From positions 4,192,001 to 4,256,000 of the forward strand of contig CBDCOH010000002.1 of the NCBI GenBank assembly GCA_965219685.1: 64,000 nt of DNA, given 5' to 3'. This document shows positions 1 to 64,000 of the stretch, one piece after another. The notes under the pieces were generated by a model. It saw only the letters and a program-made list of their open reading frames with translations, was not told where the DNA came from and did no database searches. This DNA comes from Candidatus Spongiisociaceae bacterium (GTDB lineage: Bacteria > Actinomycetota > Acidimicrobiia > Spongiisociales > Spongiisociaceae). Made by a program: the position numbers and the translations under genes. Each line of letters opens with the position of its first letter. Within the stretch, counting starts at the first letter, position 1.

Positions 1-120
1 AGACGAGCATCCAATGGACCGATCGAGGGGATCAACGACCTCCACCCGGTCCTACGCGACGTCGCTCACGGGTTCACCAACACCAACAGTTCCGCAGCCC
101 GAGGACTCCTCGTAACATAA
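1..120 (+). pseudogene. C-terminal end of an ISL3-family transposase (partial at window edge, probably degenerate)
   Basis: Frame 1 reads RRASNGPIEGINDLHPVLRDVAHGFTNTNSSAARGLLVT*, resembling the ISL3 C-terminal SNGxxEGxN...R.A.GF.N motif. Confidence 0.6.
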
Positions 121-182
121 CCCCCACACCGACAACAGCGCCCAATACCCAACGAAATCGCGCAGCTTCGCTTATTGTCGGC

Positions 183-330
183 CTAGGCGTCCATTAGTTC
201 GCGGCGGCGTTGCAGGAGGTCGCTTCTCGCATATGCCTGCTCGGCGGAGGAACCGACCGGATGCGCGAGGCATGCTTCTGCTACTTCGCGGACAGTGCCT
301 GTGAGACGCTCCCTAAGGAGCTCTGACTCG
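183..330 (-). pseudogene. C-terminal fragment of a tyrosine recombinase (P4-like integrase)
   Basis: REVAEACLAHPVGSSAEQAYARSDLLQRRRELMDA* contains the LAH and catalytic-Tyr AYxRSD motifs. The N-terminal domains are missing. Confidence 0.7.
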
Positions 331-523
331 ACCACCTCCACACGGGCCTGTACCTGTAGCCTCTCCACAACGCCCGACCTTCCCGGCCCGGGCCAGCGGG
401 ATCGTATCCCCATCTGGTGGGCCTGCCACTGCTCATCACGGCGGTTCACGGCGATCACGTCAGGTCTTGTTCACCGAGCGGTGCCCAGGCTGACCCGATC
501 CGATTCGCGAAAACCCCTGGCGG

Positions 524-790
524 TTTACAGTAATTTCATATAGATTGCCTATGATCTCATGACTATCTTATGCTGACGTTTGTCGGGTAGCAGAGTTTCG
601 AGCATGATTTGGATCAAGGCCGGTGCGGGTCCGGTGTGAGTATGGATTGGGCCAGCGGGTTCCGGCGGAGGAGGGTCCCCGGAAGCGGACAAGTGGGGCA
701 GCCCGGCATCCTCCAGAGATTCACCGGGACCTCGCAGGCGTCACATCTGGCTCAGGCCGACGGGCCACTGGAGAGGCAGAGATCCGGGAA
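524..790 (+). promoter_or_regulatory. Conserved promoter/leader element, copy A
   Basis: TTTACA-N5-TTCATA-N13-ATCTCA-N5-ATCTTA-N9-TTGTCG(580)-N17-CATGAT(603), then a conserved leader to ATG 791. Confidence 0.75.
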
Positions 791-3700
791 ATGGGCGAGC
801 AGTATCGGGCTTCTAGACGGGATGACAAAGCGACGTGCTCGGTGACTGTTCTTCGGGTTGTGGCGGTCGCGGCGGTGATCTCCGCGGCGGCGGTCGCCGC
901 GACGGCGCAGAGCGGGACTGTGCCCGATGCGCCGCAGGGGCTTGCGATCTCCGCGGTCTCCCATGATTCGGTGACGCTGTCATGGACCGATCCGGGGGAC
1001 TCTTCCATCACGGGGTACCAGGTTCTTCGCCGCAACCGCGCGGTGCAAGCTGCGGGTGTGTTCGAGATCATCGATGACGCGGTGCCCGCCAACGCCACCA
1101 GCTACACCGATATGCCTGTTGAGGCATCGACCCGGTACGCGTACCGGATCAAGGCCCGCAACGCGCATGGGCTCAGTGGGTGGTCAGCGTGGGTCCGGGC
1201 GGACGTCCCCGAGCCCGCTCCCGAGCCCGACCCGTCCGTGACAGAGGCTACCGTACGAGACTCTGTTCTGCGCCAGGTCGCGGCTGCTCCGGTGATCACG
1301 AGTCTGGGCCCGTTCGCGGTGGATGAGGGCACGACTGCGGTGGTGACGCTCACCGCTTCTGATGACGACACCGCGGTTGGTGATCTGGTGTGGTCCAAGG
1401 CGGGGGGCGCGGATGCCGACGTGTTCACGTTGAGTTCATCGGGTGTGTTGTCGTTCGGTTCGGCCAAGGACTTCGAGGATCCTGACGATGACGACGCCGA
1501 CGGCGCCTATGAGGTGACGGTGCAGGTCAGCGACGGCGACAACAAGGTGACCGCTGCGGTGTTGGTGTCGTTGGTGAACATCGTTGAGTTGACCGCGATC
1601 GATGGGCCCACGGCTGTGACCTTCGAGGAGAACAGCTGGCTGCGGGTGGCGGAGTTCACGGCGTCCTCATCGCAGGACCGCGATGGGGTCTCTTGGACTT
1701 TGGGGGGCGCTGACTCGTCTCATTTGAGGATCGATGAGCCTGCGGGGGTGCTGCGGTTTGATCTTGATGCGGTGTCGCCGTCTGTGGTGTCGAAGCCCCC
1801 GGACTTCGAGGCGCCGGTGGATGCCGGCGCCGACAACGCGTATGTGGTGACGCTCACGGCCAGGGTGGGATCCGACACCGGCACGCCTTTGAGCGTGACG
1901 GTGACGGTGTCTGATGTTGACGAGCCCGGCACGGTGTCGCTGTCGACGAAGCGGCCCCGCACCGGCGTGGCGGTCACCGCGACGCTCGCTGATCCCGACG
2001 AGGTCACCAGCGGGTCGGAGACGTGGGTTTGGGAGCGCAGCGGCGCCTACGACGAGTGGATCGAGATCGCGGGTGCGACCGCCTCCAGCTACACGCCGGT
2101 CGCGGCCGACGCGGGCAATTTCCTGCGGGCCAGCGTCACCTACAGCGACCGCCACGGCAGCGGCGCGTCGGCCCAGGCCACCGCGCCCGAGGTGGTGGCC
2201 GCGGACCAGTTGAACGCGTTGGCGGTACGCACCAACGACTCTGCCGCGTCCTCGGACACGGAGCCGTGGCGGTTGATGCGGCCGTTGTTCGACGCGGCCA
2301 CGCTGCACTACTCGGTGGGCTGTGGCAGCCCTGACTTGATGACGCTCAGGTTCAGCCCCGCCGACGGGTCGAGCCGGATCTCGGTCGACGGCGTCCAGCA
2401 CGCCAACCCCGGCGCGGGCAACTCGACCACGGCGACGGTCTTGGTAACCGGCGACAGCGTCGTGGACGTCGTGCTGGCCGGCGCCGACGGCGCATACACC
2501 CGGTACGCCGTGCACTGCCTCGCCGAGAGCATCCGCGAGATCACACTCACGAAACCCCTCGGAGAAGCCGAGGTCCTCGACGAGCTGATGCTCTTCTTCA
2601 TCACACCGCACCTGGTGATCGTCGACAGCAACGGCGTCCCGCGCTTCCAGCGCCATCCGATCGCCTCCGCGGGGCCCTACTTCCGGTTCTATCCCGACGT
2701 CAACGGCGAGCCGCGCTACTCCCACAACGAGCCCGGCCGGGACTTCGTCATCCTGGACGGCAACTTAGACCGAGTCGACTCACCCCACACAGTCGCGCCC
2801 CTGACCCGTCACGACAACCACGACTTCCGGGTGCTCGACAACGGCGACTACATGCTGATGGCCTACCAGGACACCGAACGCGACCTCTCCCATCTGACCT
2901 TCACCGACAGGAACGGCGACCCCTTCGGGACCGACGTGTACGTCGAGGACTCTGTCATCCAGATCGTCACCCCCGGTGGCCGGGCGACGTTCAACTGGAA
3001 CTCGTGGGACCATATGCCGCTGGAGGACTGCGCGCAGCACTTCTTCCCGCCCGGCCGCGGCAGCTGGGCACATGTGAATGCCATCCAGTACGTGGACGAT
3101 GTGATCGTCGCGTCAATGCGGGGCTGCTCGCGGGTGCTGGCGATTGACGTCGACACCGGTGATGTGGTGTGGAGGGTGGGTCCCTCCAATCTCAGCACCG
3201 CCGAGTGGGCCGAGCGCGGCATCGGACCGCCGCCGCTGGACATCATCGGCGACCCGGCGGGCCAGTTCTGCGGACAGCACGGGTCGACGCTGCTGCCCGA
3301 CGGCAACCTGATCCTCTACGACAACGGCGTGGTGTGCACGATCGATCCCTGGACGGGTGAGACTCTTGTCCGGACGAACGAGGAGTACAGCCGCGCCGTC
3401 GAGTACGCTCTCGATCTCGACAACGGCGAGGCGGTGTTCGTGCGCGACCACTCGCTGCACGGCACCGAGTCCGAGGTTGGCTACCGGGGCGGGCACGTCG
3501 AGGCGCTGAGCAACGGCCATTGGCTCATCAGCTGGGGCAACAAGCATCCAACGCGCGACGATCCCCCGGAGCCGTCCGATGTATTGACCCAGGTCGACCC
3601 GGACACCGGCCAGGAGTGGCTCTCGGTGGACGGGCTCAGACGCGGGACTCGGGCCACCGTCATGCGGCCTGAACAGTTGTTGAGGGCCCGCCCGGCGCTG

Positions 3701-6700
3701 GAGGCCCGTTTTGTGGACAGCACCTACACGTCGGTGTTCCACACCGGTGCAGGGGACGCCCCTACGGTGGTGGTGGCGTTCAACCGTCCGGTGGCGGACT
3801 TCGCGGCGTCGTCTGCTTCGCTGAGTGTTCGGGGCGCGTCGGTGACCAGCGTGGCGCCCCATGTGGTGGCCGGGGAGCCCGCCAACGCGTACCTGGTGAC
3901 CCTGGCTCCCGACGGGCCCGGCGCCATCACGGTGAGGGTTGTTGCCGGCAAGGCGTGCGATGCCGGCGGGGTCTGTACTGCGGACGGAGCCGAGGTGGAG
4001 ACGGTTCCTGAGGCCTGGGTGATCAGCCCGCCGATCAGCGTGTCCTTCGGGGCCGGTTCCTATTCGGTGCGTGAGGGCGCCGCGCTGTCGGTGCCGGTGG
4101 TGTTGAGCGGAGCCCACGGCAGCCCAAGTCCCATAGACGTGCTGTTGGTCGCGTCGGCGGTGAGCGCCTCTGCGGACGACTTCTCGGTGCCGTCCAGTGT
4201 GAGCTTCGCGGCGGGCGAGACCCGCAAGTCGGTGTCCTTCGATGCGGCCGACGACGAGGTGGTGGAGGGCGCCGAGACGGTCGAGTTGAGCCTCGTCGCG
4301 CTGCCGACGGGTCTGATGGCTGGTTCGAACCAGACGACGACGATCACCGTCGCCGATGCCGACACGGCTGCGATCAGATTCGACGCTGCGGTCAGCGAGG
4401 TTGCTGAAGGGGGCCAGGTCGAGTTGACGTTCGCCATCACCAACGGTGTCGTCTTCGCAGCCGATCAGTCCATCAGCATCGAGGTCTCCGGGTCGGCGAC
4501 AGCCGGCGACGACTACGAACTGGTGGGCTCGCGGGGCCAGACGCTGTCGGCGCCGTACTCGGTGACGCTGGCGGCGGGAACGAACTCGCTCACGGCCACA
4601 TTGAGGGCGTTGGACGACTCCGATGCCGAACTGGCCGAGACAGTGTCGCTGAGCGCCCGGCTCGTCTCCACCGGCGCGCTGATCGGAGCGCGCACGGTGA
4701 CCGTCAGTCCCAGCGACCTGGACGCTCCCGAGGTCGAGATCGCCCAGGACGGTGCGGTGACCGAGGGCACCGAAGCGGTGTTCACCCTGACGCGCACCGG
4801 GACCGCCGGCAGCCCGCTGAGCGAGCCGCTCACCGTGCGGGTGCAGGTGACGGCCGCCGGCGGGGTCCTGCAGGGTGTGCCGCCGTCGACAGTGACCTTC
4901 GCCGGCGGCGCCAACACCGCCGAGCTGCGGGCCGCGACCGCCGATGACGACATCGTCGGCGACACAGTCACGGTCACCGCGCTGGTGCTGGCAGACAGAG
5001 CCAACCCTCCGGCGTACCTGACCGGCCCGTCCAATCACGCGACGGTTACCGTGCAAGACGACGACGCTGCAAGTTTCGCGGTGTCCGCATCCGCCAGCAC
5101 CATCGTCGAGGGCACCGACACGACGGTCACGATCGACACCGGCGGAACCACCTTCGCACAGGCCCAGACCATCAGCATCATCGTCGGCGGCAACGCAACC
5201 GCAGGCGACGACTTCGTGTTGACCGACACCGGCGGGCACCAGATCCAGGCGCCGTATGAGCTGGTGCTCGCGGCCGGCGCCGCGTCCACGAGCCTGACCG
5301 TCGCAGCCGCAACCGACGAGGCCAACGACAGCGGCGAGACGGTGGTGCTGTCGTTCCGCCACGACGGGAACTCCATCGGGACGGTCACCATCACCGTGGA
5401 CGACGTCAACCAGCGACCGGTGGTGGCCGGCGGCCGCTCGTTCTGGTACGCGGAGAACGACACAGCGACCGTGGCCGAGTTCACCGCGACCGACGCCGAG
5501 GATGACACGATCACATGGTCTCTCGGCGGCGCCGACGGCTCCCTGTTCACCATCGCCGGCGGCGAGTTGCGGTTCTTGGCGCCTCCGGATTTCGAGACGC
5601 CCGCAGACGCCGGCGCCGACAACTTCTATGACATCGTCGTGGAGGCTTCCGACGCCGGCGGCACGGCGGGCCGCGACGTGACCGTGACCGTCACCAACAT
5701 CGACGAAACCGCGACCATCACCAGCGACTCGGGCTCCTTCGCCATCAGCTACCCCGAGAACGCGGCCACCGATGTGGCTTCCTTCACCGCCGACGATCCC
5801 GAGAGCGCCAGGATCAGGTGGTCGCTCGGCGGCGACGACCGCGACGACTTCGAGATCGACGACGGTGGCGTGCTCAGCTTCTCGAGTCCGCCCGACCATG
5901 AACGCCCCGACGACGACAACGAAGACAACCAGTACCGGTTACAGGTCCAGGCCAGAGCAGGCGCGAGCGCCCCGGTGGCCGAGGCGGTGACCGTCAGCGT
6001 GAGCAATGTGGAAGAGCCCGGGGTCGTGCGTCTGTCGTCCCTGAGGCCCCAGGCGGCCACCGCTCTGACCGCTTCGCTCAGCGACGACGACGGCGTGTTG
6101 GCGGTACTGTCATGGACCTGGCAGCGCTCCCTGGCCGGTGGACCCTGGACAGATACCGGCAACGCCGCCACCTACACGCCAGCGGACGCCGACGTGGGCT
6201 ATGACCTACGGGTCGAGGCCACCTACCGAGACGGCGCCGGTTCGGGCACCGACAGCGCCAGCGCACACGCCGAGCACCCGGTGCGGGCCGCGCCGCTCAC
6301 CAACAGCCCGCCCACCTTCACCGGCGACGCCGCCGAACGCTCCATCGTGGAGAACTCACCCGCAGGCACACCCGTCGGCACAGCCGTCGCAGCCACCGAT
6401 CCCGACCCCGACGACCGCAACAAGCTCACCTACAGCATCTCAGGCACCGACGCCGATCTGTTCAGCATCGACGGAGCCACCGGACAGATCCGCGTCGGGT
6501 CGGGGACAGTGCTCGACTACGAGACCACCACAGGCCCCTACTCGGTCACCGTCACCGTCGCCGACCCCTCAGGCGACACCGACGACCAGCCCGTCACCAT
6601 CGAGGTGACCGACATCAACGAAGCACCCGAAGCGCAACACGACACCGCCACCACCTCCGAGGACACGCCCTTAAACATCACAGTGCTCTCCAACGACACC

Positions 6701-8443
6701 GACCCCGACGGCGACGCCCTCACGGTGACACGGCGTGACGCGCCCCTCAACGGCCGCGTCACGGTGCATGCCGACAACACCGTCACCTACACACCCCGCC
6801 CCGACTTCAACGGCGAGGACATTTTCACCTACGCCGCCTCCGACGGACGCCTCACCCACGAGGCAACCGTTACGGTGACGGTGACCGCGGTCAACGACCA
6901 GCCCCAGTTCTCTTCGGCATCCACCACCCGCAGCATCGCCGAAGGATCCCCTGCCGGGACGGCGGTCGGAGCTCCGGTGCAGGCCACCGACATCGACCGG
7001 GAACCCCTCACCTACAGCCTTTTCGCAGAGGACTCGCAGTCCTTCGCCATCGACCTCCACACCGGCCAGATCAGAGTCGCCGCAGGCGCTGTGATCGACC
7101 ACGCCCAGCAGCCCACCTACCGGCTCAGAGTCCAAGCAACCGACCCCCACAGCGCCAGAGCAAGCACCGCCGTCACCATCACCGTCACCACCGGAGGCGG
7201 AAGCGGACGAGGAACAAGCGGCGGCGGTGGCGGTGGAGGTGGTGGAGGTGGTGGTGGTGCAGGTGGTGGTGGTGGCCCGGTTCAAGACATCGGTGTGCCG
7301 GTGTTTGTGGAAGGGTCAACGGGTGTCCGTTCGGTGGCTGAGAACAGTGCGGCTGGGACCAGCATCGGTGACCCCCTCATGGCGGTGGATCCGGAGGGAG
7401 ACCCACTCACCTACACGCTTTCAGGAACCAACGCAGACCTTTTCGACCTCGACGCATCAACAGGTCAACTACTAACCAAAGCCGCCCTCGACTACGAAAC
7501 CAAAAACAGCTACACCGTCACCGTCGACGTGGGAGACAACAAGAACCCCGACGGTGAACCCGGCCAACAACGCGACGACTCCATCCGAGTAACCATCCTC
7601 GTCACCAACCAAGACGACCCCGGGACGCTCACCCCCTCCGTACCCACCCCACGAGTCGACCAACCCTTCCACATCGCATTAACAGATCCCGACGGCGGCG
7701 TCACCGACCTCGCCTGGAGATGGGACCGCTCCCCCGATCGGAACAGGTGGACACCAATCACCAGCGCAACGTCGGCCGCATACACCCCGACCGCAGACGA
7801 CCAAGGCCAACACCTGCGGGTAACCGCCACCTACACCGACGACTTCGGAGCAAACAAGGCAACAACACTCGAGCCCAATGCAGTTACCACCGGTTTCCGA
7901 ACCGGGTTCGAAGACCTATCAGCCGACAGCGTGCACACCCCCGCCATCCAAGCCCTAGCCAAACAAGGCGTGTTCGCCGACTCCGAATGCGGCCAAAGTG
8001 GTTTCTGCCCACACGAACCCATGCAACGATGGGTGATGGCAGTCTGGATGATCCGACTCCTCACCGAAGAACCCCCACCGGTGGTGGGCACCTCCCGCTT
8101 CGGTGACATAGCCGACGGACAATGGTGGATCCGCTACGTCGAACAACTAGCAGACCGCCGCATCACCATCGGATGCGACACCAACCCACCCCGATACTGC
8201 CCCAACAGTTCCGTAACCCGAGCGCAGATGGCCACCTTCCTGGCACGCGCCCTCCAACTCCAACCCGCAGCCCGCGCCGGGTTCGCCGACACCGAAGGCA
8301 ACACCCACGCCGCCAACATCGACGCGCTATTCGCCGCAGGGATCACCGTCGGATGCGACACCGACCCGCTGCGGTACTGCCCCGACCAGCCAGTAACCCG
8401 AGCACAGATGGCCACCTTCCTACACCGAGCCCTCAACCCCTAA
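791..8443 (+). CDS. Giant secreted surface protein: signal peptide, Fn3, cadherin repeats, arylsulfotransferase-like domain, Calx-beta repeats, Ig-like, Gly linker, 3 SLH
   Basis: ORF 623..8443, with the start moved to ATG 791 (MGEQYRA) by alignment with paralogous leaders. ASST motifs HDFRVL, HVNAIQY..SMRG and QHG..LYDNG; cadherin DFE/LDYE motifs; C-terminal CP...VTRAQMATFL repeats. Confidence 0.85.
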   Translation: MGEQYRASRRDDKATCSVTVLRVVAVAAVISAAAVAATAQSGTVPDAPQGLAISAVSHDSVTLSWTDPGDSSITGYQVLRRNRAVQAAGVFEIIDDAVPANATSYTDMPVEASTRYAYRIKARNAHGLSGWSAWVRADVPEPAPEPDPSVTEATVRDSVLRQVAAAPVITSLGPFAVDEGTTAVVTLTASDDDTAVGDLVWSKAGGADADVFTLSSSGVLSFGSAKDFEDPDDDDADGAYEVTVQVSDGDNKVTAAVLVSLVNIVELTAIDGPTAVTFEENSWLRVAEFTASSSQDRDGVSWTLGGADSSHLRIDEPAGVLRFDLDAVSPSVVSKPPDFEAPVDAGADNAYVVTLTARVGSDTGTPLSVTVTVSDVDEPGTVSLSTKRPRTGVAVTATLADPDEVTSGSETWVWERSGAYDEWIEIAGATASSYTPVAADAGNFLRASVTYSDRHGSGASAQATAPEVVAADQLNALAVRTNDSAASSDTEPWRLMRPLFDAATLHYSVGCGSPDLMTLRFSPADGSSRISVDGVQHANPGAGNSTTATVLVTGDSVVDVVLAGADGAYTRYAVHCLAESIREITLTKPLGEAEVLDELMLFFITPHLVIVDSNGVPRFQRHPIASAGPYFRFYPDVNGEPRYSHNEPGRDFVILDGNLDRVDSPHTVAPLTRHDNHDFRVLDNGDYMLMAYQDTERDLSHLTFTDRNGDPFGTDVYVEDSVIQIVTPGGRATFNWNSWDHMPLEDCAQHFFPPGRGSWAHVNAIQYVDDVIVASMRGCSRVLAIDVDTGDVVWRVGPSNLSTAEWAERGIGPPPLDIIGDPAGQFCGQHGSTLLPDGNLILYDNGVVCTIDPWTGETLVRTNEEYSRAVEYALDLDNGEAVFVRDHSLHGTESEVGYRGGHVEALSNGHWLISWGNKHPTRDDPPEPSDVLTQVDPDTGQEWLSVDGLRRGTRATVMRPEQLLRARPALEARFVDSTYTSVFHTGAGDAPTVVVAFNRPVADFAASSASLSVRGASVTSVAPHVVAGEPANAYLVTLAPDGPGAITVRVVAGKACDAGGVCTADGAEVETVPEAWVISPPISVSFGAGSYSVREGAALSVPVVLSGAHGSPSPIDVLLVASAVSASADDFSVPSSVSFAAGETRKSVSFDAADDEVVEGAETVELSLVALPTGLMAGSNQTTTITVADADTAAIRFDAAVSEVAEGGQVELTFAITNGVVFAADQSISIEVSGSATAGDDYELVGSRGQTLSAPYSVTLAAGTNSLTATLRALDDSDAELAETVSLSARLVSTGALIGARTVTVSPSDLDAPEVEIAQDGAVTEGTEAVFTLTRTGTAGSPLSEPLTVRVQVTAAGGVLQGVPPSTVTFAGGANTAELRAATADDDIVGDTVTVTALVLADRANPPAYLTGPSNHATVTVQDDDAASFAVSASASTIVEGTDTTVTIDTGGTTFAQAQTISIIVGGNATAGDDFVLTDTGGHQIQAPYELVLAAGAASTSLTVAAATDEANDSGETVVLSFRHDGNSIGTVTITVDDVNQRPVVAGGRSFWYAENDTATVAEFTATDAEDDTITWSLGGADGSLFTIAGGELRFLAPPDFETPADAGADNFYDIVVEASDAGGTAGRDVTVTVTNIDETATITSDSGSFAISYPENAATDVASFTADDPESARIRWSLGGDDRDDFEIDDGGVLSFSSPPDHERPDDDNEDNQYRLQVQARAGASAPVAEAVTVSVSNVEEPGVVRLSSLRPQAATALTASLSDDDGVLAVLSWTWQRSLAGGPWTDTGNAATYTPADADVGYDLRVEATYRDGAGSGTDSASAHAEHPVRAAPLTNSPPTFTGDAAERSIVENSPAGTPVGTAVAATDPDPDDRNKLTYSISGTDADLFSIDGATGQIRVGSGTVLDYETTTGPYSVTVTVADPSGDTDDQPVTIEVTDINEAPEAQHDTATTSEDTPLNITVLSNDTDPDGDALTVTRRDAPLNGRVTVHADNTVTYTPRPDFNGEDIFTYAASDGRLTHEATVTVTVTAVNDQPQFSSASTTRSIAEGSPAGTAVGAPVQATDIDREPLTYSLFAEDSQSFAIDLHTGQIRVAAGAVIDHAQQPTYRLRVQATDPHSARASTAVTITVTTGGGSGRGTSGGGGGGGGGGGGGAGGGGGPVQDIGVPVFVEGSTGVRSVAENSAAGTSIGDPLMAVDPEGDPLTYTLSGTNADLFDLDASTGQLLTKAALDYETKNSYTVTVDVGDNKNPDGEPGQQRDDSIRVTILVTNQDDPGTLTPSVPTPRVDQPFHIALTDPDGGVTDLAWRWDRSPDRNRWTPITSATSAAYTPTADDQGQHLRVTATYTDDFGANKATTLEPNAVTTGFRTGFEDLSADSVHTPAIQALAKQGVFADSECGQSGFCPHEPMQRWVMAVWMIRLLTEEPPPVVGTSRFGDIADGQWWIRYVEQLADRRITIGCDTNPPRYCPNSSVTRAQMATFLARALQLQPAARAGFADTEGNTHAANIDALFAAGITVGCDTDPLRYCPDQPVTRAQMATFLHRALNP

Positions 8444-8753
8444 CCCTGATTCTTCATGTTCCCGGCACACCGACGTACATCAGCCCAGTTCAACCTCATG
8501 ATTCCGGAGGGGCCACCCTTCACCCGGCGGGTTAGGCTCGCGCGGCCGCCGGGGCAAGGCTATCCGATAGCCGTAATCCCAGGTCAGGACTCCAAAGCTC
8601 CCGCTCCATCGATCCCTACAAACTCCGATCCATGAAGACTTGGGGCTAACACACGCCACCCTGCGAATCGGCCCCACTCGGCTGAACTGAGGTTGCCCAG
8701 CTCGAGTGGACGCTCTGTGACTTGGGATTGTTCCCAGAAGGAGCGTTCAGAGA

Positions 8754-8993
8754 ATGGGGAAGACGAAACCACCGTATCCGGCGGAGTTCCGAGCAGCGAT
8801 GGTTCGCCTGGTGCGAACCGGTCGCACGCCTGGCGAGTTGAGCCGGGGTGTCGAACCATCGGACCAGACCATCCGCAAGTGGGTGAACCAAGCCGATGTC
8901 GACGAAGGCCGCCGTGAAGGGCTGACGACCACCGAACGGGAAGAACTGCGCTGGGCGTGTTGGGGTTCGGAAGGGTCGGTTCTGGTCTGGTGA
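8754..8993 (+). pseudogene. Truncated IS3-family OrfA (HTH) remnant
   Basis: [23 protein letters not shown]...[29 protein letters not shown], then similarity is lost. No OrfB follows. Confidence 0.8.
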
Positions 8994-9044
8994 ACTCCGG
9001 CCATTTCCCCGTAGTGGGGGTAATCGCGGCAGCTTAGCCCAGAG

Positions 9045-9260
9045 GTTACATTGCTCTTATATAAATGGCCCAAGATTTTACGGCTATCTCATATCCGGGT
9101 TTGACAGTAGCTGGGGGGTCTCGGAGCATTGGGACTGTTCTCGATGCCGGTGCGGGTGGGATGAAGACGAACAGGATTCCTGATATAGAGAGTCCCGGTA
9201 GAACCCGCGGGCGGTCCATATCTCAACAGTCTCCGCGATCGGCCCGGGACCTCTCCTCGG
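9045..9260 (+). promoter_or_regulatory. Conserved promoter/leader element, copy B (diverged)
   Basis: GTTACA-N5-CTTATA-N13-ATTTTA-N5-ATCTCA-N9-TTGACA(9101), with a downstream CCGGTGCGGGT block. The -10 is unclear. Confidence 0.65.
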
Positions 9261-9302
9261 GTTTCGTTTGTTGTGGCAGCCCGAGCGTTAGAGACCGACG
9301 AG

Positions 9303-12300
9303 ATGGTTGATGGCCTTGGCATGTTGTCGGCTCTCCGGTGGGGGTGGCGTGGTGCCGCGGGTGTTCCGGGCGGGTGCGTGGGTCTGCTGCTGTTGGCGAT
9401 GTTGTTGGTGCCGGTCCCTGCCGCGGGGGGTAGCGGTAGTGTGCCGGCGCGGCCGGCACGGCCTGCAGTGACCGCGGTTTCTCATGATTCGTTGACGTTG
9501 TCTTGGGCTGATCCCGGAGATGGGTCCATCACGGGTTACCAGATTCTGCGTCGTAGCCCCGACACTGACGTAGTCGGGGTGTTTGTCGTTGTTGAGGATG
9601 ACACCGCAACGGCGGCTACTACCTATACAGATGTCACTGTGGAGGCGTCGACGTCGTATGTATACCGAGTCAAGGCCCGCAACGCCCACGGGTTGAGTTT
9701 GAGGTCGGGGTTCAGCCGGGTTACCACTCCCGCTGCCCCGTCACCGGTGACCGAGACGGAGACCGATTCGGTGTCGGCGCGTTCTGTTCGGCAGGTCATT
9801 GGCAGTTCGTTGAATCAGCCGCCGGAGTTCCCGGCGACCGAGACCGGTGACCGCAGCGTGGCTGAGAACACGTCGGCTGGGTCTGATGTAGGTGTTCCGG
9901 TCGCGGCTACCGACCCCGACAACGACTCCCTGACCTACTCGCTGGGCGGCACCCATGCCGACGTTTTCGACATTGTTGCCTCTACCGGCCAGCTTCGTAC
10001 CAAGGCAGCGCTGGACTATGAGACAGCCTCGAGCTATTCGGTCGAGGTCGAGGTCACCGACGGCAAGGACGCTTCCGGTTCGTCGGATGACACTATCGAC
10101 GACACGATCGAGGTGACCGTCGCTGTTGACAACGTTGACGAGCCCGGGACGGTGTCGTTCGCTCCGGCCGAAGCCCGGGTTGGAGCGGTGCTCAGAGCCT
10201 CGCTCAGCGACCCGGATGGGCCGACGAGCGTGCGTTGGACATGGCATACCTCCGATGACAAGGTCGACTGGGACCAGATCAGCGGCGCTTCGTCCCATAT
10301 CACGCCGGGCGACGCGGTCGAGGGCAAGTGGCTGAGAGCGAGCGCCGCTTACAGCGACGGCGCGGGCGGTGACAAGACCGCGCAGGGGGTGACGGCTGAT
10401 GTTGTGGCCGTTGAGGAAGCCTCCCCGAAGCTGGTGGTTGAGACGCTCGTGAGGGACGGTATCAAACATCCCTGGGGTATCGCGTTCACGCCCGACTCCA
10501 CGATGCTGTTCACACAGCGGGAGGGTGTGATCAATGCCCGGCTGGCCGACGGGACGCTCAAGACTGTAACCGCGGACTTCTCGGACCTGTATCTCCACCT
10601 CAAGGTCGGACTCATGGCGATAGTCGTGGATCCCGACTTCGCTACCAACCGGCGCTTTTACACCTGCCAGGGTCATACCGGGATGACCGTGCAGGTGATC
10701 GCTTGGACCATCGACGGGGACTACTCGGCGGCGACCCGAGTCAACGACCCGCTCGTCGGGGGTATCGAGACCGACACCCAGCACAGCGGCTGCCGGCTGC
10801 GTTTCGGTCCGCAGGGACACCTGTGGATAGCGACCGGTGACGGCCGCGTGGCGACGGGGCCGCAGGACCTGACATCGCTGGTCGGGAAAGTCCTGCGGGT
10901 GGACTCCATGACGGGCAACGCGCCGGACTCCAATCCGATCGCAGGGTCCCGGGTCTACACCTACGGCCATCGCAACCTTCAAGGGCTGGCTCTGCGGCCA
11001 GGGACGGACCAGATGTGGTCCGTCGAGCACGGTCCGGAGCGCGACGACGAGATCAATCTGCTCACTCCGGGCGGAAACTACGGCTGGAACCCGACCCGCG
11101 ACGGAGAGAACTACACCGAGGACGTCCCGATGACCGACGTCTCCAAGTTCCCCGACGCGGTGCAGGCAAAGTGGTCCTCGGGCCTGCCGACTCTGGCCAC
11201 CTCCGGCGGTATCTTCCTCGAGGGTTCCCAGTGGCGCCACTGGGAGGGCCGGCTGGCGGTGGCCACACTCAAGAACCAGACCCTGCGAGTCTTCGAGTTC
11301 GACTCCGACGGCACGCTGCTGAGCGAGGTGGTCCCGCCCGAGCTCAACAAGACGGGCCAGCGTCTACGGACGCCGATGATGGGTCCCGACGGTGCCCTGT
11401 ACATCGCCACATCCATCACCACCGACGACAAGATCCTGAAGGTCACCCCGCTGTGGCCGCCCGAGTTCGAGTCGGACACCGCCGTCTTCATGGTGCCCGA
11501 GGACGTAGGCACTGCCGATGTCGTTGCAACCGTCGAGGCCACCGACGACAACCCCAGCAGCCTCAGGTACAGCCTGAGCGGTCCCGACGCGGCCTCCTTT
11601 GCTATCGCCGACGACACGGTCGGCAAGTTGACGCCCGCCACGGAACTGGACCACGAGGGGAAAGGCTCGTACGAGGTGACGGTCATCGCGATCAACGGCA
11701 ACCGCCTCAGGGCAAGAATTGCGCTCACGATCATCGCTACCAACGTTGAAGAGCCGCCAACCGTGGACGGTCCCACCGAGGTGACCTACCCGGAGGGCTC
11801 CACGGACGATGTGGCCGTATACACCGCGTCGGATCCCGAGGACGGGGAGCTTCCGGTAACGCTGAGCGGTGCGGACAGCACCTTGTTCACCCTCGACGCC
11901 GGGACGCTGAAGTTCAAGGCGCCGCCCGACCACGAGCAGCCCGGCGACTCGGGCCGGGACAATGACTACAACCTGGTGGTCGAAACCTCCGACGGTGCCA
12001 ACACCGTCGAGCGCGCCGTGACGGTGACCGTAACCGACGTGGACGAGCCGCCAACTCTGGACGGTCCCACCGAGGTGACCTACCCGGAGGGCTCCACGGG
12101 CGATGTGGCCTCCTACACCTTTGACGATCCTGAGGAGAGAACGGCTCAGTGGTCGCTGTCGGGTACCGACCGTCAGAACTTTGGTCTCTCAGGCGGTGTG
12201 CTCTCCTTCGTGGTCTCTCCCGACTACGAGAACCCCCACGACTCCGGCAAAGACAACGACTACGAAGCGGTAGTGCGCATCCTCGACGGGCCTCACACCG

Positions 12301-13862
12301 TCGAGCGCGCGGTGACGGTGACCGTAACCGACGTGGACGAGGACGGGACGTTAACGCTCTCTTCGGCGTATCCCCGCGTCGGGACCTCGGTGACCGCGAC
12401 CCTACGCGACCCAGACGGTGCCGTCTCCGACATAGGCTGGCAATGGGAGACATCCACCGACATCTCCGACCCTCACGGATGGTCGCTTGTCCCGGATGAG
12501 AACAACGCCTCCTACACCCCCACCGACGACGATGAGGAACGCTGGCTGCGGGCAACGGCCTCCTACACAGACCGATACGGCCCCGCCAAGACAGCCCAAT
12601 CCCCGCCCGCGGGTCCGGTCGCGTCAGCGCTCAGCCCCCGCGAGCCCCTGATAAGAGGAGGCGGCGGTGGTGGTGGAGGCGGTGGTGGTGGTGGCTCGGG
12701 TCCGCCGGCCGGTTCGCCCGAGTTCGCTGAAGGGTCGACAGTTGTCCGTTCGGTAGCGGAGAACACCGCGCCCGGAACCAAGATCGGTGATCCCCTGACT
12801 GCGGTGGATCCGGAGGGAGACCCACTCACCTACACGCTGCGCGGCGCCGACGCGGACCTCTTCGACCTGGACACGTCAACGGGTCAGCTACTCACCAGAG
12901 TGGCCCTCGACTACGAAACCGGCAACAGCTACATGGTCACCGTTGACGTGGGAGACAACAAAGACCCCGACGGTGAACCTGACCGAGGTCGTGATGACTC
13001 CATCCGGGTGACCATCCTCGTCACCGACCAAGACGACCCCGGGACCCTCACCCCCTCCGCACCCACCCCACGAGTCGACCAGCCCTTCCACATCGCGCTA
13101 GCCGATGCAGACGGCGGAGTCACCGACCTCGCCTGGAGATGGGAACGATCCCCCAACCGGAACACCTGGGCACCCATAGAAGGCGCCACCGCCCGGACCT
13201 ACACCCCGACCGCCGACGACCAAGGCCACCACCTTCGGATAACCGTCACCTACACCGACACGTTCGGAGCGAACAAGACAGCAACACTCGAGGTCAATGC
13301 AGTTACCAGCGGTGTCCGAACCGGGTTCGAAGACACATCAGCCGACGGTGCGCACACCCCCGCCATCGAGGCCCTAGCCACCGAAGGCGTGTTCGCCGAC
13401 ACCGAATGCGGCCAAAGCCGTTTCTGCCCACACGAACCGATACAACGATGGGTGATGGCAATCTGGATGATCCGCCTCCTCGGCGACGAACCCCCAACAG
13501 TCGGCACGTCCCGCTACGACGACATAGCCGACGGACAGTGGTGGATCCGCTACGTCGAACAACTAGCAGAACTCGGGATCACCGTCGGATGCGACACCAA
13601 CCCACCCCGATACTGCCCCAACGACTCCGTGACCCGAGCGCAGATGGCCACCTTCCTCACACGCGCTCTCCAACTCCAACCCGCAGCCCCCGCCGGGTTC
13701 GCAGACACCGGAGGCAACACCCACCAAGCCGACATCGACGCGCTATACGCGGCAGGCATCACCGTCGGATGCGACAACCACCCCCTCCGATACTGCCCCA
13801 ACGACTCCGTGACCCGAGCGCAAATGGCCTCCTTCCTACACCGAGCCCTCAACAACCTGTAA
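9303..13862 (+). CDS. Secreted surface protein: Fn3, cadherins, PQQ-dependent sugar dehydrogenase (GSDH-like) domain, Gly linker, 3 SLH
   Basis: GSDH motifs PWGIAF, HSGCRLRFGPQG.LWIATGD, YGHRNLQGLA and EHGPERDDEIN. The C-terminal ~380 aa is highly similar to that of 791..8443. Start approximate. Confidence 0.85.
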   Translation: MVDGLGMLSALRWGWRGAAGVPGGCVGLLLLAMLLVPVPAAGGSGSVPARPARPAVTAVSHDSLTLSWADPGDGSITGYQILRRSPDTDVVGVFVVVEDDTATAATTYTDVTVEASTSYVYRVKARNAHGLSLRSGFSRVTTPAAPSPVTETETDSVSARSVRQVIGSSLNQPPEFPATETGDRSVAENTSAGSDVGVPVAATDPDNDSLTYSLGGTHADVFDIVASTGQLRTKAALDYETASSYSVEVEVTDGKDASGSSDDTIDDTIEVTVAVDNVDEPGTVSFAPAEARVGAVLRASLSDPDGPTSVRWTWHTSDDKVDWDQISGASSHITPGDAVEGKWLRASAAYSDGAGGDKTAQGVTADVVAVEEASPKLVVETLVRDGIKHPWGIAFTPDSTMLFTQREGVINARLADGTLKTVTADFSDLYLHLKVGLMAIVVDPDFATNRRFYTCQGHTGMTVQVIAWTIDGDYSAATRVNDPLVGGIETDTQHSGCRLRFGPQGHLWIATGDGRVATGPQDLTSLVGKVLRVDSMTGNAPDSNPIAGSRVYTYGHRNLQGLALRPGTDQMWSVEHGPERDDEINLLTPGGNYGWNPTRDGENYTEDVPMTDVSKFPDAVQAKWSSGLPTLATSGGIFLEGSQWRHWEGRLAVATLKNQTLRVFEFDSDGTLLSEVVPPELNKTGQRLRTPMMGPDGALYIATSITTDDKILKVTPLWPPEFESDTAVFMVPEDVGTADVVATVEATDDNPSSLRYSLSGPDAASFAIADDTVGKLTPATELDHEGKGSYEVTVIAINGNRLRARIALTIIATNVEEPPTVDGPTEVTYPEGSTDDVAVYTASDPEDGELPVTLSGADSTLFTLDAGTLKFKAPPDHEQPGDSGRDNDYNLVVETSDGANTVERAVTVTVTDVDEPPTLDGPTEVTYPEGSTGDVASYTFDDPEERTAQWSLSGTDRQNFGLSGGVLSFVVSPDYENPHDSGKDNDYEAVVRILDGPHTVERAVTVTVTDVDEDGTLTLSSAYPRVGTSVTATLRDPDGAVSDIGWQWETSTDISDPHGWSLVPDENNASYTPTDDDEERWLRATASYTDRYGPAKTAQSPPAGPVASALSPREPLIRGGGGGGGGGGGGGSGPPAGSPEFAEGSTVVRSVAENTAPGTKIGDPLTAVDPEGDPLTYTLRGADADLFDLDTSTGQLLTRVALDYETGNSYMVTVDVGDNKDPDGEPDRGRDDSIRVTILVTDQDDPGTLTPSAPTPRVDQPFHIALADADGGVTDLAWRWERSPNRNTWAPIEGATARTYTPTADDQGHHLRITVTYTDTFGANKTATLEVNAVTSGVRTGFEDTSADGAHTPAIEALATEGVFADTECGQSRFCPHEPIQRWVMAIWMIRLLGDEPPTVGTSRYDDIADGQWWIRYVEQLAELGITVGCDTNPPRYCPNDSVTRAQMATFLTRALQLQPAAPAGFADTGGNTHQADIDALYAAGITVGCDNHPLRYCPNDSVTRAQMASFLHRALNNL

Positions 13863-14260
13863 CACAAACACCACCCTGTGGAACCAGGCACCGCTCGTCT
13901 GCGTCCCCGAAACCCTCGTAACGGAAGAGCTATCCGCTGCCGAAACCGGTGAAGAGCCAGTTAGACCATGTGTTGGGTAAGGACACGGTGGCTGAAGTCC
14001 CACTTGCTGTACCACGTTGTGGGTTGTGTGCACCCGATGCTGGCCTGCGAAGTCTGAACCGCCCCGCCACCGGCCAGAAGCTAACACCCCAAGAGTACCC
14101 GCAACAATCCGGCTCATCCGGATAGCGGCGCTTGCTCGGGCCGGTCCATTTGGCAGAGTCAGGGGTCGACAGAAGGCAACACCGGAAAGCGTCCAAGCCT
14201 CGATCGGATCGTCCCCGTCCCGATCGGCCGGGTCTGTACCGCCACTCGCGAACGCATTAC

Positions 14261-16108
14261 TCAAGTTGGAGGTCGTCCCATTCCCGAGACCGTGAGGTCG
14301 AGGAGGCAGGTGGCGTATTGGTAGGGTGTTTGTTTGATGTGGTTAACGTATACATCGCTTATGTTAACGATATAGCAGAGGTCTCCGTCTGTGGGTTCGG
14401 CTAGTTGACCCGAGTTTGTATCGCCGTGAACTGCCCATACGATTCCGTTTTCGACGCCGGCGACCCGTGAGAGTATCTGTACCTGAACAGGGCCTTGGTC
14501 GTTTGTGACGGTGATTGTCATACTGGAGAAGTTAGCGTTAGGTAGCGTGAACGACCAGCGACTCCAGACCGTCTGTGCTGGTACGTAGCCAGAGGGGGGC
14601 CAGGATACGAAGCCACGTTCCTCGCGAACGTCCGGACGGGACCCCCAGGCGTTGTCGTCCTGTACGTGGAGGGCGTTTGACCTTCGGCCTTGGGGTACGT
14701 CGCCGGTGCCGGTCTCTCGAAGTTGCGGGTAGAGAATCCAGAGTCGGTGACCAACACTGATGTTGTGGAGACCGGAGTCTTGCATATAGCCGTCGATAGC
14801 GGAGACACCAGCTGCTCCGAGTGCGAGGTTGCTGCGGGCTGCGGTGGCAGCGCCGACGGTTGTGTAACAAGCCCAATCGCTGCTCGGATAGTGGGACAGG
14901 TTATTCTCGGCCGACATCATCATGGCGGTCTCGCGCGTGGCTGTGGAGTATTCGGGCCGTTCCGTGACCTGGGGAAGTCCGGCCATCTGCCGGTACCAGT
15001 TGACCCGTCCGATGACGCTGTCGCGGTACTCCTGGCTGGTGGCGCCTACTACACAGTCGGCGATGCTTCCGGTGTATCCGGGATCGGGTTCGGTCCGGTC
15101 GAACTCCGTCGAGTAGGCCTCCAGTACCGCGGATCGGTCCCATGTGTCGATGCCAGGACCTGCGGTGGCGTTGCCGGCGGTCTTCGTCCGAGTAAACGGC
15201 AACGAAGGAAGGTTGCCTCTGTTCTCCCTGTCTGTGACCGCATTCCCGGGTACCCGTACCATCACGGTTCCATCCGCAGCCGGTTCGATCAGCGCCCGGT
15301 AGGACGACCCTGAACCGCTGAGGCTCGTGACGCTGCCGTTGACGACATCTATTGCTTTGCTAGTCAGTCCGGTCACCGGTTGAGAAAAGCGGATCTCCAC
15401 TTCGAAAGCACCGCTTACTTCCCGCTCGTCCGGTGAGCTGACTTGAACCGATACGTCGCCTGTCGCTCGAGCCCGGGTGAGGAAGGATGACATCTGAGCA
15501 CGGGTGACGTCGCCGCGAGGGCAGAACCGGGCCGGACCCGTCCCACAACCCTTCGTGACCCCGGCAGCGGCCAACGCGTTGATCCCAGCCGCATGAACAC
15601 TGCCCGCAATATCGACGAACCCGGCGTCCGGTCCCGTCGCTAGACGGAACGCCCGAGTCAGGAAGGTCGCCATCTGTCCCCGGGTCACCGTGTCCCCCGG
15701 ACAGAACCGGGCCGGACCCGTCGCGCAACCCCGGGTAACCCCCAAATCAGCCAAACGCTCGACAAACGGTGTCCACCACAAACCAGCATCTATGTCCGAA
15801 AACCGAGATGGCCCCGAAACGACCGGATCTACACCATCCAGAACCCGAACCAGCCACACCGCCATCACCCAACGCAGGATCGGCTCGCCCGGACAGAACC
15901 GGCCCGCATCGCATGCGGTTCCCTCGAACACTCCATCGTCGGCCAGAGCCCGAACATCCGACTCGTGAACCCCCGCCTCGCCAACATCAGAAAACCGGTC
16001 CTCACCCCCAGCCGTACCTCCATTACCCAACAACAATCCCACCACCGACAGCACAACCAGACCAGCCCTCACCCGCACCGCAGTACCGCCCCGATGTCTA
16101 CGAGACAT
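14261..16108 (-). CDS. SLH-anchored protein with Ig-like and CAP (SCP) domains
   Basis: N-terminal FCP..VTRGQMATFL SLH repeats; CAP motifs VNWYRQMAGL, LSHYP and GHRLWIL. Start approximate (ORF is open to 16144). Confidence 0.8.
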   Translation of the reverse strand: MSRRHRGGTAVRVRAGLVVLSVVGLLLGNGGTAGGEDRFSDVGEAGVHESDVRALADDGVFEGTACDAGRFCPGEPILRWVMAVWLVRVLDGVDPVVSGPSRFSDIDAGLWWTPFVERLADLGVTRGCATGPARFCPGDTVTRGQMATFLTRAFRLATGPDAGFVDIAGSVHAAGINALAAAGVTKGCGTGPARFCPRGDVTRAQMSSFLTRARATGDVSVQVSSPDEREVSGAFEVEIRFSQPVTGLTSKAIDVVNGSVTSLSGSGSSYRALIEPAADGTVMVRVPGNAVTDRENRGNLPSLPFTRTKTAGNATAGPGIDTWDRSAVLEAYSTEFDRTEPDPGYTGSIADCVVGATSQEYRDSVIGRVNWYRQMAGLPQVTERPEYSTATRETAMMMSAENNLSHYPSSDWACYTTVGAATAARSNLALGAAGVSAIDGYMQDSGLHNISVGHRLWILYPQLRETGTGDVPQGRRSNALHVQDDNAWGSRPDVREERGFVSWPPSGYVPAQTVWSRWSFTLPNANFSSMTITVTNDQGPVQVQILSRVAGVENGIVWAVHGDTNSGQLAEPTDGDLCYIVNISDVYVNHIKQTPYQYATCLLDLTVSGMGRPPT

Positions 16109-16327
16109 CGCGAACCGAACCTGACATGTTTGTATCGACGGCATCGTCCGTCTCCCGAACCGAGAACCACTAACACTGGAACCCGCTCACACCCACCCAA
16201 GACAACTCGGCGCTTTGTTCCACCAAAGCGTCCACCGAAGCGGGCCAACCGCAACTAGTTCTCGACGCTTTGGTATGGCCGTGATCACTAGCAGTGTTCG
16301 ACCGGGTGGTCCTCCACACGTGGCAGC

Positions 16328-18844
16328 TCATCCCTTTTCGCTTCTTGGGGTTCCTCCCGCCTGTATCCATACCGGCTTTGAGTCAAGGCCGGTGGTGAGT
16401 TGTTCGGGATTCTCGCCGTCGAATCCCATAATCCAAATCCCGTGTCCGGGCTCCAACTCGATGGTGTCCGATCTGGATCCTCCATAATCACCGTAGATAT
16501 AACTAGTAGCGTGCCCGTAGACCATGCGGGTGCCGTCCGGCGACAAAACGCTGCCAGCAAACCAAAAACGGTGATCCGTTATCTTCTGTTGGGTGCCCGT
16601 GTTCACATCCACGAGGTAGAAGTTAATGCCGTCGTTGTAGACGAGGCGAGAGCCATCCGGTAGCCATTGCAGATCCCTCGGATCTCTCTCGGGTGTTGCT
16701 ACTTCTCGGTTGTAGTGACCGTCAGCGCTTATGACATAGATCGATTTCCAATCGTAGGTATATGCGAGGAGAGTGCTGTCCGACGACCACGCAATGGAGC
16801 TTATAGGTCCGCTTGCTATTTGCTTTTGGTTCTCCCCACCGGGTCCTGAAACGAAGATACCATGGCTACCGCTGTTTGTGTACGCGAGGCGGCTACTGTC
16901 GGGTGACCACGCTGGGCGATCGGCGTCATAGATTAGGGTTCGGGTACTGTTGTCCGGATCGATGATGACGATGGTGGAGTGGTCCTGTACGTATGTAAGG
17001 TACCTACCGTCGGGAGACCACAGGGGAGTAGGTACCCATCCACAAGCGCCAGCAGCCAGGTATTGTCTGTTGGTGCCGTCAGCCTCGATAAGGTACAGTG
17101 ATCGCCCGTCGTTGTAGGCAATTCTGCTGCCGTCCGGTGACCAGGCAGCCCGCTCTACTATCTCCCGAAGAGTCTTCAACTCGGGGTCATCGGTAGTGTC
17201 CGCCGTCAGAGAAGCCAAAGGCTGTACATTGCCGCCGTCGGCGTTCATCACCAGAAACTCGACCTCGTCGCTGCCTACATAGGCGACTTGTGTACCGTCG
17301 GGAGACCAGGAAGGGTCATGGCCGTGCCATGTGAGTACTCGCTGGCCGGAACCGTCCAACTCCGTCACGAAGATCCCGGGATCCGTCACGCCGTGGCTGT
17401 AGGCGATGCGAGTACTATCGGGCGACCACACCGGTCCCTGATCTCGCTCGTCGGACGTGAGCTGTTTACGGTTGGTACCGTCCGGGTCTATTACATAGAT
17501 TCCCGGGTCTCCGACATAAGCGATCCGGCTACCGTCGGGGGACCACACCGGGTTCCTGCCGTTATCGGCTAGTGTCCTTCGATGATTACCATCAGCATCC
17601 ACCACCCAGACCTCGGACAGTCTGTCCTGGAACTTGCCCGGAGAGTAGGTGACTCCATAGACGAGACGGTCACCGTCAGGGGACCAACGCGGGCTGTAAC
17701 CCTTGTCGGACACCTGCCTCTTCCCGGTGCCGTCACCGCTCATCACCCAAATAGATCCATCATCTGAGGAGTGCGCACCGGCCGTGGCAAAAGCGATCCG
17801 GGTACCGTCGGGAGACCACACCGGACTCAGACCCCTGAACCAGCCCGTTTCAGGACGATACACCGGGCCTTCGACCAGCGGCCTCCTGCCCGTGCCGTCC
17901 GTGTTGACAAGCCACACCTCAGATGATGCCGCAACATAAACAAACCTGGTCCCGTCCGGATGCCAAACCGGGTGGAAACCCCCATCAGAAGTGACCTGGC
18001 TCCGGTCTGTTCCGTCAGCACCCACCACCCTGATCCCATCGTCACGACCACCGTGATACGCGATCCGGGTGCTGTCCGCCGACCATACCGGGTTCCAACC
18101 CACATGGTCAGTCAGCCGCGTCGGGTTCGAACCATCCGCGTTCATCACCCAAATCTGTCTACCAACCGTGCGGCTGAAAGCGATACGCGGCTCCGGTGGC
18201 ACATATTCACGGGCTCGGTTGAGGAAGGACGACATCTGTGCTCGGGTCACATCCCCACTGGGGCAGAACCGGGCCGGCCCCGTACCACAACCCTTCGTGA
18301 CCCCGGCAGCGGCCAACGCGTTGATCCCAGTTGTGTGGACACTGCCCGCGATGTCTACGAACCCTGCGTCCGGTCCCGAAGCGAGATCGAACGCTCGACT
18401 CAAGAACGTCGCCATCTGCGCCCGGCTCACGGAATCCAGCGGACAGAACCGGGCCGGACCGCTGGCACAGCCTAAGGTAACCTCCAAATCAGCTAAACGT
18501 TCCACATAAGGCGCCCACCACAAACCAGCATCCACATCCGCGAACCGTGACGAACCCGAACCAACCGGGTCCTCACCGTCCAGAACCCGAACCAGCCACA
18601 CCGCCATCACCCAACGCTCAACCGGATCCCCCGGACAGAACCGATCCGTACCACACTCGGTACCCTCAAACACCCCATCAGCCGCCAGAGCCCGAACAGC
18701 CCCCTCATGAACACCCGCCTCGGCAACATCAGAGAACCCGTCCAAAGCCTCCGCCACGGACCTACCAGCACCCACCGACAACACAACCACCGACAACACA
18801 AGCACCCCAACACCCAAGAACCGCCCGACGGGCCGAACCCTCAC
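16328..18844 (-). CDS. SLH-anchored TolB-like (PD40 repeat) beta-propeller protein
   Basis: Three SLH repeats followed by many P.WSPDG.RIAY repeats. Start approximate (ORF is open to 18859). Confidence 0.85.
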   Translation of the reverse strand: MRVRPVGRFLGVGVLVLSVVVLSVGAGRSVAEALDGFSDVAEAGVHEGAVRALAADGVFEGTECGTDRFCPGDPVERWVMAVWLVRVLDGEDPVGSGSSRFADVDAGLWWAPYVERLADLEVTLGCASGPARFCPLDSVSRAQMATFLSRAFDLASGPDAGFVDIAGSVHTTGINALAAAGVTKGCGTGPARFCPSGDVTRAQMSSFLNRAREYVPPEPRIAFSRTVGRQIWVMNADGSNPTRLTDHVGWNPVWSADSTRIAYHGGRDDGIRVVGADGTDRSQVTSDGGFHPVWHPDGTRFVYVAASSEVWLVNTDGTGRRPLVEGPVYRPETGWFRGLSPVWSPDGTRIAFATAGAHSSDDGSIWVMSGDGTGKRQVSDKGYSPRWSPDGDRLVYGVTYSPGKFQDRLSEVWVVDADGNHRRTLADNGRNPVWSPDGSRIAYVGDPGIYVIDPDGTNRKQLTSDERDQGPVWSPDSTRIAYSHGVTDPGIFVTELDGSGQRVLTWHGHDPSWSPDGTQVAYVGSDEVEFLVMNADGGNVQPLASLTADTTDDPELKTLREIVERAAWSPDGSRIAYNDGRSLYLIEADGTNRQYLAAGACGWVPTPLWSPDGRYLTYVQDHSTIVIIDPDNSTRTLIYDADRPAWSPDSSRLAYTNSGSHGIFVSGPGGENQKQIASGPISSIAWSSDSTLLAYTYDWKSIYVISADGHYNREVATPERDPRDLQWLPDGSRLVYNDGINFYLVDVNTGTQQKITDHRFWFAGSVLSPDGTRMVYGHATSYIYGDYGGSRSDTIELEPGHGIWIMGFDGENPEQLTTGLDSKPVWIQAGGTPRSEKG

Positions 18845-19133
18845 GTCGAGCCCACCCACGAGGACACACCAAATCTATCGCTAACCAGCACCAGATTTGC
18901 CGGAGAGTGTTCTACTTGACACCAGCGGACTAGGGCTGGGGCGCGTTCAAGGCGGTACATGTCCTCCCTTAAGACTTGGTCGGCTTCCCTGCCTTCGGGA
19001 ACCTTCTGTCTTGATCCATACCCGCACCGGTGTTGAGAACAGTCCAGATAGTGCCCGAAGTTCACCCCACTCTACAAGTCTATAAGTAAGCTGTGCGTGA
19101 GATCCTCGGCTATACGTATGATATTAGTGTTAA
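18845..19133 (-). promoter_or_regulatory. Conserved promoter/leader element, copy C
   Basis: Minus strand TTAACA-N5-ATCATA-N13-ATCTCA-N5-AGCTTA, then TTGTAG-N18-CACTAT and the CCGGTGCGGGTATGGAT block. Confidence 0.65.
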
Positions 19134-19327
19134 CTCTAGTCCCCTGTGGTCTGCTTGTGGTTTGTCGGCTGTTCCGGGATTGAACCGTCCCTGGTTCACA
19201 GGAGAGCGCCCACCGCAGCGGGTCAACCCCAGTACACCGCGCAGAGGGCATCGTGAACCGCACCGGCTCACCTGAGCGTCCACTCGAGCGGGTCAACCTT
19301 ATCCTGCGGTTGTTCCTCATAAACCAC

Positions 19328-19546
19328 TCATTGCTCCTCTAGGTAGTCGTCCTTCATGGCTTGGACTTCGTTCCGGAGGGCGGTCAGCTTTCGATCCATT
19401 CGGCCTAGTCGGGCGCTGTGGCCTCGGAGGCGTGACTCGATGTTTCCGAGGCGGGCTCGGACTTCGGCGATGTCGTTGGCGATGACGGAGATGCGGTCGG
19501 TGATCCGGCCCAGGCGTCGAACGATGATGGATGTCAGGCTATCCAT
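19328..19546 (-). CDS. Small coiled-coil hypothetical protein (72 aa)
   Basis: MDSLTSIIVRRLGRITDRISVIANDIAEVRARLGNIESRL...LEEQ shows a heptad pattern. Confidence 0.5.
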   Translation of the reverse strand: MDSLTSIIVRRLGRITDRISVIANDIAEVRARLGNIESRLRGHSARLGRMDRKLTALRNEVQAMKDDYLEEQ

Positions 19547-19709
19547 GCGGCAACAATCCGCAGCAGGATGACGAGAGAGAGGGGGAGGAGGTATCCGCAT
19601 CCGCGCCGAGATGGGGGCGCTGCTTCGCCGGGTTTCGCTGCCCGCTCTGCCCTTTGAGAGCTTCGCCTTCTCTGTTGGCCGCATCACGGACCCGACGCTG
19701 GTTGGCCAT
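19539..19709 (-). pseudogene. Frameshifted remnant of a surface-protein N-terminus
   Basis: MANQRRVRDAANREGEALKG aligns to MGKQRRVRLAANKEREALNG (26368). The signal-peptide part (GCGYLLPLSLVILL) lies in another frame. Confidence 0.6.
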
Positions 19710-19971
19710 ACTCCCCGATCTTCTCCCTCTCCCGTAGCCGGTTGGCCTGCACCAGAATGCGGTACCGGCAAGATCCCGGATGAAATCTCAGGCCGCAGGG
19801 CTGCCGCTACCCCGTAGGGTCCCCTGAACCCTCCTTCCGCCGAGCACCACTCGCTCTGATCCATACCCGCACCGGGCTCAATCCGAATGATGCTCCAAAC
19901 TCCGCTACCCTACAAACTTCAATATAAGATAGCCGTGAGGCAGACAGCCATCTATATGATATATCTATAAA
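19710..19971 (-). promoter_or_regulatory. Conserved promoter/leader element, copy D
   Basis: TTTATA-N5-ATCATA-N13-GCCTCA-N5-ATCTTA-N9-TTGTAG-N17-CATCAT. The leader is collinear with copy G. Confidence 0.75.
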
Positions 19972-20065
19972 CTCTGGGTCAAACGACCGGATCCACCCCA
20001 CCTAACGTCCAATCCGAGCCGCCACACCTACCTGTTGCTCGGGGCTGCTTGTGACCGGGTCAGGG

Positions 20066-22450
20066 TCATCTTGCGGGCAACTCGGGGGTGTTGCCCTTGG
20101 GCATGCGGTAGCCGACGCGTAGTTCGGTGAAGATGTAGGTTGGGTTCTCAGCATTGTCGCCCAGTTTGCGCCGCAGGCTGCTTATCGCGGTACGCATGGG
20201 TCGTATGTCGGCGTCGGCGTCGAGTCCCCAGACCCGTCTGAGTAGGTGCCGGTAGGTGAGGACGCGTCCTGCGTTGGCCGAGAGTTCCGCGAGGGTTCGG
20301 TACTCGATGGCGGTTAGTTGGACGGGCTGGTCGGCGACGCTTACACGGCGTTCGGTGTAGTTGATGGTCAGGTCCTCCAGGACGTACGTCTGTGTGGGCT
20401 GGGGTGTGTGCTGTCTGCGTAGGCTTGCTCTGATACGGGCTGCGAGTTCTACTGGTGAGAATGGCTTGACGATGTAGTCGGCGGCTCCGGCATCGAGGGC
20501 GCCGGCGACGAGTTGGTCCTGGCCGTAGGCTGATAGGAAGATGACCGGCAGGTCTGCGGTGGTCGTGATCTGTTTCATCAACTCGATTCCGTCGGTGCCC
20601 GGCAGCATTAGGTCGAGGAGGACGAGGTCGGGGTTCTTGTCGTGCACGAGGGGTAACGCTTCGGCTGGGTCGGTCGTGACGATGGGTGTGTAGCCCGACT
20701 TGGTGAGGGCTTGTTGGACGTATCTGAGCGTTTGGGGGTCGTCGTCGACCGCTAGTACCCGTGTCTGCTCTTCGGTCTGCTGTGCCGAGGAGGGGGTCGG
20801 TGACGGAACGGCCGCCAGGGGAGAGACGTATCCGGCGTCTTCGATTGTGGGGATGGTAAAGGTGAACTTCGCACCGAGTCCCGGGCCGTCGCTGTCGGCC
20901 CAGATGCGGCCTCCGTGGGCTTCGACTATTCCCTTGCAGATCGCAAGGCCTAGGCCGGTGTCGCCTCTCTGGTCGTCGGTGTCTATGCGGGAGAACTTCC
21001 GGAACAGGTGGGGCAGGCTCTCTGCGGGGATGCCACTGCCCTCGTCCGAGATCGATACGGCCACCTGCAGGTCTTCGCGGGTGGCGGCTAGCTGGATGGG
21101 GGACTTCTCGGGGGAGTTCCTGGCGGCGTTGGCCAACAGGTTGGCCAGCACTTGGATCATGCGGGGCCGGTCGGCCATCACCCAGGGAAGATCCCTCTCC
21201 AGGTCGGCGTCGATCCGGTGCCTGCCTCCGCCGCTCCGGAACGTGTTCCTGGCTTCGCCTATCAGCGTGGCGATGTCGGTGGGTTCAGGAGAGATCGCCA
21301 GGGTGCCCGTCTCGATGCGGGCCACGTCGAGCAGGTCGCTGATCAGCACGTGCATCCGGTCGATCTGGGCATTGATGATCTTGAAGAACTGGCGCATCTC
21401 GGTAGGACCCAACGCGTTGGGCGGGTCCAGCAGGGTCGCGATCGAGCCCTTGACCGACGTGAGCGGCGTGCGCAGTTCGTGGCTCACCATCGCCAGGAAC
21501 TCGGCCCGCAGCCGCTCCAGCTCGTGCAGCTGGGTCAAGTCCTGGAGGGTCACGACGAAGGACTCGGTCTGCCCGTCGTCGGAGCGGATGGGTGTGGCGT
21601 TGACCAGCGTAGTGACGCTTCGGCCGTCGGGGACCCTCATGACTATCTCCTCGGCCCGTACCGTCTCACCCCAGCTCAGCGCCTCGGCTATCGAGAACTC
21701 CTCGAGCGAGACCTGCCGACCGTCGGCTCGGACGACGGTCATCACGTCCAGGAGGTCCTCCGGTGGCCGCCCCGGTGTTCGGAGGCCGTCGAGGATTCTC
21801 ACGGCTTCCGGGTTGAACGACACCGGTGCTCCGGTTCTGGCGTCGAGGACGGCGACCCCCACAGGTGAGGTGTTGATCAGTGTCTGGAGGTCGGTTCTCG
21901 CCCTCTGCTCGTCGCGGTACCGGCGGGCGTTGGCGATGACGAGCGCTGCCTGGGAGGCGAACATCACCAGGACTTCCTCGTCTTCCTGGGTGAAGTCCTG
22001 TCCCCTTTCCTCCCTCCCTACGTAGATGTTGCCCACTGGTTCTCCCTGGTGGCGGATCGGCGCGGTCAGCAGCGGACCGACCGCCATGGGGAGAACGTCG
22101 GGAAGCCCGACCGAGGAAAGGTGGTGGCGGGAGTCCCCGACCCGTAGCGGCCGCTCCAGTCCGCTGAGGTATTCGAACACCAGCAGGCCTTCGGGCGGGG
22201 AGTCGTCTAGGGTTTGGCGGTGGTCGGGTGAGATGCCGGAGGTCACGAAGTCGGGCGGTCTGCCCGACCCGTCCAGGGTAGTGATCACCCCGTAGCGCGA
22301 GTCCGTCAATGCTCGGGCGGACTCGACGACTTCCTTGAGCACGGTGTCGAAGTCGAGGCTCTCGTTGATACGCAGGCTGGCTTCGGACAGCCGGGACAAC
22401 CGATCCCTCAACGCCCGTATCGCCACGTCCCGGGGGTCGTCTGGGTTCAT
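20066..22450 (-). CDS. Soluble hybrid sensor kinase/response regulator: GAF-PAS-HisKA-HATPase-REC-OmpR wHTH (KdpD/KdpE-like fusion)
   Basis: H-box SHELRTPL; N-box NLLANA; DEGSGI and GLGLAICK; REC VDDD..LLDLMLPG..KPF; wHTH RVWG...NPTYIFTELRVGYRM. No TM segment seen. Confidence 0.9.
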   Translation of the reverse strand: MNPDDPRDVAIRALRDRLSRLSEASLRINESLDFDTVLKEVVESARALTDSRYGVITTLDGSGRPPDFVTSGISPDHRQTLDDSPPEGLLVFEYLSGLERPLRVGDSRHHLSSVGLPDVLPMAVGPLLTAPIRHQGEPVGNIYVGREERGQDFTQEDEEVLVMFASQAALVIANARRYRDEQRARTDLQTLINTSPVGVAVLDARTGAPVSFNPEAVRILDGLRTPGRPPEDLLDVMTVVRADGRQVSLEEFSIAEALSWGETVRAEEIVMRVPDGRSVTTLVNATPIRSDDGQTESFVVTLQDLTQLHELERLRAEFLAMVSHELRTPLTSVKGSIATLLDPPNALGPTEMRQFFKIINAQIDRMHVLISDLLDVARIETGTLAISPEPTDIATLIGEARNTFRSGGGRHRIDADLERDLPWVMADRPRMIQVLANLLANAARNSPEKSPIQLAATREDLQVAVSISDEGSGIPAESLPHLFRKFSRIDTDDQRGDTGLGLAICKGIVEAHGGRIWADSDGPGLGAKFTFTIPTIEDAGYVSPLAAVPSPTPSSAQQTEEQTRVLAVDDDPQTLRYVQQALTKSGYTPIVTTDPAEALPLVHDKNPDLVLLDLMLPGTDGIELMKQITTTADLPVIFLSAYGQDQLVAGALDAGAADYIVKPFSPVELAARIRASLRRQHTPQPTQTYVLEDLTINYTERRVSVADQPVQLTAIEYRTLAELSANAGRVLTYRHLLRRVWGLDADADIRPMRTAISSLRRKLGDNAENPTYIFTELRVGYRMPKGNTPELPAR

Positions 22451-22563
22451 CTCTACACCTCGGTTGGATTGTGGAACGGCCTGCTACTACCAACTCGAGA
22501 CGGACAGGTCCTGCAGCCCGTGTTGGAAGTTGTCAGGAATGATCTAAGCAGTCTGAGCCAAAG

Positions 22564-22625
22564 TTTATAGCCATTTGATATAGATTGCCAGTTACCTCAT
22601 GGTTATCTTACATTAACGCTTGTTC
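22564..22625 (+). promoter_or_regulatory. Conserved element, copy E (boxes and -35 only)
   Basis: TTTATA-N5-TTGATA-N13-ACCTCA-N5-ATCTTA-N9-TTGTTC. It overlaps the 3' end of 22603..25593 and lies upstream of the regulator gene. Confidence 0.7.
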
Positions 22626-25593
22626 GGGTGATGTCGAGACTGTATGTCTTGCGGGTGGTGGCATCCGCCGAGATCACGGTCATGTGTACGGTGGTGACCG
22701 ACGGCGCCGCGTCGAGTTCGATCTGCCAGATGGTGGTGATTCCTGGAACGATCCGCTTGACCTCGATGGGCTGATCGTTGGCTGTGACCTGCACCGTGGC
22801 CTCTCCGGACGAGGCTTCGAGATACAGGTCCACGTGATCGACCGAGGGGCCGACTGTTCCCGAGTATGACGTTACGTGTCGTTCGAAGCTCGGTGCGAGA
22901 TCGAGGAGGGTCGGCGCGGACATGCTTGCCAGGTCGGCATCATCGTCGTCGGACGGGGCAACACGCGTGACATCAATCGTGTACTCGCCTACCGCACCGT
23001 CGTTGGCGAGGACTTCCACCGTGATCGGTGTGGTCGTGGCTCGCCCGTCGAGCCCGATCGCACCCAGCGCAACCTGGTGTCCTAGCGTATTCGGGTCGGC
23101 ATCAGCCGGGGAGATTGCCACCACGGCACCGGATTCGGGGGTGGTCGCCGCCACGGTCACCTGGGATCTTGTGGTGGGCACTATCGCCTTGTAGGAGACG
23201 GCGGCCGGGCTGAACAACCGGTTCAGCGGGACTCCATCGAGGCTCAACGAGTCGAGCGTCGCCACCCGGACGACCGACAACTGGTAGGTGCCCGTGGTGC
23301 CGTCGCTGCCGCTGACCGAGATGTACAGGGTGCCGGCCCCGCCGGACCCGATTATGAATCGGCTGTTGGCGCCGGTCCCGCTGTCGTCATCGGTGGTCCT
23401 CGGGATCGGACTGCCGGTGGCGTCGTACACGCCGATCAGCATCGGGTCGCCAAGAGTGCCGTCGCCGCTGGGTTCGCCCTTCACGTCGATAGCGAAGTGG
23501 TCGTTGCCGGCGGGAAGGGTAACGGCGAACCAGTCATGGTCGCCGGGGAAGTCAATCGATCCCTCCGAGTGAGTGCCGTCGGCCGTGACGGTGGCCGTCG
23601 TCGTGGTGTCTGCGGGGTAGTCATTGAACAACGCGACGGTGTAGTCGACAGTACTCAGCCCGCCGGGCTCGGACACGCTTACGGTGAGATCGGTAACGCC
23701 CTGCTGCGGCACTTCGACCTGGTGGCCGGAGGCGTTGGTGTCGGCGTCGGTGGGCGAGATGGACACCTCAAGCGGAGGAGACGCCGTCTCGGGCGTCGCT
23801 TCCACCGTCACGGTCCCCGCGGCATGGTCCATCCGGTAGGCGAACCTCGCACTCGGATAGAGCGACGGGACCGCCGCGCCATCGATGGTGAGGGTGCTCA
23901 GGCGGGGGCCCCGCACCGGCTGGGAAGTGAGGGTGATGCTGAGTTCATACTCGCGCTGACGCCCGTCCCTGCTGAAGTGCTGGACCAGCTCGAGCACATA
24001 CGGCCCGGCATCGAGCGTGGCATCGATCCCCGGCACGGGCGAGCATGGATACTCGAAGAACCCGCACAGGTGGCCGCTGCGGTGGTCGGGGGCGTGCATC
24101 ACGTGTCTGATCTCGGTGCCGTCGGGGGCGCGCAGGACGTAGTGGTGGGCGGTGGGGAACTCCGTCAGCCTGATGGCGACATCGCTGGTGTCGGCGACAT
24201 CGAAGCGGTAGAAGCGAGCGTATCCCGTCGTCCGGTACCCGGGCAGCGCATTCCGGTCGTCCTTGTAGGTGAGGATCGACCGGCATGCCGGTCGCCACCT
24301 GCCGCTTGCGGTAAGTGTGGCGCCGTTCGCGGTGAGCTCGCGGAGGTTGCAGCCGTTGGGCAGTTCCACCGTGACTTCTCGTGCTACGTCGGGTCCGGGG
24401 ACGGTCACCCGGGGGTGGTTGCGGACCTGACGTCCGTCCGGCGCGCACACCGCGGCGGGTTGAGCGCAGTCCGCGGCAGGGGGCAGCGCAACCGTGATGT
24501 CGTCGTTCCCGGCGGGCTGCGCCCGGATAGTCCACGAGCGGGTGCCGGAGCCAGTGGCGCGCACATCGATAAGGGTGGCGCCGGTGACCGTCAGCGCGTG
24601 GTCGCGTAGCTGCTGAGCGCTGACCGACAGGCCTTCCTCGTCGAGCACGAACTGCAGCTCGAAGGGCGTCGTGCCGTCGTGAGAGTCGGGCACGCCGGAG
24701 AAACGCGCCGACGGCGGCGCCGGCGCGCGGCCGTCCAGAGATCCTGAGCCCTCGAACGCGAGCGACACATGCACCGAACCGCCCGGCTCGCCCAGCACGC
24801 CTTCGGACGGCCACCAGAACGCACTCGCCGTCGCGATCCAGGGGCGCAGGCTCTCGCTGCCCACGAACTTCGTGCCGCCCACCGACAGCACGAAGTCAGC
24901 GCTCAACTCCGAACGCAATGCGAAGTACAGGCCGCCCGCGTGCTCGATCAGCACCAGCACCTGCACCGATGCGCCGTTCACCTCGAAACGGTCCGGCGAC
25001 AACGAGCCCGATCCCGACCATCGCGAGTACCCCGCCGTCGCCGGAACCGAAGACCCATCGCTGCCCACCGACAGCACCGCGGTCCATACGGGTCCGGGTT
25101 CGGGTTGGGGCTCGGGCGCGGCCGGAGTGTTGGCGCGAACGAACCGCGAGCGGGTGCTGAGCCCGTGCAGGTTGCGGGCCTTGATCCGGTAGACGTAGCG
25201 TGTGGATGCTTCGACGGTGGTGTCGGTGTAGCTGGTGGCGTTGGCGGCGACGGTGTCGTCGATGATGTCGAACTCGCCTGCGGCTTGCGCGGCGCGGTTG
25301 CGGCGGAGGATCTGGTAGCCGGTGACCGAGGAGTCTTCCGGGTCGTTCCATGTCAGCGTCACCGAGTCATGGGCGACCGCATCAACCACCAGTCCCTGCG
25401 GGGCGTCGGGTGCGGTCCCGGTCTTTGTTGCTGCGGCGACTACTGCTGCTGTTACCAGTGTCACGAGGGCAGCGATGAGGAGTACGGTCATCGAGCGCGC
25501 GGTCAGGTTCGCGGGTCCGGATCCCGGGATGGTCGGATGAGGGCTGGTGTCTAGGGTCTTGTCTGCTCTGCGAGCATGACGGTGCTTGCCCAT
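22603..25593 (-). CDS. Secreted multi-domain surface protein: Fn3, cadherin-like beta-sandwich and PPC-like domains
   Basis: Start MGKHRH at 25593 follows the conserved leader. Shared N-terminal Fn3; GDHDWFAV..GTYQLSV PPC-like segment; ADLASM..F...VTSY cadherin-like modules. Confidence 0.8.
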   Translation of the reverse strand: MGKHRHARRADKTLDTSPHPTIPGSGPANLTARSMTVLLIAALVTLVTAAVVAAATKTGTAPDAPQGLVVDAVAHDSVTLTWNDPEDSSVTGYQILRRNRAAQAAGEFDIIDDTVAANATSYTDTTVEASTRYVYRIKARNLHGLSTRSRFVRANTPAAPEPQPEPGPVWTAVLSVGSDGSSVPATAGYSRWSGSGSLSPDRFEVNGASVQVLVLIEHAGGLYFALRSELSADFVLSVGGTKFVGSESLRPWIATASAFWWPSEGVLGEPGGSVHVSLAFEGSGSLDGRAPAPPSARFSGVPDSHDGTTPFELQFVLDEEGLSVSAQQLRDHALTVTGATLIDVRATGSGTRSWTIRAQPAGNDDITVALPPAADCAQPAAVCAPDGRQVRNHPRVTVPGPDVAREVTVELPNGCNLRELTANGATLTASGRWRPACRSILTYKDDRNALPGYRTTGYARFYRFDVADTSDVAIRLTEFPTAHHYVLRAPDGTEIRHVMHAPDHRSGHLCGFFEYPCSPVPGIDATLDAGPYVLELVQHFSRDGRQREYELSITLTSQPVRGPRLSTLTIDGAAVPSLYPSARFAYRMDHAAGTVTVEATPETASPPLEVSISPTDADTNASGHQVEVPQQGVTDLTVSVSEPGGLSTVDYTVALFNDYPADTTTTATVTADGTHSEGSIDFPGDHDWFAVTLPAGNDHFAIDVKGEPSGDGTLGDPMLIGVYDATGSPIPRTTDDDSGTGANSRFIIGSGGAGTLYISVSGSDGTTGTYQLSVVRVATLDSLSLDGVPLNRLFSPAAVSYKAIVPTTRSQVTVAATTPESGAVVAISPADADPNTLGHQVALGAIGLDGRATTTPITVEVLANDGAVGEYTIDVTRVAPSDDDDADLASMSAPTLLDLAPSFERHVTSYSGTVGPSVDHVDLYLEASSGEATVQVTANDQPIEVKRIVPGITTIWQIELDAAPSVTTVHMTVISADATTRKTYSLDITRTSVNVR

Positions 25594-25734
25594 ACTCTCG
25601 GACCTCTGTCTCTCCCGTGGCCGGTTGCTCCGTGCCACATGTGGTGTCGGCGGTATTCGGGGCGTCCCATTCTATCTAAGGTAGTATTAGTTATTCATGA
25701 GATCTTGCATCTAGTAGTATTAGATTACTATGAA
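25594..25734 (-). promoter_or_regulatory. Conserved element, copy F (internally deleted/degenerate)
   Basis: TTCATA-N5-CTAATA-N14-ATCTCA, plus the 3' block ACCGGCCACGGGAGAG..GAGT-ATGGGCAAG. Confidence 0.55.
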
Positions 25735-26104
25735 GTCCCGGCGCGGTCGGGTTGTACGGCGGACTATCACAGGGCCGGTCCGGCGTCGGAGGGTAGACCG
25801 CACCCCGGAACGATCCAGGATGCCGATTGCAAGGGGAGATTGTGGAGACGCCACACGGTCCCCGCTGGCTTGAAGAGGGATACTGCGGAAGAAGACCCGT
25901 TGGGATTGAGGCTTGGGCCGGCGCGGTCGGTCCGGATGTGGCCTCTGTCTCGGGACTCGACGGCGGCGACGACACACGTCCGATGCGTACCTCGATAGGC
26001 GGCCTGCCGGCGCAACCAGGGCGACAACGCCGAGAGCCAACCTAACGTCTGTTACAGCCCGGATCGGGACGTTGGCTGGGGTGAAACCAGCCGTTTCGGT
26101 AGAG

Positions 26105-26367
26105 TTTATAGAAATTTGATATCAGTAGCTCATTATCTTATGACAATCTTACGCTAACGCTTGTGGCATAGGCGGTTTTCGAGCATCATTTGGATTGAGG
26201 TCCGTGCGGGTATGGAACAAGGCCAGCCCGGTTCCCAGTGAAGGAGTGGCCGGAGACCCCTACAGGTGGTGGCAGCCCTGCGGCCTCAGCGATCAGCCGG
26301 GACTTGGTCGGTGCCGCATTCTGGTGCAAGTCGACCGGCCACGGGAGAGGCAAGAGATCCCGGGAGT
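26105..26367 (+). promoter_or_regulatory. Conserved promoter/leader element, copy G
   Basis: TTTATA-N5-TTGATA-N13-ATCTTA-N5-ATCTTA-N9-TTGTGG-N17-CATCAT, then the leader to ATG 26368. Confidence 0.8.
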
Positions 26368-29300
26368 ATGGGCAAACAGCGTCGGGTCCGTCTAGCGGCC
26401 AACAAAGAACGGGAAGCTCTCAACGGAGCGGAGCAGGAGGGGATCTCCAGCGGAGCAGTACCCGTACCCCGCCTGGGATACGGATATGTGCTGCCGTCTC
26501 TTCTCGTCGTCTTGTTGGGGGCTGCGGTGCTGGCGGCGGCGGCGCAGGAGGCTACGCCGTTTCCGGATGTTCCTCCGGATGCCTACTACGCGGAGCCTGT
26601 TAGCACACTTGCGGCCGTGGGGGTCTTTGTGGGCACTGAGTGTGATGAGGGGTTCTGCCCTGAGGAGGATATAGATCGCGTCACTGTGGCGGTGTGGGCT
26701 GTTCGTGTGCTGGACGGAGCGGATCCCCCGCGGGTTGCGTCAACGCGTTTCGGGGACGTGGCCGGCACGCATCCTTTCGCGGCGTTCGTCGAGCGCCTAG
26801 CGGTGCTTGGCGTCACCCAGGGATGCGGGGACGGTAGTGACTTCTGCCCTGACAGGACCGTTACCCGCGCCCAGATGGCTGCCTTCCTGGCGCGAGCGTT
26901 CGGTCTGGCGGCGGGTCCTGACCCTGGCTTCAGCGATGTACCGTCGGGTGCTTGGTACGCGGCAAGTGTCGCCAGGCTTGCCGCTTCGGGTATCACCAAG
27001 GGATGCGGGGACGGCACGATGTTCTGCCCGGACCGGGCTGTTACCAGGGCACAGATGGCCACGTTCCTTGCGCGCGCCTTGGAGTTCGCGAACGAACGCT
27101 CCGGCGGGGGAGAAGGCTCTGGAGGCGGTGGCTCCGGCGGTGGAGGCGGTGGTGGCTCCGGTGGCGGTGGTGGCGGTGGCGGCTCGACACTGTCTCAGCG
27201 GCAGGTGCAGGCGCCGGGCGCGCCCCAGAGTGTGGTGATGGCAGTGCGGGGGGATACGACTCTTGAAGTGCTGTGGGATTCGCCGCACAGCGATGGGGGC
27301 GACTCGAACCTGTCGTACGTGGTACAGCGCCGTCCGGGGGCGCTGGGGATCTGGTCATCGACGCGCGTGACGGTGACGCCTTCCGAGTCGGGCACCGGGC
27401 ACCGGGCCGAGATGGAGGGCCTGGTGAACGGGGTGACCTACCAGATCCGGGTGGCGGCGAGGAACAGTGGCGGGACCGGGTCGTTCGTGGTGGTGGAGGG
27501 CCAACCGGTCGGGACGCGGGCGCCGGGCGATCCGACCAGCCTCTCGGTTCGGGCCGGCAGGAACCAGCTGTCGGTGTCGTGGCGGGCCCCGTCCGATCGG
27601 GGCGGGTACGCATCCGTTACCTACGAGGTGCAGTATCGGGTGGCCGACACCGGCGGCTGGACCACGTTCGCGACTGACGAGACGGGCACATCGGTGACCA
27701 TCACCGGCCTGGACAACGGCGTCGAGTACCAGGTCCGGGTCGCGGCCAGGAACCCGGTGCTGTCCAGCCGCTATGTCGAGGGAACGGGAACACCGACCGG
27801 GAGCGGGCCGAGTGTGCCTCGCTTCGTGTCGGTAACGGCCGAGTTCGAGCGGTTGTCGGTGTCGTGGCAGGAGCCGGAGGATCCGGGCGGGTATGACCTT
27901 TCGTTGTTGAGCTATTCGGTGCTGTATCGGGAGAGCGGCGGCGGGGCCTGGACGACGTTCGCTTCGGACGAGACGGGCATTTCGGTGACGATCACCGGTC
28001 TGGACAACGGCGTCGAGTATCAGGTGCAGGTCGCGGCCAGGAACCCGGCCGGTTCAAGCGGCAGCATCACGAGGGCGGGCACGCCGGTCGGGAATCTGCC
28101 GGGAGCGCCGACGATCGACACCGTGACGGCCGGCAACAGGTCGCTGGAGGTGGAATGGAGCGCCCCGTCGAACACCGGCGGGTACGCCGATTCGTTCTTG
28201 ACCTATTCGGTTCAGTACCGCAAGGGCAGCAGCGGTAGTTTCACGACTTTTGCTTCCGGGGTGACGGGTACGTCGGTGACGATCACCGGTCTGGACAACG
28301 GCGACGAGTACGAGGTGCAGGTCGAGGCGGTGAACCCGGCCGGCGCCAGCGGCTACACCACGTCGGCCAGGGGCACGCCGGTGGGCATTGCGCCGGGCAA
28401 GCCTGGCAGTGTCTCGCTGATCGCGGGCAACGGCTCGTTGAGGGTCGACTGGCAGAAGCCGTCGACCGGTGGCTATGCCGATTCGTTCTTGACCTATTCG
28501 GTTCAGTACCGCAAGGGCAGCAGCGGTAGTTTCACGACTTTTGCTTCCGGGGTGACGGGTACGTCGGTGACGATCACCGGTCTGGACAACGGCGACGAGT
28601 ACGAGGTGCAGGTCGAGGCGGTGAACCCGGCCGGCGCCAGCGGCTACACCACGTCGGCCAGGGGCACGCCGGTGGGCACCAAGCCCGAAGCGCCGACGGG
28701 TGTGTCCGTTACCGCGGGAAGGAACCAGATGTCGGTGTCGTGGACTGCGCCGTCGGTCACCGGCGGTTACAACGCCTCGGATCTGACCTATTCGGTTCAG
28801 TACCGCAAGGGCAGCACGGGAGGCTGGACCACCTTTGCCTCCGCGGAGACCGCCACGTCGGTGACGATCACCGGCCTCGACAACGGCTACGAGTATCAGG
28901 TGCAGATCGCCGCCAGGAACCCGGGGAACTTCGTCAGTACCTACAGCGATCCGGAGTCGGCCACGCCGGTGGGAGATGCTCCTGACAAACCGACCAACGT
29001 GTCGGTCACCGTGGGCAAGAACCGGTTGTCGGTGTCGTGGAACGCGCCGTCGGGAACCGGAGGGTATGCCTCCTCTTTCCTCACCTACACCGTCGAGTTC
29101 CGGGAGGGAAGCACCGGACAATGGTCCACCGACGGTGTGAACGTGTCGGGCCGCTCCGCGACGATCACCGGCCTCGACAACGGGGTGGAGTACGAGGTGC
29201 AGGTCGAGGCGGTGAACCCGGCCGGAGGTAGCGGCTTCACCGACCCCCAGTCGGGCACCCCGAGGGGCGACCGGCCCGGTACACCGACCATTGACGGGGT

Positions 29301-32300
29301 GAGGGCGGGTAACGGGTCGCTCGAGGTGTCGTGGACCGCGCCGACGGACACCGGAGACTACGCCTCTTCGTTCCTGGCCTATGTGGTGCAGTACCGCAAG
29401 GGCAGCAGCGGAAGCTTCACGACGTACGCTTCGGACGAGACGGGTACGTCGGTGACGATCACCGGCCTCGACAACGGTGACGAGTACCAGGTGCAGGTGG
29501 CCACCAAGAACCCGGCCGGGACCAGCGGCTACGTCACTGCCACGGAAACGCCGGTAGGGACTGCCCCGGATGCGCCGACGATCGACACCGTGAGGGCGGG
29601 TAACGGGTCGCTCGAGGTGTCGTGGACCGCGCCGACGGACACCGGAGACTACGCCTCTTCGTTCCTGGCCTATGTGGTGCAGTACCGCAAGGGCAGCAGC
29701 GGAAGCTTCACGACGTACGCTTCGGACGAGACGGGTACGTCGGTGACGATCACCGGCCTCGACAACGGTGACGAGTACCAGGTGCAGGTGGCCACCAAGA
29801 ACCCGGCCGGGACCAGCGGCTTCGACACCGCCACGGGAACGCCGGTGGGGACCATGCCGGGCAAGCCGGGCAGCCTCTCGGCACAGGCCCGCAACGCTGC
29901 ACTGCTGGTGTCATGGGCGGCTCCGTCGAACCTCGGCGGGTATGACGCCTCCTTCCTGACCTATTCGGTCCAGTACCGGGAAGGCAGCAGCGGGAGCTTC
30001 ACGACGTTCGCTTCGGACGAGACGGGTACGTCGGTGACGATCACCGGTCTGGACAACGGTACGGAGTACGAGGTGCAGGTCGAGGCGAAGAACCCGGCCG
30101 GGTCCAGCGGTTACACCACGCCGGTGAAGGGAACGCCGGTGGGTACCGAGCCCAGCGCGGTACGCAACCCTGCGGTGACCAGTGACGGCGACGGCGAGCT
30201 GGACGTGTCATGGGATGCGCCCGACGACCACGGCGGGTACTCCACGCTGACCTACGTGGTCGAGCGCCGGAAGGCCGCCGGCAACCGAAGCTGGTCGGAT
30301 GCCGGCGTGACCATCTCAGGGACGACTGCCACGATCACCGGCCTCGACGTCGGCGAGGAGTACGACGTGCAGGTCGCGGCAACCAACGGCGCCGGCACCG
30401 GTCCGTACGAGGAACTTTCCGGCACGCCGGAGGGATCGCTGCCGGGAGCGCCGGGCAACCTGATGGTCACGGCCGGAAGCAGGCAGCTCAGCCTGTCGTG
30501 GGATGCGGCGGACGACGGCGGGTACGACTCGGTGAGCTATGTAGTCGAGTACCGAACCGGCACCGACGAGTGGTCCGTGTTCGCCGAGTCGAACAGCACC
30601 GACACCGCGGCAGTGATCACCGGTCTGGTCAACGGCACGTCCTACGACGTCCGGGTCGCGGCAACCAACGTCAGGGGCCGCGGGCCGGACACCGCTTCGA
30701 CGGGCACTCCGGTGGGAACGGTCCCGGGAGCCCCGAGACACGTTGCCGCACGCCCCGGCCACGAGTCGCTGGAGATCACCTGGAGCGTGCCCGCCAGCAC
30801 CGGCGGATACGGCGCGGCGACCCTGACCTACACCGTCGAGTTCAAGGAGAGCGGGAGCACCGACGACTGGTCGGACACCGGGGTGACCGTCACCGGCACG
30901 GCGGCGGAGATCACCGGCCTCACCAACGACACGGCATACCAGGTGCGGGTTGGTGCCTCCAACGCGGCCGGCACCGGCACCCAGTACGGCACCGTGACCG
31001 CAACCCCGGCCAAGAGCTTCAAGCCGCGCGACGTGGTTGTGACCGGCGGCGGCAGAAGCTTGGTCGTCACCTGGTCGGCGCCCGCCGCGCCCGCCGGCGA
31101 GATCACCACCTACGACATCCGGTACCGGCAGGACGGCACCGACACATGGACGACCGTGTCGTCGGTCACCTCCCCCCACACCATCTCCTCTCTGATGGCG
31201 AACACCAGCTACGACGTGCAGGTGGGCACCAACGACACGTCAGCCAACCCGACCGTCTGGTCGGACACCGTCACCAGGTCGACCCGTGCGGCGCCGGGCC
31301 GGCCCTGGGGGCTGAAGAGCCAGGCCCAGTTGACCGAGACCAAGCTCCACATCCGCTGGAGCATCCCGACCAGCGGGGTGATAACCGGATACAAGATCCA
31401 ATGGAGACGAGACGGCGATGACTGGGATCCCTCCAGGCGGCAGACGACGAAGCGTTACCCGACGAGTCCCGCCAACGTTCTGGATGCCGAGATCAATGTC
31501 GGCAGCGCGAAGGACAACGACGGCGACGGCACCGAGTGGCAGATCCGAATCATGGCCTACAACAACGGCGGCGACAGCGAGCCGATCGAGATCGACTACA
31601 CCCAGCTCCACACGGTTGCCGAATACAACGCGTGGGCCGAGGACAACATCATCGAACCGCTCGAGGAGGACTGGCCGTGGCTGCGCGCCGTGTGGGACTT
31701 CCTCGACTCACGGCCGGGCGCCAACCTCAAGGTCGCGAACACATCGAGCTACCAGGGCCGCACCAGGCTCAACCTGATCAGAGATCCGAGAGCCGCCAAC
31801 GACAACCTGCCCGTATCCACGCTCACGGACGTGTCCATGAGGAAGGCCTTGAGGCGGGAGGATCCGGAGCACCTGTCCGCGTTCATCCATGAACTGGCCC
31901 ATGTGTACGCCCAGACAACCGACATCGCCGACTGGATCGACGATGTCGCGCTCATCGGCATGGTCTACCTGTACGTGAACGAGGAGTACGAGAACTCGCC
32001 ATTCGACGCGGAGTGCGTGGCTCACGAACTGATGGCCGACATGATCCAGTACGTGGTGATGAAGGACGCCGACGCCGATGCCGAGAACGGCGACCTGTCC
32101 AGCCTGTTCAACCTGCCCGCATCGGCGCACCAGTACCTCGAGTACTGGCTGCTGTGCAACCACGTGGGGTCCTCTCCGACATCCGACGACGAGACCTTTA
32201 TCCGCAGCGTCCTGGAAGGTGACATCCCGGACTGGTTCACCGACACCTACGGCGGATCCAGCAGCGACATCTACACCCGCGACTACGACGGCGATGCGGC

Positions 32301-32790
32301 CGAGGTGTGGAAGCACCTCCGAAGGTTCCAGGCATCCGACTCCCAGACCGCTCTCAGCTACCGGGTCGTGCCCGTCAACTACCTCTCCAAACTCTTCGGC
32401 GGCTATTGCAGCAACTCCGGCGCCACCAACGAGGCCAGGAACAAGGGCACCCCCACCGAGGGTCGCAACCCCTGGGCCAACGACGGCTGCCCGCTCACCA
32501 ACACCGGCTCCATCGCCCTCACGTCCGGGGCGAGCTACATAGAGGTGGACTGGGACAACACGAGATCCATCAACACAGACTTCGTCGACGAGATCCAGAT
32601 CCAGTGGAAATCGTCAGGCCAGGAGTACTCGGACGTAGCTGCTGAAGGCCGCAACACCGCAGTCACCCAGAGCCAGCTCCCGTATCGCATCACGACGACC
32701 GCCGGAACGCAACTGTCCGTCCGCATCCGCCTGGTAAGCGGCGACAACACCAGCCCCTGGGTCGAAGGCCAAGCCACTGCAGGCTCGTAA
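26368..32790 (+). CDS. SLH-anchored protein with Gly linker, ~15 Fn3 repeats and a C-terminal putative zinc metallopeptidase (HExxH) domain
   Basis: Three SLH repeats; ~97-aa Fn3 repeats (ITGLDNG.EY.VQV); FIHELAHVY with a downstream HELMAD. Confidence 0.85.
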   Translation: MGKQRRVRLAANKEREALNGAEQEGISSGAVPVPRLGYGYVLPSLLVVLLGAAVLAAAAQEATPFPDVPPDAYYAEPVSTLAAVGVFVGTECDEGFCPEEDIDRVTVAVWAVRVLDGADPPRVASTRFGDVAGTHPFAAFVERLAVLGVTQGCGDGSDFCPDRTVTRAQMAAFLARAFGLAAGPDPGFSDVPSGAWYAASVARLAASGITKGCGDGTMFCPDRAVTRAQMATFLARALEFANERSGGGEGSGGGGSGGGGGGGSGGGGGGGGSTLSQRQVQAPGAPQSVVMAVRGDTTLEVLWDSPHSDGGDSNLSYVVQRRPGALGIWSSTRVTVTPSESGTGHRAEMEGLVNGVTYQIRVAARNSGGTGSFVVVEGQPVGTRAPGDPTSLSVRAGRNQLSVSWRAPSDRGGYASVTYEVQYRVADTGGWTTFATDETGTSVTITGLDNGVEYQVRVAARNPVLSSRYVEGTGTPTGSGPSVPRFVSVTAEFERLSVSWQEPEDPGGYDLSLLSYSVLYRESGGGAWTTFASDETGISVTITGLDNGVEYQVQVAARNPAGSSGSITRAGTPVGNLPGAPTIDTVTAGNRSLEVEWSAPSNTGGYADSFLTYSVQYRKGSSGSFTTFASGVTGTSVTITGLDNGDEYEVQVEAVNPAGASGYTTSARGTPVGIAPGKPGSVSLIAGNGSLRVDWQKPSTGGYADSFLTYSVQYRKGSSGSFTTFASGVTGTSVTITGLDNGDEYEVQVEAVNPAGASGYTTSARGTPVGTKPEAPTGVSVTAGRNQMSVSWTAPSVTGGYNASDLTYSVQYRKGSTGGWTTFASAETATSVTITGLDNGYEYQVQIAARNPGNFVSTYSDPESATPVGDAPDKPTNVSVTVGKNRLSVSWNAPSGTGGYASSFLTYTVEFREGSTGQWSTDGVNVSGRSATITGLDNGVEYEVQVEAVNPAGGSGFTDPQSGTPRGDRPGTPTIDGVRAGNGSLEVSWTAPTDTGDYASSFLAYVVQYRKGSSGSFTTYASDETGTSVTITGLDNGDEYQVQVATKNPAGTSGYVTATETPVGTAPDAPTIDTVRAGNGSLEVSWTAPTDTGDYASSFLAYVVQYRKGSSGSFTTYASDETGTSVTITGLDNGDEYQVQVATKNPAGTSGFDTATGTPVGTMPGKPGSLSAQARNAALLVSWAAPSNLGGYDASFLTYSVQYREGSSGSFTTFASDETGTSVTITGLDNGTEYEVQVEAKNPAGSSGYTTPVKGTPVGTEPSAVRNPAVTSDGDGELDVSWDAPDDHGGYSTLTYVVERRKAAGNRSWSDAGVTISGTTATITGLDVGEEYDVQVAATNGAGTGPYEELSGTPEGSLPGAPGNLMVTAGSRQLSLSWDAADDGGYDSVSYVVEYRTGTDEWSVFAESNSTDTAAVITGLVNGTSYDVRVAATNVRGRGPDTASTGTPVGTVPGAPRHVAARPGHESLEITWSVPASTGGYGAATLTYTVEFKESGSTDDWSDTGVTVTGTAAEITGLTNDTAYQVRVGASNAAGTGTQYGTVTATPAKSFKPRDVVVTGGGRSLVVTWSAPAAPAGEITTYDIRYRQDGTDTWTTVSSVTSPHTISSLMANTSYDVQVGTNDTSANPTVWSDTVTRSTRAAPGRPWGLKSQAQLTETKLHIRWSIPTSGVITGYKIQWRRDGDDWDPSRRQTTKRYPTSPANVLDAEINVGSAKDNDGDGTEWQIRIMAYNNGGDSEPIEIDYTQLHTVAEYNAWAEDNIIEPLEEDWPWLRAVWDFLDSRPGANLKVANTSSYQGRTRLNLIRDPRAANDNLPVSTLTDVSMRKALRREDPEHLSAFIHELAHVYAQTTDIADWIDDVALIGMVYLYVNEEYENSPFDAECVAHELMADMIQYVVMKDADADAENGDLSSLFNLPASAHQYLEYWLLCNHVGSSPTSDDETFIRSVLEGDIPDWFTDTYGGSSSDIYTRDYDGDAAEVWKHLRRFQASDSQTALSYRVVPVNYLSKLFGGYCSNSGATNEARNKGTPTEGRNPWANDGCPLTNTGSIALTSGASYIEVDWDNTRSINTDFVDEIQIQWKSSGQEYSDVAAEGRNTAVTQSQLPYRITTTAGTQLSVRIRLVSGDNTSPWVEGQATAGS
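28186..28678 (+). repeat. Identical ~202-bp direct repeat pair (28186-28387 / 28477-28678, 291-bp period)
   Basis: Direct comparison by eye. Confidence 0.85.
29299..29821 (+). repeat. Identical ~232-bp direct repeat pair (29299-29530 / 29590-29821, 291-bp period)
   Basis: Direct comparison by eye. Confidence 0.85.
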
Positions 32791-33060
32791 CCTACCGCCC
32801 GGACGGCTGCAGTGGTGACGGTGGCTGTCGACATCGGGGCGATGACACCGACCCCGAGGTGCTGTTCCAGCCGACCGAAGCCGATCCGAACACAGCGGGC
32901 CACCAGGTTGAGGTGGCCCGACTAGGGTCGACCCGGTCGGTGTGATCGTCACCGATGCGGCCGGATCGGCCGCCGAGGTAGCAGGCCGATGTTCACTGGT
33001 CTGTCGAGTTGACTGCTGGACTGATCCCGCGATGTGCGGGGTTGGGTCAGGGGCTTCAGG

Positions 33061-36024
33061 TCATGGACTCCAGCGCACTCCTTCCGGAGCGCGGGGCCAG
33101 CAGGTGATCGTGTCGTCGGTTGCGATGGCGCAGGTGTGTCTTTTGTAGGCCGTGATGGCTTTGTAGGTGCCCGGGATCGAGTCGGGAATGTCGCCATCGA
33201 CGCCTCCCCAGCAGGAGACGGTGTCGTCGTCGGCGATGGCGCAGCTGTGGGTCGATCCGGCTGCGACGGCTTTGTACGTGCCGGCGGGCGCGTCGGCCTG
33301 GCCGTCGTTGTTCTTTCCCCAGCAGGTGATGGTGTCGTCGTCGGCGATGGCGCAGCTGTGGTACCCGCCGACTGTGACGGCCTTGTAGGTGCCGGTGGGC
33401 GCTTTGGCCTGGCGGTTGTTGTTCTTTCCCCAGCAGGAGACGGTGTCGTCGGTTGCGATTGCGCACGTGTGATGCAGACCGGGTGTGACGGTCTTGTAGG
33501 TGCCCGCGGGCACGTTGGACTGTCCGAAGCCCCAGCAGGTGACCGTGTCGTCGATCGTTGTGGCGCAGGTGTGGTGCGTGCCGGCTGTGACGGCCTTGTA
33601 GGTGCCGGTGGGCGCGTCGGTCCGGCCGTAGAGGGCGCTTCCCCAGCAGGTCATGGTGTCGTCGGCGGTGATGGCGCAGGTGTGGTCGTCGCCCGATGAG
33701 AGCGCCCGATGCGCGCCTGCGGGCGCGTCGGTCTGCCCGTAGTAATTGGCTCCCCAGCAGTCGATGGTGTCGTCGGATGTGATGGCACAGCTGTGGTCCC
33801 AGCCGACTGCGACAGATTTGTAGGTGCCTGCGGGCGCGTCGGTCTGCCCGAAGTTGTTGTACCCCCAGCAGGTGATGGTGTCGTCGTCGGCGATGGCGCA
33901 GCTGTGATACTCGCCGAGTGCGACGGTCTTGTGGGTACCGGCCGGGGCCTCTGCGGGCCCGTTGTAGTTCTCTCCCCAGCAGGTGACGGAGTCGTCGGTG
34001 GCGATGGCGCAACTGTGACTCTCGCCGGAGACGACCGCCTTGTAGGTGCCTGCGGGCGGATCGGTCTGCCCGAAGTCGTTGGCTCCCCAGCAGTCGATGT
34101 TGTCGTCGGTCCTGATGGCGCACACGTGGTTGGTGCCGGTGTCGACCGCCTTGTAGGTGCCGGCGGGCGCGTCGGTCTGACCGTCGTAGTTCATTCCCCA
34201 GCACGCGAGGGTATCGTCGGTCTTGATGGCGCACTTGTGCTGGGACATGGACGCGAACATCTTGAATGTTCCGGCCGGCGCGTCGGACTGTCCGAAGCGG
34301 GTTGGCCCCCAGCAGTTGAGGGTGTCGTCGAACGCGACGGCGCAGGCGCTGTAGCTGCCGGCGTCGATGGCCTTGTAGGTGCCCGTCGGCGCGTCGATCC
34401 TTCCATGGATGCTGTTTCCCCAGCAGGCGACGGTGCCGTCAGTCCTGAGGGCACACGCATGCTCCCAGCCGTGGGTGACGGCCTTGAACGTTCCCTCGGG
34501 CGGGTCGGCCTGGCCGAAGGCGTTGGCGCCCCAGCAAGCCAGGGTGTCGTCGGTCTTGATGGCGCATGAGGAGTGGTCGTCCGCCGACTCGACCAGCTTG
34601 AAGGTGCCGGTCGGCACCTCGAGCTGGCCGTACTGGTTGTCCCCCCAGCAGGAGATGTTGCCGTCGATGCGCAGGCCGCACACGTGGATGCGGCCGACGA
34701 CGACAGACTGGAAGGCGCCGGCCGGCGTGTCGGTCTGCCCGGAGATGTTCCTGCCCCAGCAGGTGATGGCGCCGTCATAGCGCAGGCCGCACGTCTCGTA
34801 CTTGTTGGCGGAGAGTGATTTGAATCCTTTGTTGTTGGTTGTTTGGTGGTGGCCAGGCATGTTGTGGCGGGCGAGGTGGGATTGGGTGTTGGTGGTGACC
34901 CACATCGAGGCGCCGTTGGACCAGATGCCCCATGGTTTGTCGGTGCCGGTGTCTGCGAGGGTGTTGATGTCTCTTTCTGTGGTGCGGGCGCCGTTGGAGA
35001 GCCGGTAGGCGTAGATCTTGTCGTCGCGGTCGTCGGCCACCCAGAGGGTGGTGCCGTCGGACCAGAATCCCCTGGGGTGGTTGTTGCCGGCGGCGTCGAG
35101 GGTGTCGATGTCTTTGCCCTGGACGCGGGCGCCGTTGGAGAGCCGGTAGGCGTAGATCTTGTCGTCTTCGTCGTCGGCGATCCAGAGGGTGGTTCCGTTG
35201 GACCAGATGCCCATGGGCTTGGTGTTGCCTGCGGCTTCGAGGGTGATGATCACCTTGGACGCGTCGCGGGCGCCGTCGGCGAGGCCGTAGGCGTATACCC
35301 AGTTGTCGCGGCCGTCGGCGACCCAGAGGGTGGTTCCGTCGGACCACATGCCTCGGGGGGTGGTGTTGCCTGCGGCTTCGAGGGTGATGATCACCTTGGA
35401 CGCGTCGCGGGCGCCGTCGGCGAGGCTGTAGGCGTACACCTTGTCCTCGCCGTTGTCGGCGATCCAGATGGTGGTGCCGTCGGACCAGATGCCGCGGCTG
35501 GCGCTGTTGTCCTCGTCCAACGATGCTGTCGTCCACTCAACCGCCGAGACATCCTCTTCGGTCTCCACGGGCTCTTCCGGCTCCTGCGACGGTGGAGCCG
35601 CCGGAGTGTTGGCGCGAACGAACCCCGACTGCGGGCTGAGCCCGTGCGCGTTGCGGGCCTTGACCCGGTACACGTACCGGGTCGACGCCTCAACAGTCGT
35701 GTCGGTGTAACCGGTGGCATCAGCGGCCACGGCGTCATCGATGATCTCGAACGCGCCTGCGGCCTGCACGGCGCGGTTGCGACGAAGAACCTGATAACCC
35801 GTGATGGAGGAGTCCCCCGGATCGTTCCACGACAGCGTCACCGAGTCATGTGACACAGCGGTAACGGCAAGCCCCTGTGGCGTATCGGGCACGTTCCCGC
35901 TCTGCGCCGCCGCGGCGGCGACCACCGCCAAGGAGACCACCGCCGCGCACACCACCGCGTACTGCAGCCTTCTACGACGACCCCCCGCACGGCCTTCTGG
36001 GGCGAGCCTCAGCTCTTGGACCAC
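33061..36024 (-). CDS. Secreted Fn3 + beta-propeller (GIWSDGTT repeats) + RCC1-like repeat protein (987 aa)
   Basis: GTG 36024 lies 7 nt after GAAGGAG. Signal peptide, shared Fn3 and ~36-aa H.CAI..DDT..CWG.N..GQ repeats. Confidence 0.85.
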   Translation of the reverse strand: MVQELRLAPEGRAGGRRRRLQYAVVCAAVVSLAVVAAAAAQSGNVPDTPQGLAVTAVSHDSVTLSWNDPGDSSITGYQVLRRNRAVQAAGAFEIIDDAVAADATGYTDTTVEASTRYVYRVKARNAHGLSPQSGFVRANTPAAPPSQEPEEPVETEEDVSAVEWTTASLDEDNSASRGIWSDGTTIWIADNGEDKVYAYSLADGARDASKVIITLEAAGNTTPRGMWSDGTTLWVADGRDNWVYAYGLADGARDASKVIITLEAAGNTKPMGIWSNGTTLWIADDEDDKIYAYRLSNGARVQGKDIDTLDAAGNNHPRGFWSDGTTLWVADDRDDKIYAYRLSNGARTTERDINTLADTGTDKPWGIWSNGASMWVTTNTQSHLARHNMPGHHQTTNNKGFKSLSANKYETCGLRYDGAITCWGRNISGQTDTPAGAFQSVVVGRIHVCGLRIDGNISCWGDNQYGQLEVPTGTFKLVESADDHSSCAIKTDDTLACWGANAFGQADPPEGTFKAVTHGWEHACALRTDGTVACWGNSIHGRIDAPTGTYKAIDAGSYSACAVAFDDTLNCWGPTRFGQSDAPAGTFKMFASMSQHKCAIKTDDTLACWGMNYDGQTDAPAGTYKAVDTGTNHVCAIRTDDNIDCWGANDFGQTDPPAGTYKAVVSGESHSCAIATDDSVTCWGENYNGPAEAPAGTHKTVALGEYHSCAIADDDTITCWGYNNFGQTDAPAGTYKSVAVGWDHSCAITSDDTIDCWGANYYGQTDAPAGAHRALSSGDDHTCAITADDTMTCWGSALYGRTDAPTGTYKAVTAGTHHTCATTIDDTVTCWGFGQSNVPAGTYKTVTPGLHHTCAIATDDTVSCWGKNNNRQAKAPTGTYKAVTVGGYHSCAIADDDTITCWGKNNDGQADAPAGTYKAVAAGSTHSCAIADDDTVSCWGGVDGDIPDSIPGTYKAITAYKRHTCAIATDDTITCWPRAPEGVRWSP

Positions 36025-38975
36025 CAGTTCACTCCTTCGGGAGTGCGCGGCCAGCAGTTGATGGTGTCGTCGGTTGCGATGGCGCAGGTGTGTCTCTTGT
36101 GGGCCGTTATGGCTCTGTAGGTGCCGGGGATCGAGTCGGGGTTGTCGCCATCCTTGCCTCCCCAGCAGTTGATGGCGCCGTCGGTGGCGATGGCGCAGGA
36201 GTGGATCCGGCCCAGCGCGAGGGCCTTGTAGGTGCCGGTGGGCGCGCTGGTCTGCCCGTGGTCGTTTTGTCCCCAGCAGGAGACGGTGTCGTCGGTTGCG
36301 ATGGCGCAGGAGTGGTGCCCGCCGGCTGCGAGCGTCTTGTAGGTGCCGGTGGGCGCTCTGGTCTGGCGATAGTTGTTTCGTCCCCAGCAGTTGATGGTGT
36401 CGTCGGTGGCGATGGCGCAGGTGTGGTACCGGCCCAGCGCGAGGGCCTTGTAGGTGCCGGTGGGCGCGTTGGTCTGGCCATGGTCGTTTTGTCCCCAGCA
36501 GTTGATGGTGTCGTCGGTGGCGATAGCGCAGGAGTGGTTTTGGCGAAGCGCGAGCGTGCTGAAGGTGCCGGTGGGCGCGTCGGTCTGCCCGGAGGTGTTG
36601 AGCCCCCAGCAGGTGATGGTGTCGTCGGCGGCGATGGCGCAGATGTGGTCGTCGCCTGATGACAGTGCCTTGTGCGTGCCTGCGGGTGTGCCGGTCTGCC
36701 CGAGGGAGTTGTCTCCCCAGCAGGCGATCGTGCCGTCGGTTGTCATGGCGCAGCTGTGAAAGAGGCCGGTTACGACGGTCTTGTGGGTGCCGGTGGGCGC
36801 GTCGGTCTGTCCGAGGTCGTTCAGTCCCTGGCAGGTGATCGTGTCGTCGGCCCCTATGGCGCAGCTGTGATACTCGCCGACAGCGACGGCCTTGTGGGTG
36901 CCGGCCTGCGGCTCCGCAAGCGCGTTGTAGTTCTCTCCCCAGCAGGTGACGGAGTCGTCGGTCGCGATGGCGCAAGTGTGGTAACCGCTGGCGAGGACAG
37001 TCTTGAAGGTGCCGGCCGGCGCGTCTGAATTGCCGTAGAGGTTGGATCCCCAGCACGCCAGAGTGTCGTCGAGTGCAATCGCACAAGTGTGGGTGATGCC
37101 GCTGCTGACCGTCCTGTAGGTGCCGGCTGGCGGGTCTGACTGGCCATTGCGGTTGTCTCCCCAGCACACCAGCGTGTCGTTGGTGGCGATGGCGCACGTA
37201 TGCTCGGACCCGGTCGAGAACCTCTTGTACGTCCCGGCCGGCTCGTCGGACTGCCGGTAGCGTTGGTACCCCCAGCAGTTGAGGGTGTCGTCGAGCGCGA
37301 GCGCACAAGTGTGGACTTCGCCGGCGTCGATTGCCTTGTAGGTGCCCCTCGGCGGTTCGTCCACTCCCTGGTTGCTGTATCCCCAGCAGGCGATCTTGCC
37401 GTTGGTCCTGAGGGCGCACACGTGCTCCCAGCCGATGGTCATGGCCTTGAACGTTCCTTCAGGCGCCTCGGCCTGACCGAAGGAGTTGTATCCCCAGCAG
37501 GCCATGGTGTCGTCGGTCTTGATGGCGCACGAGGTCCGGTCGTGCGCCTCAATATCCTTGTAGGTGCCGGCCGGCGCCTCGAGCTGGAGGAAGGCGTTGT
37601 CACCCCAGCAGGCGATGGTGTCGTCGGTCTTGATGGCGCACATATGCATGCTGCTGGTGACGAATGACTTGTAGGTGCCGTCCGGTACGCCGATCTGCCC
37701 ATGGCTGTTCACCCCCCAGCAGGAGATGGTGCCGTCATAGCGCAGGCCGCAGGTGTCGTGGGCGTTGGATGAGAGTGCCTTGAAGCCTTTGTTGTTGGTT
37801 GTTTGGTGGTGGCCGGGCATGTCGTGGCGGGCGAGGTGGGATTGGGTGTTGCTGGCGACCCACATGGAGGCTTCGTTGGACCAGATGCCCCAGGGTTTGT
37901 CGGTGCCGGTGTCGTCGAGGCTGTCGATGTCCTTGTCCGGCGTGCGGGCGCCGTTGGAGAGTCGGTAGGCGTAGATCTTGTCGTCGCGGTCGTCCGCCAC
38001 CCACAGGGTGGTTCCGTCGGACCAGATGCCCCTGGGGTTGTTGTTACCCGCCGCATCCAGGGTGTCGATGTCCTTGCCGGGTGTGCGGGTGCCGTTGTCG
38101 ATCCGGTAGGCGTAGATCTTGTCGTCCTCGTCGTCGGCGATCCAGAGGGTGGTTCCGTTCGACCAGATGCCCATGGGCTTGGTGTTGCCCGCCGCTTCGA
38201 GGGTGATGATCACCTTGGACGCGTCGCGGACGCCGTCGGCGAGGCTATAGGCGTATACCCAGTTGTCGCGGCCGTCGGCGACCCAGACGGTGGTTCCGTC
38301 GGACCACACGCCCCGGGGAGTGGTGTTACCGGCGGCGGCGAGGGTGTTGATGTCTTTGGACGTGTCCCGGGTGCCGTCGGCAAGGGTGTAGGCGTAGACC
38401 TTGTCCTCGGCGTTGTCGGCCACCCATACGGTGGTGCTGTCGGACCAGATCCCACGGCTGGCGGTGTTGTCCTCGTCTAACGATGCCGTCGTCCACTCCA
38501 CCGCCGAGACGACCTCCTCGGTCTCCTCGGTCTCCTGCGGGGGTGGAGCCGCCGGAGTGTTGGCGCGAACGAACCCCGACTGCGCGCTAAGGCCCTCAGC
38601 GTTGCGGGCCTTGACCCGGTAGACGTACCGGGCCGATGCCTCAACAGTCGTGTCGGTGTAACCGGTGGCGTCAGCAGCCACCGCGTCATCGATGACGTCG
38701 AACACGCCCGCAGCGTGCACGGCGCGGTTGCGGCGAAGAACCTGATATCCCGTGATGGACGAGTCCCCCGGATCGTTCCACGACAGCGTCACCGAGTCAT
38801 GGGCCACAGCACTAACGGCAAGCCCCTGCGGCGCATCGGGCTCATCCCCCGTCTGGGCCGCCGCGGTGGCGACCACCGCCGCTGAGATCCCCGCCACCAC
38901 TGCAACAACCCGAAGAAAAGTCATCGAGCACATGGTTTGGCTGGCCGCTCTAGGAACCCGACGCTGCTTGCCCAT
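36009..38975 (-). CDS. Secreted Fn3 + beta-propeller + RCC1-like repeat protein (988 aa), tandem paralog
   Basis: Starts MGKQRRV after leader copy H and is collinear with 33061..36024. Confidence 0.9.
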   Translation of the reverse strand: MGKQRRVPRAASQTMCSMTFLRVVAVVAGISAAVVATAAAQTGDEPDAPQGLAVSAVAHDSVTLSWNDPGDSSITGYQVLRRNRAVHAAGVFDVIDDAVAADATGYTDTTVEASARYVYRVKARNAEGLSAQSGFVRANTPAAPPPQETEETEEVVSAVEWTTASLDEDNTASRGIWSDSTTVWVADNAEDKVYAYTLADGTRDTSKDINTLAAAGNTTPRGVWSDGTTVWVADGRDNWVYAYSLADGVRDASKVIITLEAAGNTKPMGIWSNGTTLWIADDEDDKIYAYRIDNGTRTPGKDIDTLDAAGNNNPRGIWSDGTTLWVADDRDDKIYAYRLSNGARTPDKDIDSLDDTGTDKPWGIWSNEASMWVASNTQSHLARHDMPGHHQTTNNKGFKALSSNAHDTCGLRYDGTISCWGVNSHGQIGVPDGTYKSFVTSSMHMCAIKTDDTIACWGDNAFLQLEAPAGTYKDIEAHDRTSCAIKTDDTMACWGYNSFGQAEAPEGTFKAMTIGWEHVCALRTNGKIACWGYSNQGVDEPPRGTYKAIDAGEVHTCALALDDTLNCWGYQRYRQSDEPAGTYKRFSTGSEHTCAIATNDTLVCWGDNRNGQSDPPAGTYRTVSSGITHTCAIALDDTLACWGSNLYGNSDAPAGTFKTVLASGYHTCAIATDDSVTCWGENYNALAEPQAGTHKAVAVGEYHSCAIGADDTITCQGLNDLGQTDAPTGTHKTVVTGLFHSCAMTTDGTIACWGDNSLGQTGTPAGTHKALSSGDDHICAIAADDTITCWGLNTSGQTDAPTGTFSTLALRQNHSCAIATDDTINCWGQNDHGQTNAPTGTYKALALGRYHTCAIATDDTINCWGRNNYRQTRAPTGTYKTLAAGGHHSCAIATDDTVSCWGQNDHGQTSAPTGTYKALALGRIHSCAIATDGAINCWGGKDGDNPDSIPGTYRAITAHKRHTCAIATDDTINCWPRTPEGVNWWSKS

Positions 38976-39236
38976 TATCCCGGACCTCTTGCCGTTCCCA
39001 TGGCCGGTCGACCTGCGCTAATTCTGGCTCCGGCGAACTCGCGGGCTGATCTCTGGACGCTGCAAGGCTGCCCTACCTGTGGGCCTTCCCTGGGCGTTTC
39101 TCCCCTGGGGACCTATTGACTTCATCCGTACCCGTACCGGCTTCGATCCGGATGGTAATCGAGATGCCGCTATCCCACAAGCGTAAGCATGAGATAGCCG
39201 TAAGATAGTTGGCTATCTATATCAAATTACTGTAAA
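38976..39236 (-). promoter_or_regulatory. Conserved promoter/leader element, copy H
   Basis: TTTACA-N5-TTGATA-N13-ATCTTA-N5-ATCTCA-N9-TTGTGG-N17-TACCAT, then the leader to ATG 38975. Confidence 0.8.
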
Positions 39237-39526
39237 CTCAGGTGCAGCACGTGCGGGTCGGGGACTATCGCCGCCGCTTCCTTGTACGTGGGACTACACA
39301 GAGCCGCATGAGACCACATAAGCTCCACACAAGACCGAAGTCTATCCGCGGACACAGCATCTGATTGAGGCTCTAGGAGATCGCACAAAACCAGGAAACG
39401 GCGGTCGCCCCACCGCCGAACCTCGGAGCACCTGACCTCAGCAGTGGTCTTGGCAACGGACTCTGTGCCGGATGGTCCGCAAAGACTCGCGCAGTTGCCT
39501 ATGTCAAGAGGATCCCCACCCCCCCA

Positions 39527-39550
39527 TGAACCGCCCCGGAACCGCCCCGG
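39527..39550 (+). repeat. Outer half of an IS3-family (IS6110/IS629-like) terminal inverted repeat, split by IS110; 11-bp tandem duplication
   Basis: TGAACCGCCCCGG followed by AACCGCCCCGG. The inner half TTTCCCCGGAGACTC resumes at 41035. Confidence 0.75.
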
Positions 39551-39556
39551 ATGCTC

Positions 39557-40789
39557 CTATGTTTTGCAAATCGGTTTTGTGGTGGGGTCGGTGAGCCATT
39601 TCTGGTAGCGGGTGGCGAGCTGGTGGTTGTGGTGGAGGCCTCGTTCGAGGAGCGATAGGAGGGTGGGGTGGACCTGGAGGTGTTCGGCGGCGTCGGTGAG
39701 GGTTAATCGGGTTTGGTGGCGTTGGTGGCGGAGGTCGTTGCCGTCGGGTGTCGGGGACGGTTTGGTTAGGAGGTGGTAGATCTCGCGGGCGATGTGCCGT
39801 TTCAGGCAGCGGATGATCTCGCGGCGGGTTTTGCCTTCGGCTTTGCGTCTGCGGGTGTATTCGATGGTGCGGGGGTCGGTGCGCATCCGGTTGGTGGCGA
39901 TTCGCCAGAGAGCGTTGTTGGCTTGGCGGTCGCCGCCTCGGTTGAGCCGATGCCGAACTATCTGTCCCGATGATGCTTGGACGGGGCTGAGGGCGCATAG
40001 TGCCGCGAAGGACCGTTCCGATTTCATGCGTTGGGGGTTGTCGCCGGCGGCGACTAGGAGTGCTGCAGCGCTGTGGGGGCCCACTCCGGAGGCGGCTAGG
40101 AGCGCCGGGTTGGCCTTGGCGCAGAGACGGCGGATCTCGGTGTCGAGTTCGGCTATTTCTGTGTCGAGGGTCCGGTATCGGCGGGCCAGGTGCCGCAGCG
40201 CCCTCTTCGCGTACGCGGTGGTGGTCTGCGCTTCGCCGGGACGCCAGCGGACACAGATTCTGACCATCGCTCAGATACTGGAGCCCCGGAGCCGATGTTT
40301 GACCTGCTCAGGGGCGGTTGTGAGGAGGGCGTGGATCTGGTTGGCGGCCTGGGTGCGTGCTTTGACCGCTGAACGGCGAGCCATCCGAAGCATTCTTATC
40401 CCTTCTACGGGTCCGTCCCCGCCTTTGGGTCGCCCGGTGGCATCTCCGCTGAGGGCAGCTCGGGCTGCGGCCTCGGCGTCGACGGTGTCGGTCTTGCCCC
40501 TGAGACGACGCAGCTGGCGGTTGGGACGCATGACCTCCACCACCTCGATGCCCACTCGGGTCAGATAACGAGCCAGGCCGGCGCCGTAACTGCCGGTGCC
40601 CTCCACACCGACCTGAACAGGCCGCCCCCAGGAGCGAAGCCACTCCTCCAGCTGCGCGTATCCCGCCGCATCAGCCCTGAACTCCTCTGCTCCCAGTAGG
40701 CGACCCGTGTGATCCAGCACGGCCCCAACGTGGATATCCCGATGGGTATCAACCCCTCCAAACACATCGACCTGGCCTCTCTCCGGCAT
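39557..40789 (-). pseudogene. IS110 transposase/recombinase with in-frame TGA (40273-40271) and a C-terminal XRE-like HTH
   Basis: GVDTH, VGVEGTGSYG and KTDTVDA (DEDD); GVG...SSG...NRGGDRQAN. ORFs 40271..40864 and 39557..40267 share a frame (ATC TGA GCG ATG). Confidence 0.85.
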
Positions 40790-40849
40790 GCGCTCTGCCT
40801 CCCCTCTCCTTGTTGGAATAGGCTTTGTGCGGCAGCGCCGGTCCGAAGC

Positions 40850-41020
40850 GGGTGGACAAAACACTCAGGGTGTGGGGAAGAAACGACCAAAGCTCCTATG
40901 AGGTCACATCCGCTCCGGGCTGGCTGCCCGTACCCCCCGACCGGTGCCCGGCCGACAGATCCGGGGTAAGGCACCACAGCCAGTTTCCCGGTGGGTCAGA
41001 CCGGACCCCGGTCGAGGTCC
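40850..41020 (-). ncRNA. Putative IS110 bridge RNA
   Basis: Minus strand carries GGGAAAC (40989-40983) and CCCCGG (40966-40961), matching the target halves, then CATAGGAGC (40900-40892) and TGAGTG (40867-40862), matching the donor junction halves. Boundaries approximate. Confidence 0.75.
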
Positions 41021-41605
41021 CTTAAGTATGAGTGTTTCCCCGGAGACTCATTTGAGCAAGTCTCACAACCTTCTGTGTCAACCCCTCGCGGGTTCGGACT
41101 TGAGGGACTTCTATTTGGAAGATGTTCTCCCTTCTTCGGTTTAGCCAAGCGGTGGAGGTACGCATCCGAGTGTGGGCACCTGTGCTGACAGGGCCGACAC
41201 GGACGTGTGGATGGCCGCCCCGGTAGTCTGGACCGATGGGCACTGGCTGGTCTCCTGCAGAGGGTTCTGCCCCTTCGTGGGTCGCTTGAGGACGGCCAAG
41301 CAGATCTGTCCGAAAGGACCCCCGACCACACATCGGTTCCGAGGCCAGAACCATCGAGGGCGGCTCCGGGTTCTACGACCCCGTGGACCTGCCCGACGAT
41401 GTGCGGCTGCGCGTGAATAGGGCAGCCCGGTGGTAGCACAGGGAACCCGGTGACGCGTAGTCTCCCTCAGTCTGATTCATCTCATAGGCGGCTGCCTACC
41501 GATAACTTCCTAACAGGGTCTGAGAACGCCATCTCGTGCGTGCTGTGGGATCAAAGGTGGGACGAATCCTACCAAAAAGCTGTTTACCTGGGCTTTACCC
41601 GGTCC

Positions 41606-41657
41606 TAAACTTCGCTGCCCCTGAGGGGCGTGTGGGTTCGAATCCCACCCCGGGTAC
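41606..41657 (+). other. 3' half of tRNA-Leu (likely TAA); att-like island boundary
   Basis: TAAACTTCGCTGCCCCTGAGGGGCGTGTGGGTTCGAATCCCACCCCGGGTAC gives the anticodon 3' side, long variable arm, T-arm and acceptor 3' strand. No 5' half or D-arm upstream. Confidence 0.7.
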
Positions 41658-42066
41658 TCGGTTCCCCTACGTTTCTGACGCGGTTACTCAGCGTTTCGCA
41701 TACTCCCCAAAAGGCCAGGTCACAGGCATGTCAGACAAGGGTCTGAAGCGGTGGCGGCTGATCGTTGCGCTGTGTCGAATGTTCCTGGTATCTCGCTCCG
41801 TTCCGGGTCTTCATCCAGGTGTGGGACAGATAGTCGGACATAAAGGGGGGCGAATGGCCAAAGCTGACAGCCGCCTTAGCGCGATCAGTCAACGGGGCAG
41901 GTGAGTACGGCGACCGGGCACGGCCTGATCCCCCGGGTTCCGCGATCGGGTTCCAGACAATGGATATGACGCAGAACCGTAGCCCGCAACCGATGAGATC
42001 TAGATGACATGGGATAGTTGGAGGGCGTATAGTTGGATGGGAGGCCTAGGAGTCGTGGAGAAGCCG

Positions 42067-43310
42067 ATGAGGGCACGTCGGGTTCTGATGGTGTGTGCTC
42101 TGGTCGCCTGGGGTTTGGCACCGGTGCCTGTTCCTGCGTCCGGGGTGGATCCGGCTATCGCGGCGGACGGTTTGTGCTCTCCGGGTTCGGTCAGCCAGTT
42201 CTCCGACGTCGAGGTGGGTGATTACGGGGCTGAGTACATACTGTGTATGCGAGCGTTGGGCCTGTCGGTCGGCAGGGGCGATGGGTCTTACGGGCCGGAG
42301 TTGGAGTTGTCCAGGGCACAGACGGCCTCGTTTTTGGTGCGGTTGTGGAGTGATGCGTTGGAGAAGCACTGCCCGGGCGGTGTGGAAACACCGTTCGTCG
42401 ACGTTGCTGGTAACACTCATGAGGCCAGCATCGGCTGTTTGTACGGCTTGGAGGTGACCAAGGGCAAGACTGCGGTCACCACGGGCCGAGCGAGAACCTG
42501 AGGGCCTCCGAGATAGCCATGTTCTTGATGCGTCTGTATGAGAGGGCGGGCAACAGTTGCGGGGCAGCGGACGATGAGTTGGAGCGGGCGGTTGAGTGTC
42601 TGACTGCGATGAAGGTCACCCCGTCGGTTGCCGAAGCCAGTTCCCACGAGTCTGTGACCAGGGACCAGATGGCTGTGTACGTGATCGGGTTGTGGCACAA
42701 CATGGCTGGCCACGGTCTGCCGCCGGACCCTCCGGAGAAGCCCTACAACCACAGCTCCGGTAGCGATAAGGCAGGCTTGTCCCGTCGTCCCGACCAAGAC
42801 GACGACGATGACGACGACTCGACATCGACCACGCTGGGAAGTTCAACGACGATCGCTACTGATAATGACGGTACGGATAGCGATGGGTATGACACGCCGG
42901 AGACCGACTCGTCGACTTCGACTTCGACGGTGACGACTTCCGTGACGTCGACGACGGTGGGGAGTTCAACGACGATCGCTACTGATAATGACGGTACGGA
43001 TAGCGATGGGTATGACACGCCGGAGACCGACTCGTCGACTTCGACTTCGACGGTGACGACTTCCGTGACGTCGACGACGGTGGGGAGTTCAACGACGATC
43101 GCTACTGATAATGACGGTACGGATAGCGATGGGTATGACACGCCGGAGACCGACTCGTCGACTTCGACTTCGACGGTGACGACTTCCGTGACGTCGACGA
43201 CGGTGGGGAGTTCAACGACGATCGCTACTGATAATGACGGTACGGATAGCGATGGGTATGACACGCCGACTACTTCTGTGTCGGTCAGCGACAGCGACGA
43301 CAGCGGCTGA
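42067..43310 (+). pseudogene. SLH-domain protein with D/S/T-rich repeat tail, frameshifted at ~42480
   Basis: One added T (ACC TAC GGG CCG) joins ORFs 42004..42501 and 42519..43310 into the SLH motif TYGPSENLRASEIAMFL. A sequencing error cannot be excluded. Confidence 0.7.
42840..43268 (+). repeat. Perfect 123-bp tandem repeat, ~3.5 copies (41 aa unit)
   Basis: Units start at 42840, 42963, 43086 and 43209, encoding STTIATDNDGTDSDGYDTPETDSSTSTSTVTTSVTSTTVGS. Confidence 0.95.
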
Positions 43311-43321
43311 GGGTTAGGCGT

Positions 43322-44524
43322 TTGGGGGCTTCGTCGGGCCTGGGGGTTGCGTATCCCGAGGACCCGGCCTTGGACGGGTTGGCCGATTTGTTCGATCGGG
43401 GGTGGGTGCTGGAGGCGTACCGCCAGCGGTTCGGGGGTGGCGGGGCGGTTCCTCACGGGGTTTTCCTTTTCCAGGTCAGGCACAGTCCGGGCCGGCGCAT
43501 CCTCGTCACCTACAGGGTCGAACTGCCACCGCGGGACTATCTCCCCTCGGAGTACTTCACGCTCTTGTTGAATCGTGGCGGGGAAGTGAAGGCGTTCCGC
43601 TACCCCCGCGATCCCCACCTGCCGGGCCTGGTAGGGGTGGCCGACCCCGTATCCGCACACCGGCTAGTAGGCCAACATGTCCTGGCTTTCCCCGCCCGGC
43701 GTCTGCGCGTGGAGTTGGTGCGGTACCGTCCCGCAAGCCGGGCGGTGCTGCGCCACAGGGTGGGCAAAGCCGGGTTCTATGTTCGCGCGATACGCCCCCG
43801 GGACTTGGAGCCGCTGCTGGGGGCGGCGACCCTCATCCAGCGATCCGGGTTCGCGGCTCCCCGCATAGCCGGCGTCTGGGAGGAGGGGGCGGTGGTGTGG
43901 CTGGCGGAGATACCGGGCAGGAACCTACGCCGAGTCCTGAGGGACGGGAACCCGCCTAACCCCGATGCGCTGCTCGCCGGCCTCGAGACGATCTGGCGTC
44001 TCCCCCAACACACCGCAGGTGCGGGTCCGTTCAACCTTGCTGGACGTTATAGATACGCGAAACGCCTCATCGGCTCCGCTCTCCGTCACGGTGGCAACAG
44101 TCGGGGCCTGATGACGACCAGCACCAGCAAACTGGATCCCTTCGTTGACGGTTGGGAACCGTCGACCGTTGCGCACAATGACTTCTACGACGACCAGATG
44201 ATCATCCTTCCCGACGGGCGAATATCGCTGGTCGATTTCGAGGAAGCAGGCGCGGGCGAGCCGATGGTGGATGTGGGCAACTTCTTGGCGCACCTGAGAT
44301 GGAACTCGACCTTCCGACCGACGGCGGAAGACGCCATCGGCGCCTACCACCACAGGTTCCGCCAAGCAGCACTCGACCGGTTCGGCTGGAACCCCGCAGA
44401 ACTCAACCTGCGGGAAGCGGTCTGCCTCTTCAGAATCTGCACCAACCCAATAAGGCGACCACGACCCGACTGGCACCGCAAACTTGAAGCCGGCCTACGT
44501 CTCGTCAACCAGGCAATCGAGTAG
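43322..44524 (+). CDS. APH/choline-kinase-like phosphotransferase
   Basis: HNDFYDDQ (Brenner-type motif) and LVDFEE motif. Start uncertain. Confidence 0.75.
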   Translation: MGASSGLGVAYPEDPALDGLADLFDRGWVLEAYRQRFGGGGAVPHGVFLFQVRHSPGRRILVTYRVELPPRDYLPSEYFTLLLNRGGEVKAFRYPRDPHLPGLVGVADPVSAHRLVGQHVLAFPARRLRVELVRYRPASRAVLRHRVGKAGFYVRAIRPRDLEPLLGAATLIQRSGFAAPRIAGVWEEGAVVWLAEIPGRNLRRVLRDGNPPNPDALLAGLETIWRLPQHTAGAGPFNLAGRYRYAKRLIGSALRHGGNSRGLMTTSTSKLDPFVDGWEPSTVAHNDFYDDQMIILPDGRISLVDFEEAGAGEPMVDVGNFLAHLRWNSTFRPTAEDAIGAYHHRFRQAALDRFGWNPAELNLREAVCLFRICTNPIRRPRPDWHRKLEAGLRLVNQAIE

Positions 44525-44795
44525 TGACACAGTCCTGGACCAACCTTCGGGGGGTCCAGCCGGCAGGTTCCTAGCGTTGCGTAGCGATCGGAAAGTGCGG
44601 TAGATTCCGGCCAGATCCCTAGGAACTACTCGTCTAGAGTCTGCAGAGGGTCCCATCCGGATCGGTGCGATCCCTTGCCGACGAGTCGACACGATCCTCT
44701 AGTCCGACCGGCAACTGTCAACTCCTGCGTACGCCACGCAACTGCACCGCCGGAAGGCGACAATCCCAATGGCTGTAAAGGAAACGGGGTGGACT

Positions 44796-45494
44796 ATGAA
44801 GGCTGGTTCGGTTAACAGGTTCGAGGCTTGGGCGCTTATCGTGGGGCCGGTTGTTGCCCTCGTCTTCTTCCTGGTTGAACCGGGCGGGATGCTCATCGAC
44901 AGCGCCGTTTCGACCGACTACATCGGAAGGGTCCGGGCCTTGGCGTCCAACTCGGCCATGGCCCATGTCGCGGCTCTCATGGTCCCTCTCGGCCTGATCG
45001 TCATGATCTACGGGTTGACCGGCCTCAATCGGCTGATCGTCCTCGCCGAGGACGACTTCGCCGCCGCCGTGTCCAGATTCGGGACCCTCAGCGTGACCAT
45101 GGGTGGTTTCGGATGGATCATGGCCGACGGGCTGATCCACATCCTTGCCGAGACCCAGGCCCAGTCGGAGCAGGCGCTCCAGGCGGTGGTACCGATCGCT
45201 CAGGCGGGCTCCGGCATTACCTTCATTTCGAGCATCGCCGTCGCATTGGGTGTCATGGCGTTGAGTATGGGCTTGTCGGCCAGGGACCCCGTGGGCTTCA
45301 ACAAGATCGCCGCCCTGGTGATCCTCGTCGTGTCCGCCGTCGCCGTGGTCGCACTCATCATCGGCCAAAGCGGCCCCGACGAGAACATGGTCACCCTGGC
45401 CAGGCTCTGCTACTTCCCATGGGTGCTATGGAGCATCACGCTTGGTGTGAGGTTCCTCAAGGCCGCAAGCCTGGCGCACGGAACCAGGGCATAG
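44796..45494 (+). CDS. Multi-pass membrane protein, unknown function
   Basis: About 6-7 hydrophobic segments. Confidence 0.7.
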   Translation: MKAGSVNRFEAWALIVGPVVALVFFLVEPGGMLIDSAVSTDYIGRVRALASNSAMAHVAALMVPLGLIVMIYGLTGLNRLIVLAEDDFAAAVSRFGTLSVTMGGFGWIMADGLIHILAETQAQSEQALQAVVPIAQAGSGITFISSIAVALGVMALSMGLSARDPVGFNKIAALVILVVSAVAVVALIIGQSGPDENMVTLARLCYFPWVLWSITLGVRFLKAASLAHGTRA

Positions 45495-45843
45495 CACCGC
45501 GAGACGCGTGTGCCCGCACTTGAGCACTCAGGACGCAAACCGGCGGTTCGGAGTTCGAACTGCCACGTTCGGGGAGAGGGCAGTCAACGCTGGGATGTCT
45601 TCGGGCGGCGGGTACCGGACGACTCTGGTGGCGGACGGAAACCGCAGGAAAGTGGTCTGAAGCATCCGCTATATGTCCGATCCAATCCGGGAGCGGTGAC
45701 GTGAGCGCGCGTCCGCTGTTGGTGCAGAAGTGGTCTCGGGGTGCTTCCACTTGGCGCAATGGCAACAGTCGCAACCAATCGGCACCCGGATGCCGGAATA
45801 GGGGCCGGGGATGTTCGGAGCTTGGCATGCCGCCGCCGGCCGA

Positions 45844-46608
45844 TCACGGTGCGAGGGGACCGAACGCGAGGTAGGAGTGGGGCCCATCAGCGAGTCGTCG
45901 CACCTCGATACCGTAGACGGGTTCGAGCACATCGCTTAGCAGGACTTCTCCGGGCGAACCCTGGTGCACGACCCTGCCTTGGTCGAGGAGGACGAGATGG
46001 TCGCAGTAGCGGCTGGCGAGGTTGAGGTCGTGGAGCACCACGATGGTGTCCATTTCGAGGCTCCGAACCAAGGTCAGTACCTCGTGCTGGTAGCGGACAT
46101 CGAGATGATTGGTGGGCTCGTCGAGCAGCATCACCGGGCTCTGTTGCGCGACACACCGGGCGATCATTACCCGTTGGCGTTCCCCACCTGACAACTCTTG
46201 GAGGTTGCGTTCGGCGAAGCCCGACAGGTTGACCAGTTCGAGTGCTTCGAGTGTGACACGGCGGTCGTCGTCGGTGAAGCCCTGATGGTCGCCACGATGA
46301 ACGTGGCGACCCAACAGCACGAACTCGCCGACCGTTATGCCGATCCCGTCGGCCGCGGCGTCCTGGGTCACGACCGCGACCGCACGCGCTATCGAGCGCT
46401 GAGACAACGACTCGATCGGTTCGTCGCCGATGAGAACCGCGCCTCTGTCCGGGCGAAGCATCCCGTACAGGCAGCGCAGCAGCGACGACTTTCCGCTGCC
46501 GTTAGGTCCGATGAGGCCGACCACTTGTCCGGGGCGCGTGCAGAGTTGCGCCCCGGACAGTACATCGACCGCGCCGAGCCGGAGGTCGATGCCGGTGGCC
46601 GCAATCAT
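45844..46608 (-). CDS. Iron-chelate/cobalamin-type ABC transporter ATPase
   Basis: GPNGSGKS, LSGGERQR and LLDEPTNHLD motifs. Confidence 0.9.
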   Translation of the reverse strand: MIAATGIDLRLGAVDVLSGAQLCTRPGQVVGLIGPNGSGKSSLLRCLYGMLRPDRGAVLIGDEPIESLSQRSIARAVAVVTQDAAADGIGITVGEFVLLGRHVHRGDHQGFTDDDRRVTLEALELVNLSGFAERNLQELSGGERQRVMIARCVAQQSPVMLLDEPTNHLDVRYQHEVLTLVRSLEMDTIVVLHDLNLASRYCDHLVLLDQGRVVHQGSPGEVLLSDVLEPVYGIEVRRLADGPHSYLAFGPLAP

Positions 46609-46615
46609 GGGTTGG

Positions 46616-47680
46616 TCATTCAGAGATCTGGTCGCCGAGAACGGACAGTCCTCTCACCACGATTGGCGATGGTGGTTCGGCAAAGTTGAACAGGAGCGGG
46701 TAGACCTCGCCTTCGGCCACCGCGGTGATGCTGCCTGCGCCCGGGAGATCGGTGACGAGCGCTCTGACCTGCTCGGGCGTAACGTCGACCTCCCAATAGA
46801 GCAGGACCAGGATGTCGGGGTTGCGATCGATGATTTCCTCGATGGAGACCTCGAACACTCGCTCGCCAAAGTCGGCGAAGAGGTTGGTCATGCCGAGGGC
46901 CTCCATCAGCGGGTGCACCATGCCGCGCGAGGAGTAAGCGTAGATGGCGCCGCCGTCGGAACTGACACCTAGCGCGGCAGCGGTCTTGCCCTCGGCAACT
47001 GGCGAATCGGCTGCCGAGGCCACGGCGGCCTCCATCGCGGCTGCGCTCGCGTTTGCTATCTCCTCCGTGCCGAAAAGCCTCCCGTAGAGGCGGACCTCTT
47101 CCACGATGCTCTCGAATGATGGTCTCGGTGGGTTGTCGCAGAACGGGGGCATCACATAGAGCTGGATGCCGACGTCCGCGAGCGCGTCGTGGGTGAGCGT
47201 TTCGGTGTCGTAGCCGATGACGATGTCGGGCTCGTAGGCGATGATCGTCTCGATCGAGATCATTGCGCCGCCGGTCGAGGTGAACTCGGCCTGCAATGCG
47301 GGAAGAGCGTCGAGGATGGCCATTTCGTCGGGGGTGTAGTACTCCTCGGAGAAGTCATCGATGCGGGCCACCACACGATCCATGGCGCCGGCAGCAAATA
47401 GCAGCGAGGGCGCGGCGGGCTCCATCAGCAACACCCGCTCAGGAGCGGAGTCAAGGGTGAACTCCTGGCCGCAGTTGGTGAAGGTCAGCGGGAATCCGTC
47501 GTCCTCAACCGCGCCCTGCTCGTTCTCGACCGGCTCGGTCGCTGCTGGCTGCCCCCCTGTCTCGTCGGAGGCAGGGGCAATCGAGGGGGAGGAGTCGTCG
47601 CTGCCTCCGCACGCCGAGGCTACGAGACCCAAGACGACAAGCAGGACGACTGCAGGCAGTCTTGACGCTAACAGTTGCAT
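46616..47680 (-). CDS. ABC transporter substrate-binding lipoprotein (class III helical backbone)
   Basis: Lipobox VASAC; FPLTFTNCG..PERV; SIE.II..PD motifs. Confidence 0.85.
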   Translation of the reverse strand: MQLLASRLPAVVLLVVLGLVASACGGSDDSSPSIAPASDETGGQPAATEPVENEQGAVEDDGFPLTFTNCGQEFTLDSAPERVLLMEPAAPSLLFAAGAMDRVVARIDDFSEEYYTPDEMAILDALPALQAEFTSTGGAMISIETIIAYEPDIVIGYDTETLTHDALADVGIQLYVMPPFCDNPPRPSFESIVEEVRLYGRLFGTEEIANASAAAMEAAVASAADSPVAEGKTAAALGVSSDGGAIYAYSSRGMVHPLMEALGMTNLFADFGERVFEVSIEEIIDRNPDILVLLYWEVDVTPEQVRALVTDLPGAGSITAVAEGEVYPLLFNFAEPPSPIVVRGLSVLGDQISE

Positions 47681-47708
47681 AGTGTTCCTTTCTCGAGCGC
47701 GGTCGCGC

Positions 47709-48797
47709 TCAGTTGGTGTGAGGGAGTTTTCGGACGAGCGCGACGAGGACCGGCGCACCGAGCACCCCGGTGACTACGCCGATCGGTAGCTCGCGGGGCT
47801 GCAAGGCCATGCGGGCCGCGACATCGGCCCAGACGAGGATGATGGCGCCGAGAGCGGCCGACGCCGGGACCAGGTGGCGGTGGATTGGGCCGACGATCCG
47901 GCGTGCGATGTGGGGGGCCGCGAGACCGACGAATCCGATACCGCCCGACAGCGACACGGCGAAGCCGACACACAGTGCCACTACGACCACGAGTACAAAA
48001 CGGGAGCGCTCGGGATTGACGCCGCTCGCCAGGGCGGTCTCGTCGCCGAGTGCGAGGAGGTCGAGTCGGCGACGCCACCAGAATACGAGGGCTACGCCGG
48101 CGCCCATGCCGAGGTAGCCGATGGGCAACGTTGACCAGTCGGCGTTCGCAAGCGATCCTAGGAGCCAGAAGACCACCGCTCGGGCGCCTTCGGTGTTGTC
48201 GGCGATTAGGATCAGCAGGCTGGTGGTCGCGCTCAGTAGGTAACCGACGGCCACCCCCGCCACAATCATCCGCGAGGGTGTGATCCGACCGGTTGACCGG
48301 GCCAGCGTCAACACCAGAGCAAGGGCGCCGAGGGCGCCGAGGAATGCCATTAGCGACACTGACTCCGCGCCCAACCAGGAGCCAACTCCGAACAGGATCG
48401 CCGCGGCTGCACCAACGGATGCCCCGGAGCTCACGCCGATGATGTACGGCTCGGCCAGCGGGTTGCGGACCAGTGCTTGGAGAGTCGTTCCCACGACTCC
48501 GAGGGCCGTGCCCACGATCCCGCCGAGCAGCACCCGCGGCAGCCGCACCTCCCAGATGATGGCGTCGTCGGTCCTCGCCCAGTTCGCTACGTCGGGCACG
48601 CCGATCGTGTAGTGACCGATGATCCTCAGGACTGTCGAAGGTGTCACCGCGACCGGACCGAGCCCGATGGCGACGACCACCGACACGACGGTCATGAGCG
48701 CGAGGGCGACAAGTGTGGGCCGCCGACTCCACCGCCAACCGGCGCGGTGGGCTATTCGGGCGCCGTCCCCGGCCGCGGTCTCGAGTTGGGCGGTCAC
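47709..48797 (-). CDS. FecCD/BtuC-family ABC permease
   Basis: RLPR, RNPLAEP..GVSSGA and GIGFVGL..PH motifs. Confidence 0.9.
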   Translation of the reverse strand: MTAQLETAAGDGARIAHRAGWRWSRRPTLVALALMTVVSVVVAIGLGPVAVTPSTVLRIIGHYTIGVPDVANWARTDDAIIWEVRLPRVLLGGIVGTALGVVGTTLQALVRNPLAEPYIIGVSSGASVGAAAAILFGVGSWLGAESVSLMAFLGALGALALVLTLARSTGRITPSRMIVAGVAVGYLLSATTSLLILIADNTEGARAVVFWLLGSLANADWSTLPIGYLGMGAGVALVFWWRRRLDLLALGDETALASGVNPERSRFVLVVVVALCVGFAVSLSGGIGFVGLAAPHIARRIVGPIHRHLVPASAALGAIILVWADVAARMALQPRELPIGVVTGVLGAPVLVALVRKLPHTN

Positions 48798-49594
48798 GGA
48801 TTCGGCGACCCCGACTTCACCGCCATCACGATTCGATCGTCGAAGCGTTGCCAGATCGTGTCGACGTCGGAGAAGCCGGCGCGCCTCACCAGATCACAGA
48901 AGCCACGGAGTGTTGGTCGCTGGTCGGCGGCGGTCGACTGTGGTCCACCGTTGTCGCCAGGAGCCTGAGCGTCGAACACCCGGTCGCGCGCCGCGCACAG
49001 CGAGACCAGCCCGGCGTCGGCACGGGCACGTTCCCACCACTGGTCCCAGGTGGGCGCTCCGCTGCCCGCCGCGGTTTCGGCGTCCCGGGCTGCAATCCAC
49101 TCAGCGACGGCGGTCAGCGTGGGCGCCCGCTCATAGCCAAGATGGTCGGCGTTGAGCACCAGACCACCCACCCTGAGCGCTCGGTGGGCGTTGAGAAGGG
49201 CTTGGCTCAACTCGTCCTCCGACAGCCAGTGCAGCGCTGTCGAGGAACACACCACATCCACCCCACCGGTAAGGACATGGTCAATCCACGCCGGGTCGGC
49301 GGCATCGCACTCGATCATCCGGACACGACCGGGCTCGAACTGGTCCGCCACCTGGCGCGCCAGGTGAATCAGGACGGGATCGATGTCGACGCCTACGTAG
49401 GTCGCGAAGGGGAACCGCCGAAGCAGCCGCTGGCCGATGGCCGCCGGACCGGCGCCGAGATCGACCACGACCGGGTCTGGACGTCCCGACGACATGGCAA
49501 GCCACTCCACGACGCTGAGCAGCGCATCGAACCGCTCCTCGCGCGCCGCGTTGTAGGTTTCCTGTTGTCGATCCCAGGCCTCAAGAAGTGACAT
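48794..49594 (-). CDS. Class I SAM-dependent methyltransferase
   Basis: VVDLGAGP, GVDID and STALHW motifs. Its stop overlaps the permease start. Confidence 0.85.
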   Translation of the reverse strand: MSLLEAWDRQQETYNAAREERFDALLSVVEWLAMSSGRPDPVVVDLGAGPAAIGQRLLRRFPFATYVGVDIDPVLIHLARQVADQFEPGRVRMIECDAADPAWIDHVLTGGVDVVCSSTALHWLSEDELSQALLNAHRALRVGGLVLNADHLGYERAPTLTAVAEWIAARDAETAAGSGAPTWDQWWERARADAGLVSLCAARDRVFDAQAPGDNGGPQSTAADQRPTLRGFCDLVRRAGFSDVDTIWQRFDDRIVMAVKSGSPNP

Positions 49595-49602
49595 GAGGGG
49601 GG

Positions 49603-49631
49603 AGTGTAATGAGAATGAGTCTCATTCTCAT
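49603..49631 (-). promoter_or_regulatory. Perfect 11-1-11 palindromic operator (Fur/Zur-like) adjoining a TACACT -10
   Basis: ATGAGAATGAG-T-CTCATTCTCAT at 49609-49631. TACACT lies 8 nt upstream of ATG 49594. Confidence 0.75.
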
Positions 49632-49909
49632 AATGAGATGGGGGTGTGTGCAGACCATCGCCGAACGGTCCAAGCGTGAGGCCACCGATGGGTGCCCGGT
49701 GCGGCATGTGGGTTTGAATCCCACCGGGTACCCGGGTTCCCGCAACGATCTCGACCGTTCCGGCTTGTTCCGGACTACCGATGGATACGGTCCTGTGTTG
49801 CGCCTGACGGCTTGGATGCGGCCGCTTGCTCCTGCCGCTGGGCGCAAGCATCGATCTGCCAGGCTCCCAGCGGATTTGTCCAGTGCCGACTCGTATGGAA
49901 CGCTGCACC

Positions 49910-50458
49910 ATGGCACGTATCGAAGTGATTCCCGACGACTCCTGGGACGGCGCGCTCGGCGAGCTCTACCCCCGGGTTGTCGATCGCGCGTACGGCCGCG
50001 TCGACAACATCCTCGCCGTGCACTCCCTCAACCCCCGCGGCATGGCTGCGCACCAGGGGCTGTACGAGTCGGCGATGGCCGGCACAGCGACGCTCCGTAA
50101 GGTCGAGCGGGAGATAATCGCCCTGGTCGTGAGCCTCGAGAATGACTGTCACTACTGAGTCGTCCACCACCGGCGCGGTCTGCGCCGGCTGATCCACGAC
50201 GACGAGCTTGTCGCAGAGATCGAACGGGACTGGGAGACAGCCGCCCTGTCACCCAAGCGGAGGTCGATGCTGAGGTTCGCGGTCAAGCTGACGACGGCGC
50301 CGGGCGCGATGGACGACGCCGACGTCGAGGATCTTCGATCGGCCGGTTTCTCTGATCGTGACATCCTCGACATAGTCGAGGTCGTCGGCTACTACGCGTA
50401 CGCGAACCGGGTTGCCGACGGTCTCGGCATCGAGACCGAACCCTGGATCAGCGACTGA
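49910..50458 (+). CDS. AhpD/CMD-family peroxidase-related selenoprotein (CxxU)
   Basis: EIIALVVSLENDCHY-TGA(50156-50158)-VVHH continues in frame to ...YANRVADGLG. TGA sits at the second Cys of the CxxC motif and a SECIS follows. Confidence 0.85.
50159..50203 (+). promoter_or_regulatory. Bacterial SECIS element
   Basis: 11 nt after UGA: stem CCGGCGC / loop GGUCU / GCGCCGG (50170-50188), with an outer GUCGU/ACGAC pairing. The loop resembles the fdhF-type SECIS. Confidence 0.8.
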
Positions 50459-50462
50459 AACG

Positions 50463-50941
50463 TCACGAGCCACCAGAGGTCCGTGACTGTGGGGTCGGGT
50501 AGCTGAGCCGGACCAGGGGGATCGCCCGGTCGGTGCGCTCCTGGTACCGCGCGTAGCGAGGAGCGCCCGCGATCCGCGCCTCCCACAACTCCTCCCGCTC
50601 AGCACCGGTGAGGTCTCCGCCACCGCCGGGAGGATTCGCCCCCTGTCCTGCACTTTCACGTCGTGGTTGGCTACGAGATTGTGGTACCAGGCCGGGTGGC
50701 GATCGGCGCCGCCGAAGGACCCGACCACCACCATCGAGTCGCCGTCGGGCAGGTGGCTGAGGCACACCGTGTGCGGCCTGGTGGAACGGCGGCCGGTGGT
50801 GCGAAGGAGGATGCAAGGCATCCCGTCGACCCGGCCGCCGACCCTGCCCCCGGTCAGCCCGTACAGAACGACGTGGATGCGCGAGATCCACGGGATGAGC
50901 CAGTGCGGAGGTGTCCAGTCGCTGACGCTCGGGCGACTCAT
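50463..50941 (-). pseudogene. Deazaflavin (F420)-dependent nitroreductase-family protein, 1-bp frameshift at ~50614
   Basis: TTGRRS..SFGGADRHPAWYHNLVAN lies in one frame and EREELW..YARYQERTDRAIPLVRL in another. Confidence 0.75.
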
Positions 50942-51238
50942 CCCCTTCTCCCTCGTATCGCCGCAGGACGATCGTCCTTCAGGGCGGGGTCCCGGTCCGT
51001 GTCGGGGCGACGCCACGGCTCTCTGCGTTCCTGCTACACCTGCAGGACACGTCGCAGCGAGGACAGGCTCCGCCGCAGGTTAGGCCGGATCTCGGACACC
51101 GGCATTTCCGCTGTAGAGCCAGCGATCCGGGTCCAACTCGACCTGTAGCGTGGGGCCTGGCCGCTGCGTTGATCGAATCGCTCAACTGCCTGCGCAGGGC
51201 GTGCGTCGGGCAGTGGCGCGTGAGAGGTGAAAGGGCAC

Positions 51239-52567
51239 ATGGTTAGGAGACTCGTCTGGGTTGGTGTGCTCGCCGTGATGCTGGTGGGCGGGGTCGCTGC
51301 GGTCGGGGGAGGGGCGGAGAACAGGTTCGCAGACGATGACGGATCTGTCCATGAGCCGGCGTTGGGAGCTCTCGGCTGGACTGGGGTGGTTGCGGGGACC
51401 GAATGCGGTCCGGCAGCGATCTGCCCCGAAGTCCCACTTGACCGCTGGACGATGGCCGTGTGGCTGGCGCGCGCCAGGCAGTATCCGTACGGTGACCTGT
51501 GGCGCGGGCTGTCCTTCGCCGACTGGCGGGCGATTGTCGATGCCTACATGGAGGCCCCACTGCACGAGCGCGATCCCGTCGAGGAGACCCGGTTCGCCGA
51601 TGTGGATGCCGCCGATTGGAGGGCGACCTACGTGGAGGCGGTCGCCGCGAATGGGATCGTCTCGGGATGCAGGGCGGACCCACCGGAGTTCTGTCCCGAC
51701 TGGTCCGTGACCAGGGGGCAGGTGGCCGCCGTCCTGGTCCGCGCCTTCAACCTCGAGGGGGCCGACGCTGCGCTCGCGTTCACGGACATCGCCGGTGATG
51801 CCCACGAGGTGAGCATCCGGCAGTTGGCGAGCGCCGGGGTCACGGTCGGATGCGCGACGGAGCCTCTACGGTTTTGCCCCGGGGCTCCGGTTACCAGGGG
51901 CGAGATGGCGACCTTCCTCGTGCGGGCGATGGGACGCGCATGGGCGCTTCCCGACCCGAATCCCGGCGACACGGTCGACTGCGAGGACTTCGAGACCCAG
52001 GGGGAAGCCCAGGTGTTCTTCGACAGCTACTACCTCTACTACGGGGATGTGGCGATGCTCGACGATGGAGACAGGCCTCTGGTGGCGTGCGAGTCATTGC
52101 CGGCGACACCGTGGCGGTACTTGAAGGTCATCGACTCCGAGGGTGAGGTGTCGCCGTGGGTCGGGGTGTGGGCCGCTACGGATGGGGCAGCCGCGCGGGG
52201 ACAGCGTGCTCACCTGGGCGTGGACTGCGGTCAGCCGTTCCTGAGACTGGGAGACGGGCCCGTCGCCGGGGATCGGGTCTCGGTCGAGTTCGAGTTCCAC
52301 CCGGGCGGCGAGCTGTCGAGCGAGTCGTGGGCAGTGTCCCGGGAGGGTGCCGACAGGTTCCTCCTGATGGGCTTCGAGGGTGACTTCTACCAGCAACTCT
52401 GGGCTGGCGGCGGGGAGGAACTCCGCATCCGGGTCGGTTCCTACGACTACCGCTTCGGAGTGGCCGACTACGCGGCGGCCCTGGATTGGCTCAGCGACCG
52501 ATGTATGACCGACGCGAAGTCGGATCAGGGGGGATGGCCGTACTGGACAAGTCCCGGATGGGCTTGA
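51239..52567 (+). CDS. SLH-domain protein with Excalibur-like Ca-binding domain
   Basis: Signal peptide, SLH repeats and DCEDF.TQ.EAQ...LDDGD..VACESL. Confidence 0.8.
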   Translation: MVRRLVWVGVLAVMLVGGVAAVGGGAENRFADDDGSVHEPALGALGWTGVVAGTECGPAAICPEVPLDRWTMAVWLARARQYPYGDLWRGLSFADWRAIVDAYMEAPLHERDPVEETRFADVDAADWRATYVEAVAANGIVSGCRADPPEFCPDWSVTRGQVAAVLVRAFNLEGADAALAFTDIAGDAHEVSIRQLASAGVTVGCATEPLRFCPGAPVTRGEMATFLVRAMGRAWALPDPNPGDTVDCEDFETQGEAQVFFDSYYLYYGDVAMLDDGDRPLVACESLPATPWRYLKVIDSEGEVSPWVGVWAATDGAAARGQRAHLGVDCGQPFLRLGDGPVAGDRVSVEFEFHPGGELSSESWAVSREGADRFLLMGFEGDFYQQLWAGGGEELRIRVGSYDYRFGVADYAAALDWLSDRCMTDAKSDQGGWPYWTSPGWA

Positions 52568-52741
52568 CCTCCACTCAGGGTAATGCGGAGTCCGCCGGGA
52601 CGGACCCTCCGAGGGCCTGAACCTGGGCGGACGGGCGCCTGGAGACCCCAACACCCATGCGGAGACCGGAAACGACCCGATCTAACCCCGACTACCGATC
52701 ACCAACGACTGACTACCGACTACCGACCAGAAACTAGTCGC

Positions 52742-53743
52742 CTAGTCGACCGTCCAGGTGCCGAGGCTGGTGAGCAGCTTGGATAGGTCCCCGTTGCCGC
52801 GGGCCGCCTTGGACCGGGTGACCGCTTCCTGGAGGGCGTCATCGTAGACAGGCCGGTAGACGTCTCGGAAGATGCCTATGGGCGTCGGGCCGTAGGGTCC
52901 GTGGGCCAGGCGGGACAGGGCGAAGGCCTGGGAGGCGTCCTCGGCGTGGGCGTCGTGGACGATTATCTGCGACGGGCTGACCGAGGCCCGGTCGACGATC
53001 ACCGCCCGGCCGCCGTCCCATACCACGGCCTTCTCCTTGTTGGCCCCGAACACGATCGGCTGGCCGTGAACGAGGTCGATCCGGTTGGCGTAGCGCTCCT
53101 TCTTGCCGGTCAACTGGATGAAGGCCTTGTCGTTGAACACGTTGCAGTTCTGGTAGATCTCGATGAGGGCGGAACCGCGGTGGGAGTGGGCCGCCTTCAG
53201 CATGGCGGTAGTGTGCTTGCGGTCCATGTCGAGGGTCCGGGCCACGAAGGAGGCCTCGGCGCCCAGCGCCAAGCTGACCGGGTTGAACGGGTAGTCGATC
53301 GACCCGGCCGGCGACGACTTGGTGGCCTTGCCGGGTTCGGATGTGGGCGAGTACTGACCCTTGGTCAGCCCGTAGATCTGGTTGTTGAACAGCAGGATCG
53401 TCATGTCGATGTTGCGCCGCAGGGCGTGGATCAGGTGGTTGCCGCCGATCGACAGGAGGTCCCCGTCGCCTCCCACCACCCACACCGACAGCGCAGGGTT
53501 GGCCACGGCCACGCCGGTAGCGATGGCCGGGGCACGGCCGTGGATGGCGTGCATGCCGTAGGTGTTCATGTAGTAGGGGAAACGCGCCGCGCACCCGATG
53601 CCGGAGACGAAGACGACGTTCTCCCGCTTGATGTCGAGTCCCGCGAAGAAGTTCTGGACCGCGGCGAGGATCGTGTAGTCACCGCAGCCGGGGCACCAAC
53701 GTACCTCCTGGTCGGTCTGGAAATCAACCCGTGTGTAGCTCAT
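52742..53743 (-). CDS. korB: 2-oxoacid:ferredoxin oxidoreductase beta subunit
   Basis: WCPGCGD, SGIGC, IHGRA, GDGD..SIGGNH and YGLTKGQ motifs. Confidence 0.9.
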   Translation of the reverse strand: MSYTRVDFQTDQEVRWCPGCGDYTILAAVQNFFAGLDIKRENVVFVSGIGCAARFPYYMNTYGMHAIHGRAPAIATGVAVANPALSVWVVGGDGDLLSIGGNHLIHALRRNIDMTILLFNNQIYGLTKGQYSPTSEPGKATKSSPAGSIDYPFNPVSLALGAEASFVARTLDMDRKHTTAMLKAAHSHRGSALIEIYQNCNVFNDKAFIQLTGKKERYANRIDLVHGQPIVFGANKEKAVVWDGGRAVIVDRASVSPSQIIVHDAHAEDASQAFALSRLAHGPYGPTPIGIFRDVYRPVYDDALQEAVTRSKAARGNGDLSKLLTSLGTWTVD

Positions 53744-55644
53744 CGGCCTGTTATCTCCATGATCTTGGCGGCTATCTCACCGGATGTGAACGGAACCCCC
53801 TCCACCTTGTTGTAGGAGATGACGGGCCGGACGAACTCCGCCTTGATCATCCGGGAAAGCTGCCCGTTGTTCAGCTCAGGGATCAGCACCTTCTCGTAGC
53901 TGCTGAGGACGGTGGGCATGTTGGGAGCGAAGGGGCTGAGGTACCGGATCCGGGCATAGGCGACGTTGCAGCCCTGCTTCCTGGCGTTGCCCACCCCGGC
54001 CTTCACCGCCGAGTAGGTCGAGCCCCAGCTCAGCACCAGCAGGTCTGCCCCGCCGGGATCGTCGACCTCCACCTCGGGGATGTCGTTGGCGATGTTCGCC
54101 ACCTTCCACGCCCTGATGTCGGTCATGAGCTGGTGGTTGGCAGGGTCGTAGGAGACGTTCCCCGTCACCTCCTCCTTTTCCAGGCCTCCGATGCGGTGCT
54201 CGAGGCCGGGCATCCCCGGGACGGCCCACCTCCGGGCCATGGTCTGGAGGTCTCGCAGGTAGGGCAGGAAGTTGTCGCCGGCGTTCGGCCCGGTCGCGAA
54301 CGGGACCTCGAGCCCGGGGAGGGATCCGATGTCTGGCAGCCTCCACGGCTCGGAGCCGGTGGCGATGTAGCCGTCGGAGAGCAGGATGACCGGCGTCATG
54401 AACTTGACGGCGATCCGGGCTGCTTCGATGGCCACCTCGAATGCGTCCGACGGGGACGATGCAGCTACCACCGGGAGGGGCGACTCGCCGTGGCGGCCCC
54501 ACACCGCCAGGAAGAGGTCGGACTGCTCGGGCTTGGTCGGGAGACCGGTGGACGGTCCGCCCCGCTGCACGTCGACGATGATCATGGGCATCTCGGTTAT
54601 GACCGCCAGACTGATGGTCTCGCCCTTGAGTGACAGGCCCGGCCCGCTGGTGCCGGTGACAGCCAGCGACCCGGCGAAGGCGGCACCGAGCGCGGCGCCG
54701 GCCGCCGCGATCTCGTCCTCGGCCTGGAAGGTCTTGACCCCGAAGTTCCGGTGGCGCACCAGCTCATGGAGTATCTCGGAGGCGGGGGTGATCGGGTAGG
54801 AGGCGTAGAACAACGGCAGGCCGGACAGTTGCGAGGCTGCCACCAGTCCCCACGACAGAGCGGCGTTGCCGTTCACGTTCGTATAGACGCCCGGGGGGAG
54901 TGCAGCCGGCCGGACCTCGATCTGGCGGGCGAGGGTCTCGGTGGTTATCCCGTAGTTGTAGCCGGCCTTGAGAGCTGCGAGGTTGGCGTTCATGACCGGC
55001 TCGATGCGGCCGAACTTCTTCTTTACCCAGTCGGCCGTCACGTTGGTGTCGCGCCCGAACATCCACAGCAGGAGCCCCAGGGCGAGGAAGTTCTTCGAGC
55101 GGAGCACCGCCCGCCCGCTCACACCCGAGCCCTTGACGGCTTCCTTGGTGAGGGTCTCCATCGGTACTCGGTGGACGTCGAAGCCGGAGAGGGTGCCGTC
55201 TTCTAGGGGGCTGGTCTCGAACCCGGCCTTGTAGAGGTTGCGCTCGTCGAAGGCTTCCTCGTTGATGATCAGTATCCCGTCCTGGCGCAGGTCCTTGAGG
55301 TGGACCTTGAGGGCGGCCGGGTTCATGGCCACCAGCACCCCGGGCCGGTCGCCCGGAGTCAGGATGTCCCAGTCGGCTATCTGGAGCTGGAAGGACGAGA
55401 CGCCGGGTAGGGTGCCGGCCGGAGCGCGGATCTCGGCCGGGAAGGTGGGCAGGGTGGCCAGATCGTTCCCGAAGTTTGCGGCAGCGTCGGTGAACCGGTT
55501 GCCGGCCAGCTGCATCCCGTCGCCTGAGTCGCCGGCGAAACGGATCACCATACGATCCTGGTTTACGACCTGAATGCCCCCGTTCGGCCCCGCCGCCCCG
55601 GGGTCTGGCTGACCGGGGCCCGCTGCGTAGTTCTCGCTATCCAC
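53740..55644 (-). CDS. korA: 2-oxoacid:ferredoxin oxidoreductase alpha subunit
   Basis: AGDSGDG, YPITPAS, QAEDEIAA and QRGGPSTGLPT motifs. Confidence 0.9.
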   Translation of the reverse strand: MDSENYAAGPGQPDPGAAGPNGGIQVVNQDRMVIRFAGDSGDGMQLAGNRFTDAAANFGNDLATLPTFPAEIRAPAGTLPGVSSFQLQIADWDILTPGDRPGVLVAMNPAALKVHLKDLRQDGILIINEEAFDERNLYKAGFETSPLEDGTLSGFDVHRVPMETLTKEAVKGSGVSGRAVLRSKNFLALGLLLWMFGRDTNVTADWVKKKFGRIEPVMNANLAALKAGYNYGITTETLARQIEVRPAALPPGVYTNVNGNAALSWGLVAASQLSGLPLFYASYPITPASEILHELVRHRNFGVKTFQAEDEIAAAGAALGAAFAGSLAVTGTSGPGLSLKGETISLAVITEMPMIIVDVQRGGPSTGLPTKPEQSDLFLAVWGRHGESPLPVVAASSPSDAFEVAIEAARIAVKFMTPVILLSDGYIATGSEPWRLPDIGSLPGLEVPFATGPNAGDNFLPYLRDLQTMARRWAVPGMPGLEHRIGGLEKEEVTGNVSYDPANHQLMTDIRAWKVANIANDIPEVEVDDPGGADLLVLSWGSTYSAVKAGVGNARKQGCNVAYARIRYLSPFAPNMPTVLSSYEKVLIPELNNGQLSRMIKAEFVRPVISYNKVEGVPFTSGEIAAKIMEITGR

Positions 55645-55847
55645 TTCCTTGACTCTCTCTCAACGCGCGTGCGAGCGCTCTCCCGGGCGTTTCGGAGTGG
55701 TCAGCAACGTCGTCGGCCCGGTCCGAATTCCCCGGCGAGGCGCATGCGGCCAAGTGTACCCTGCCCGGCTGCCTTTCCGGTACTCGAATCCATTCGCAAC
55801 TTCCCCGCCACCGGGCGTTTCCGGCCGGACATGGGAACGTACCGGAT

Positions 55848-57221
55848 TTAGCCGGGCGGGGGTCTCGATGCCACCAGCCCGAGGCGCTCCAGTGCTTCCC
55901 CGACATCGAGCACGAACTCCTCCTCCCCCCAGGGGGCGATCAACTGGACGGCAGGTGGAGGCGTCCCGCCGTCTACGAGGGGCAGGGAGATGGCCGCGCA
56001 GCCCAACACGTTTACCAGGGATGTGAAGCCGCCCAGTACGTCGCCGGTCCAGTGGGGTTTCCCGCCGACCACGATCTCAGCGACCCCGATCGTCTTGCGG
56101 TTGTGGCCGACCGTCGGCGTCAGGATCAGGTCGTATCCGGAGAACATCCTCCGGGCCGCCTGGACCACTCCGGCCTTCCATCGCAGCGCCCGCGTGTACT
56201 CGTCGATGGTGGTGCGCATCGCCGTCTCCACGCGCTCGCGGGCTTCAGGTCCGTATGGCTTGTCGGGGTCGTCGATCCATTGCCTGTGGACGGCGGCTGC
56301 CTCGGCGGCGGACAGCGCGACGCGGATCGGATCCGGTACCAACGACCGGTCCCGAACCGGTTCGACCCTCGGGCCGGCCTCCTTCAGCCGTTCGCAGAAC
56401 GTTTCGAACGACGTTCGGATCTCATCGGATGTCGGTACCCACTCGAGCCACTCGACCGGCACGGCCACCCGGATCCGATCGAGCGAGCGGAGCCGCCGAC
56501 CTTGCCGGTCCATGGGGTCGGACCAGGGATCGCTGCGGTCGAACCCCTTCATGGCCGTGTACACGAGGCGGGCGTCTGCGCAGGTGGTGGCCAGCGGTCC
56601 CACGGTGTCCATCGATCCCGCCAGAGGGAACACCCCGGTGAGAGGGACCCGGCCGTGAGTCACCTTGAGACCGACGACGCCGCACAGCGCGGCCGGCACC
56701 CGGACCGAGCCGCCGGTGTCCGTTCCTATGGCGGCCGGGGCCATGCCCGCCGAGACGGCGACGGCCGATCCCCCGGACGACCCGCCCGGCGACAGGTTCC
56801 GGTCCCAAGGGTTGCGAACCACTCCGAACCAGGGATTCTCGGACGAGCCCCCGTACGCGAACTCGTCGAGCCCGGTGCGGCCCATGATGATCGCCCCGGC
56901 CGCCTCCAGCCGGTCGACCGCCGGGGCCGACACGGCGGCTTCCTTCCGGTAGAAGCCCGATCCGGCGGTGGTCACGTGCCCGGCGTGGTCGACCAGGTCC
57001 TTGAGGGCGATCGGGACGCCGGCCAGGGATCCGGTGAGGGACCCGGCGTCGACCAGGTCGGCCTGACGCAGCGCGCCGTCGGGGTCGAGTTCGGTGAAGG
57101 CGTTGAGGTCCGGGTTGAGGGTCTGGGCTGTCCCGAGGTAACCCTCCACCACCTCGCGGGCGGTTCTGGCACCGGTGTGGACCGCCCGGACGATGGACTC
57201 GACAGGGCCTTCCACGGTCAC
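55848..57221 (-). CDS. Amidase signature family protein
   Basis: GGSSGGS and GTDTGGSVR motifs, catalytic Lys in ALKD. Confidence 0.9.
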   Translation of the reverse strand: MTVEGPVESIVRAVHTGARTAREVVEGYLGTAQTLNPDLNAFTELDPDGALRQADLVDAGSLTGSLAGVPIALKDLVDHAGHVTTAGSGFYRKEAAVSAPAVDRLEAAGAIIMGRTGLDEFAYGGSSENPWFGVVRNPWDRNLSPGGSSGGSAVAVSAGMAPAAIGTDTGGSVRVPAALCGVVGLKVTHGRVPLTGVFPLAGSMDTVGPLATTCADARLVYTAMKGFDRSDPWSDPMDRQGRRLRSLDRIRVAVPVEWLEWVPTSDEIRTSFETFCERLKEAGPRVEPVRDRSLVPDPIRVALSAAEAAAVHRQWIDDPDKPYGPEARERVETAMRTTIDEYTRALRWKAGVVQAARRMFSGYDLILTPTVGHNRKTIGVAEIVVGGKPHWTGDVLGGFTSLVNVLGCAAISLPLVDGGTPPPAVQLIAPWGEEEFVLDVGEALERLGLVASRPPPG

Positions 57222-57225
57222 CCGG

Positions 57226-58494
57226 CTACCAGACCAGTTCGGCGGTCTCCGGGTAGATCATTATCCAGAGCCTCCCCGGAGGCACCGTGATCGGATTACC
57301 GCGGGGATCCGTGATCCTGAACCATTCGCCGGCGCTCTCCCGTCTCCAGCGGCCCTCCGAGTACCGTCCCTGCCCGAACACGATCGCCCGGTTCTCACCC
57401 ACCGTGTTCCAGGCCGGCACGCACGAACCCTCCCCCGGTGGGCAGTCCGTGTAACGCTCCGCCATGAGCACGATGAGCACGTCTGCTCCTATCTGGCCGG
57501 TGTCGTCACCGTCCCGGCTCCTCCAGAGGTGCGGTTCGCCGTCCGACGACCGCAGGTATCTGGTCCCGTCCCAACGCCACACGACGTCGACATCATCGCT
57601 CCAGTCGAAGAAGATGTAGCTGGCGGTCGCCCCCACGGGACCGCTCAGGTCTCCCCGGTTGAAGAGGGTCGGCGGAGCCTTGCGCCCGTAGCCCCGTTCG
57701 GCTGACACCCGGCGGGCCTCGTAGGTGTCGACGTACAGGTTGTGGGGCGCCCTCCGCTCATTCCAGCGGGCGGTCAGGGGAGGGCCGAGGTCGCCGATCA
57801 GCGGTACGTCGTTCCTGGTTATCTTGCCGGTGATCCATGGTTGGCCGCCACTGATCAGCAGCACACCCTCCAGGGGCCTCACCAGGGTCCAGTCGGTGGG
57901 CCGGGCCGAGCGCATGGGTCCTACCCAGTCGGAGTCGGAGTTGTGGAACAGGGCGATGAACCTGGTTAGACCGCCCTCGACCACCAGTTCGTACACCGCG
58001 TCGGCCTTCTCGATCCCCGACTGCGGTTGGGCGTTCCAATGGTTGTCCATCTTGACGGCCACCAGCTTGCGGTCGAGGAGGTTCACGTCTGTCACCGGTA
58101 GCCCGGTCACGGGTGAGACCGGGCCCGAGTAGGCGGTCGTCGTGGGCCCGGCGGTGGTCTCCGTGGGGGACTCCTCGTCGCTGGTGGACCCGGCGGTGGT
58201 CTCGGTAGTGGGCTCGTCGGCCGTGCTGGATCCGTCGGCGGCGGCGGGTGCGGCGACGGTGGTACCGGTGCCGGCCGGCGCCGTATCGGCGGGCGATTCC
58301 TCCGCCGGCTGTGCCGGCGCTTCGCCGGTCGTATCTACCGCGCCGCTCTCGGCACCGGGCTCCCCCGCCGCGGTGGCGGTGGTCGTGCCCGAGGACGCGG
58401 CCGTGACGGAAGGAGTCGGGGCAGGATCCTCACTGCCACACGCGACCACCAGGAGCAGCCATACGATCAGTCCGGCTAACAGTTTTCGCGACAT
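57226..58494 (-). CDS. DUF3048-family lipoprotein
   Basis: Lipobox VVAC; VKMDN..AQPQSG, VEGGLTR, GPMRSAR and APHNLY motifs. Confidence 0.85.
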   Translation of the reverse strand: MSRKLLAGLIVWLLLVVACGSEDPAPTPSVTAASSGTTTATAAGEPGAESGAVDTTGEAPAQPAEESPADTAPAGTGTTVAAPAAADGSSTADEPTTETTAGSTSDEESPTETTAGPTTTAYSGPVSPVTGLPVTDVNLLDRKLVAVKMDNHWNAQPQSGIEKADAVYELVVEGGLTRFIALFHNSDSDWVGPMRSARPTDWTLVRPLEGVLLISGGQPWITGKITRNDVPLIGDLGPPLTARWNERRAPHNLYVDTYEARRVSAERGYGRKAPPTLFNRGDLSGPVGATASYIFFDWSDDVDVVWRWDGTRYLRSSDGEPHLWRSRDGDDTGQIGADVLIVLMAERYTDCPPGEGSCVPAWNTVGENRAIVFGQGRYSEGRWRRESAGEWFRITDPRGNPITVPPGRLWIMIYPETAELVW

Positions 58495-58539
58495 TGCGCT
58501 CAGAGTGTCTCAGAAACGGACTGCCAATTGCAACGACCT

Positions 58540-58714
58540 AATGGTGAATGGTGAATGGTGAATGGTGGCTGGTGGCTGGTGGCTGGTGGCTGGTGGCTGG
58601 TGAATGGTGAATGGTGAATGGTGAATGGTGAATGGTGAATGGTGAATGGTGAATGGTGAATGGTGAATGGTGAATGGTGAATGGTGAATGGTGAATGGTG
58701 AATGGTGAATGGTG
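58540..58714 (+). repeat. Heptamer tandem repeat, 25 units: (AATGGTG)4(GCTGGTG)5(AATGGTG)16
   Basis: Counted directly; intergenic. Confidence 0.95.
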
Positions 58715-58811
58715 CCAACTCTTGACGGTACTCGACCACCGAGCTAGATCCTTGTCACGATGAGCCATGAGGCGTGGTAGTCGTTCACCGGCAACCGTGC
58801 AACCGGCCCCG

Positions 58812-59213
58812 CTACGGGAGTCGCCGAACTCCCCGGAGTGGCCAGTAGCGGGCTACGGCCACCGAGTGGATCTTCGCGCGGGTGATCGGGCCGGTGGACC
58901 GGCTGTCGTGCGCGGAGTCCGACCGGTTGTCTCCGAACACGAAGAATGAATCCTGCGGTACCGGCCAGTGACCGTCCGGCCGGGTGGCGGCGGTCCACCA
59001 AGGATCGTCGAAGGGTGCCCCGTCGATCATGAGCACTCCCGCCTCGACGGTCACCGTCTCCCCGGGGAGTCCGATGACCCGCTTGACGAGGTAGCGGTCG
59101 CCGGTCCGGTACACGACGACATCCCCGCGCCCCGGTGCGCGGCCGTTGCGGATGCGGCGGGTCAGCAGGTAGTCACCGGGCGCCAGGAGGGGTTCCATCG
59201 AGTGGTCGGCCAC
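58812..59213 (-). CDS. sodX: Nickel-SOD maturation peptidase (S26 family)
   Basis: SMEP, LVKRVIG and GDNR..S.DSR..G motifs; divergent from sodN. The true start is probably upstream and unresolved. Confidence 0.75.
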   Translation of the reverse strand: MADHSMEPLLAPGDYLLTRRIRNGRAPGRGDVVVYRTGDRYLVKRVIGLPGETVTVEAGVLMIDGAPFDDPWWTAATRPDGHWPVPQDSFFVFGDNRSDSAHDSRSTGPITRAKIHSVAVARYWPLRGVRRLP

Positions 59214-59381
59214 CTCGAAGCGGCTGAAGCGGGTCCGGAACCATGCGAACAGGGCGAGTGACGTGATGATGGCGTTCGGCTCCTAGCGGTAGGGCGGGAG
59301 AGGAGAAGTCCGGTTGCGCCGGTGGGCCGGCGGCGAGTGTATTGTCAGGCGGGCAATACAACTAACCCCGAAGGAGACGAC

Positions 59382-59798
59382 ATGGGGATCTTCAAGCCGT
59401 CGAAGCTGGCCCACGCCCACTGCGACTTGTTCTGTGGCGTGTACGACCCGGCCCAGGCCCGGATCGAAGCCGAGTCGGTCTTGCAGGCCGCCAAGAAGTA
59501 CCACGGCAGCGACGACGAGGTCTTCCGGTCCCGGTGCATCGCCGTCAAGGAATCGCAGGCCGAGTTGGTCAAGCATCACCTGTCGGTGCTCTGGACCGAC
59601 TTCTTCAAGCCCCACCACCTGGAGAGGTTCCCGGAGTTGCACGGCATGTTCTGGAACGCCATCAAGGCGGCGGGGGATGCCAAGAAGTCGACAGACCCGG
59701 CCGCAGCTGAGGATCTGATCGCGCAGATCGATGGCATAGCCGACGTGTTCTGGCAGACGGACGAGTCCGCCAACGTAGGTCTCTACCCGCCTTCCTGA
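59382..59798 (+). CDS. sodN: Nickel superoxide dismutase precursor
   Basis: AAGGAG RBS; 12-aa leader ending AHA; Ni-hook HCDLFCGVYDPA; KHHL.VLWTDFFK. Confidence 0.93.
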   Translation: MGIFKPSKLAHAHCDLFCGVYDPAQARIEAESVLQAAKKYHGSDDEVFRSRCIAVKESQAELVKHHLSVLWTDFFKPHHLERFPELHGMFWNAIKAAGDAKKSTDPAAAEDLIAQIDGIADVFWQTDESANVGLYPPS

Positions 59799-59844
59799 AC
59801 ACCGGGGGGTAGCAGTTCGGGAGCCGGCTGGCGAGCGGCGGTCT

Positions 59845-60606
59845 CTACTCGCCGACCAGATCCCGGCGCCTCAGTAGGGTTCCGGTCAGCATCACCGAGA
59901 TCAACGCCATGGCTGCCACCTTGGCGGCGGCCCCTCCCGCTCCGACCGTCACCCGGCCGAGTACCTGATCCACCGAGTCGTACGTGTCGGGTGTCACGGC
60001 CGCGAAGTCGGCCCAGGCGGACAGGACCGTGCGGTAGATGGAGGATGCCTGGATCCCCTCGATGATGCTGGCGAGGATCCCCTCCCATAGGAACAGGTAG
60101 CCGAGCCCGACCAGTGTCGCCCGGTTCAGCACCAGCCCGAGCGGCACGAACAGGGCAGCCGAGGCGAGGCTCTGGACGGCGACACCGGCGGTGGTGGCGA
60201 TCCCGAGGGACCAGTCGCCGCTCATGAGCGCGGCTACCAGCCAGGTGGTGAGCACGCCCGCCTCCAGGATGACGAAGGACGAGATGGCGGCGGCGATAAG
60301 CGCGCCGAGTGCGATGACCGGGCGTGACACCGGCTTCATGAGCAGGAAGGGAAGGGTTCGGGCTTTTCGCTCCTCGCCCAGCGCCGCGGTGGACACCACG
60401 AGGGCGGCCACGGGGTAGAGGGTGCCCATTCCCAGGGTGAAGGTGACGTTGTGGTACATCTCGGCTGCGAAGTCCTCCGAACGGCTCAGGGACACGAGGA
60501 AGATCAGCGGAGCCGGCGAGGCCGTGAGCAGGAACATGACGATCGACCGCCGGAGTCTCATCAGTCGGCCGGCTATCGAGCCCACGATCAGGAACAGGGC
60601 CTTCAT
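59845..60606 (-). CDS. ABC-2 type transporter permease
   Basis: Six TM segments; EE...TL..L.KP.SR motif; ATGA overlap. Confidence 0.8.
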   Translation of the reverse strand: MKALFLIVGSIAGRLMRLRRSIVMFLLTASPAPLIFLVSLSRSEDFAAEMYHNVTFTLGMGTLYPVAALVVSTAALGEERKARTLPFLLMKPVSRPVIALGALIAAAISSFVILEAGVLTTWLVAALMSGDWSLGIATTAGVAVQSLASAALFVPLGLVLNRATLVGLGYLFLWEGILASIIEGIQASSIYRTVLSAWADFAAVTPDTYDSVDQVLGRVTVGAGGAAAKVAAMALISVMLTGTLLRRRDLVGE

Positions 60607-61559
60607 CCCAGGTCCACCAGGTAGCGGAAGACGCTGTCCAGCGACTCGTCCTCGGGGGATACCTTGGTGATCCGGGCGCCGGCTTCGCGAGCGGCCATCG
60701 CGATGTCCTCGCCGAGAGCGCGGGCGTCGCCGGTCCTGATCTCGACCCCGGCTGCGTCGACCCGGACCGCCTCCACCCACTCGCCGGCGAGCAGCCTACG
60801 CGCCAGCGGTCTCGGCCGGTCGGTGTCGATCCGGATCCGGCGGGGCTTGTCGGACATGGCGTCGCGCAGCGCCGCCACCGTTCCCGCCGCCGCCACGCGG
60901 CCGTCCACCATCGCCACCACCCTGCCCGCCATGCGCTCCACCTCGGCCAGGACGTGGGACGAGACGATGATCGTGCGGCCCTCCTGTCCGAGGCTCACGA
61001 GCAACTCGATCAGGCGGGCGCGCTGGATCGGATCGGTGCCGTTCAGGGGCTCGTCGAGCAGCAGCACCTCCGGGTCGTGGACCAGCGCGGCCGCCACCTT
61101 GGCCCGCTGCCTCATGCCCTTGGAGTAGGTCGACAGCCGCCGGTCGGCGTCCCTGGTCAGATGCACTGTCTCCAGTGCATGTCGAGCGGCCGCCGGCGCC
61201 CTGTCGGCCTTCGACATGGCCGCGCTCCACTCGACGAAACGCCGGGCGGTCATGTGCCCGTACACGGCTTCGTCCTCCGGCACGAACCCCAACTGCCTGT
61301 AGACGCCGTGCTTCTTCCTCGGCGGGAGTCCGAGGATGGTCGCCTTACCCGACGACGGTGCCAGCAGGCCGGCGAGGACCCGCAAGAGGGTGGTCTTCCC
61401 GGCCCCGTTCGGTCCCAGCAGGCCGGTGACGCCCGGTCCGAAGGAGCAGTCCACCTCCGACACGGCCACCTTCGCTCCGAACCATTTCGACAGGCGGCTC
61501 GCCACCACGGTGGCCTCCTCCACGTGGAGGGCGTCGGTCGTCCCGCCGCGGGCGGTCAC
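60603..61559 (-). CDS. ABC transporter ATP-binding protein
   Basis: GPNGAGKT, YSKGMRQR and LDEP motifs; GTGA overlap. Confidence 0.9.
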   Translation of the reverse strand: MTARGGTTDALHVEEATVVASRLSKWFGAKVAVSEVDCSFGPGVTGLLGPNGAGKTTLLRVLAGLLAPSSGKATILGLPPRKKHGVYRQLGFVPEDEAVYGHMTARRFVEWSAAMSKADRAPAAARHALETVHLTRDADRRLSTYSKGMRQRAKVAAALVHDPEVLLLDEPLNGTDPIQRARLIELLVSLGQEGRTIIVSSHVLAEVERMAGRVVAMVDGRVAAAGTVAALRDAMSDKPRRIRIDTDRPRPLARRLLAGEWVEAVRVDAAGVEIRTGDARALGEDIAMAAREAGARITKVSPEDESLDSVFRYLVDLG

Positions 61560-62479
61560 GTCAGCCTGCGGTAGCGCCAACCGACCAGGGCCATGCTGAG
61601 CACGGCGAGGCCGACCACCACGGCCAGGGACACGCCCGGGCCGAACCCGGCCTGGGCGGGTATCCACTCGGCTGACTCGTGGACCCCGAAGATCCAGTCC
61701 CGTATGTACCGGGGGTGCTGCTCGGTGGCCAGCAGGCTCGCCCAGCGGGTCCCGGGCGCGTCCTCGACGGCTTCCTGCATGAACAGCGCCACCAGGTTGA
61801 GTCCCAGCGATCCGGCCAGGAAGGCTGCGGCGGCGCCCCCCACCCGGTTGACGAAGGCGGCTGTCAGGAAGCTGAGGGAGGCGTGCAGCACGAAGTAGCC
61901 GAGCGCCGCCAGCGGGACCTGCCAGAGGATGTCGGTGGTCCGGCCGAGGTAGGAGAGGAAGCCTTCTTTGGAGAGGGCGGCCATCCCGAGGTGGAGGAGG
62001 AGTTGGGGGACCAGCCAGAAGCTGAGGATCACGGCGGCGTAGGCGAGCGCCTTGCCCAGGAGGTAGTCGCGGATGGCCAGCGGTCGTGAGAAGTAGACGT
62101 TGAGAACCCCGTCGGCCCGGTCGGGTATGAGCAGTTGCGCGCCCGCGTACGCGGCGAACAGCAGTGCCACCACGGAAATGAAGTCGAAGTACCCGCGGTA
62201 GCGGGGGACGAGATCGTCTGGACCCTCGGAGACGGGTATCTGGGACGTGGCCCACGAGATGGCCACCAGGACCACCACCGACGCCAGCGCCAGGACGATC
62301 AGAGCCCAGGGGAGCAGTTTGCGCTTCGCCTTGCGACGCAGCCCGATGACCCTGCGGAACCCCTCCCTCACGATGGCCCGGATGGCTCCGCGCCGACCCG
62401 TACGGGCCCCTTCGTAATGCCGGTAGCCGCGGTCGACGATGATCGCTTCGTCGCGAGCCTCGGCGCGGGGTTCAGCCAT
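61556..62479 (-). CDS. ABC-2 type transporter permease
   Basis: DR.DG.L.VYFSRPL...YL.GK motif; multiple TM segments. Confidence 0.8.
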   Translation of the reverse strand: MAEPRAEARDEAIIVDRGYRHYEGARTGRRGAIRAIVREGFRRVIGLRRKAKRKLLPWALIVLALASVVVLVAISWATSQIPVSEGPDDLVPRYRGYFDFISVVALLFAAYAGAQLLIPDRADGVLNVYFSRPLAIRDYLLGKALAYAAVILSFWLVPQLLLHLGMAALSKEGFLSYLGRTTDILWQVPLAALGYFVLHASLSFLTAAFVNRVGGAAAAFLAGSLGLNLVALFMQEAVEDAPGTRWASLLATEQHPRYIRDWIFGVHESAEWIPAQAGFGPGVSLAVVVGLAVLSMALVGWRYRRLT

Positions 62480-63413
62480 TCGCTTTCCTCGCCGCAGCAA
62501 GCAGGACATCTTCCAGGCGGCTCAGGCTGGTCCCCAGCCTCCGCACCGATGACCCGGACGACTCAAGACCGTCGCGCAACAGTTCGAAGGCGTCCTCCGA
62601 CGGGCTGGTGACGGTCACCACCGCACCCTCCAGCGTGACGTCGATGCCCCGGTGCGAGAGGGTGTCGACGAGCGGTCCGGGGTCGCCGAACACCTCCACG
62701 GACACCCGGTCCCCCTCGCCGGGAGGGTCGAGGGGCGCCGAGTGGATCATCTGTCCCACATCGAGCATCACCACCCAGTCGCAGGTCCGCTCGATGTCGT
62801 CGAGGATGTGGGACGAGAACAGCACGTTCATGCCGAAGCGGCGGAAGCGCCCTATCAACTCCAGCATCTGGTCCCGCCCGGCGGGGTCGAGCCCGGAAGC
62901 AGGCTCGTCGAGGAGGACCAGGTCCGGATCGTGGACAATGCTCTGGGCCAACTTCACACGCTGCTGCATCCCGGTCGAGAAGTCCCCGAGATAGCGGAAG
63001 CGCTCCTCGTGCAGTCCGACCAGGAAGAGTGTCTCCGACGCCCTCCGGCGGGCTTCGACCGGGGGGATACCCGCCAGTTCCGCGGCATACGCGACGAAAT
63101 CGGCGGCGGTCTGGTCGAGCGGGAGGCACCTGCCCTCGGGCATGTAGCCGATCCGCGCCCGCAGTCCGGCTGGATCGTCCTCCACAGCCTTACCGAATAC
63201 CGAGACCTCGCCGTACGTGGGCCTGATCAGGCCGAGTACCAGCCTGATGAGGGTGGTCTTGCCGGCCCCGTTGGCGCCTATCAGGCCCGTGACGCCGGGG
63301 GGGACATCCAGGTCGACCTCCTCGAGCGCCCGGATGTTCCCGTAGTGCTTGTACAGCCCGCGTGCCTCGATGATGGGCGCGTCGGCCTCCGGCAGCTTCG
63401 GTTGCCCGGTCAC
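62472..63413 (-). CDS. ABC transporter ATP-binding protein
   Basis: GANGAGKT, FSTGMQQR and LDEP motifs. Start approximate. Confidence 0.9.
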   Translation of the reverse strand: MTGQPKLPEADAPIIEARGLYKHYGNIRALEEVDLDVPPGVTGLIGANGAGKTTLIRLVLGLIRPTYGEVSVFGKAVEDDPAGLRARIGYMPEGRCLPLDQTAADFVAYAAELAGIPPVEARRRASETLFLVGLHEERFRYLGDFSTGMQQRVKLAQSIVHDPDLVLLDEPASGLDPAGRDQMLELIGRFRRFGMNVLFSSHILDDIERTCDWVVMLDVGQMIHSAPLDPPGEGDRVSVEVFGDPGPLVDTLSHRGIDVTLEGAVVTVTSPSEDAFELLRDGLESSGSSVRRLGTSLSRLEDVLLAAARKANG

Positions 63414-63754
63414 TGTCGGGTGGGTCCGGCGACCGCGCCTGGGTTCATCACGAAGTTCCTTTCGGGAGCAGTTCAAGTTGTTCGGGCCGTGACCGTCGGA
63501 TGAGCGGCGCGGGCATGAGCCTCACTGTTCATCGGATCGAGCGACTCGTCAATGGGGGATCACCCTCGCGAAACCCTGAGCCTCAAGGAACTTCGGGAGA
63601 CTTCCCCGGAGATGACCTTATCGTACCGACGCTGCTACCCGGACAGGCTCGCGATCGAGGCGGTTCGAGGTGTCGAACCAAAGGGATCCGGTGCCCCGGT
63701 AACCGGTCAGCAGGACCTACCGCTCCTGCTTTGTGGCGGGCATTCGCACCGGTA

Positions 63755-63979
63755 TCATCTCCCGTCCGTCTGTTTGGACGACCGGTCTGCGATCCACGCG
63801 CGAACCCGCGTCAGTACGTCCTTGGCCCATCTGAACTCGGTGGACCACAGGAGCAGGCCGGCCACGAGGAATACCGTGCCGGGAAGGACGGGCAGGGCGA
63901 AACCAGCCAAGCCGAGGAGGACGAGCAACCCTCCGGCGATAGCCACGAATGCCCTTCGGACGTTTCTCTGAACGTTCAT
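63755..63979 (-). CDS. Small membrane protein (PGPGW-like family)
   Basis: GG.LVLLG....VLPG....AGL..W.TEF.WA pattern. Confidence 0.65.
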   Translation of the reverse strand: MNVQRNVRRAFVAIAGGLLVLLGLAGFALPVLPGTVFLVAGLLLWSTEFRWAKDVLTRVRAWIADRSSKQTDGR

Positions 63980-64000
63980 CGCTTCTTACGGCGCTCCCTA

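Follow-up and report, generated by a model that had tools for sequence, protein, structure and literature searches.

Our analysis indicates, with a probability of roughly two in three, that a sensor kinase fused to its own response regulator controls an island of surface-protein genes through a composite operator/promoter element that lies in front of most of them. The element was investigated in a 64,000-nucleotide stretch of the genome of a Candidatus Spongiisociaceae bacterium, referred to below as the window. It is built from four phased half-sites, it is selectively conserved, it is restricted to a single island of the genome, and it recurs beside homologous regulators in other genomes. 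Because the pairing of regulator and element is found in many genomes, the fused protein (20066..22450, minus strand) probably switches the whole gene set.

Distribution of the Element and its Candidate Target Genes

A first-pass annotation of the window had placed the element at 524(+), 9045(+), 19133(-), 19971(-), 22564(+), 25734(-), 26105(+) and 39236(-), and we found it at all eight positions (8/8) in the same orientations. An HMM built from these 8 copies and run on the 4.42-Mb genome gave nine matches with E values from 3.6e-15 to 8.7e-33, all of them inside G000:C2:4191245-4231240, with the best match beyond them at E = 2.5. The ninth copy is located at window position -755, just outside the left edge, so that nine copies are packed in a 40 kb island. 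A loose four-half-site pattern matched the whole genome eight times, each match being an element copy, and no further copies outside the island were detected in the 4.42 Mb by the HMM, a sequence-only covariance model or the loose pattern. SLH and Fn3 domains are spread genome-wide (45 and 77 matched stretches, respectively) whereas the element is confined to the island, which argues that it is not a general surface-gene promoter. Nothing was found to the right of 39236; the tRNA att fragment, to the right of which the first-pass annotation had noticed no copy, was not confirmed, since ARAGORN detected 0 tRNA genes in the window. An Rfam scan of the window at gathering thresholds likewise returned 0 matches.

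Six copies (524, 9045, 19133, 25734, 26105 and 39236) lie 141-274 nt from the start codons of genes that encode secreted Fn3/SLH/cadherin proteins, in agreement with the first description of these copies as upstream of surface-protein genes. Copy 1 (524..608, plus strand; boxes 524-570) precedes the gene at 791..8443 (plus strand), whose 2550-aa product contains a signal peptide and Fn3, arylsulfotransferase-like, Calx-beta, cadherin/Big_9 and SLH domains. Copy 2 (9045..9135, plus strand; boxes 9045-9091; HMM E 1.3e-22), the most distant from the originally proposed box pattern, precedes 9303..13862 (plus strand; 1519 aa with signal peptide, Fn3, cadherin, GSDH and SLH). Copy 3 (19049..19133, minus strand; boxes 19087-19133, with TAGAGT 10 nt past box 4) lies upstream of 18859..16328, encoding an SLH and PD40 beta-propeller protein, and probably also of 16144..14261 (SLH, Big_12, CAP); these two minus-strand genes (14261..18859) presumably form one operon. 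Copy 4 (19887..19971, minus strand; boxes 19925-19971, then TAGGGT) is situated 95 nt downstream of the regulator stop codon and precedes a truncated remnant ORF, 19709..19536. Copy 5 (22564..22627, plus strand) consists of the boxes only (22564-22610), with neither leader nor downstream gene. Copy 6 (25649..25734, minus strand; boxes 25687-25734, then TAGAAT; HMM E 3.6e-15) has a middle spacer of 17 nt, the length found in most relatives, and a short leader, the ATG being 141 nt from box 1; its gene, 25593..22603 (22603..25593, minus strand), encodes 996 aa with a signal peptide, Fn3 and a cadherin-like domain. Copy 7 (26105..26189, plus strand; boxes 26105-26151), which like copy 1 has 0 mismatches to the 47-nt box pattern, lies upstream of 26368..32790 (plus strand; 2140 aa with SLH repeats followed by ~15 Fn3 domains). 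Copy 8 (39152..39236, minus strand; boxes 39190-39236; HMM E 8.7e-33) is upstream of an operon (33061..38975, minus strand) of tandem paralogs, 38975..36009 and 36024..33061, which overlap by 16 nt and each encode a signal peptide, Fn3, a lactonase-like propeller and RCC1 repeats. The second paralog, with its GGAG ribosome-binding site, lacks a separate element.

The island is flanked on the left by transposase remnants, and a split IS110-family transposase occupies 39557..40864. G+C content ranges from 58 to 69% across the window, compared with 65% for the genome, and gives no clear signal of a foreign island by composition. Among sequencing runs, this DNA was located in four, all from one study and none of RNA. 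It is highly improbable that the copies are ends or targets of mobile elements, or that pairs of opposite orientation serve as substrates of site-specific inversion. The neighboring transposase sequences and the presence of copies in both orientations would suit such an origin, whereas each copy is held at a fixed distance from a gene or, in the case of 22564, from the regulator start, homology runs on into coding sequence, the copies are just ~60% identical overall, and no terminal inverted repeats were seen, nor any recombinase gene among the scanned proteins.

Half-Sites Are Conserved beyond Simple Duplication

The four boxes had originally been described as a 47-nt pattern, TTTAYA-N5-TTSATA-N13-ATCTYA-N5-ATCTYA. 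Allowing up to 3 mismatches over the 24 specified bases, this pattern matched 6/8 sites and none of 100 shuffles (0/100); the two sites missed were 9045, with more than three mismatches, and 25734, with one additional base between boxes 2 and 3. The latter is also the only exception to the identical spacing reported for seven of the eight copies, which otherwise holds. The full consensus, which continues into TTGTNG-N17-YANNAT, is exact in three copies (524, 26105 and 39236) and not in the others. The four-box comb ranked 1 among 61 registers.

We re-read the half-sites as T-N-A-Y-R direct repeats that start at alignment columns 8, 19, 41 and 52, with boxes 3 and 4 extended to ATCTYAYR. Half-site spacing is then 11-21-11 in 8/9 copies and 11-22-11 in copy 25734, a phasing that places two half-site pairs on one helix face and bears out the first-pass reading of phased direct repeats of the OmpR/PhoB kind, as in KdpE and Pho boxes. 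T-N-A is invariant and equally oriented in every box of 9/9 copies, and likewise in the relatives' sites, whose T and A columns are invariant by construction because the sites in that alignment were picked by pattern; the repeats are thus direct and not inverted. An inverted-repeat reading, AGATAGCC-N11-GGCTATCT, was by eye exact in copy 39236 only, with the others at ~6/8 or worse, and was dropped because the direct-repeat comb accounts for the invariant columns. By inspection, the boxes themselves are unsuitable as -35 or -10, as the spacings would be 12 or 23 nt.

Conservation is concentrated in the boxes, where 12/24 columns are invariant, compared with 4/23 in the spacers and 1/55 downstream. 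Mean pairwise identity is 0.775 in the boxes, 0.543 in the spacers and 0.495 downstream, and the difference between boxes and spacers is significant (Mann-Whitney p = 0.002). For the four copies whose genes share an N-terminal module, the corresponding values are 0.764, 0.580 and 0.431, while codon position 3 of the same four genes gives 0.464 (0.565 at positions whose amino acid is shared by all four). Simple duplication, which the first-pass annotation had considered, would give the hexamers no advantage in conservation over the spacers; the boxes exceed this expectation and are under selection.

These values bear on whether the copies are duplicated 5' gene modules and nothing else, the boxes being an AT-rich UP-element-like, curved-DNA or nucleoid-protein site that has no dedicated transcription factor, a view that we regard as unlikely. 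Homology does indeed reach past the operator, over the leader, ribosome-binding site and start codon and on into the signal peptide and N-terminal Fn3 domain; shared modules make up the target proteins in mosaic fashion, and AT-rich DNA is conspicuous in a 65% G+C genome. However, it is alternate bases of four phased 5-mers, and not AT content, that are conserved; the leader and the spacers have drifted at the codon-position-3 rate, copy 22564 has lost leader and gene yet keeps all boxes, and in other genomes homologous regulators are preceded by this comb with spacers that have diverged.

The leader offered two further candidates, both rejected. RNAalifold returned -12.07 kcal/mol for six leaders (covariation term +1.11), with two-sided changes in 4/26 pairs, which does not support a conserved RNA structure. 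A leader peptide was considered in the window, as the ATG in GGGTATGGAT is kept in most leader-block copies, but the ORFs span 5-178 codons in differing frames, and there is thus no conserved coding sequence.

A Soluble Two-Component Protein in One Polypeptide

The candidate regulator is a single ORF of 794 aa with the architecture GAF-PAS-HisKA-HATPase-REC-Trans_reg_C, comprising GAF (residues 32-172), PAS (187-304), HisKA (315-382, with His324), HATPase (427-535), REC (565-674, with Asp613; PF00072, 9.7e-28) and Trans_reg_C (708-783; PF00486, 2.3e-17). The receiver motifs DDD (569-571), LLD613LMLP and K662 provide a phospho-acceptor Asp next to an output domain, as expected for the OmpR/PhoB family. 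The protein has no membrane segment, its highest 19-residue hydropathy being 1.39, and is predicted to be soluble. It had been annotated as a fused KdpD/KdpE-like protein. The fusion is complete, but its sensor half is not KdpD-like: Pfam gives no KdpD, Usp or membrane domains, and the NCBIfam KdpD model gives 132.6 bits where its cut-off is 1123. KdpE identity by the NCBIfam model was also rejected (149.4 bits against a cut-off of 325). Escherichia coli KdpE is among the best solved-structure matches to the REC and winged-helix part (E 3.1e-38); the alignment to KdpE covers residues 5-225, and the residues aligned with KdpE R193, R200 and T215, whose role is described in PMC3264566, are R, R and T. 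In the species genome set, 170 relatives share the fusion architecture. Literature searches turned up neither a GAF-PAS-kinase-receiver-winged-helix fusion nor its operator.

Recurrence beside Regulator Homologs in Other Genomes

The first-pass annotation had proposed looking in relatives for co-occurrence of the element with such fusions, and in 37/79 homolog loci we found it upstream, in the same place and orientation as in the window. With strict half-sites, at least three of the four being present, sites facing away from the gene occurred in 37/79 loci, compared with 3/79 in the same orientation and 1/790 control windows. The loose four-half-site pattern gave 25 sites facing away from the gene versus 2 in the same orientation over the 79 loci. 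All except one of these 25 (24) start 93-155 nt from the regulator ATG, the distance being 113-116 nt in nine loci and 114 in the window, and the middle spacer is 17 nt in 20/25 (11-22-11). Copy 5 of the window also points away from the regulator gene, starting 113-114 nt from its ATG, and this shared position suggests that it is likely the autoregulation site of the regulator gene.

Further genomes showed the same arrangement. In G044, a contig-end ORF that is 63% identical to the first 48 residues of the regulator stands back to back with an element copy (E 7.8e-6). Five complete records contain 7, 1, 2, 1 and 5 sites, each record having one ~110-210 nt upstream of a regulator gene and the remainder within ~125 kb of one. 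The relatives' downstream proteins that were scanned are giant in 6/6 cases, with Fn3, cadherin, LRR or sulfatase domains. Relatives with 52-76% identity are found in genomes of Chloroflexota, Acidobacteriota, Latescibacterota, Longimicrobiales and Spirochaetia, according to the record titles.

The recurrence is not universal. The comb was absent or weak in 42/79 homolog loci, and three full-length regulator paralogs in the same genome are without such a site. A window-derived HMM run on the +-1.5 kb flanks of nine relatives' regulator homologs gave a best E of 2.4; this model was too specific, and a cross-genome model was therefore built. With a broader model and stricter filters, no site at E <= 0.01 was obtained in the 40 nearest relatives, and the site-free genomes include G013, G022 and G023, whose regulator homologs are 60-63% identical.

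Half-site and recognition helix vary together. Seven loci with the recognition helix RP(V/L)RT(A/T)VKNLRRKL have half-sites TCAC(A/G/C), except for TCATA at box 4 of L089, and the RPMRT..S.RRKL clade, to which the window belongs, has TCATA, TTACA or TTATA. Regulator clade and half-site thus appear to go together, though shared descent confounds the association.

We also considered a real operator that is bound by another OmpR/PhoB-family regulator encoded elsewhere, for example of the Pho type, the fused protein being a mere neighbor or having another output. Simple co-inheritance could explain why regulator and site are adjacent, and another factor might use the site as the promoter of the divergently transcribed gene. 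The site does resemble the Bacillus subtilis PHO box, which is described as four TT(A/T/C)ACA-like repeats with 11-bp periodicity (PMC11870197), the genome encodes many OmpR-type regulators (14 matches to the query in G000), and a clear comb is missing from the 42 loci mentioned above. Against this, the genome has no copies elsewhere and hence none before phosphate or other housekeeping genes, the distance and orientation of the site relative to the start codon of the fused regulator are fixed across other genomes, and in the five other complete records the sites occur only near such regulator genes. Binding by a different regulator is therefore improbable.

Promoter Geometry

In the pho box of PhoB, the repeats replace the -35 and the -10 follows at a fixed short distance downstream. 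A comparable arrangement may apply here: TANNNT is present 9-10 nt past box 4 in 30/58 pattern sites of relatives and in 4/9 copies of the window, and the relatives' -10 aligns column for column with the TAGAAT, TAGAGT and TAGGGT of these four window copies. The other 5/9 copies have at the orthologous -10 a hexamer without A at position 2 (TCGGGT, TGGCAT, TGGGAT, ACAGTA, TTCGGG), that is, a degenerate hexamer plus a second candidate promoter pair. In copy 1, for example, TCGGGT occupies the place of the relatives' -10 (583-588), and the first-pass -35 and -10 lie at 580-585 and 603-608. The TTGTNG proposed as -35 aligns with the relatives' -10 region, so that the predicted transcription starts at ~615 and ~26195 compete with ~595 and ~26176; a putative PhoB-like promoter ~20 nt upstream thus competes with the originally proposed -35/-10 pair. 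In our own inspection of the alignment, no -35-like hexamer was seen 17 nt upstream of the orthologous -10, which fits the expectation for an activator-dependent promoter.

The fused protein might instead bind the boxes mainly as a repressor or phosphatase-controlled brake, with transcription starting from the original pair, TTGTNG-N17-CANNAT, and the boxes at -94 to -47. This sigma-70-like pair is exact in 3 copies and present in similar form in others, the conserved GGATTGA leader block of the window trails the proposed -10 at about the block-to-(-10) distance of the relatives, and the upstream hexamer lacks its A in five copies. A braking role is nevertheless very unlikely given the frequency of the relatives' TANNNT motif past box 4, its alignment with four window copies in a PhoB-like activating geometry, and the position of the boxes upstream of the promoter, which is more typical of activation.

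Proposed Circuit and Significance

We infer which protein binds the element, that it activates rather than represses, and what signal it receives; the comparative evidence lends indirect support to the first-pass inference that the fused protein co-activates the island as a one-protein switch. The soluble one-polypeptide two-component protein would sense a cytoplasmic signal via its GAF and PAS domains, autophosphorylate on His324 and pass the phosphate to Asp613 within a dimer. Its KdpE-like winged helix would then bind each half-site pair head to tail, and the bound regulator would recruit RNA polymerase to promoters without a -35 by PhoB-type (class II) activation, turning on giant surface proteins with SLH, Fn3 and cadherin domains that are encoded in seven transcription units. 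The regulator may also tune itself, through the copy reduced to boxes that precedes its own gene by 114 nt. The regulon may have expanded as copies of a 5' module (operator, leader, signal peptide and Fn3) were fused with various sets of 3' domains.

Uncultured Chloroflexota and other phyla are rich in giant surface proteins with Fn3, cadherin, LRR and SLH domains, which are often discussed as adhesion or host-interaction factors; nothing on their regulation was found among the papers that a search listed. It is tempting to speculate, although we consider this a somewhat doubtful extension, that the regulator and its four-box promoter form a horizontally mobile, self-contained switch for giant eukaryote-like surface proteins (Fn3, cadherin, LRR, RCC1), and that promoter, leader, signal peptide and Fn3 make up a portable cassette that recruits new surface genes through duplication and the shuffling of domains. 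Such proteins would then have, for the first time, a defined circuit of transcriptional control. The proposed control of the island by the fused protein already offers a concrete circuit, with a defined DNA motif, a candidate partner-free regulator and a small, closed target set, and with dozens of natural variants that show matched changes in recognition helix and half-site. A sensor-to-promoter module this compact could be transferred to model hosts to seek its signal.

Comparison with Known Systems

The E. coli KdpE site at kdpFABC pairs two AT-rich direct repeats of 6 bp, TTTATA and TTTACA, across a gap of 5 bp (PMC3264566). Boxes 1 and 2 of the element, TTTAYA-N5-TTSATA, match this site, which suits the KdpE-like DNA-binding domain of the regulator; unlike its two half-sites, four are present here, in two pairs. 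In contrast to KdpD, the sensor is fused to its regulator, with GAF-PAS sensors in place of the KdpD/Usp/membrane module, and the targets are surface proteins and not a K+ pump. The element shares its four direct repeats with the PHO box of B. subtilis PhoP, but differs from PHO and pho boxes in having a helical turn left out between its two pairs (11-21-11; 11-22-11 in the majority of relatives), and unlike the Pho regulon it serves a local island, with no phosphate genes and no site elsewhere in the genome.

In the hybrid two-component systems (HTCS) of Bacteroides, the output domains are AraC-type. These proteins are described as combining sensor kinase and DNA-binding response regulator in one polypeptide that controls adjacent clusters, and as membrane proteins with a periplasmic sensor (PMC11253607, PMC13292587). 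The regulator described here is similar in carrying kinase, receiver and DNA-binding domain in one 794-aa ORF. In contrast to HTCS, it is predicted to be soluble, begins its GAF domain at residue 32 and has an OmpR/PhoB winged-helix (Trans_reg_C) output, and would thus broaden the concept of a complete two-component system within a single polypeptide, from the membrane-bound AraC-type to a soluble OmpR/PhoB-type.

Element anatomy and distribution

The first-pass annotation had placed one AT-rich, four-box element at 524, 9045, 22564 and 26105 on the plus strand and at 19133, 19971, 25734 and 39236 on the minus strand, and all eight copies are present in those orientations. The 47-nt four-box pattern proposed for it, with up to three mismatches, matches six of the eight sites and none of 100 shuffles; site 9045 deviates at more than three positions and site 25734 carries one additional base between boxes 2 and 3. 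Three copies match the full consensus without a mismatch, its proposed -35 and -10 included. An HMM built from the eight copies and run against the whole genome (4.42 Mb, 65% G+C) gave nine matches with E values of 3.6e-15 to 8.7e-33 (next best, 2.5), all within positions 4191245-4231240 of the window's contig, C2. The ninth copy (C2:4191246-4191356, window position -755; 19246-19356 of the examined stretch L001) has a good TAGAAT hexamer, with transposase-like remnants and no intact target gene downstream. A loose four-half-site pattern matched the whole genome eight times, each time at an element copy, and a broader covariance model found no copies beyond the known nine. The genome has 185 AT-rich 50-nt windows, a large share of them tandem 7-nt repeats; such repeats (AGTGAAT and CAACTAA types) occupy many AT-rich intergenic stretches genome-wide, for example C2:70920-71025, 2010903-2011089 and 561142-561224.

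Invariant columns fall on alternate bases of the element (T.A.A, T.T.A.A, T.G, T.A.G and A.CT.A). Taking T-N-A-Y-R as the 5-mer unit spaces the four half-site starts by 11, 21 and 11 bp, which puts them all on the same helix face; with the hexamer register used previously the spacing is 11-19-11. Boxes 3 and 4 are extended to ATCTYAYR.

Duplication and selection

Homology between copies extends past the boxes and takes in a leader of ~170-190 nt, the ribosome-binding site, the translation start (MGKQRRV), the signal peptide and the N-terminal Fn3 domain, and the N-terminal modules are 57-71% identical at the protein level; the whole 5' module was therefore duplicated. Duplication alone would leave the boxes no better conserved than the spacers. 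Mean pairwise identity is 0.775 in the 24 box columns (12 invariant), 0.543 in the 23 spacer columns (4 invariant) and 0.495 in the 55 downstream columns (1 invariant). Boxes exceed spacers in conservation (Mann-Whitney p = 0.002), spacers and downstream columns do not differ (p = 0.29), and the proposed four-box comb, that is the four phased half-sites, ranks first of 61 registers. As a neutral yardstick we used codon position 3 in the four copies with genes that have the N-terminal module in common; identity there is 0.464, rising to 0.565 at codons for an amino acid identical in all four. In these same copies boxes score 0.764, spacers 0.580 and downstream columns 0.431. Since the boxes are better conserved than both the spacers and codon position 3, duplication alone does not account for them, and the alignments indicate that purifying selection acts on the boxes.

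The island and its target genes

The island begins directly after the housekeeping genes mfd, mazG, enolase (eno) and DUF501 on its left flank. Its right end is marked by an IS110-family transposase split into two ORFs (39557..40864), of which 40271..40864 carries the DEDD_Tnp_IS110 part and 39557..40267 the Transposase_20 part; a tRNA att fragment claimed earlier was not confirmed, as ARAGORN detects no tRNA in the window. The start codons of giant secreted proteins lie 141-274 nt downstream of six copies, and these proteins combine Fn3, cadherin, SLH, arylsulfotransferase-like, GSDH, PD40 and RCC1 modules. Copy 39236 precedes a two-gene operon of tandem paralogs. They arose by duplication of a ~2.95-kb gene (33061-38975) encoding a signal peptide, Fn3, a lactonase-like propeller and RCC1 repeats, and the second begins at GTG 36024, 16 nt before the end of the first. 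Copy 19971 is followed by an ORF that looks chimeric (19328-19864): 57 codons remain of an SLH-protein start (19709..19536), with homology to the beginning of the 26368 gene, before a stop codon interrupts them. A 72-codon coiled-coil-like ORF starts at that stop codon, and neither the remnant nor this ORF has a Pfam match. Copy 22564 consists of boxes only; its back is to the regulator gene, and it points into the 3' end of a convergent gene.

The last 400 residues (cadherin and SLH part) of the proteins encoded at 791-8443 and 9303-13862 are 78.5% identical, far above the remainder, and SLH triplets are N-terminal in two targets and C-terminal in two others. The target proteins are mosaics, pointing to recent module exchange. 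Between the convergent gene ends at 13862 and 14261 lies an AT-rich stretch (14325-14379) with an imperfect palindrome, GTTAACGTATAC...GTTAAC. This stretch has no relation to the element; it may act as a terminator for both strands.

The regulator and the comb in other genomes

The fused GAF-PAS-HisKA-HATPase-REC-Trans_reg_C protein (20066..22450, minus strand), earlier proposed to co-activate the whole adhesin/S-layer enzyme set, has His324, Asp613 and Lys662 in place and no hydrophobic segment in its sequence. Homologs are common (170 in the species genome set, 52-76% identical), mostly labelled Dehalococcoidia or other Chloroflexota, with others in Acidobacteriota, Latescibacterota, Longimicrobiales and Spirochaetia. 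From these we retained 80 loci with 10-kb flanks; locus counts use 79.

Co-occurrence of element and fused regulator, predicted from the window, recurs in these relatives. With strict half-sites, at least three of four present, the comb faces away from the regulator gene in 37/79 loci and the same way in 3/79, compared with 1/790 control windows. The loose pattern gave 25 loci facing away and 2 in the same direction; 24 of its 51 matches in 1.66 Mb lie on the strand opposite the regulator gene and begin 93-155 nt from its ATG, with one more at 17 nt. The window-derived model has matches at six homolog loci, where the site precedes the regulator gene by 113-180 nt and lies on the other strand, which is the arrangement of copy 22564; the site-to-ATG distance is 113-116 nt in nine loci and 114 in the window. 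Among 28 other same-family genomes a single one (G044) has a match, back to back with a contig-end ORF 63% identical to the regulator N-terminus. Whole-record searches of five complete genomes found 7, 1, 2, 1 and 5 sites, in each case one ~110-210 nt upstream of a regulator gene and the rest at most ~125 kb from one. Genes predicted to be driven by the relatives' sites include those for 958- to 2103-aa secreted proteins, and all six downstream proteins scanned contain Fn3, cadherin, LRR or sulfatase domains.

The winged-helix clade RP(V/L)RT(A/T)VKNLRRKL goes with half-sites TCAC(A/G/C) in seven loci, except for TCATA at box 4 of locus L089, and the clade RPMRT..S.RRKL with TCATA, TTACA or TTATA. 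This pairing fits direct recognition, but common descent confounds it.

A clear comb is lacking in 42/79 homolog loci. In the alignment of relatives' sites the T and A columns cannot vary, since those sites were selected by pattern. Run with stricter filters, the broader model gave no match at E <= 0.01 among the 40 nearest relatives (including the unpublished G028 and G039), some of which carry regulator homologs 60-63% identical. Upstream of 60-61% identical homologs in two of these genomes we observed different direct repeats, namely TATGAGTA twice with an 11-bp period in G022 (L005), and in G013 (L004) CATAAC-like repeats, where the regulator gene also has its 5' end duplicated; these suggest operators specific to each subfamily. 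The window's own genome has three full-length paralogs, 51-58% identical (C2:148021-150360, 3124517-3126874 and 2729120-2731471), two of which adjoin giant Fn3 or SLH genes (a 6632-aa open frame at 153-169 kb; SLH and Fn3 genes at 3.12-3.14 Mb). Whole-genome pattern and covariance-model searches found no four-box comb at the three paralogs, which may use other operators.

Promoter readings

Of the 58 pattern sites in the relatives, 25 have a TANNNT hexamer (TATAGT, TAGAAT, TAAAAT and others) 9 nt past box 4, and five more have one 10 nt past it. Taken as a -10, it leaves boxes 3 and 4 in the -35 position, and inspection found no -35-like hexamer; judged from sequence, this layout has the geometry of PhoB-like activator-dependent promoters. 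The equivalent window columns read TAGAAT (twice), TAGAGT and TAGGGT in four copies and TCGGGT, TGGCAT, TGGGAT, ACAGTA and TTCGGG in the remaining five. Possible starts of a PhoB-like promoter would be near 595 and 26176. The first-pass annotation had proposed a -35, TTGTNG, which overlaps the TANNNT-equivalent hexamer, and a CATCAT-like -10 lying 17 nt further on. A conserved GGATTGA leader block follows this -10 at about its distance from the -10 in relatives, and this pair, with predicted starts near 615 and 26195, is likewise possible.

Downstream of the four-box promoter, several relatives' leaders (L025, two sites in L026, L028, L045 and L024) contain a small conserved ORF of ~42-48 codons, preceded by a strong GGGAGG ribosome-binding site, with an approximate consensus of M.LDRPVHAPETADGTTAPAVA...HGDLAQ. 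It runs up to the giant-gene start or overlaps it, in L025 by ATGA. The corresponding ATG is mostly retained in the window (in GGGTATGGAT), with ORFs of 5 to 178 codons, and the ORF may encode a leader peptide lost in this genome.

Proposed regulon and comparison with known systems

Building on what is observed directly, namely the anatomy of the element, the selection on its boxes and its recurrence beside the regulator, we favor, at roughly two chances in three, a regulon confined to the island and autoregulated. A soluble two-component protein made as one polypeptide would respond to a signal, bind two pairs of phased direct repeats, activate seven transcription units of giant surface proteins and control its own gene.

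Among solved structures, KdpE and MtrA match the REC and winged-helix part best (E about 3e-38), with R193, R200 and T215 of KdpE conserved in the alignment. The regulator, first labelled KdpD/KdpE-like, is not a KdpD/KdpE protein: it has no KdpD, Usp or membrane domains, and its NCBIfam scores are all below cut-off. The KdpE site is TTTATA-N5-TTTACA (PMC3264566), and in the Bacillus subtilis PHO box a TT(A/T/C)ACA-like repeat occurs four times at an 11-bp period (PMC11870197). Our literature searches found no description of a GAF-PAS-kinase-receiver-winged-helix fusion or its operator; regulator, operator and targets together appear to form a widespread family. As far as the accounts consulted describe them, Bacteroides hybrid two-component systems have the one-polypeptide logic in common with the regulator, which, unlike them, is soluble and has an OmpR/PhoB-type C-terminal domain.

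Follow-up and report, generated by a model that had tools for sequence, protein, structure and literature searches.

How does an insertion sequence come to lie within the terminal repeat of another, always at the same place? This question is raised by a locus in the window analysed here, a 64,000-nucleotide stretch of DNA from a Candidatus Spongiisociaceae bacterium, in which an element of the IS110 group splits a 28-bp IS3-type inverted repeat into parts of 13 and 15 bp. The original prediction was that the bridge RNA of this element is programmed against the repeat. Taken with the evidence set out below, it is very probable that a two-loop bridge RNA directs the recombinase of the element to the 13|15 position of the left inverted repeat of IS3.

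The element is on the minus strand, and comparison of its copies with each other and with empty sites places its body at 39551-41033, a length of 1483 bp without either of the core C residues (Table 1). Read on that strand, the left end begins (C)ACTCATACTT from 41034/41033, its first bases being (C)ACTCAT, and the right end reads ..CATAGGAGCAT(C), finishing at 39551/39550. The left end is a non-coding stretch of about 245 nt upstream of the recombinase gene (41033-40790), the right end is short, with 6 nt between the recombinase stop codon and the end of the element, and long terminal inverted repeats are lacking, as elsewhere in the IS110 group. In the IS1111 group the end lengths are reversed relative to the long left and short right ends of the IS110 group.

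On the right-hand side, 11 bp are present twice in tandem. The repeated unit begins exactly at the core C and the duplicate is absent from the other copies of the subfamily; because those copies stop at ..GGAGCAT-C, the duplicate is assigned to the flank and not to the element. All of the strings quoted in the original prediction were found in the window sequence. Its claim that excision restores an IS3-type repeat also stands, since conceptual removal of the element together with the duplicate leaves 23/23 of the specified repeat bases in place; it has to be qualified in that a clean 28-mer requires the duplicate, which is outside the element, to be removed as well, and after true excision of the window copy the repeat would remain with 11 surplus bases.

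Table 1. Features of the IS110-group element and its target in the window. Guides and handshake bases are listed in the order in which they are read on the minus strand.
Feature	Position	Strand	Basis or remark
Right target flank, outer 13 bp of IS3-type inverted repeat, TGAACCGCCCCGG	39527-39539		
11-bp tandem duplicate of 39529-39539, flank sequence	39540-39550		
Right-hand core C copy	39550	-	Last base of 11-bp tandem duplicate
Recombinase gene, DEDD RuvC-like domain and Tnp domain with serine, broken	39557-40789	-	Pfam
-35-like hexamer TTGCAA	39564-39569	-	13 nt from last base of right end
In-frame TGA between the two recombinase domains	40271-40273	-	c3020k and c3131k have CAA
Target-binding loop and closing stem	40950-41002	-	Consensus fold, guide-flank matrix
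LTG	40991-40983	-	GGGAAAC at 40989-40983
Inner hairpin of target-binding loop	40982-40970	-	
RTG CCCCGG	40966-40961	-	
Target-loop handshake AU	40960-40959	-	
Donor-binding loop and closing stem	40848-40913	-	Consensus fold, guide-flank matrix
LDG CATAGGAGC	40900-40892	-	
RDG TGAGTG	40867-40862	-	
Donor-loop handshake UUUU	40861-40858	-	
-10-like hexamer CATACT in left end	41025-41030	-	Coordinates
Left-hand core C copy	41034	-	
Left target flank, inner 15 bp of IS3-type inverted repeat, TTTCCCCGGAGACTC	41035-41049		

The recombinase matches PF01548 (DEDD_Tnp_IS110; 83.8 bits) and PF02371 (Transposase_20; 65.9 bits), and an intact copy of it scores 203.6 bits on NCBIfam NF033542, the IS110 RNA-guided transposase (cut-off 140). 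A PDB search with the single recombinase sequence gave 0 hits; a family profile of 7 relatives matches IS621 (8wt6) with an E value of 1.3e-12. Residues D14, E63, D101, D104 and S274 are invariant across these 7 relatives and align with the DEDD motif and serine segments of IS621. In the window copy the frame is cut by a TGA that is also present in c215k, a copy at another locus, and therefore either the defective element has moved at least once or the copies have exchanged sequence. Only one copy, c3020k, has an open recombinase frame; with its own recombinase interrupted, the window copy could move only with protein supplied by an intact copy of this kind.

The search for other copies covered the 4.42-Mb assembly. 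Two further full copies, c215k and c3020k, are 97-98% identical to the window copy. Another, c3131k, whose left part is f3129k, is split by another element and truncated at its right end, and f3094k is a left-end fragment of the same subfamily; the genome further contains class D, a subfamily of about 71% identity. For copies of the subfamily at or above 95% identity in this genome, every left junction (5/5) abuts a variant of the inner repeat half and every intact right junction (3/3) abuts the outer half, which follows the right end in c3020k as such and in c215k with two changes. The same repeat is occupied at the same position by relatives from two other genomes (L023 and L032). At all of these junctions the other copies are flanked by the IS3-type inverted repeat, as the original prediction expected.

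Alignments of some of the copies extend 10-15 nt into the flanks, as would be seen if the repeat halves were carried as part of the mobile unit and were not its target. The flanks, however, vary slightly among copies (GAGTCTC/GACTCTC; CGGGGCGG/CGGTCCGG), which indicates separate targets and not carried sequence. Furthermore, uninterrupted repeats exist as the ends of IS3 elements, and sister classes of the element share its termini while having wholly different flanks. The probability that the halves travel with the element is close to nil.

The target belongs to a real IS3-family element, which in this genome is 1323 bp long with OrfA and OrfB in different frames (-1), and of which there are 4 copies at 99.8% identity or above and 2 at 89%. 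The transposase is of the DDE (rve) type, with 240.9 bits for OrfB on NCBIfam IS3, NF033516 (cut-off 160), and the element is bounded by 28-bp terminal inverted repeats that fit TGAACCGCCCCGG-N5-CCGGAGACTC. Against the IS6110 repeats as printed in PMC5896891, the target repeat shows no difference over its outer 13 bases or its inner 10, the differences being confined to the central 5, in agreement with the IS6110-type match originally proposed. Copy c3020k is inserted in the left repeat of a full IS3 copy (one of the 89% copies, with OrfA/OrfB), and L032, in another genome, is likewise in the left repeat of a full IS3 copy, adjoining its OrfA. Four uninserted repeats in a related genome, G001, are left ends of IS3 copies. 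The proposed targeting of an IS3-family end repeat by an IS110 element is thus supported by a real element of about 1323 bp that has this repeat, and by insertions in the left ends of full IS3 copies.

What such insertion means for IS3 can be read in more than one way. Within this genome, an IS3 body adjoins the insertion in 1/5 cases: none was found beside the window copy by blastn, tblastx or tblastn, so that this copy lies in a solitary repeat, and none adjoins c215k, f3129k or f3094k. Relative L023 occupies the same position of a repeat that likewise stands alone, an IS3 body being absent within about 2.2 kb. It is possible, though rather doubtful, that the RNA guides the element in just the manner proposed while the IS3 repeat, an abundant and non-essential sequence hit mostly as solitary relics, serves as a safe harbour where landing does no harm, and not as the object of an attack on IS3. 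The 4/5 insertions without an adjoining body, together with L023, would fit this, as would the sister classes that target other repeats (for example, a 13-nt pattern with 32 exact copies in G001) and the four identical, presumably young IS3 copies that are uninserted. Two of the insertions are nevertheless in the left ends of full IS3 copies, and a split end repeat would be expected to fail whatever the "aim" of the element, so that the two readings are not exclusive. Insertion may in either case disable the IS3 end that is split.

For the bridge RNA itself, 14 non-identical left ends were aligned and folded with RNAalifold, and 25 pairs were kept. In the consensus, stems close both of the guide-bearing regions and the target guides lie in an internal loop; small hairpins of invariant bases are also predicted inside LDG and RDG. 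Among the 25 kept pairs, the paired cells make up 95.4%, a share that falls to 35-51% once the partners are slid by 1-3 columns, and neither the observed pairing nor the covariation score was matched in any of 500 shuffles. Seven pairs are changed on both sides, a count that was also reached in 137/500 shuffles. A search of Rfam over 38500-42500 gave no match at E <= 1, which means only that no curated model fits.

The left end was also folded as a single sequence, and its stability did not stand out from that of shuffles (z = -1.0, with 33/200 shuffles folding as well). In this fold the two target guides form pairs between themselves, because the target itself repeats CCGGGG; it was rejected as a guide to structure, since the pairing between guides is not kept in other classes. 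The suggestion that the guides would fall in internal loops is upheld by the consensus fold, with the reservation of the small hairpins inside the donor guides; the single-sequence fold counts against it.

In the mechanism that we propose, the left guide would present the sense of the left half of the target and the core (CCGGGAAAC), and the right guide, CCCCGG, would be complementary to the core and the right half. Between them, the target guides would direct the recombinase to one position, in one orientation, in the 28-bp left inverted repeat of the IS3-family element. In the donor loop, CATAGGAGC and TGAGTG would recognise the element's own joined ends. As had been predicted from the window copy, the left and right guides match opposite strands in both target and donor, and they also follow the flanks from class to class.

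This last point could be followed in fifteen relatives from sponge-associated Acidimicrobiia genomes, together with further copies in G001. They fall into at least eight target classes with different flanks: the IS3 repeat, D, L028, G, L034, L035, L121 and L124. In each class the left flank is repeated before the conserved inner hairpin (LTG), and the stretch 3' of that hairpin (RTG) is the reverse complement of the core and right flank. In class D, the flank CGCGAAAA-C-GTGGG is accompanied by LTG CGCGAAAAC and RTG CCCACG; in class G, ACTGAAATC-C-GATGA by LTG ACTGAAATC and RTG TCATCG; and in class L121, CCTCGTAA-C-ATGAC by LTG CCTCGTAAC and RTG GTCATG. Guides and flanks were compared in a matrix of 13 elements, from which L026 was left out as it has no left flank. 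When guides and flanks came from the same class, the summed longest exact words averaged 13.2 nt (n=33, minimum 6), compared with 6.5 nt (n=132, maximum 10) when they came from different classes; these classes are not independent evolutionary samples, since the relatives all come from a few related genomes. The contiguous left-guide match is 5 nt in c3020k and 7 nt in the window copy. In G001, 16/17 G-class copies are in their cognate repeat, the exception (L033, which is the same as L103) having an unrelated flank. On the donor side, RDG co-varies with the left terminus, as seen in L034 and L035 (CACTCA/TGAGTG, CTCTCA/TGAGAG, CACACA/TGTGTG).

An alternative is that the protein by itself selects the target, any resemblance of the left end to the flanks being due to coincidence or common descent. 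The recombinase does have an extra stretch at its C-terminus with weak helix-turn-helix matches (Pfam HTH_31 at 23.1 bits, under the cut-off of 27; PDB helix-turn-helix hits with E 0.09-0.9). Against this, in eight classes a change of flanks is accompanied by a change in both guides, the recombinases of these classes being 51-83% identical; moreover, NCBIfam names the family "RNA-guided", and the dependence of IS621 on its RNA is demonstrated in PMC11208160. Choice of target by protein alone is thus very unlikely, and guidance by the bridge RNA is the reading taken further here.

A single C is found at both junctions, and a single C is likewise found at the place of crossover in the empty sites of three classes: GGGAAAC-C-CGGGG for the IS3 repeat, AAATC-C-GATGA for class G and GAAAA-C-GTGG for class D. 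The apparent 1-bp core of the original prediction is therefore retained, C being the only base that donor and target share. A core of two nucleotides (AC/TC) was also weighed and set aside as a shared core, since every left junction has A-C or C-C and every right junction has T-C. Across eight classes, the base preceding the core is T in all donors and A or C in all targets; C alone is common to donor and target, and the CT core of IS621 and its close relatives is not present.

The bases 3' of the right guides have a complementary relationship to the DNA of the other partner. The AU 3' of RTG complements the AT that precedes the core in the donor, and the donor-loop bases 3' of RDG track the last bases of the target (UUU/AAA, GUUU/AAAC, UUC/GAA, UC/GA). 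Handshake guides complementary to the non-cognate DNA are thus present, as in the IS110 group. Between classes, the left guide is shifted by one base with respect to the core, and a U lies opposite the core G in L023 and in the G class. For IS621, PMC11208158 describes a CT core of which the first base is less conserved, with bottom-strand cuts placed further left and mismatches that must be repaired. On the sequences compared here, the position before the core C appears to behave as a handshake position, and the one-base core looks like a handshake that has been shifted by one base and not like new chemistry. Exchange would then centre on the single C, with the bases 3' of the right guides (AU, UUU) complementing the other DNA partner. 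No paper was found that uses wording for a one-base core, though the supplementary tables of PMC11208160, on natural targets and cores, may list such cores or IS3-repeat targets.

The RNA would also have to be transcribed, and the two ends of the element carry halves of a candidate promoter. From the coordinates, TTGCAA and CATACT would be 17 nt apart over the predicted circle junction; these window-type hexamers agree with the consensus at 8/12 positions, and in the subfamily of about 71% identity the -35-like hexamer is TTGACA. A scan for sigma-70-like promoters in the integrated locus gave 0 sites. In the contigs searched, neither a circle junction nor an empty-site joint was seen; they end within the repeat, which makes this result uninformative either way. 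Of the sequencing runs listed as carrying the sequence, none was of RNA, and the four best come from one sample, which may be the source of the assembly itself. A promoter formed across the joined ends is described for the family in PMC11208160, and the TTGCAA/CATACT pair would act only in the circle form. Transcription would, on this proposal, start from the junction promoter of that form.

The element belongs to its family on protein, architecture, guides and handshake, and departs from it in lacking the CT core. As described in PMC11208160 and PMC11208158, IS621 of E. coli has a DEDD and serine recombinase and a long left end upstream of the gene, encoding a target loop followed by a donor loop, in which the left guides have top-strand sense and the right guides are complementary; handshake bases 3' of the right guides are a further point of likeness, and the candidate promoter halves on the two ends may be another. 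It differs in that CT is shared there and C alone here, where the handshake bases cover the preceding base, a T in the donor but A or C in the targets. The recombinase here is also some 70 residues longer at its C-terminus, and its natural target is an IS3 end repeat, whereas REP elements are given as an example of IS110 targets in PMC11208160.

The targeting by IS110-family elements of the repeats of other elements, or of an IS3 transposase gene, is already in print. In the account of Muller et al. (2001), IS1383, also of the IS110 family, inserts into the inverted repeats of IS1384 and so likewise has the end repeat of another IS as its target. IS4321 and IS5075 (Partridge and Hall 2003) are of the DEDD type and insert at a fixed place and orientation in the terminal repeats of the Tn21 family; they differ in being IS1111-group elements, in which the guide RNA lies downstream of the gene, and in that their target is the repeat of a Tn3-family transposon. 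ISEc21, as described in PMC11187229, is an IS110-type element with an upstream non-coding RNA and is also aimed at IS3-family elements, its target there being a conserved stretch inside their transposase genes.

A second IS110-family element, element B, was observed in the same genome, in two copies only. It has a 357-aa recombinase (163.7 bits on NCBIfam IS110) and is inserted in the RDG-encoding DNA of two different left ends of the type described above (A-type), which have differing flanks; TC is common to both of its junctions. Its own left end has candidate target guides, AGAACACTC and ACCGTGA, in matching places, the left guide agreeing with the insertion site at 9/9 or 7/9 bases and the right guide having one mismatch. 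When this left end is folded singly, nothing distinctive is seen. A search of 301 genomes of the class gave no close relative of element B, the best match outside the genome being 58% identical.

Two readings go further, one of a clade of Acidimicrobiia with a one-base core and one of a chain IS3 <- IS110-A <- IS110-B, and we would place their probability somewhat short of even. For the core, the clade would represent a naturally re-programmed series, of at least eight target classes, with recombinases that are 51-83% identical and that require a single base in common between donor and target. For the chain, the target loop of B would be programmed against the donor-binding-loop DNA of A; if this is true, the gene for the guide RNA of one element is under attack by a second RNA-guided element.

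The locus provides a clean natural case in which the guides of a bridge RNA can be read against a known and biologically meaningful target, the end of another IS, and for which the same and related genomes supply sites both empty and occupied as well as sister elements that have been re-programmed. For the engineering of bridge recombinases, the clade offers a requirement for a single C as core and a natural table of combinations of guide, handshake and target. The IS3 end repeat joins the few mobile-element sequences known as targets of IS110-type elements, and element B hints at layered conflicts among RNA-guided elements.

The intact copy of IS110-A, the IS110-group element studied here, sits in an IS3 copy (L003:3298-4273) that shares only 89% identity with the main IS3 copies. 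In this host copy OrfB is matched in two separate frames, so that the IS3 copy looks frameshifted and has probably decayed. Two facing, overlapping IS3-type repeats, forming a unit of about 49 bp without an interior, were also seen at G000:C2:2939823-2939871 and 3129977-3130012 of the source genome; such units resemble a minimal relic or a miniature element, and one of them is the insertion site of an IS110 copy (f3129k, the left part of an interrupted copy).

Tandem duplications were seen at the repeats and in guide-coding DNA. At window 39529-39550 the outer half of the target repeat is duplicated in tandem, the 11-bp duplication starting exactly at the single core base C, and a similar tandem repeat of 15 bp is present at another relic repeat near G000:C2:2939860. 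At L030, upstream of position 2501, three tandem copies are present of the initial ~51 nt of the left end, a unit that begins at the terminus and stops where the left target guide stops; this looks as though the DNA encoding the guide had been used as a half target.

The window copy carries an in-frame TGA in its recombinase gene (40271-40273), which is shared with copy c215k at a different locus (G000:C2:215872-217382); the intact copies have CAA at this codon. The presence of the same stop codon at two loci would reflect either mobilisation of a defective element in trans or sequence exchange between copies.

Recombinases of the IS110-A clade have a C-terminal extension of ~70 residues (P0001, the recombinase of IS110-A, residues ~345-393; window about 39570-39760, minus strand) which the IS621 recombinase lacks. 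The extension gives weak helix-turn-helix matches, to Pfam HTH_31 at 23.1 bits, under the cut-off, and to HipB/Xre chains at E 0.09-0.9.

Two of the IS110 insertions have as neighbours large proteins that look secreted and contain numerous RCC1-like CWG repeats (window 36009-38975, minus strand; L003:27-1226); these proteins are unrelated to the IS110/IS3 finding.

Copies of a second IS110-family element, B
Feature	Coordinates	Strand	Locus
Element B	G000:C2:3130184-3131560	minus	L011/L072
Element B, second copy	near C2:3051030-3052410		L095

Element B, whose recombinase is 357 aa long, is inserted in two different A-type elements in the DNA for the donor-loop right guide, and its left end contains strings matching its own insertion site. 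This site and the matching strings suggest a possible chain in which IS3 would be the target of IS110-A and IS110-A, in turn, that of IS110-B.
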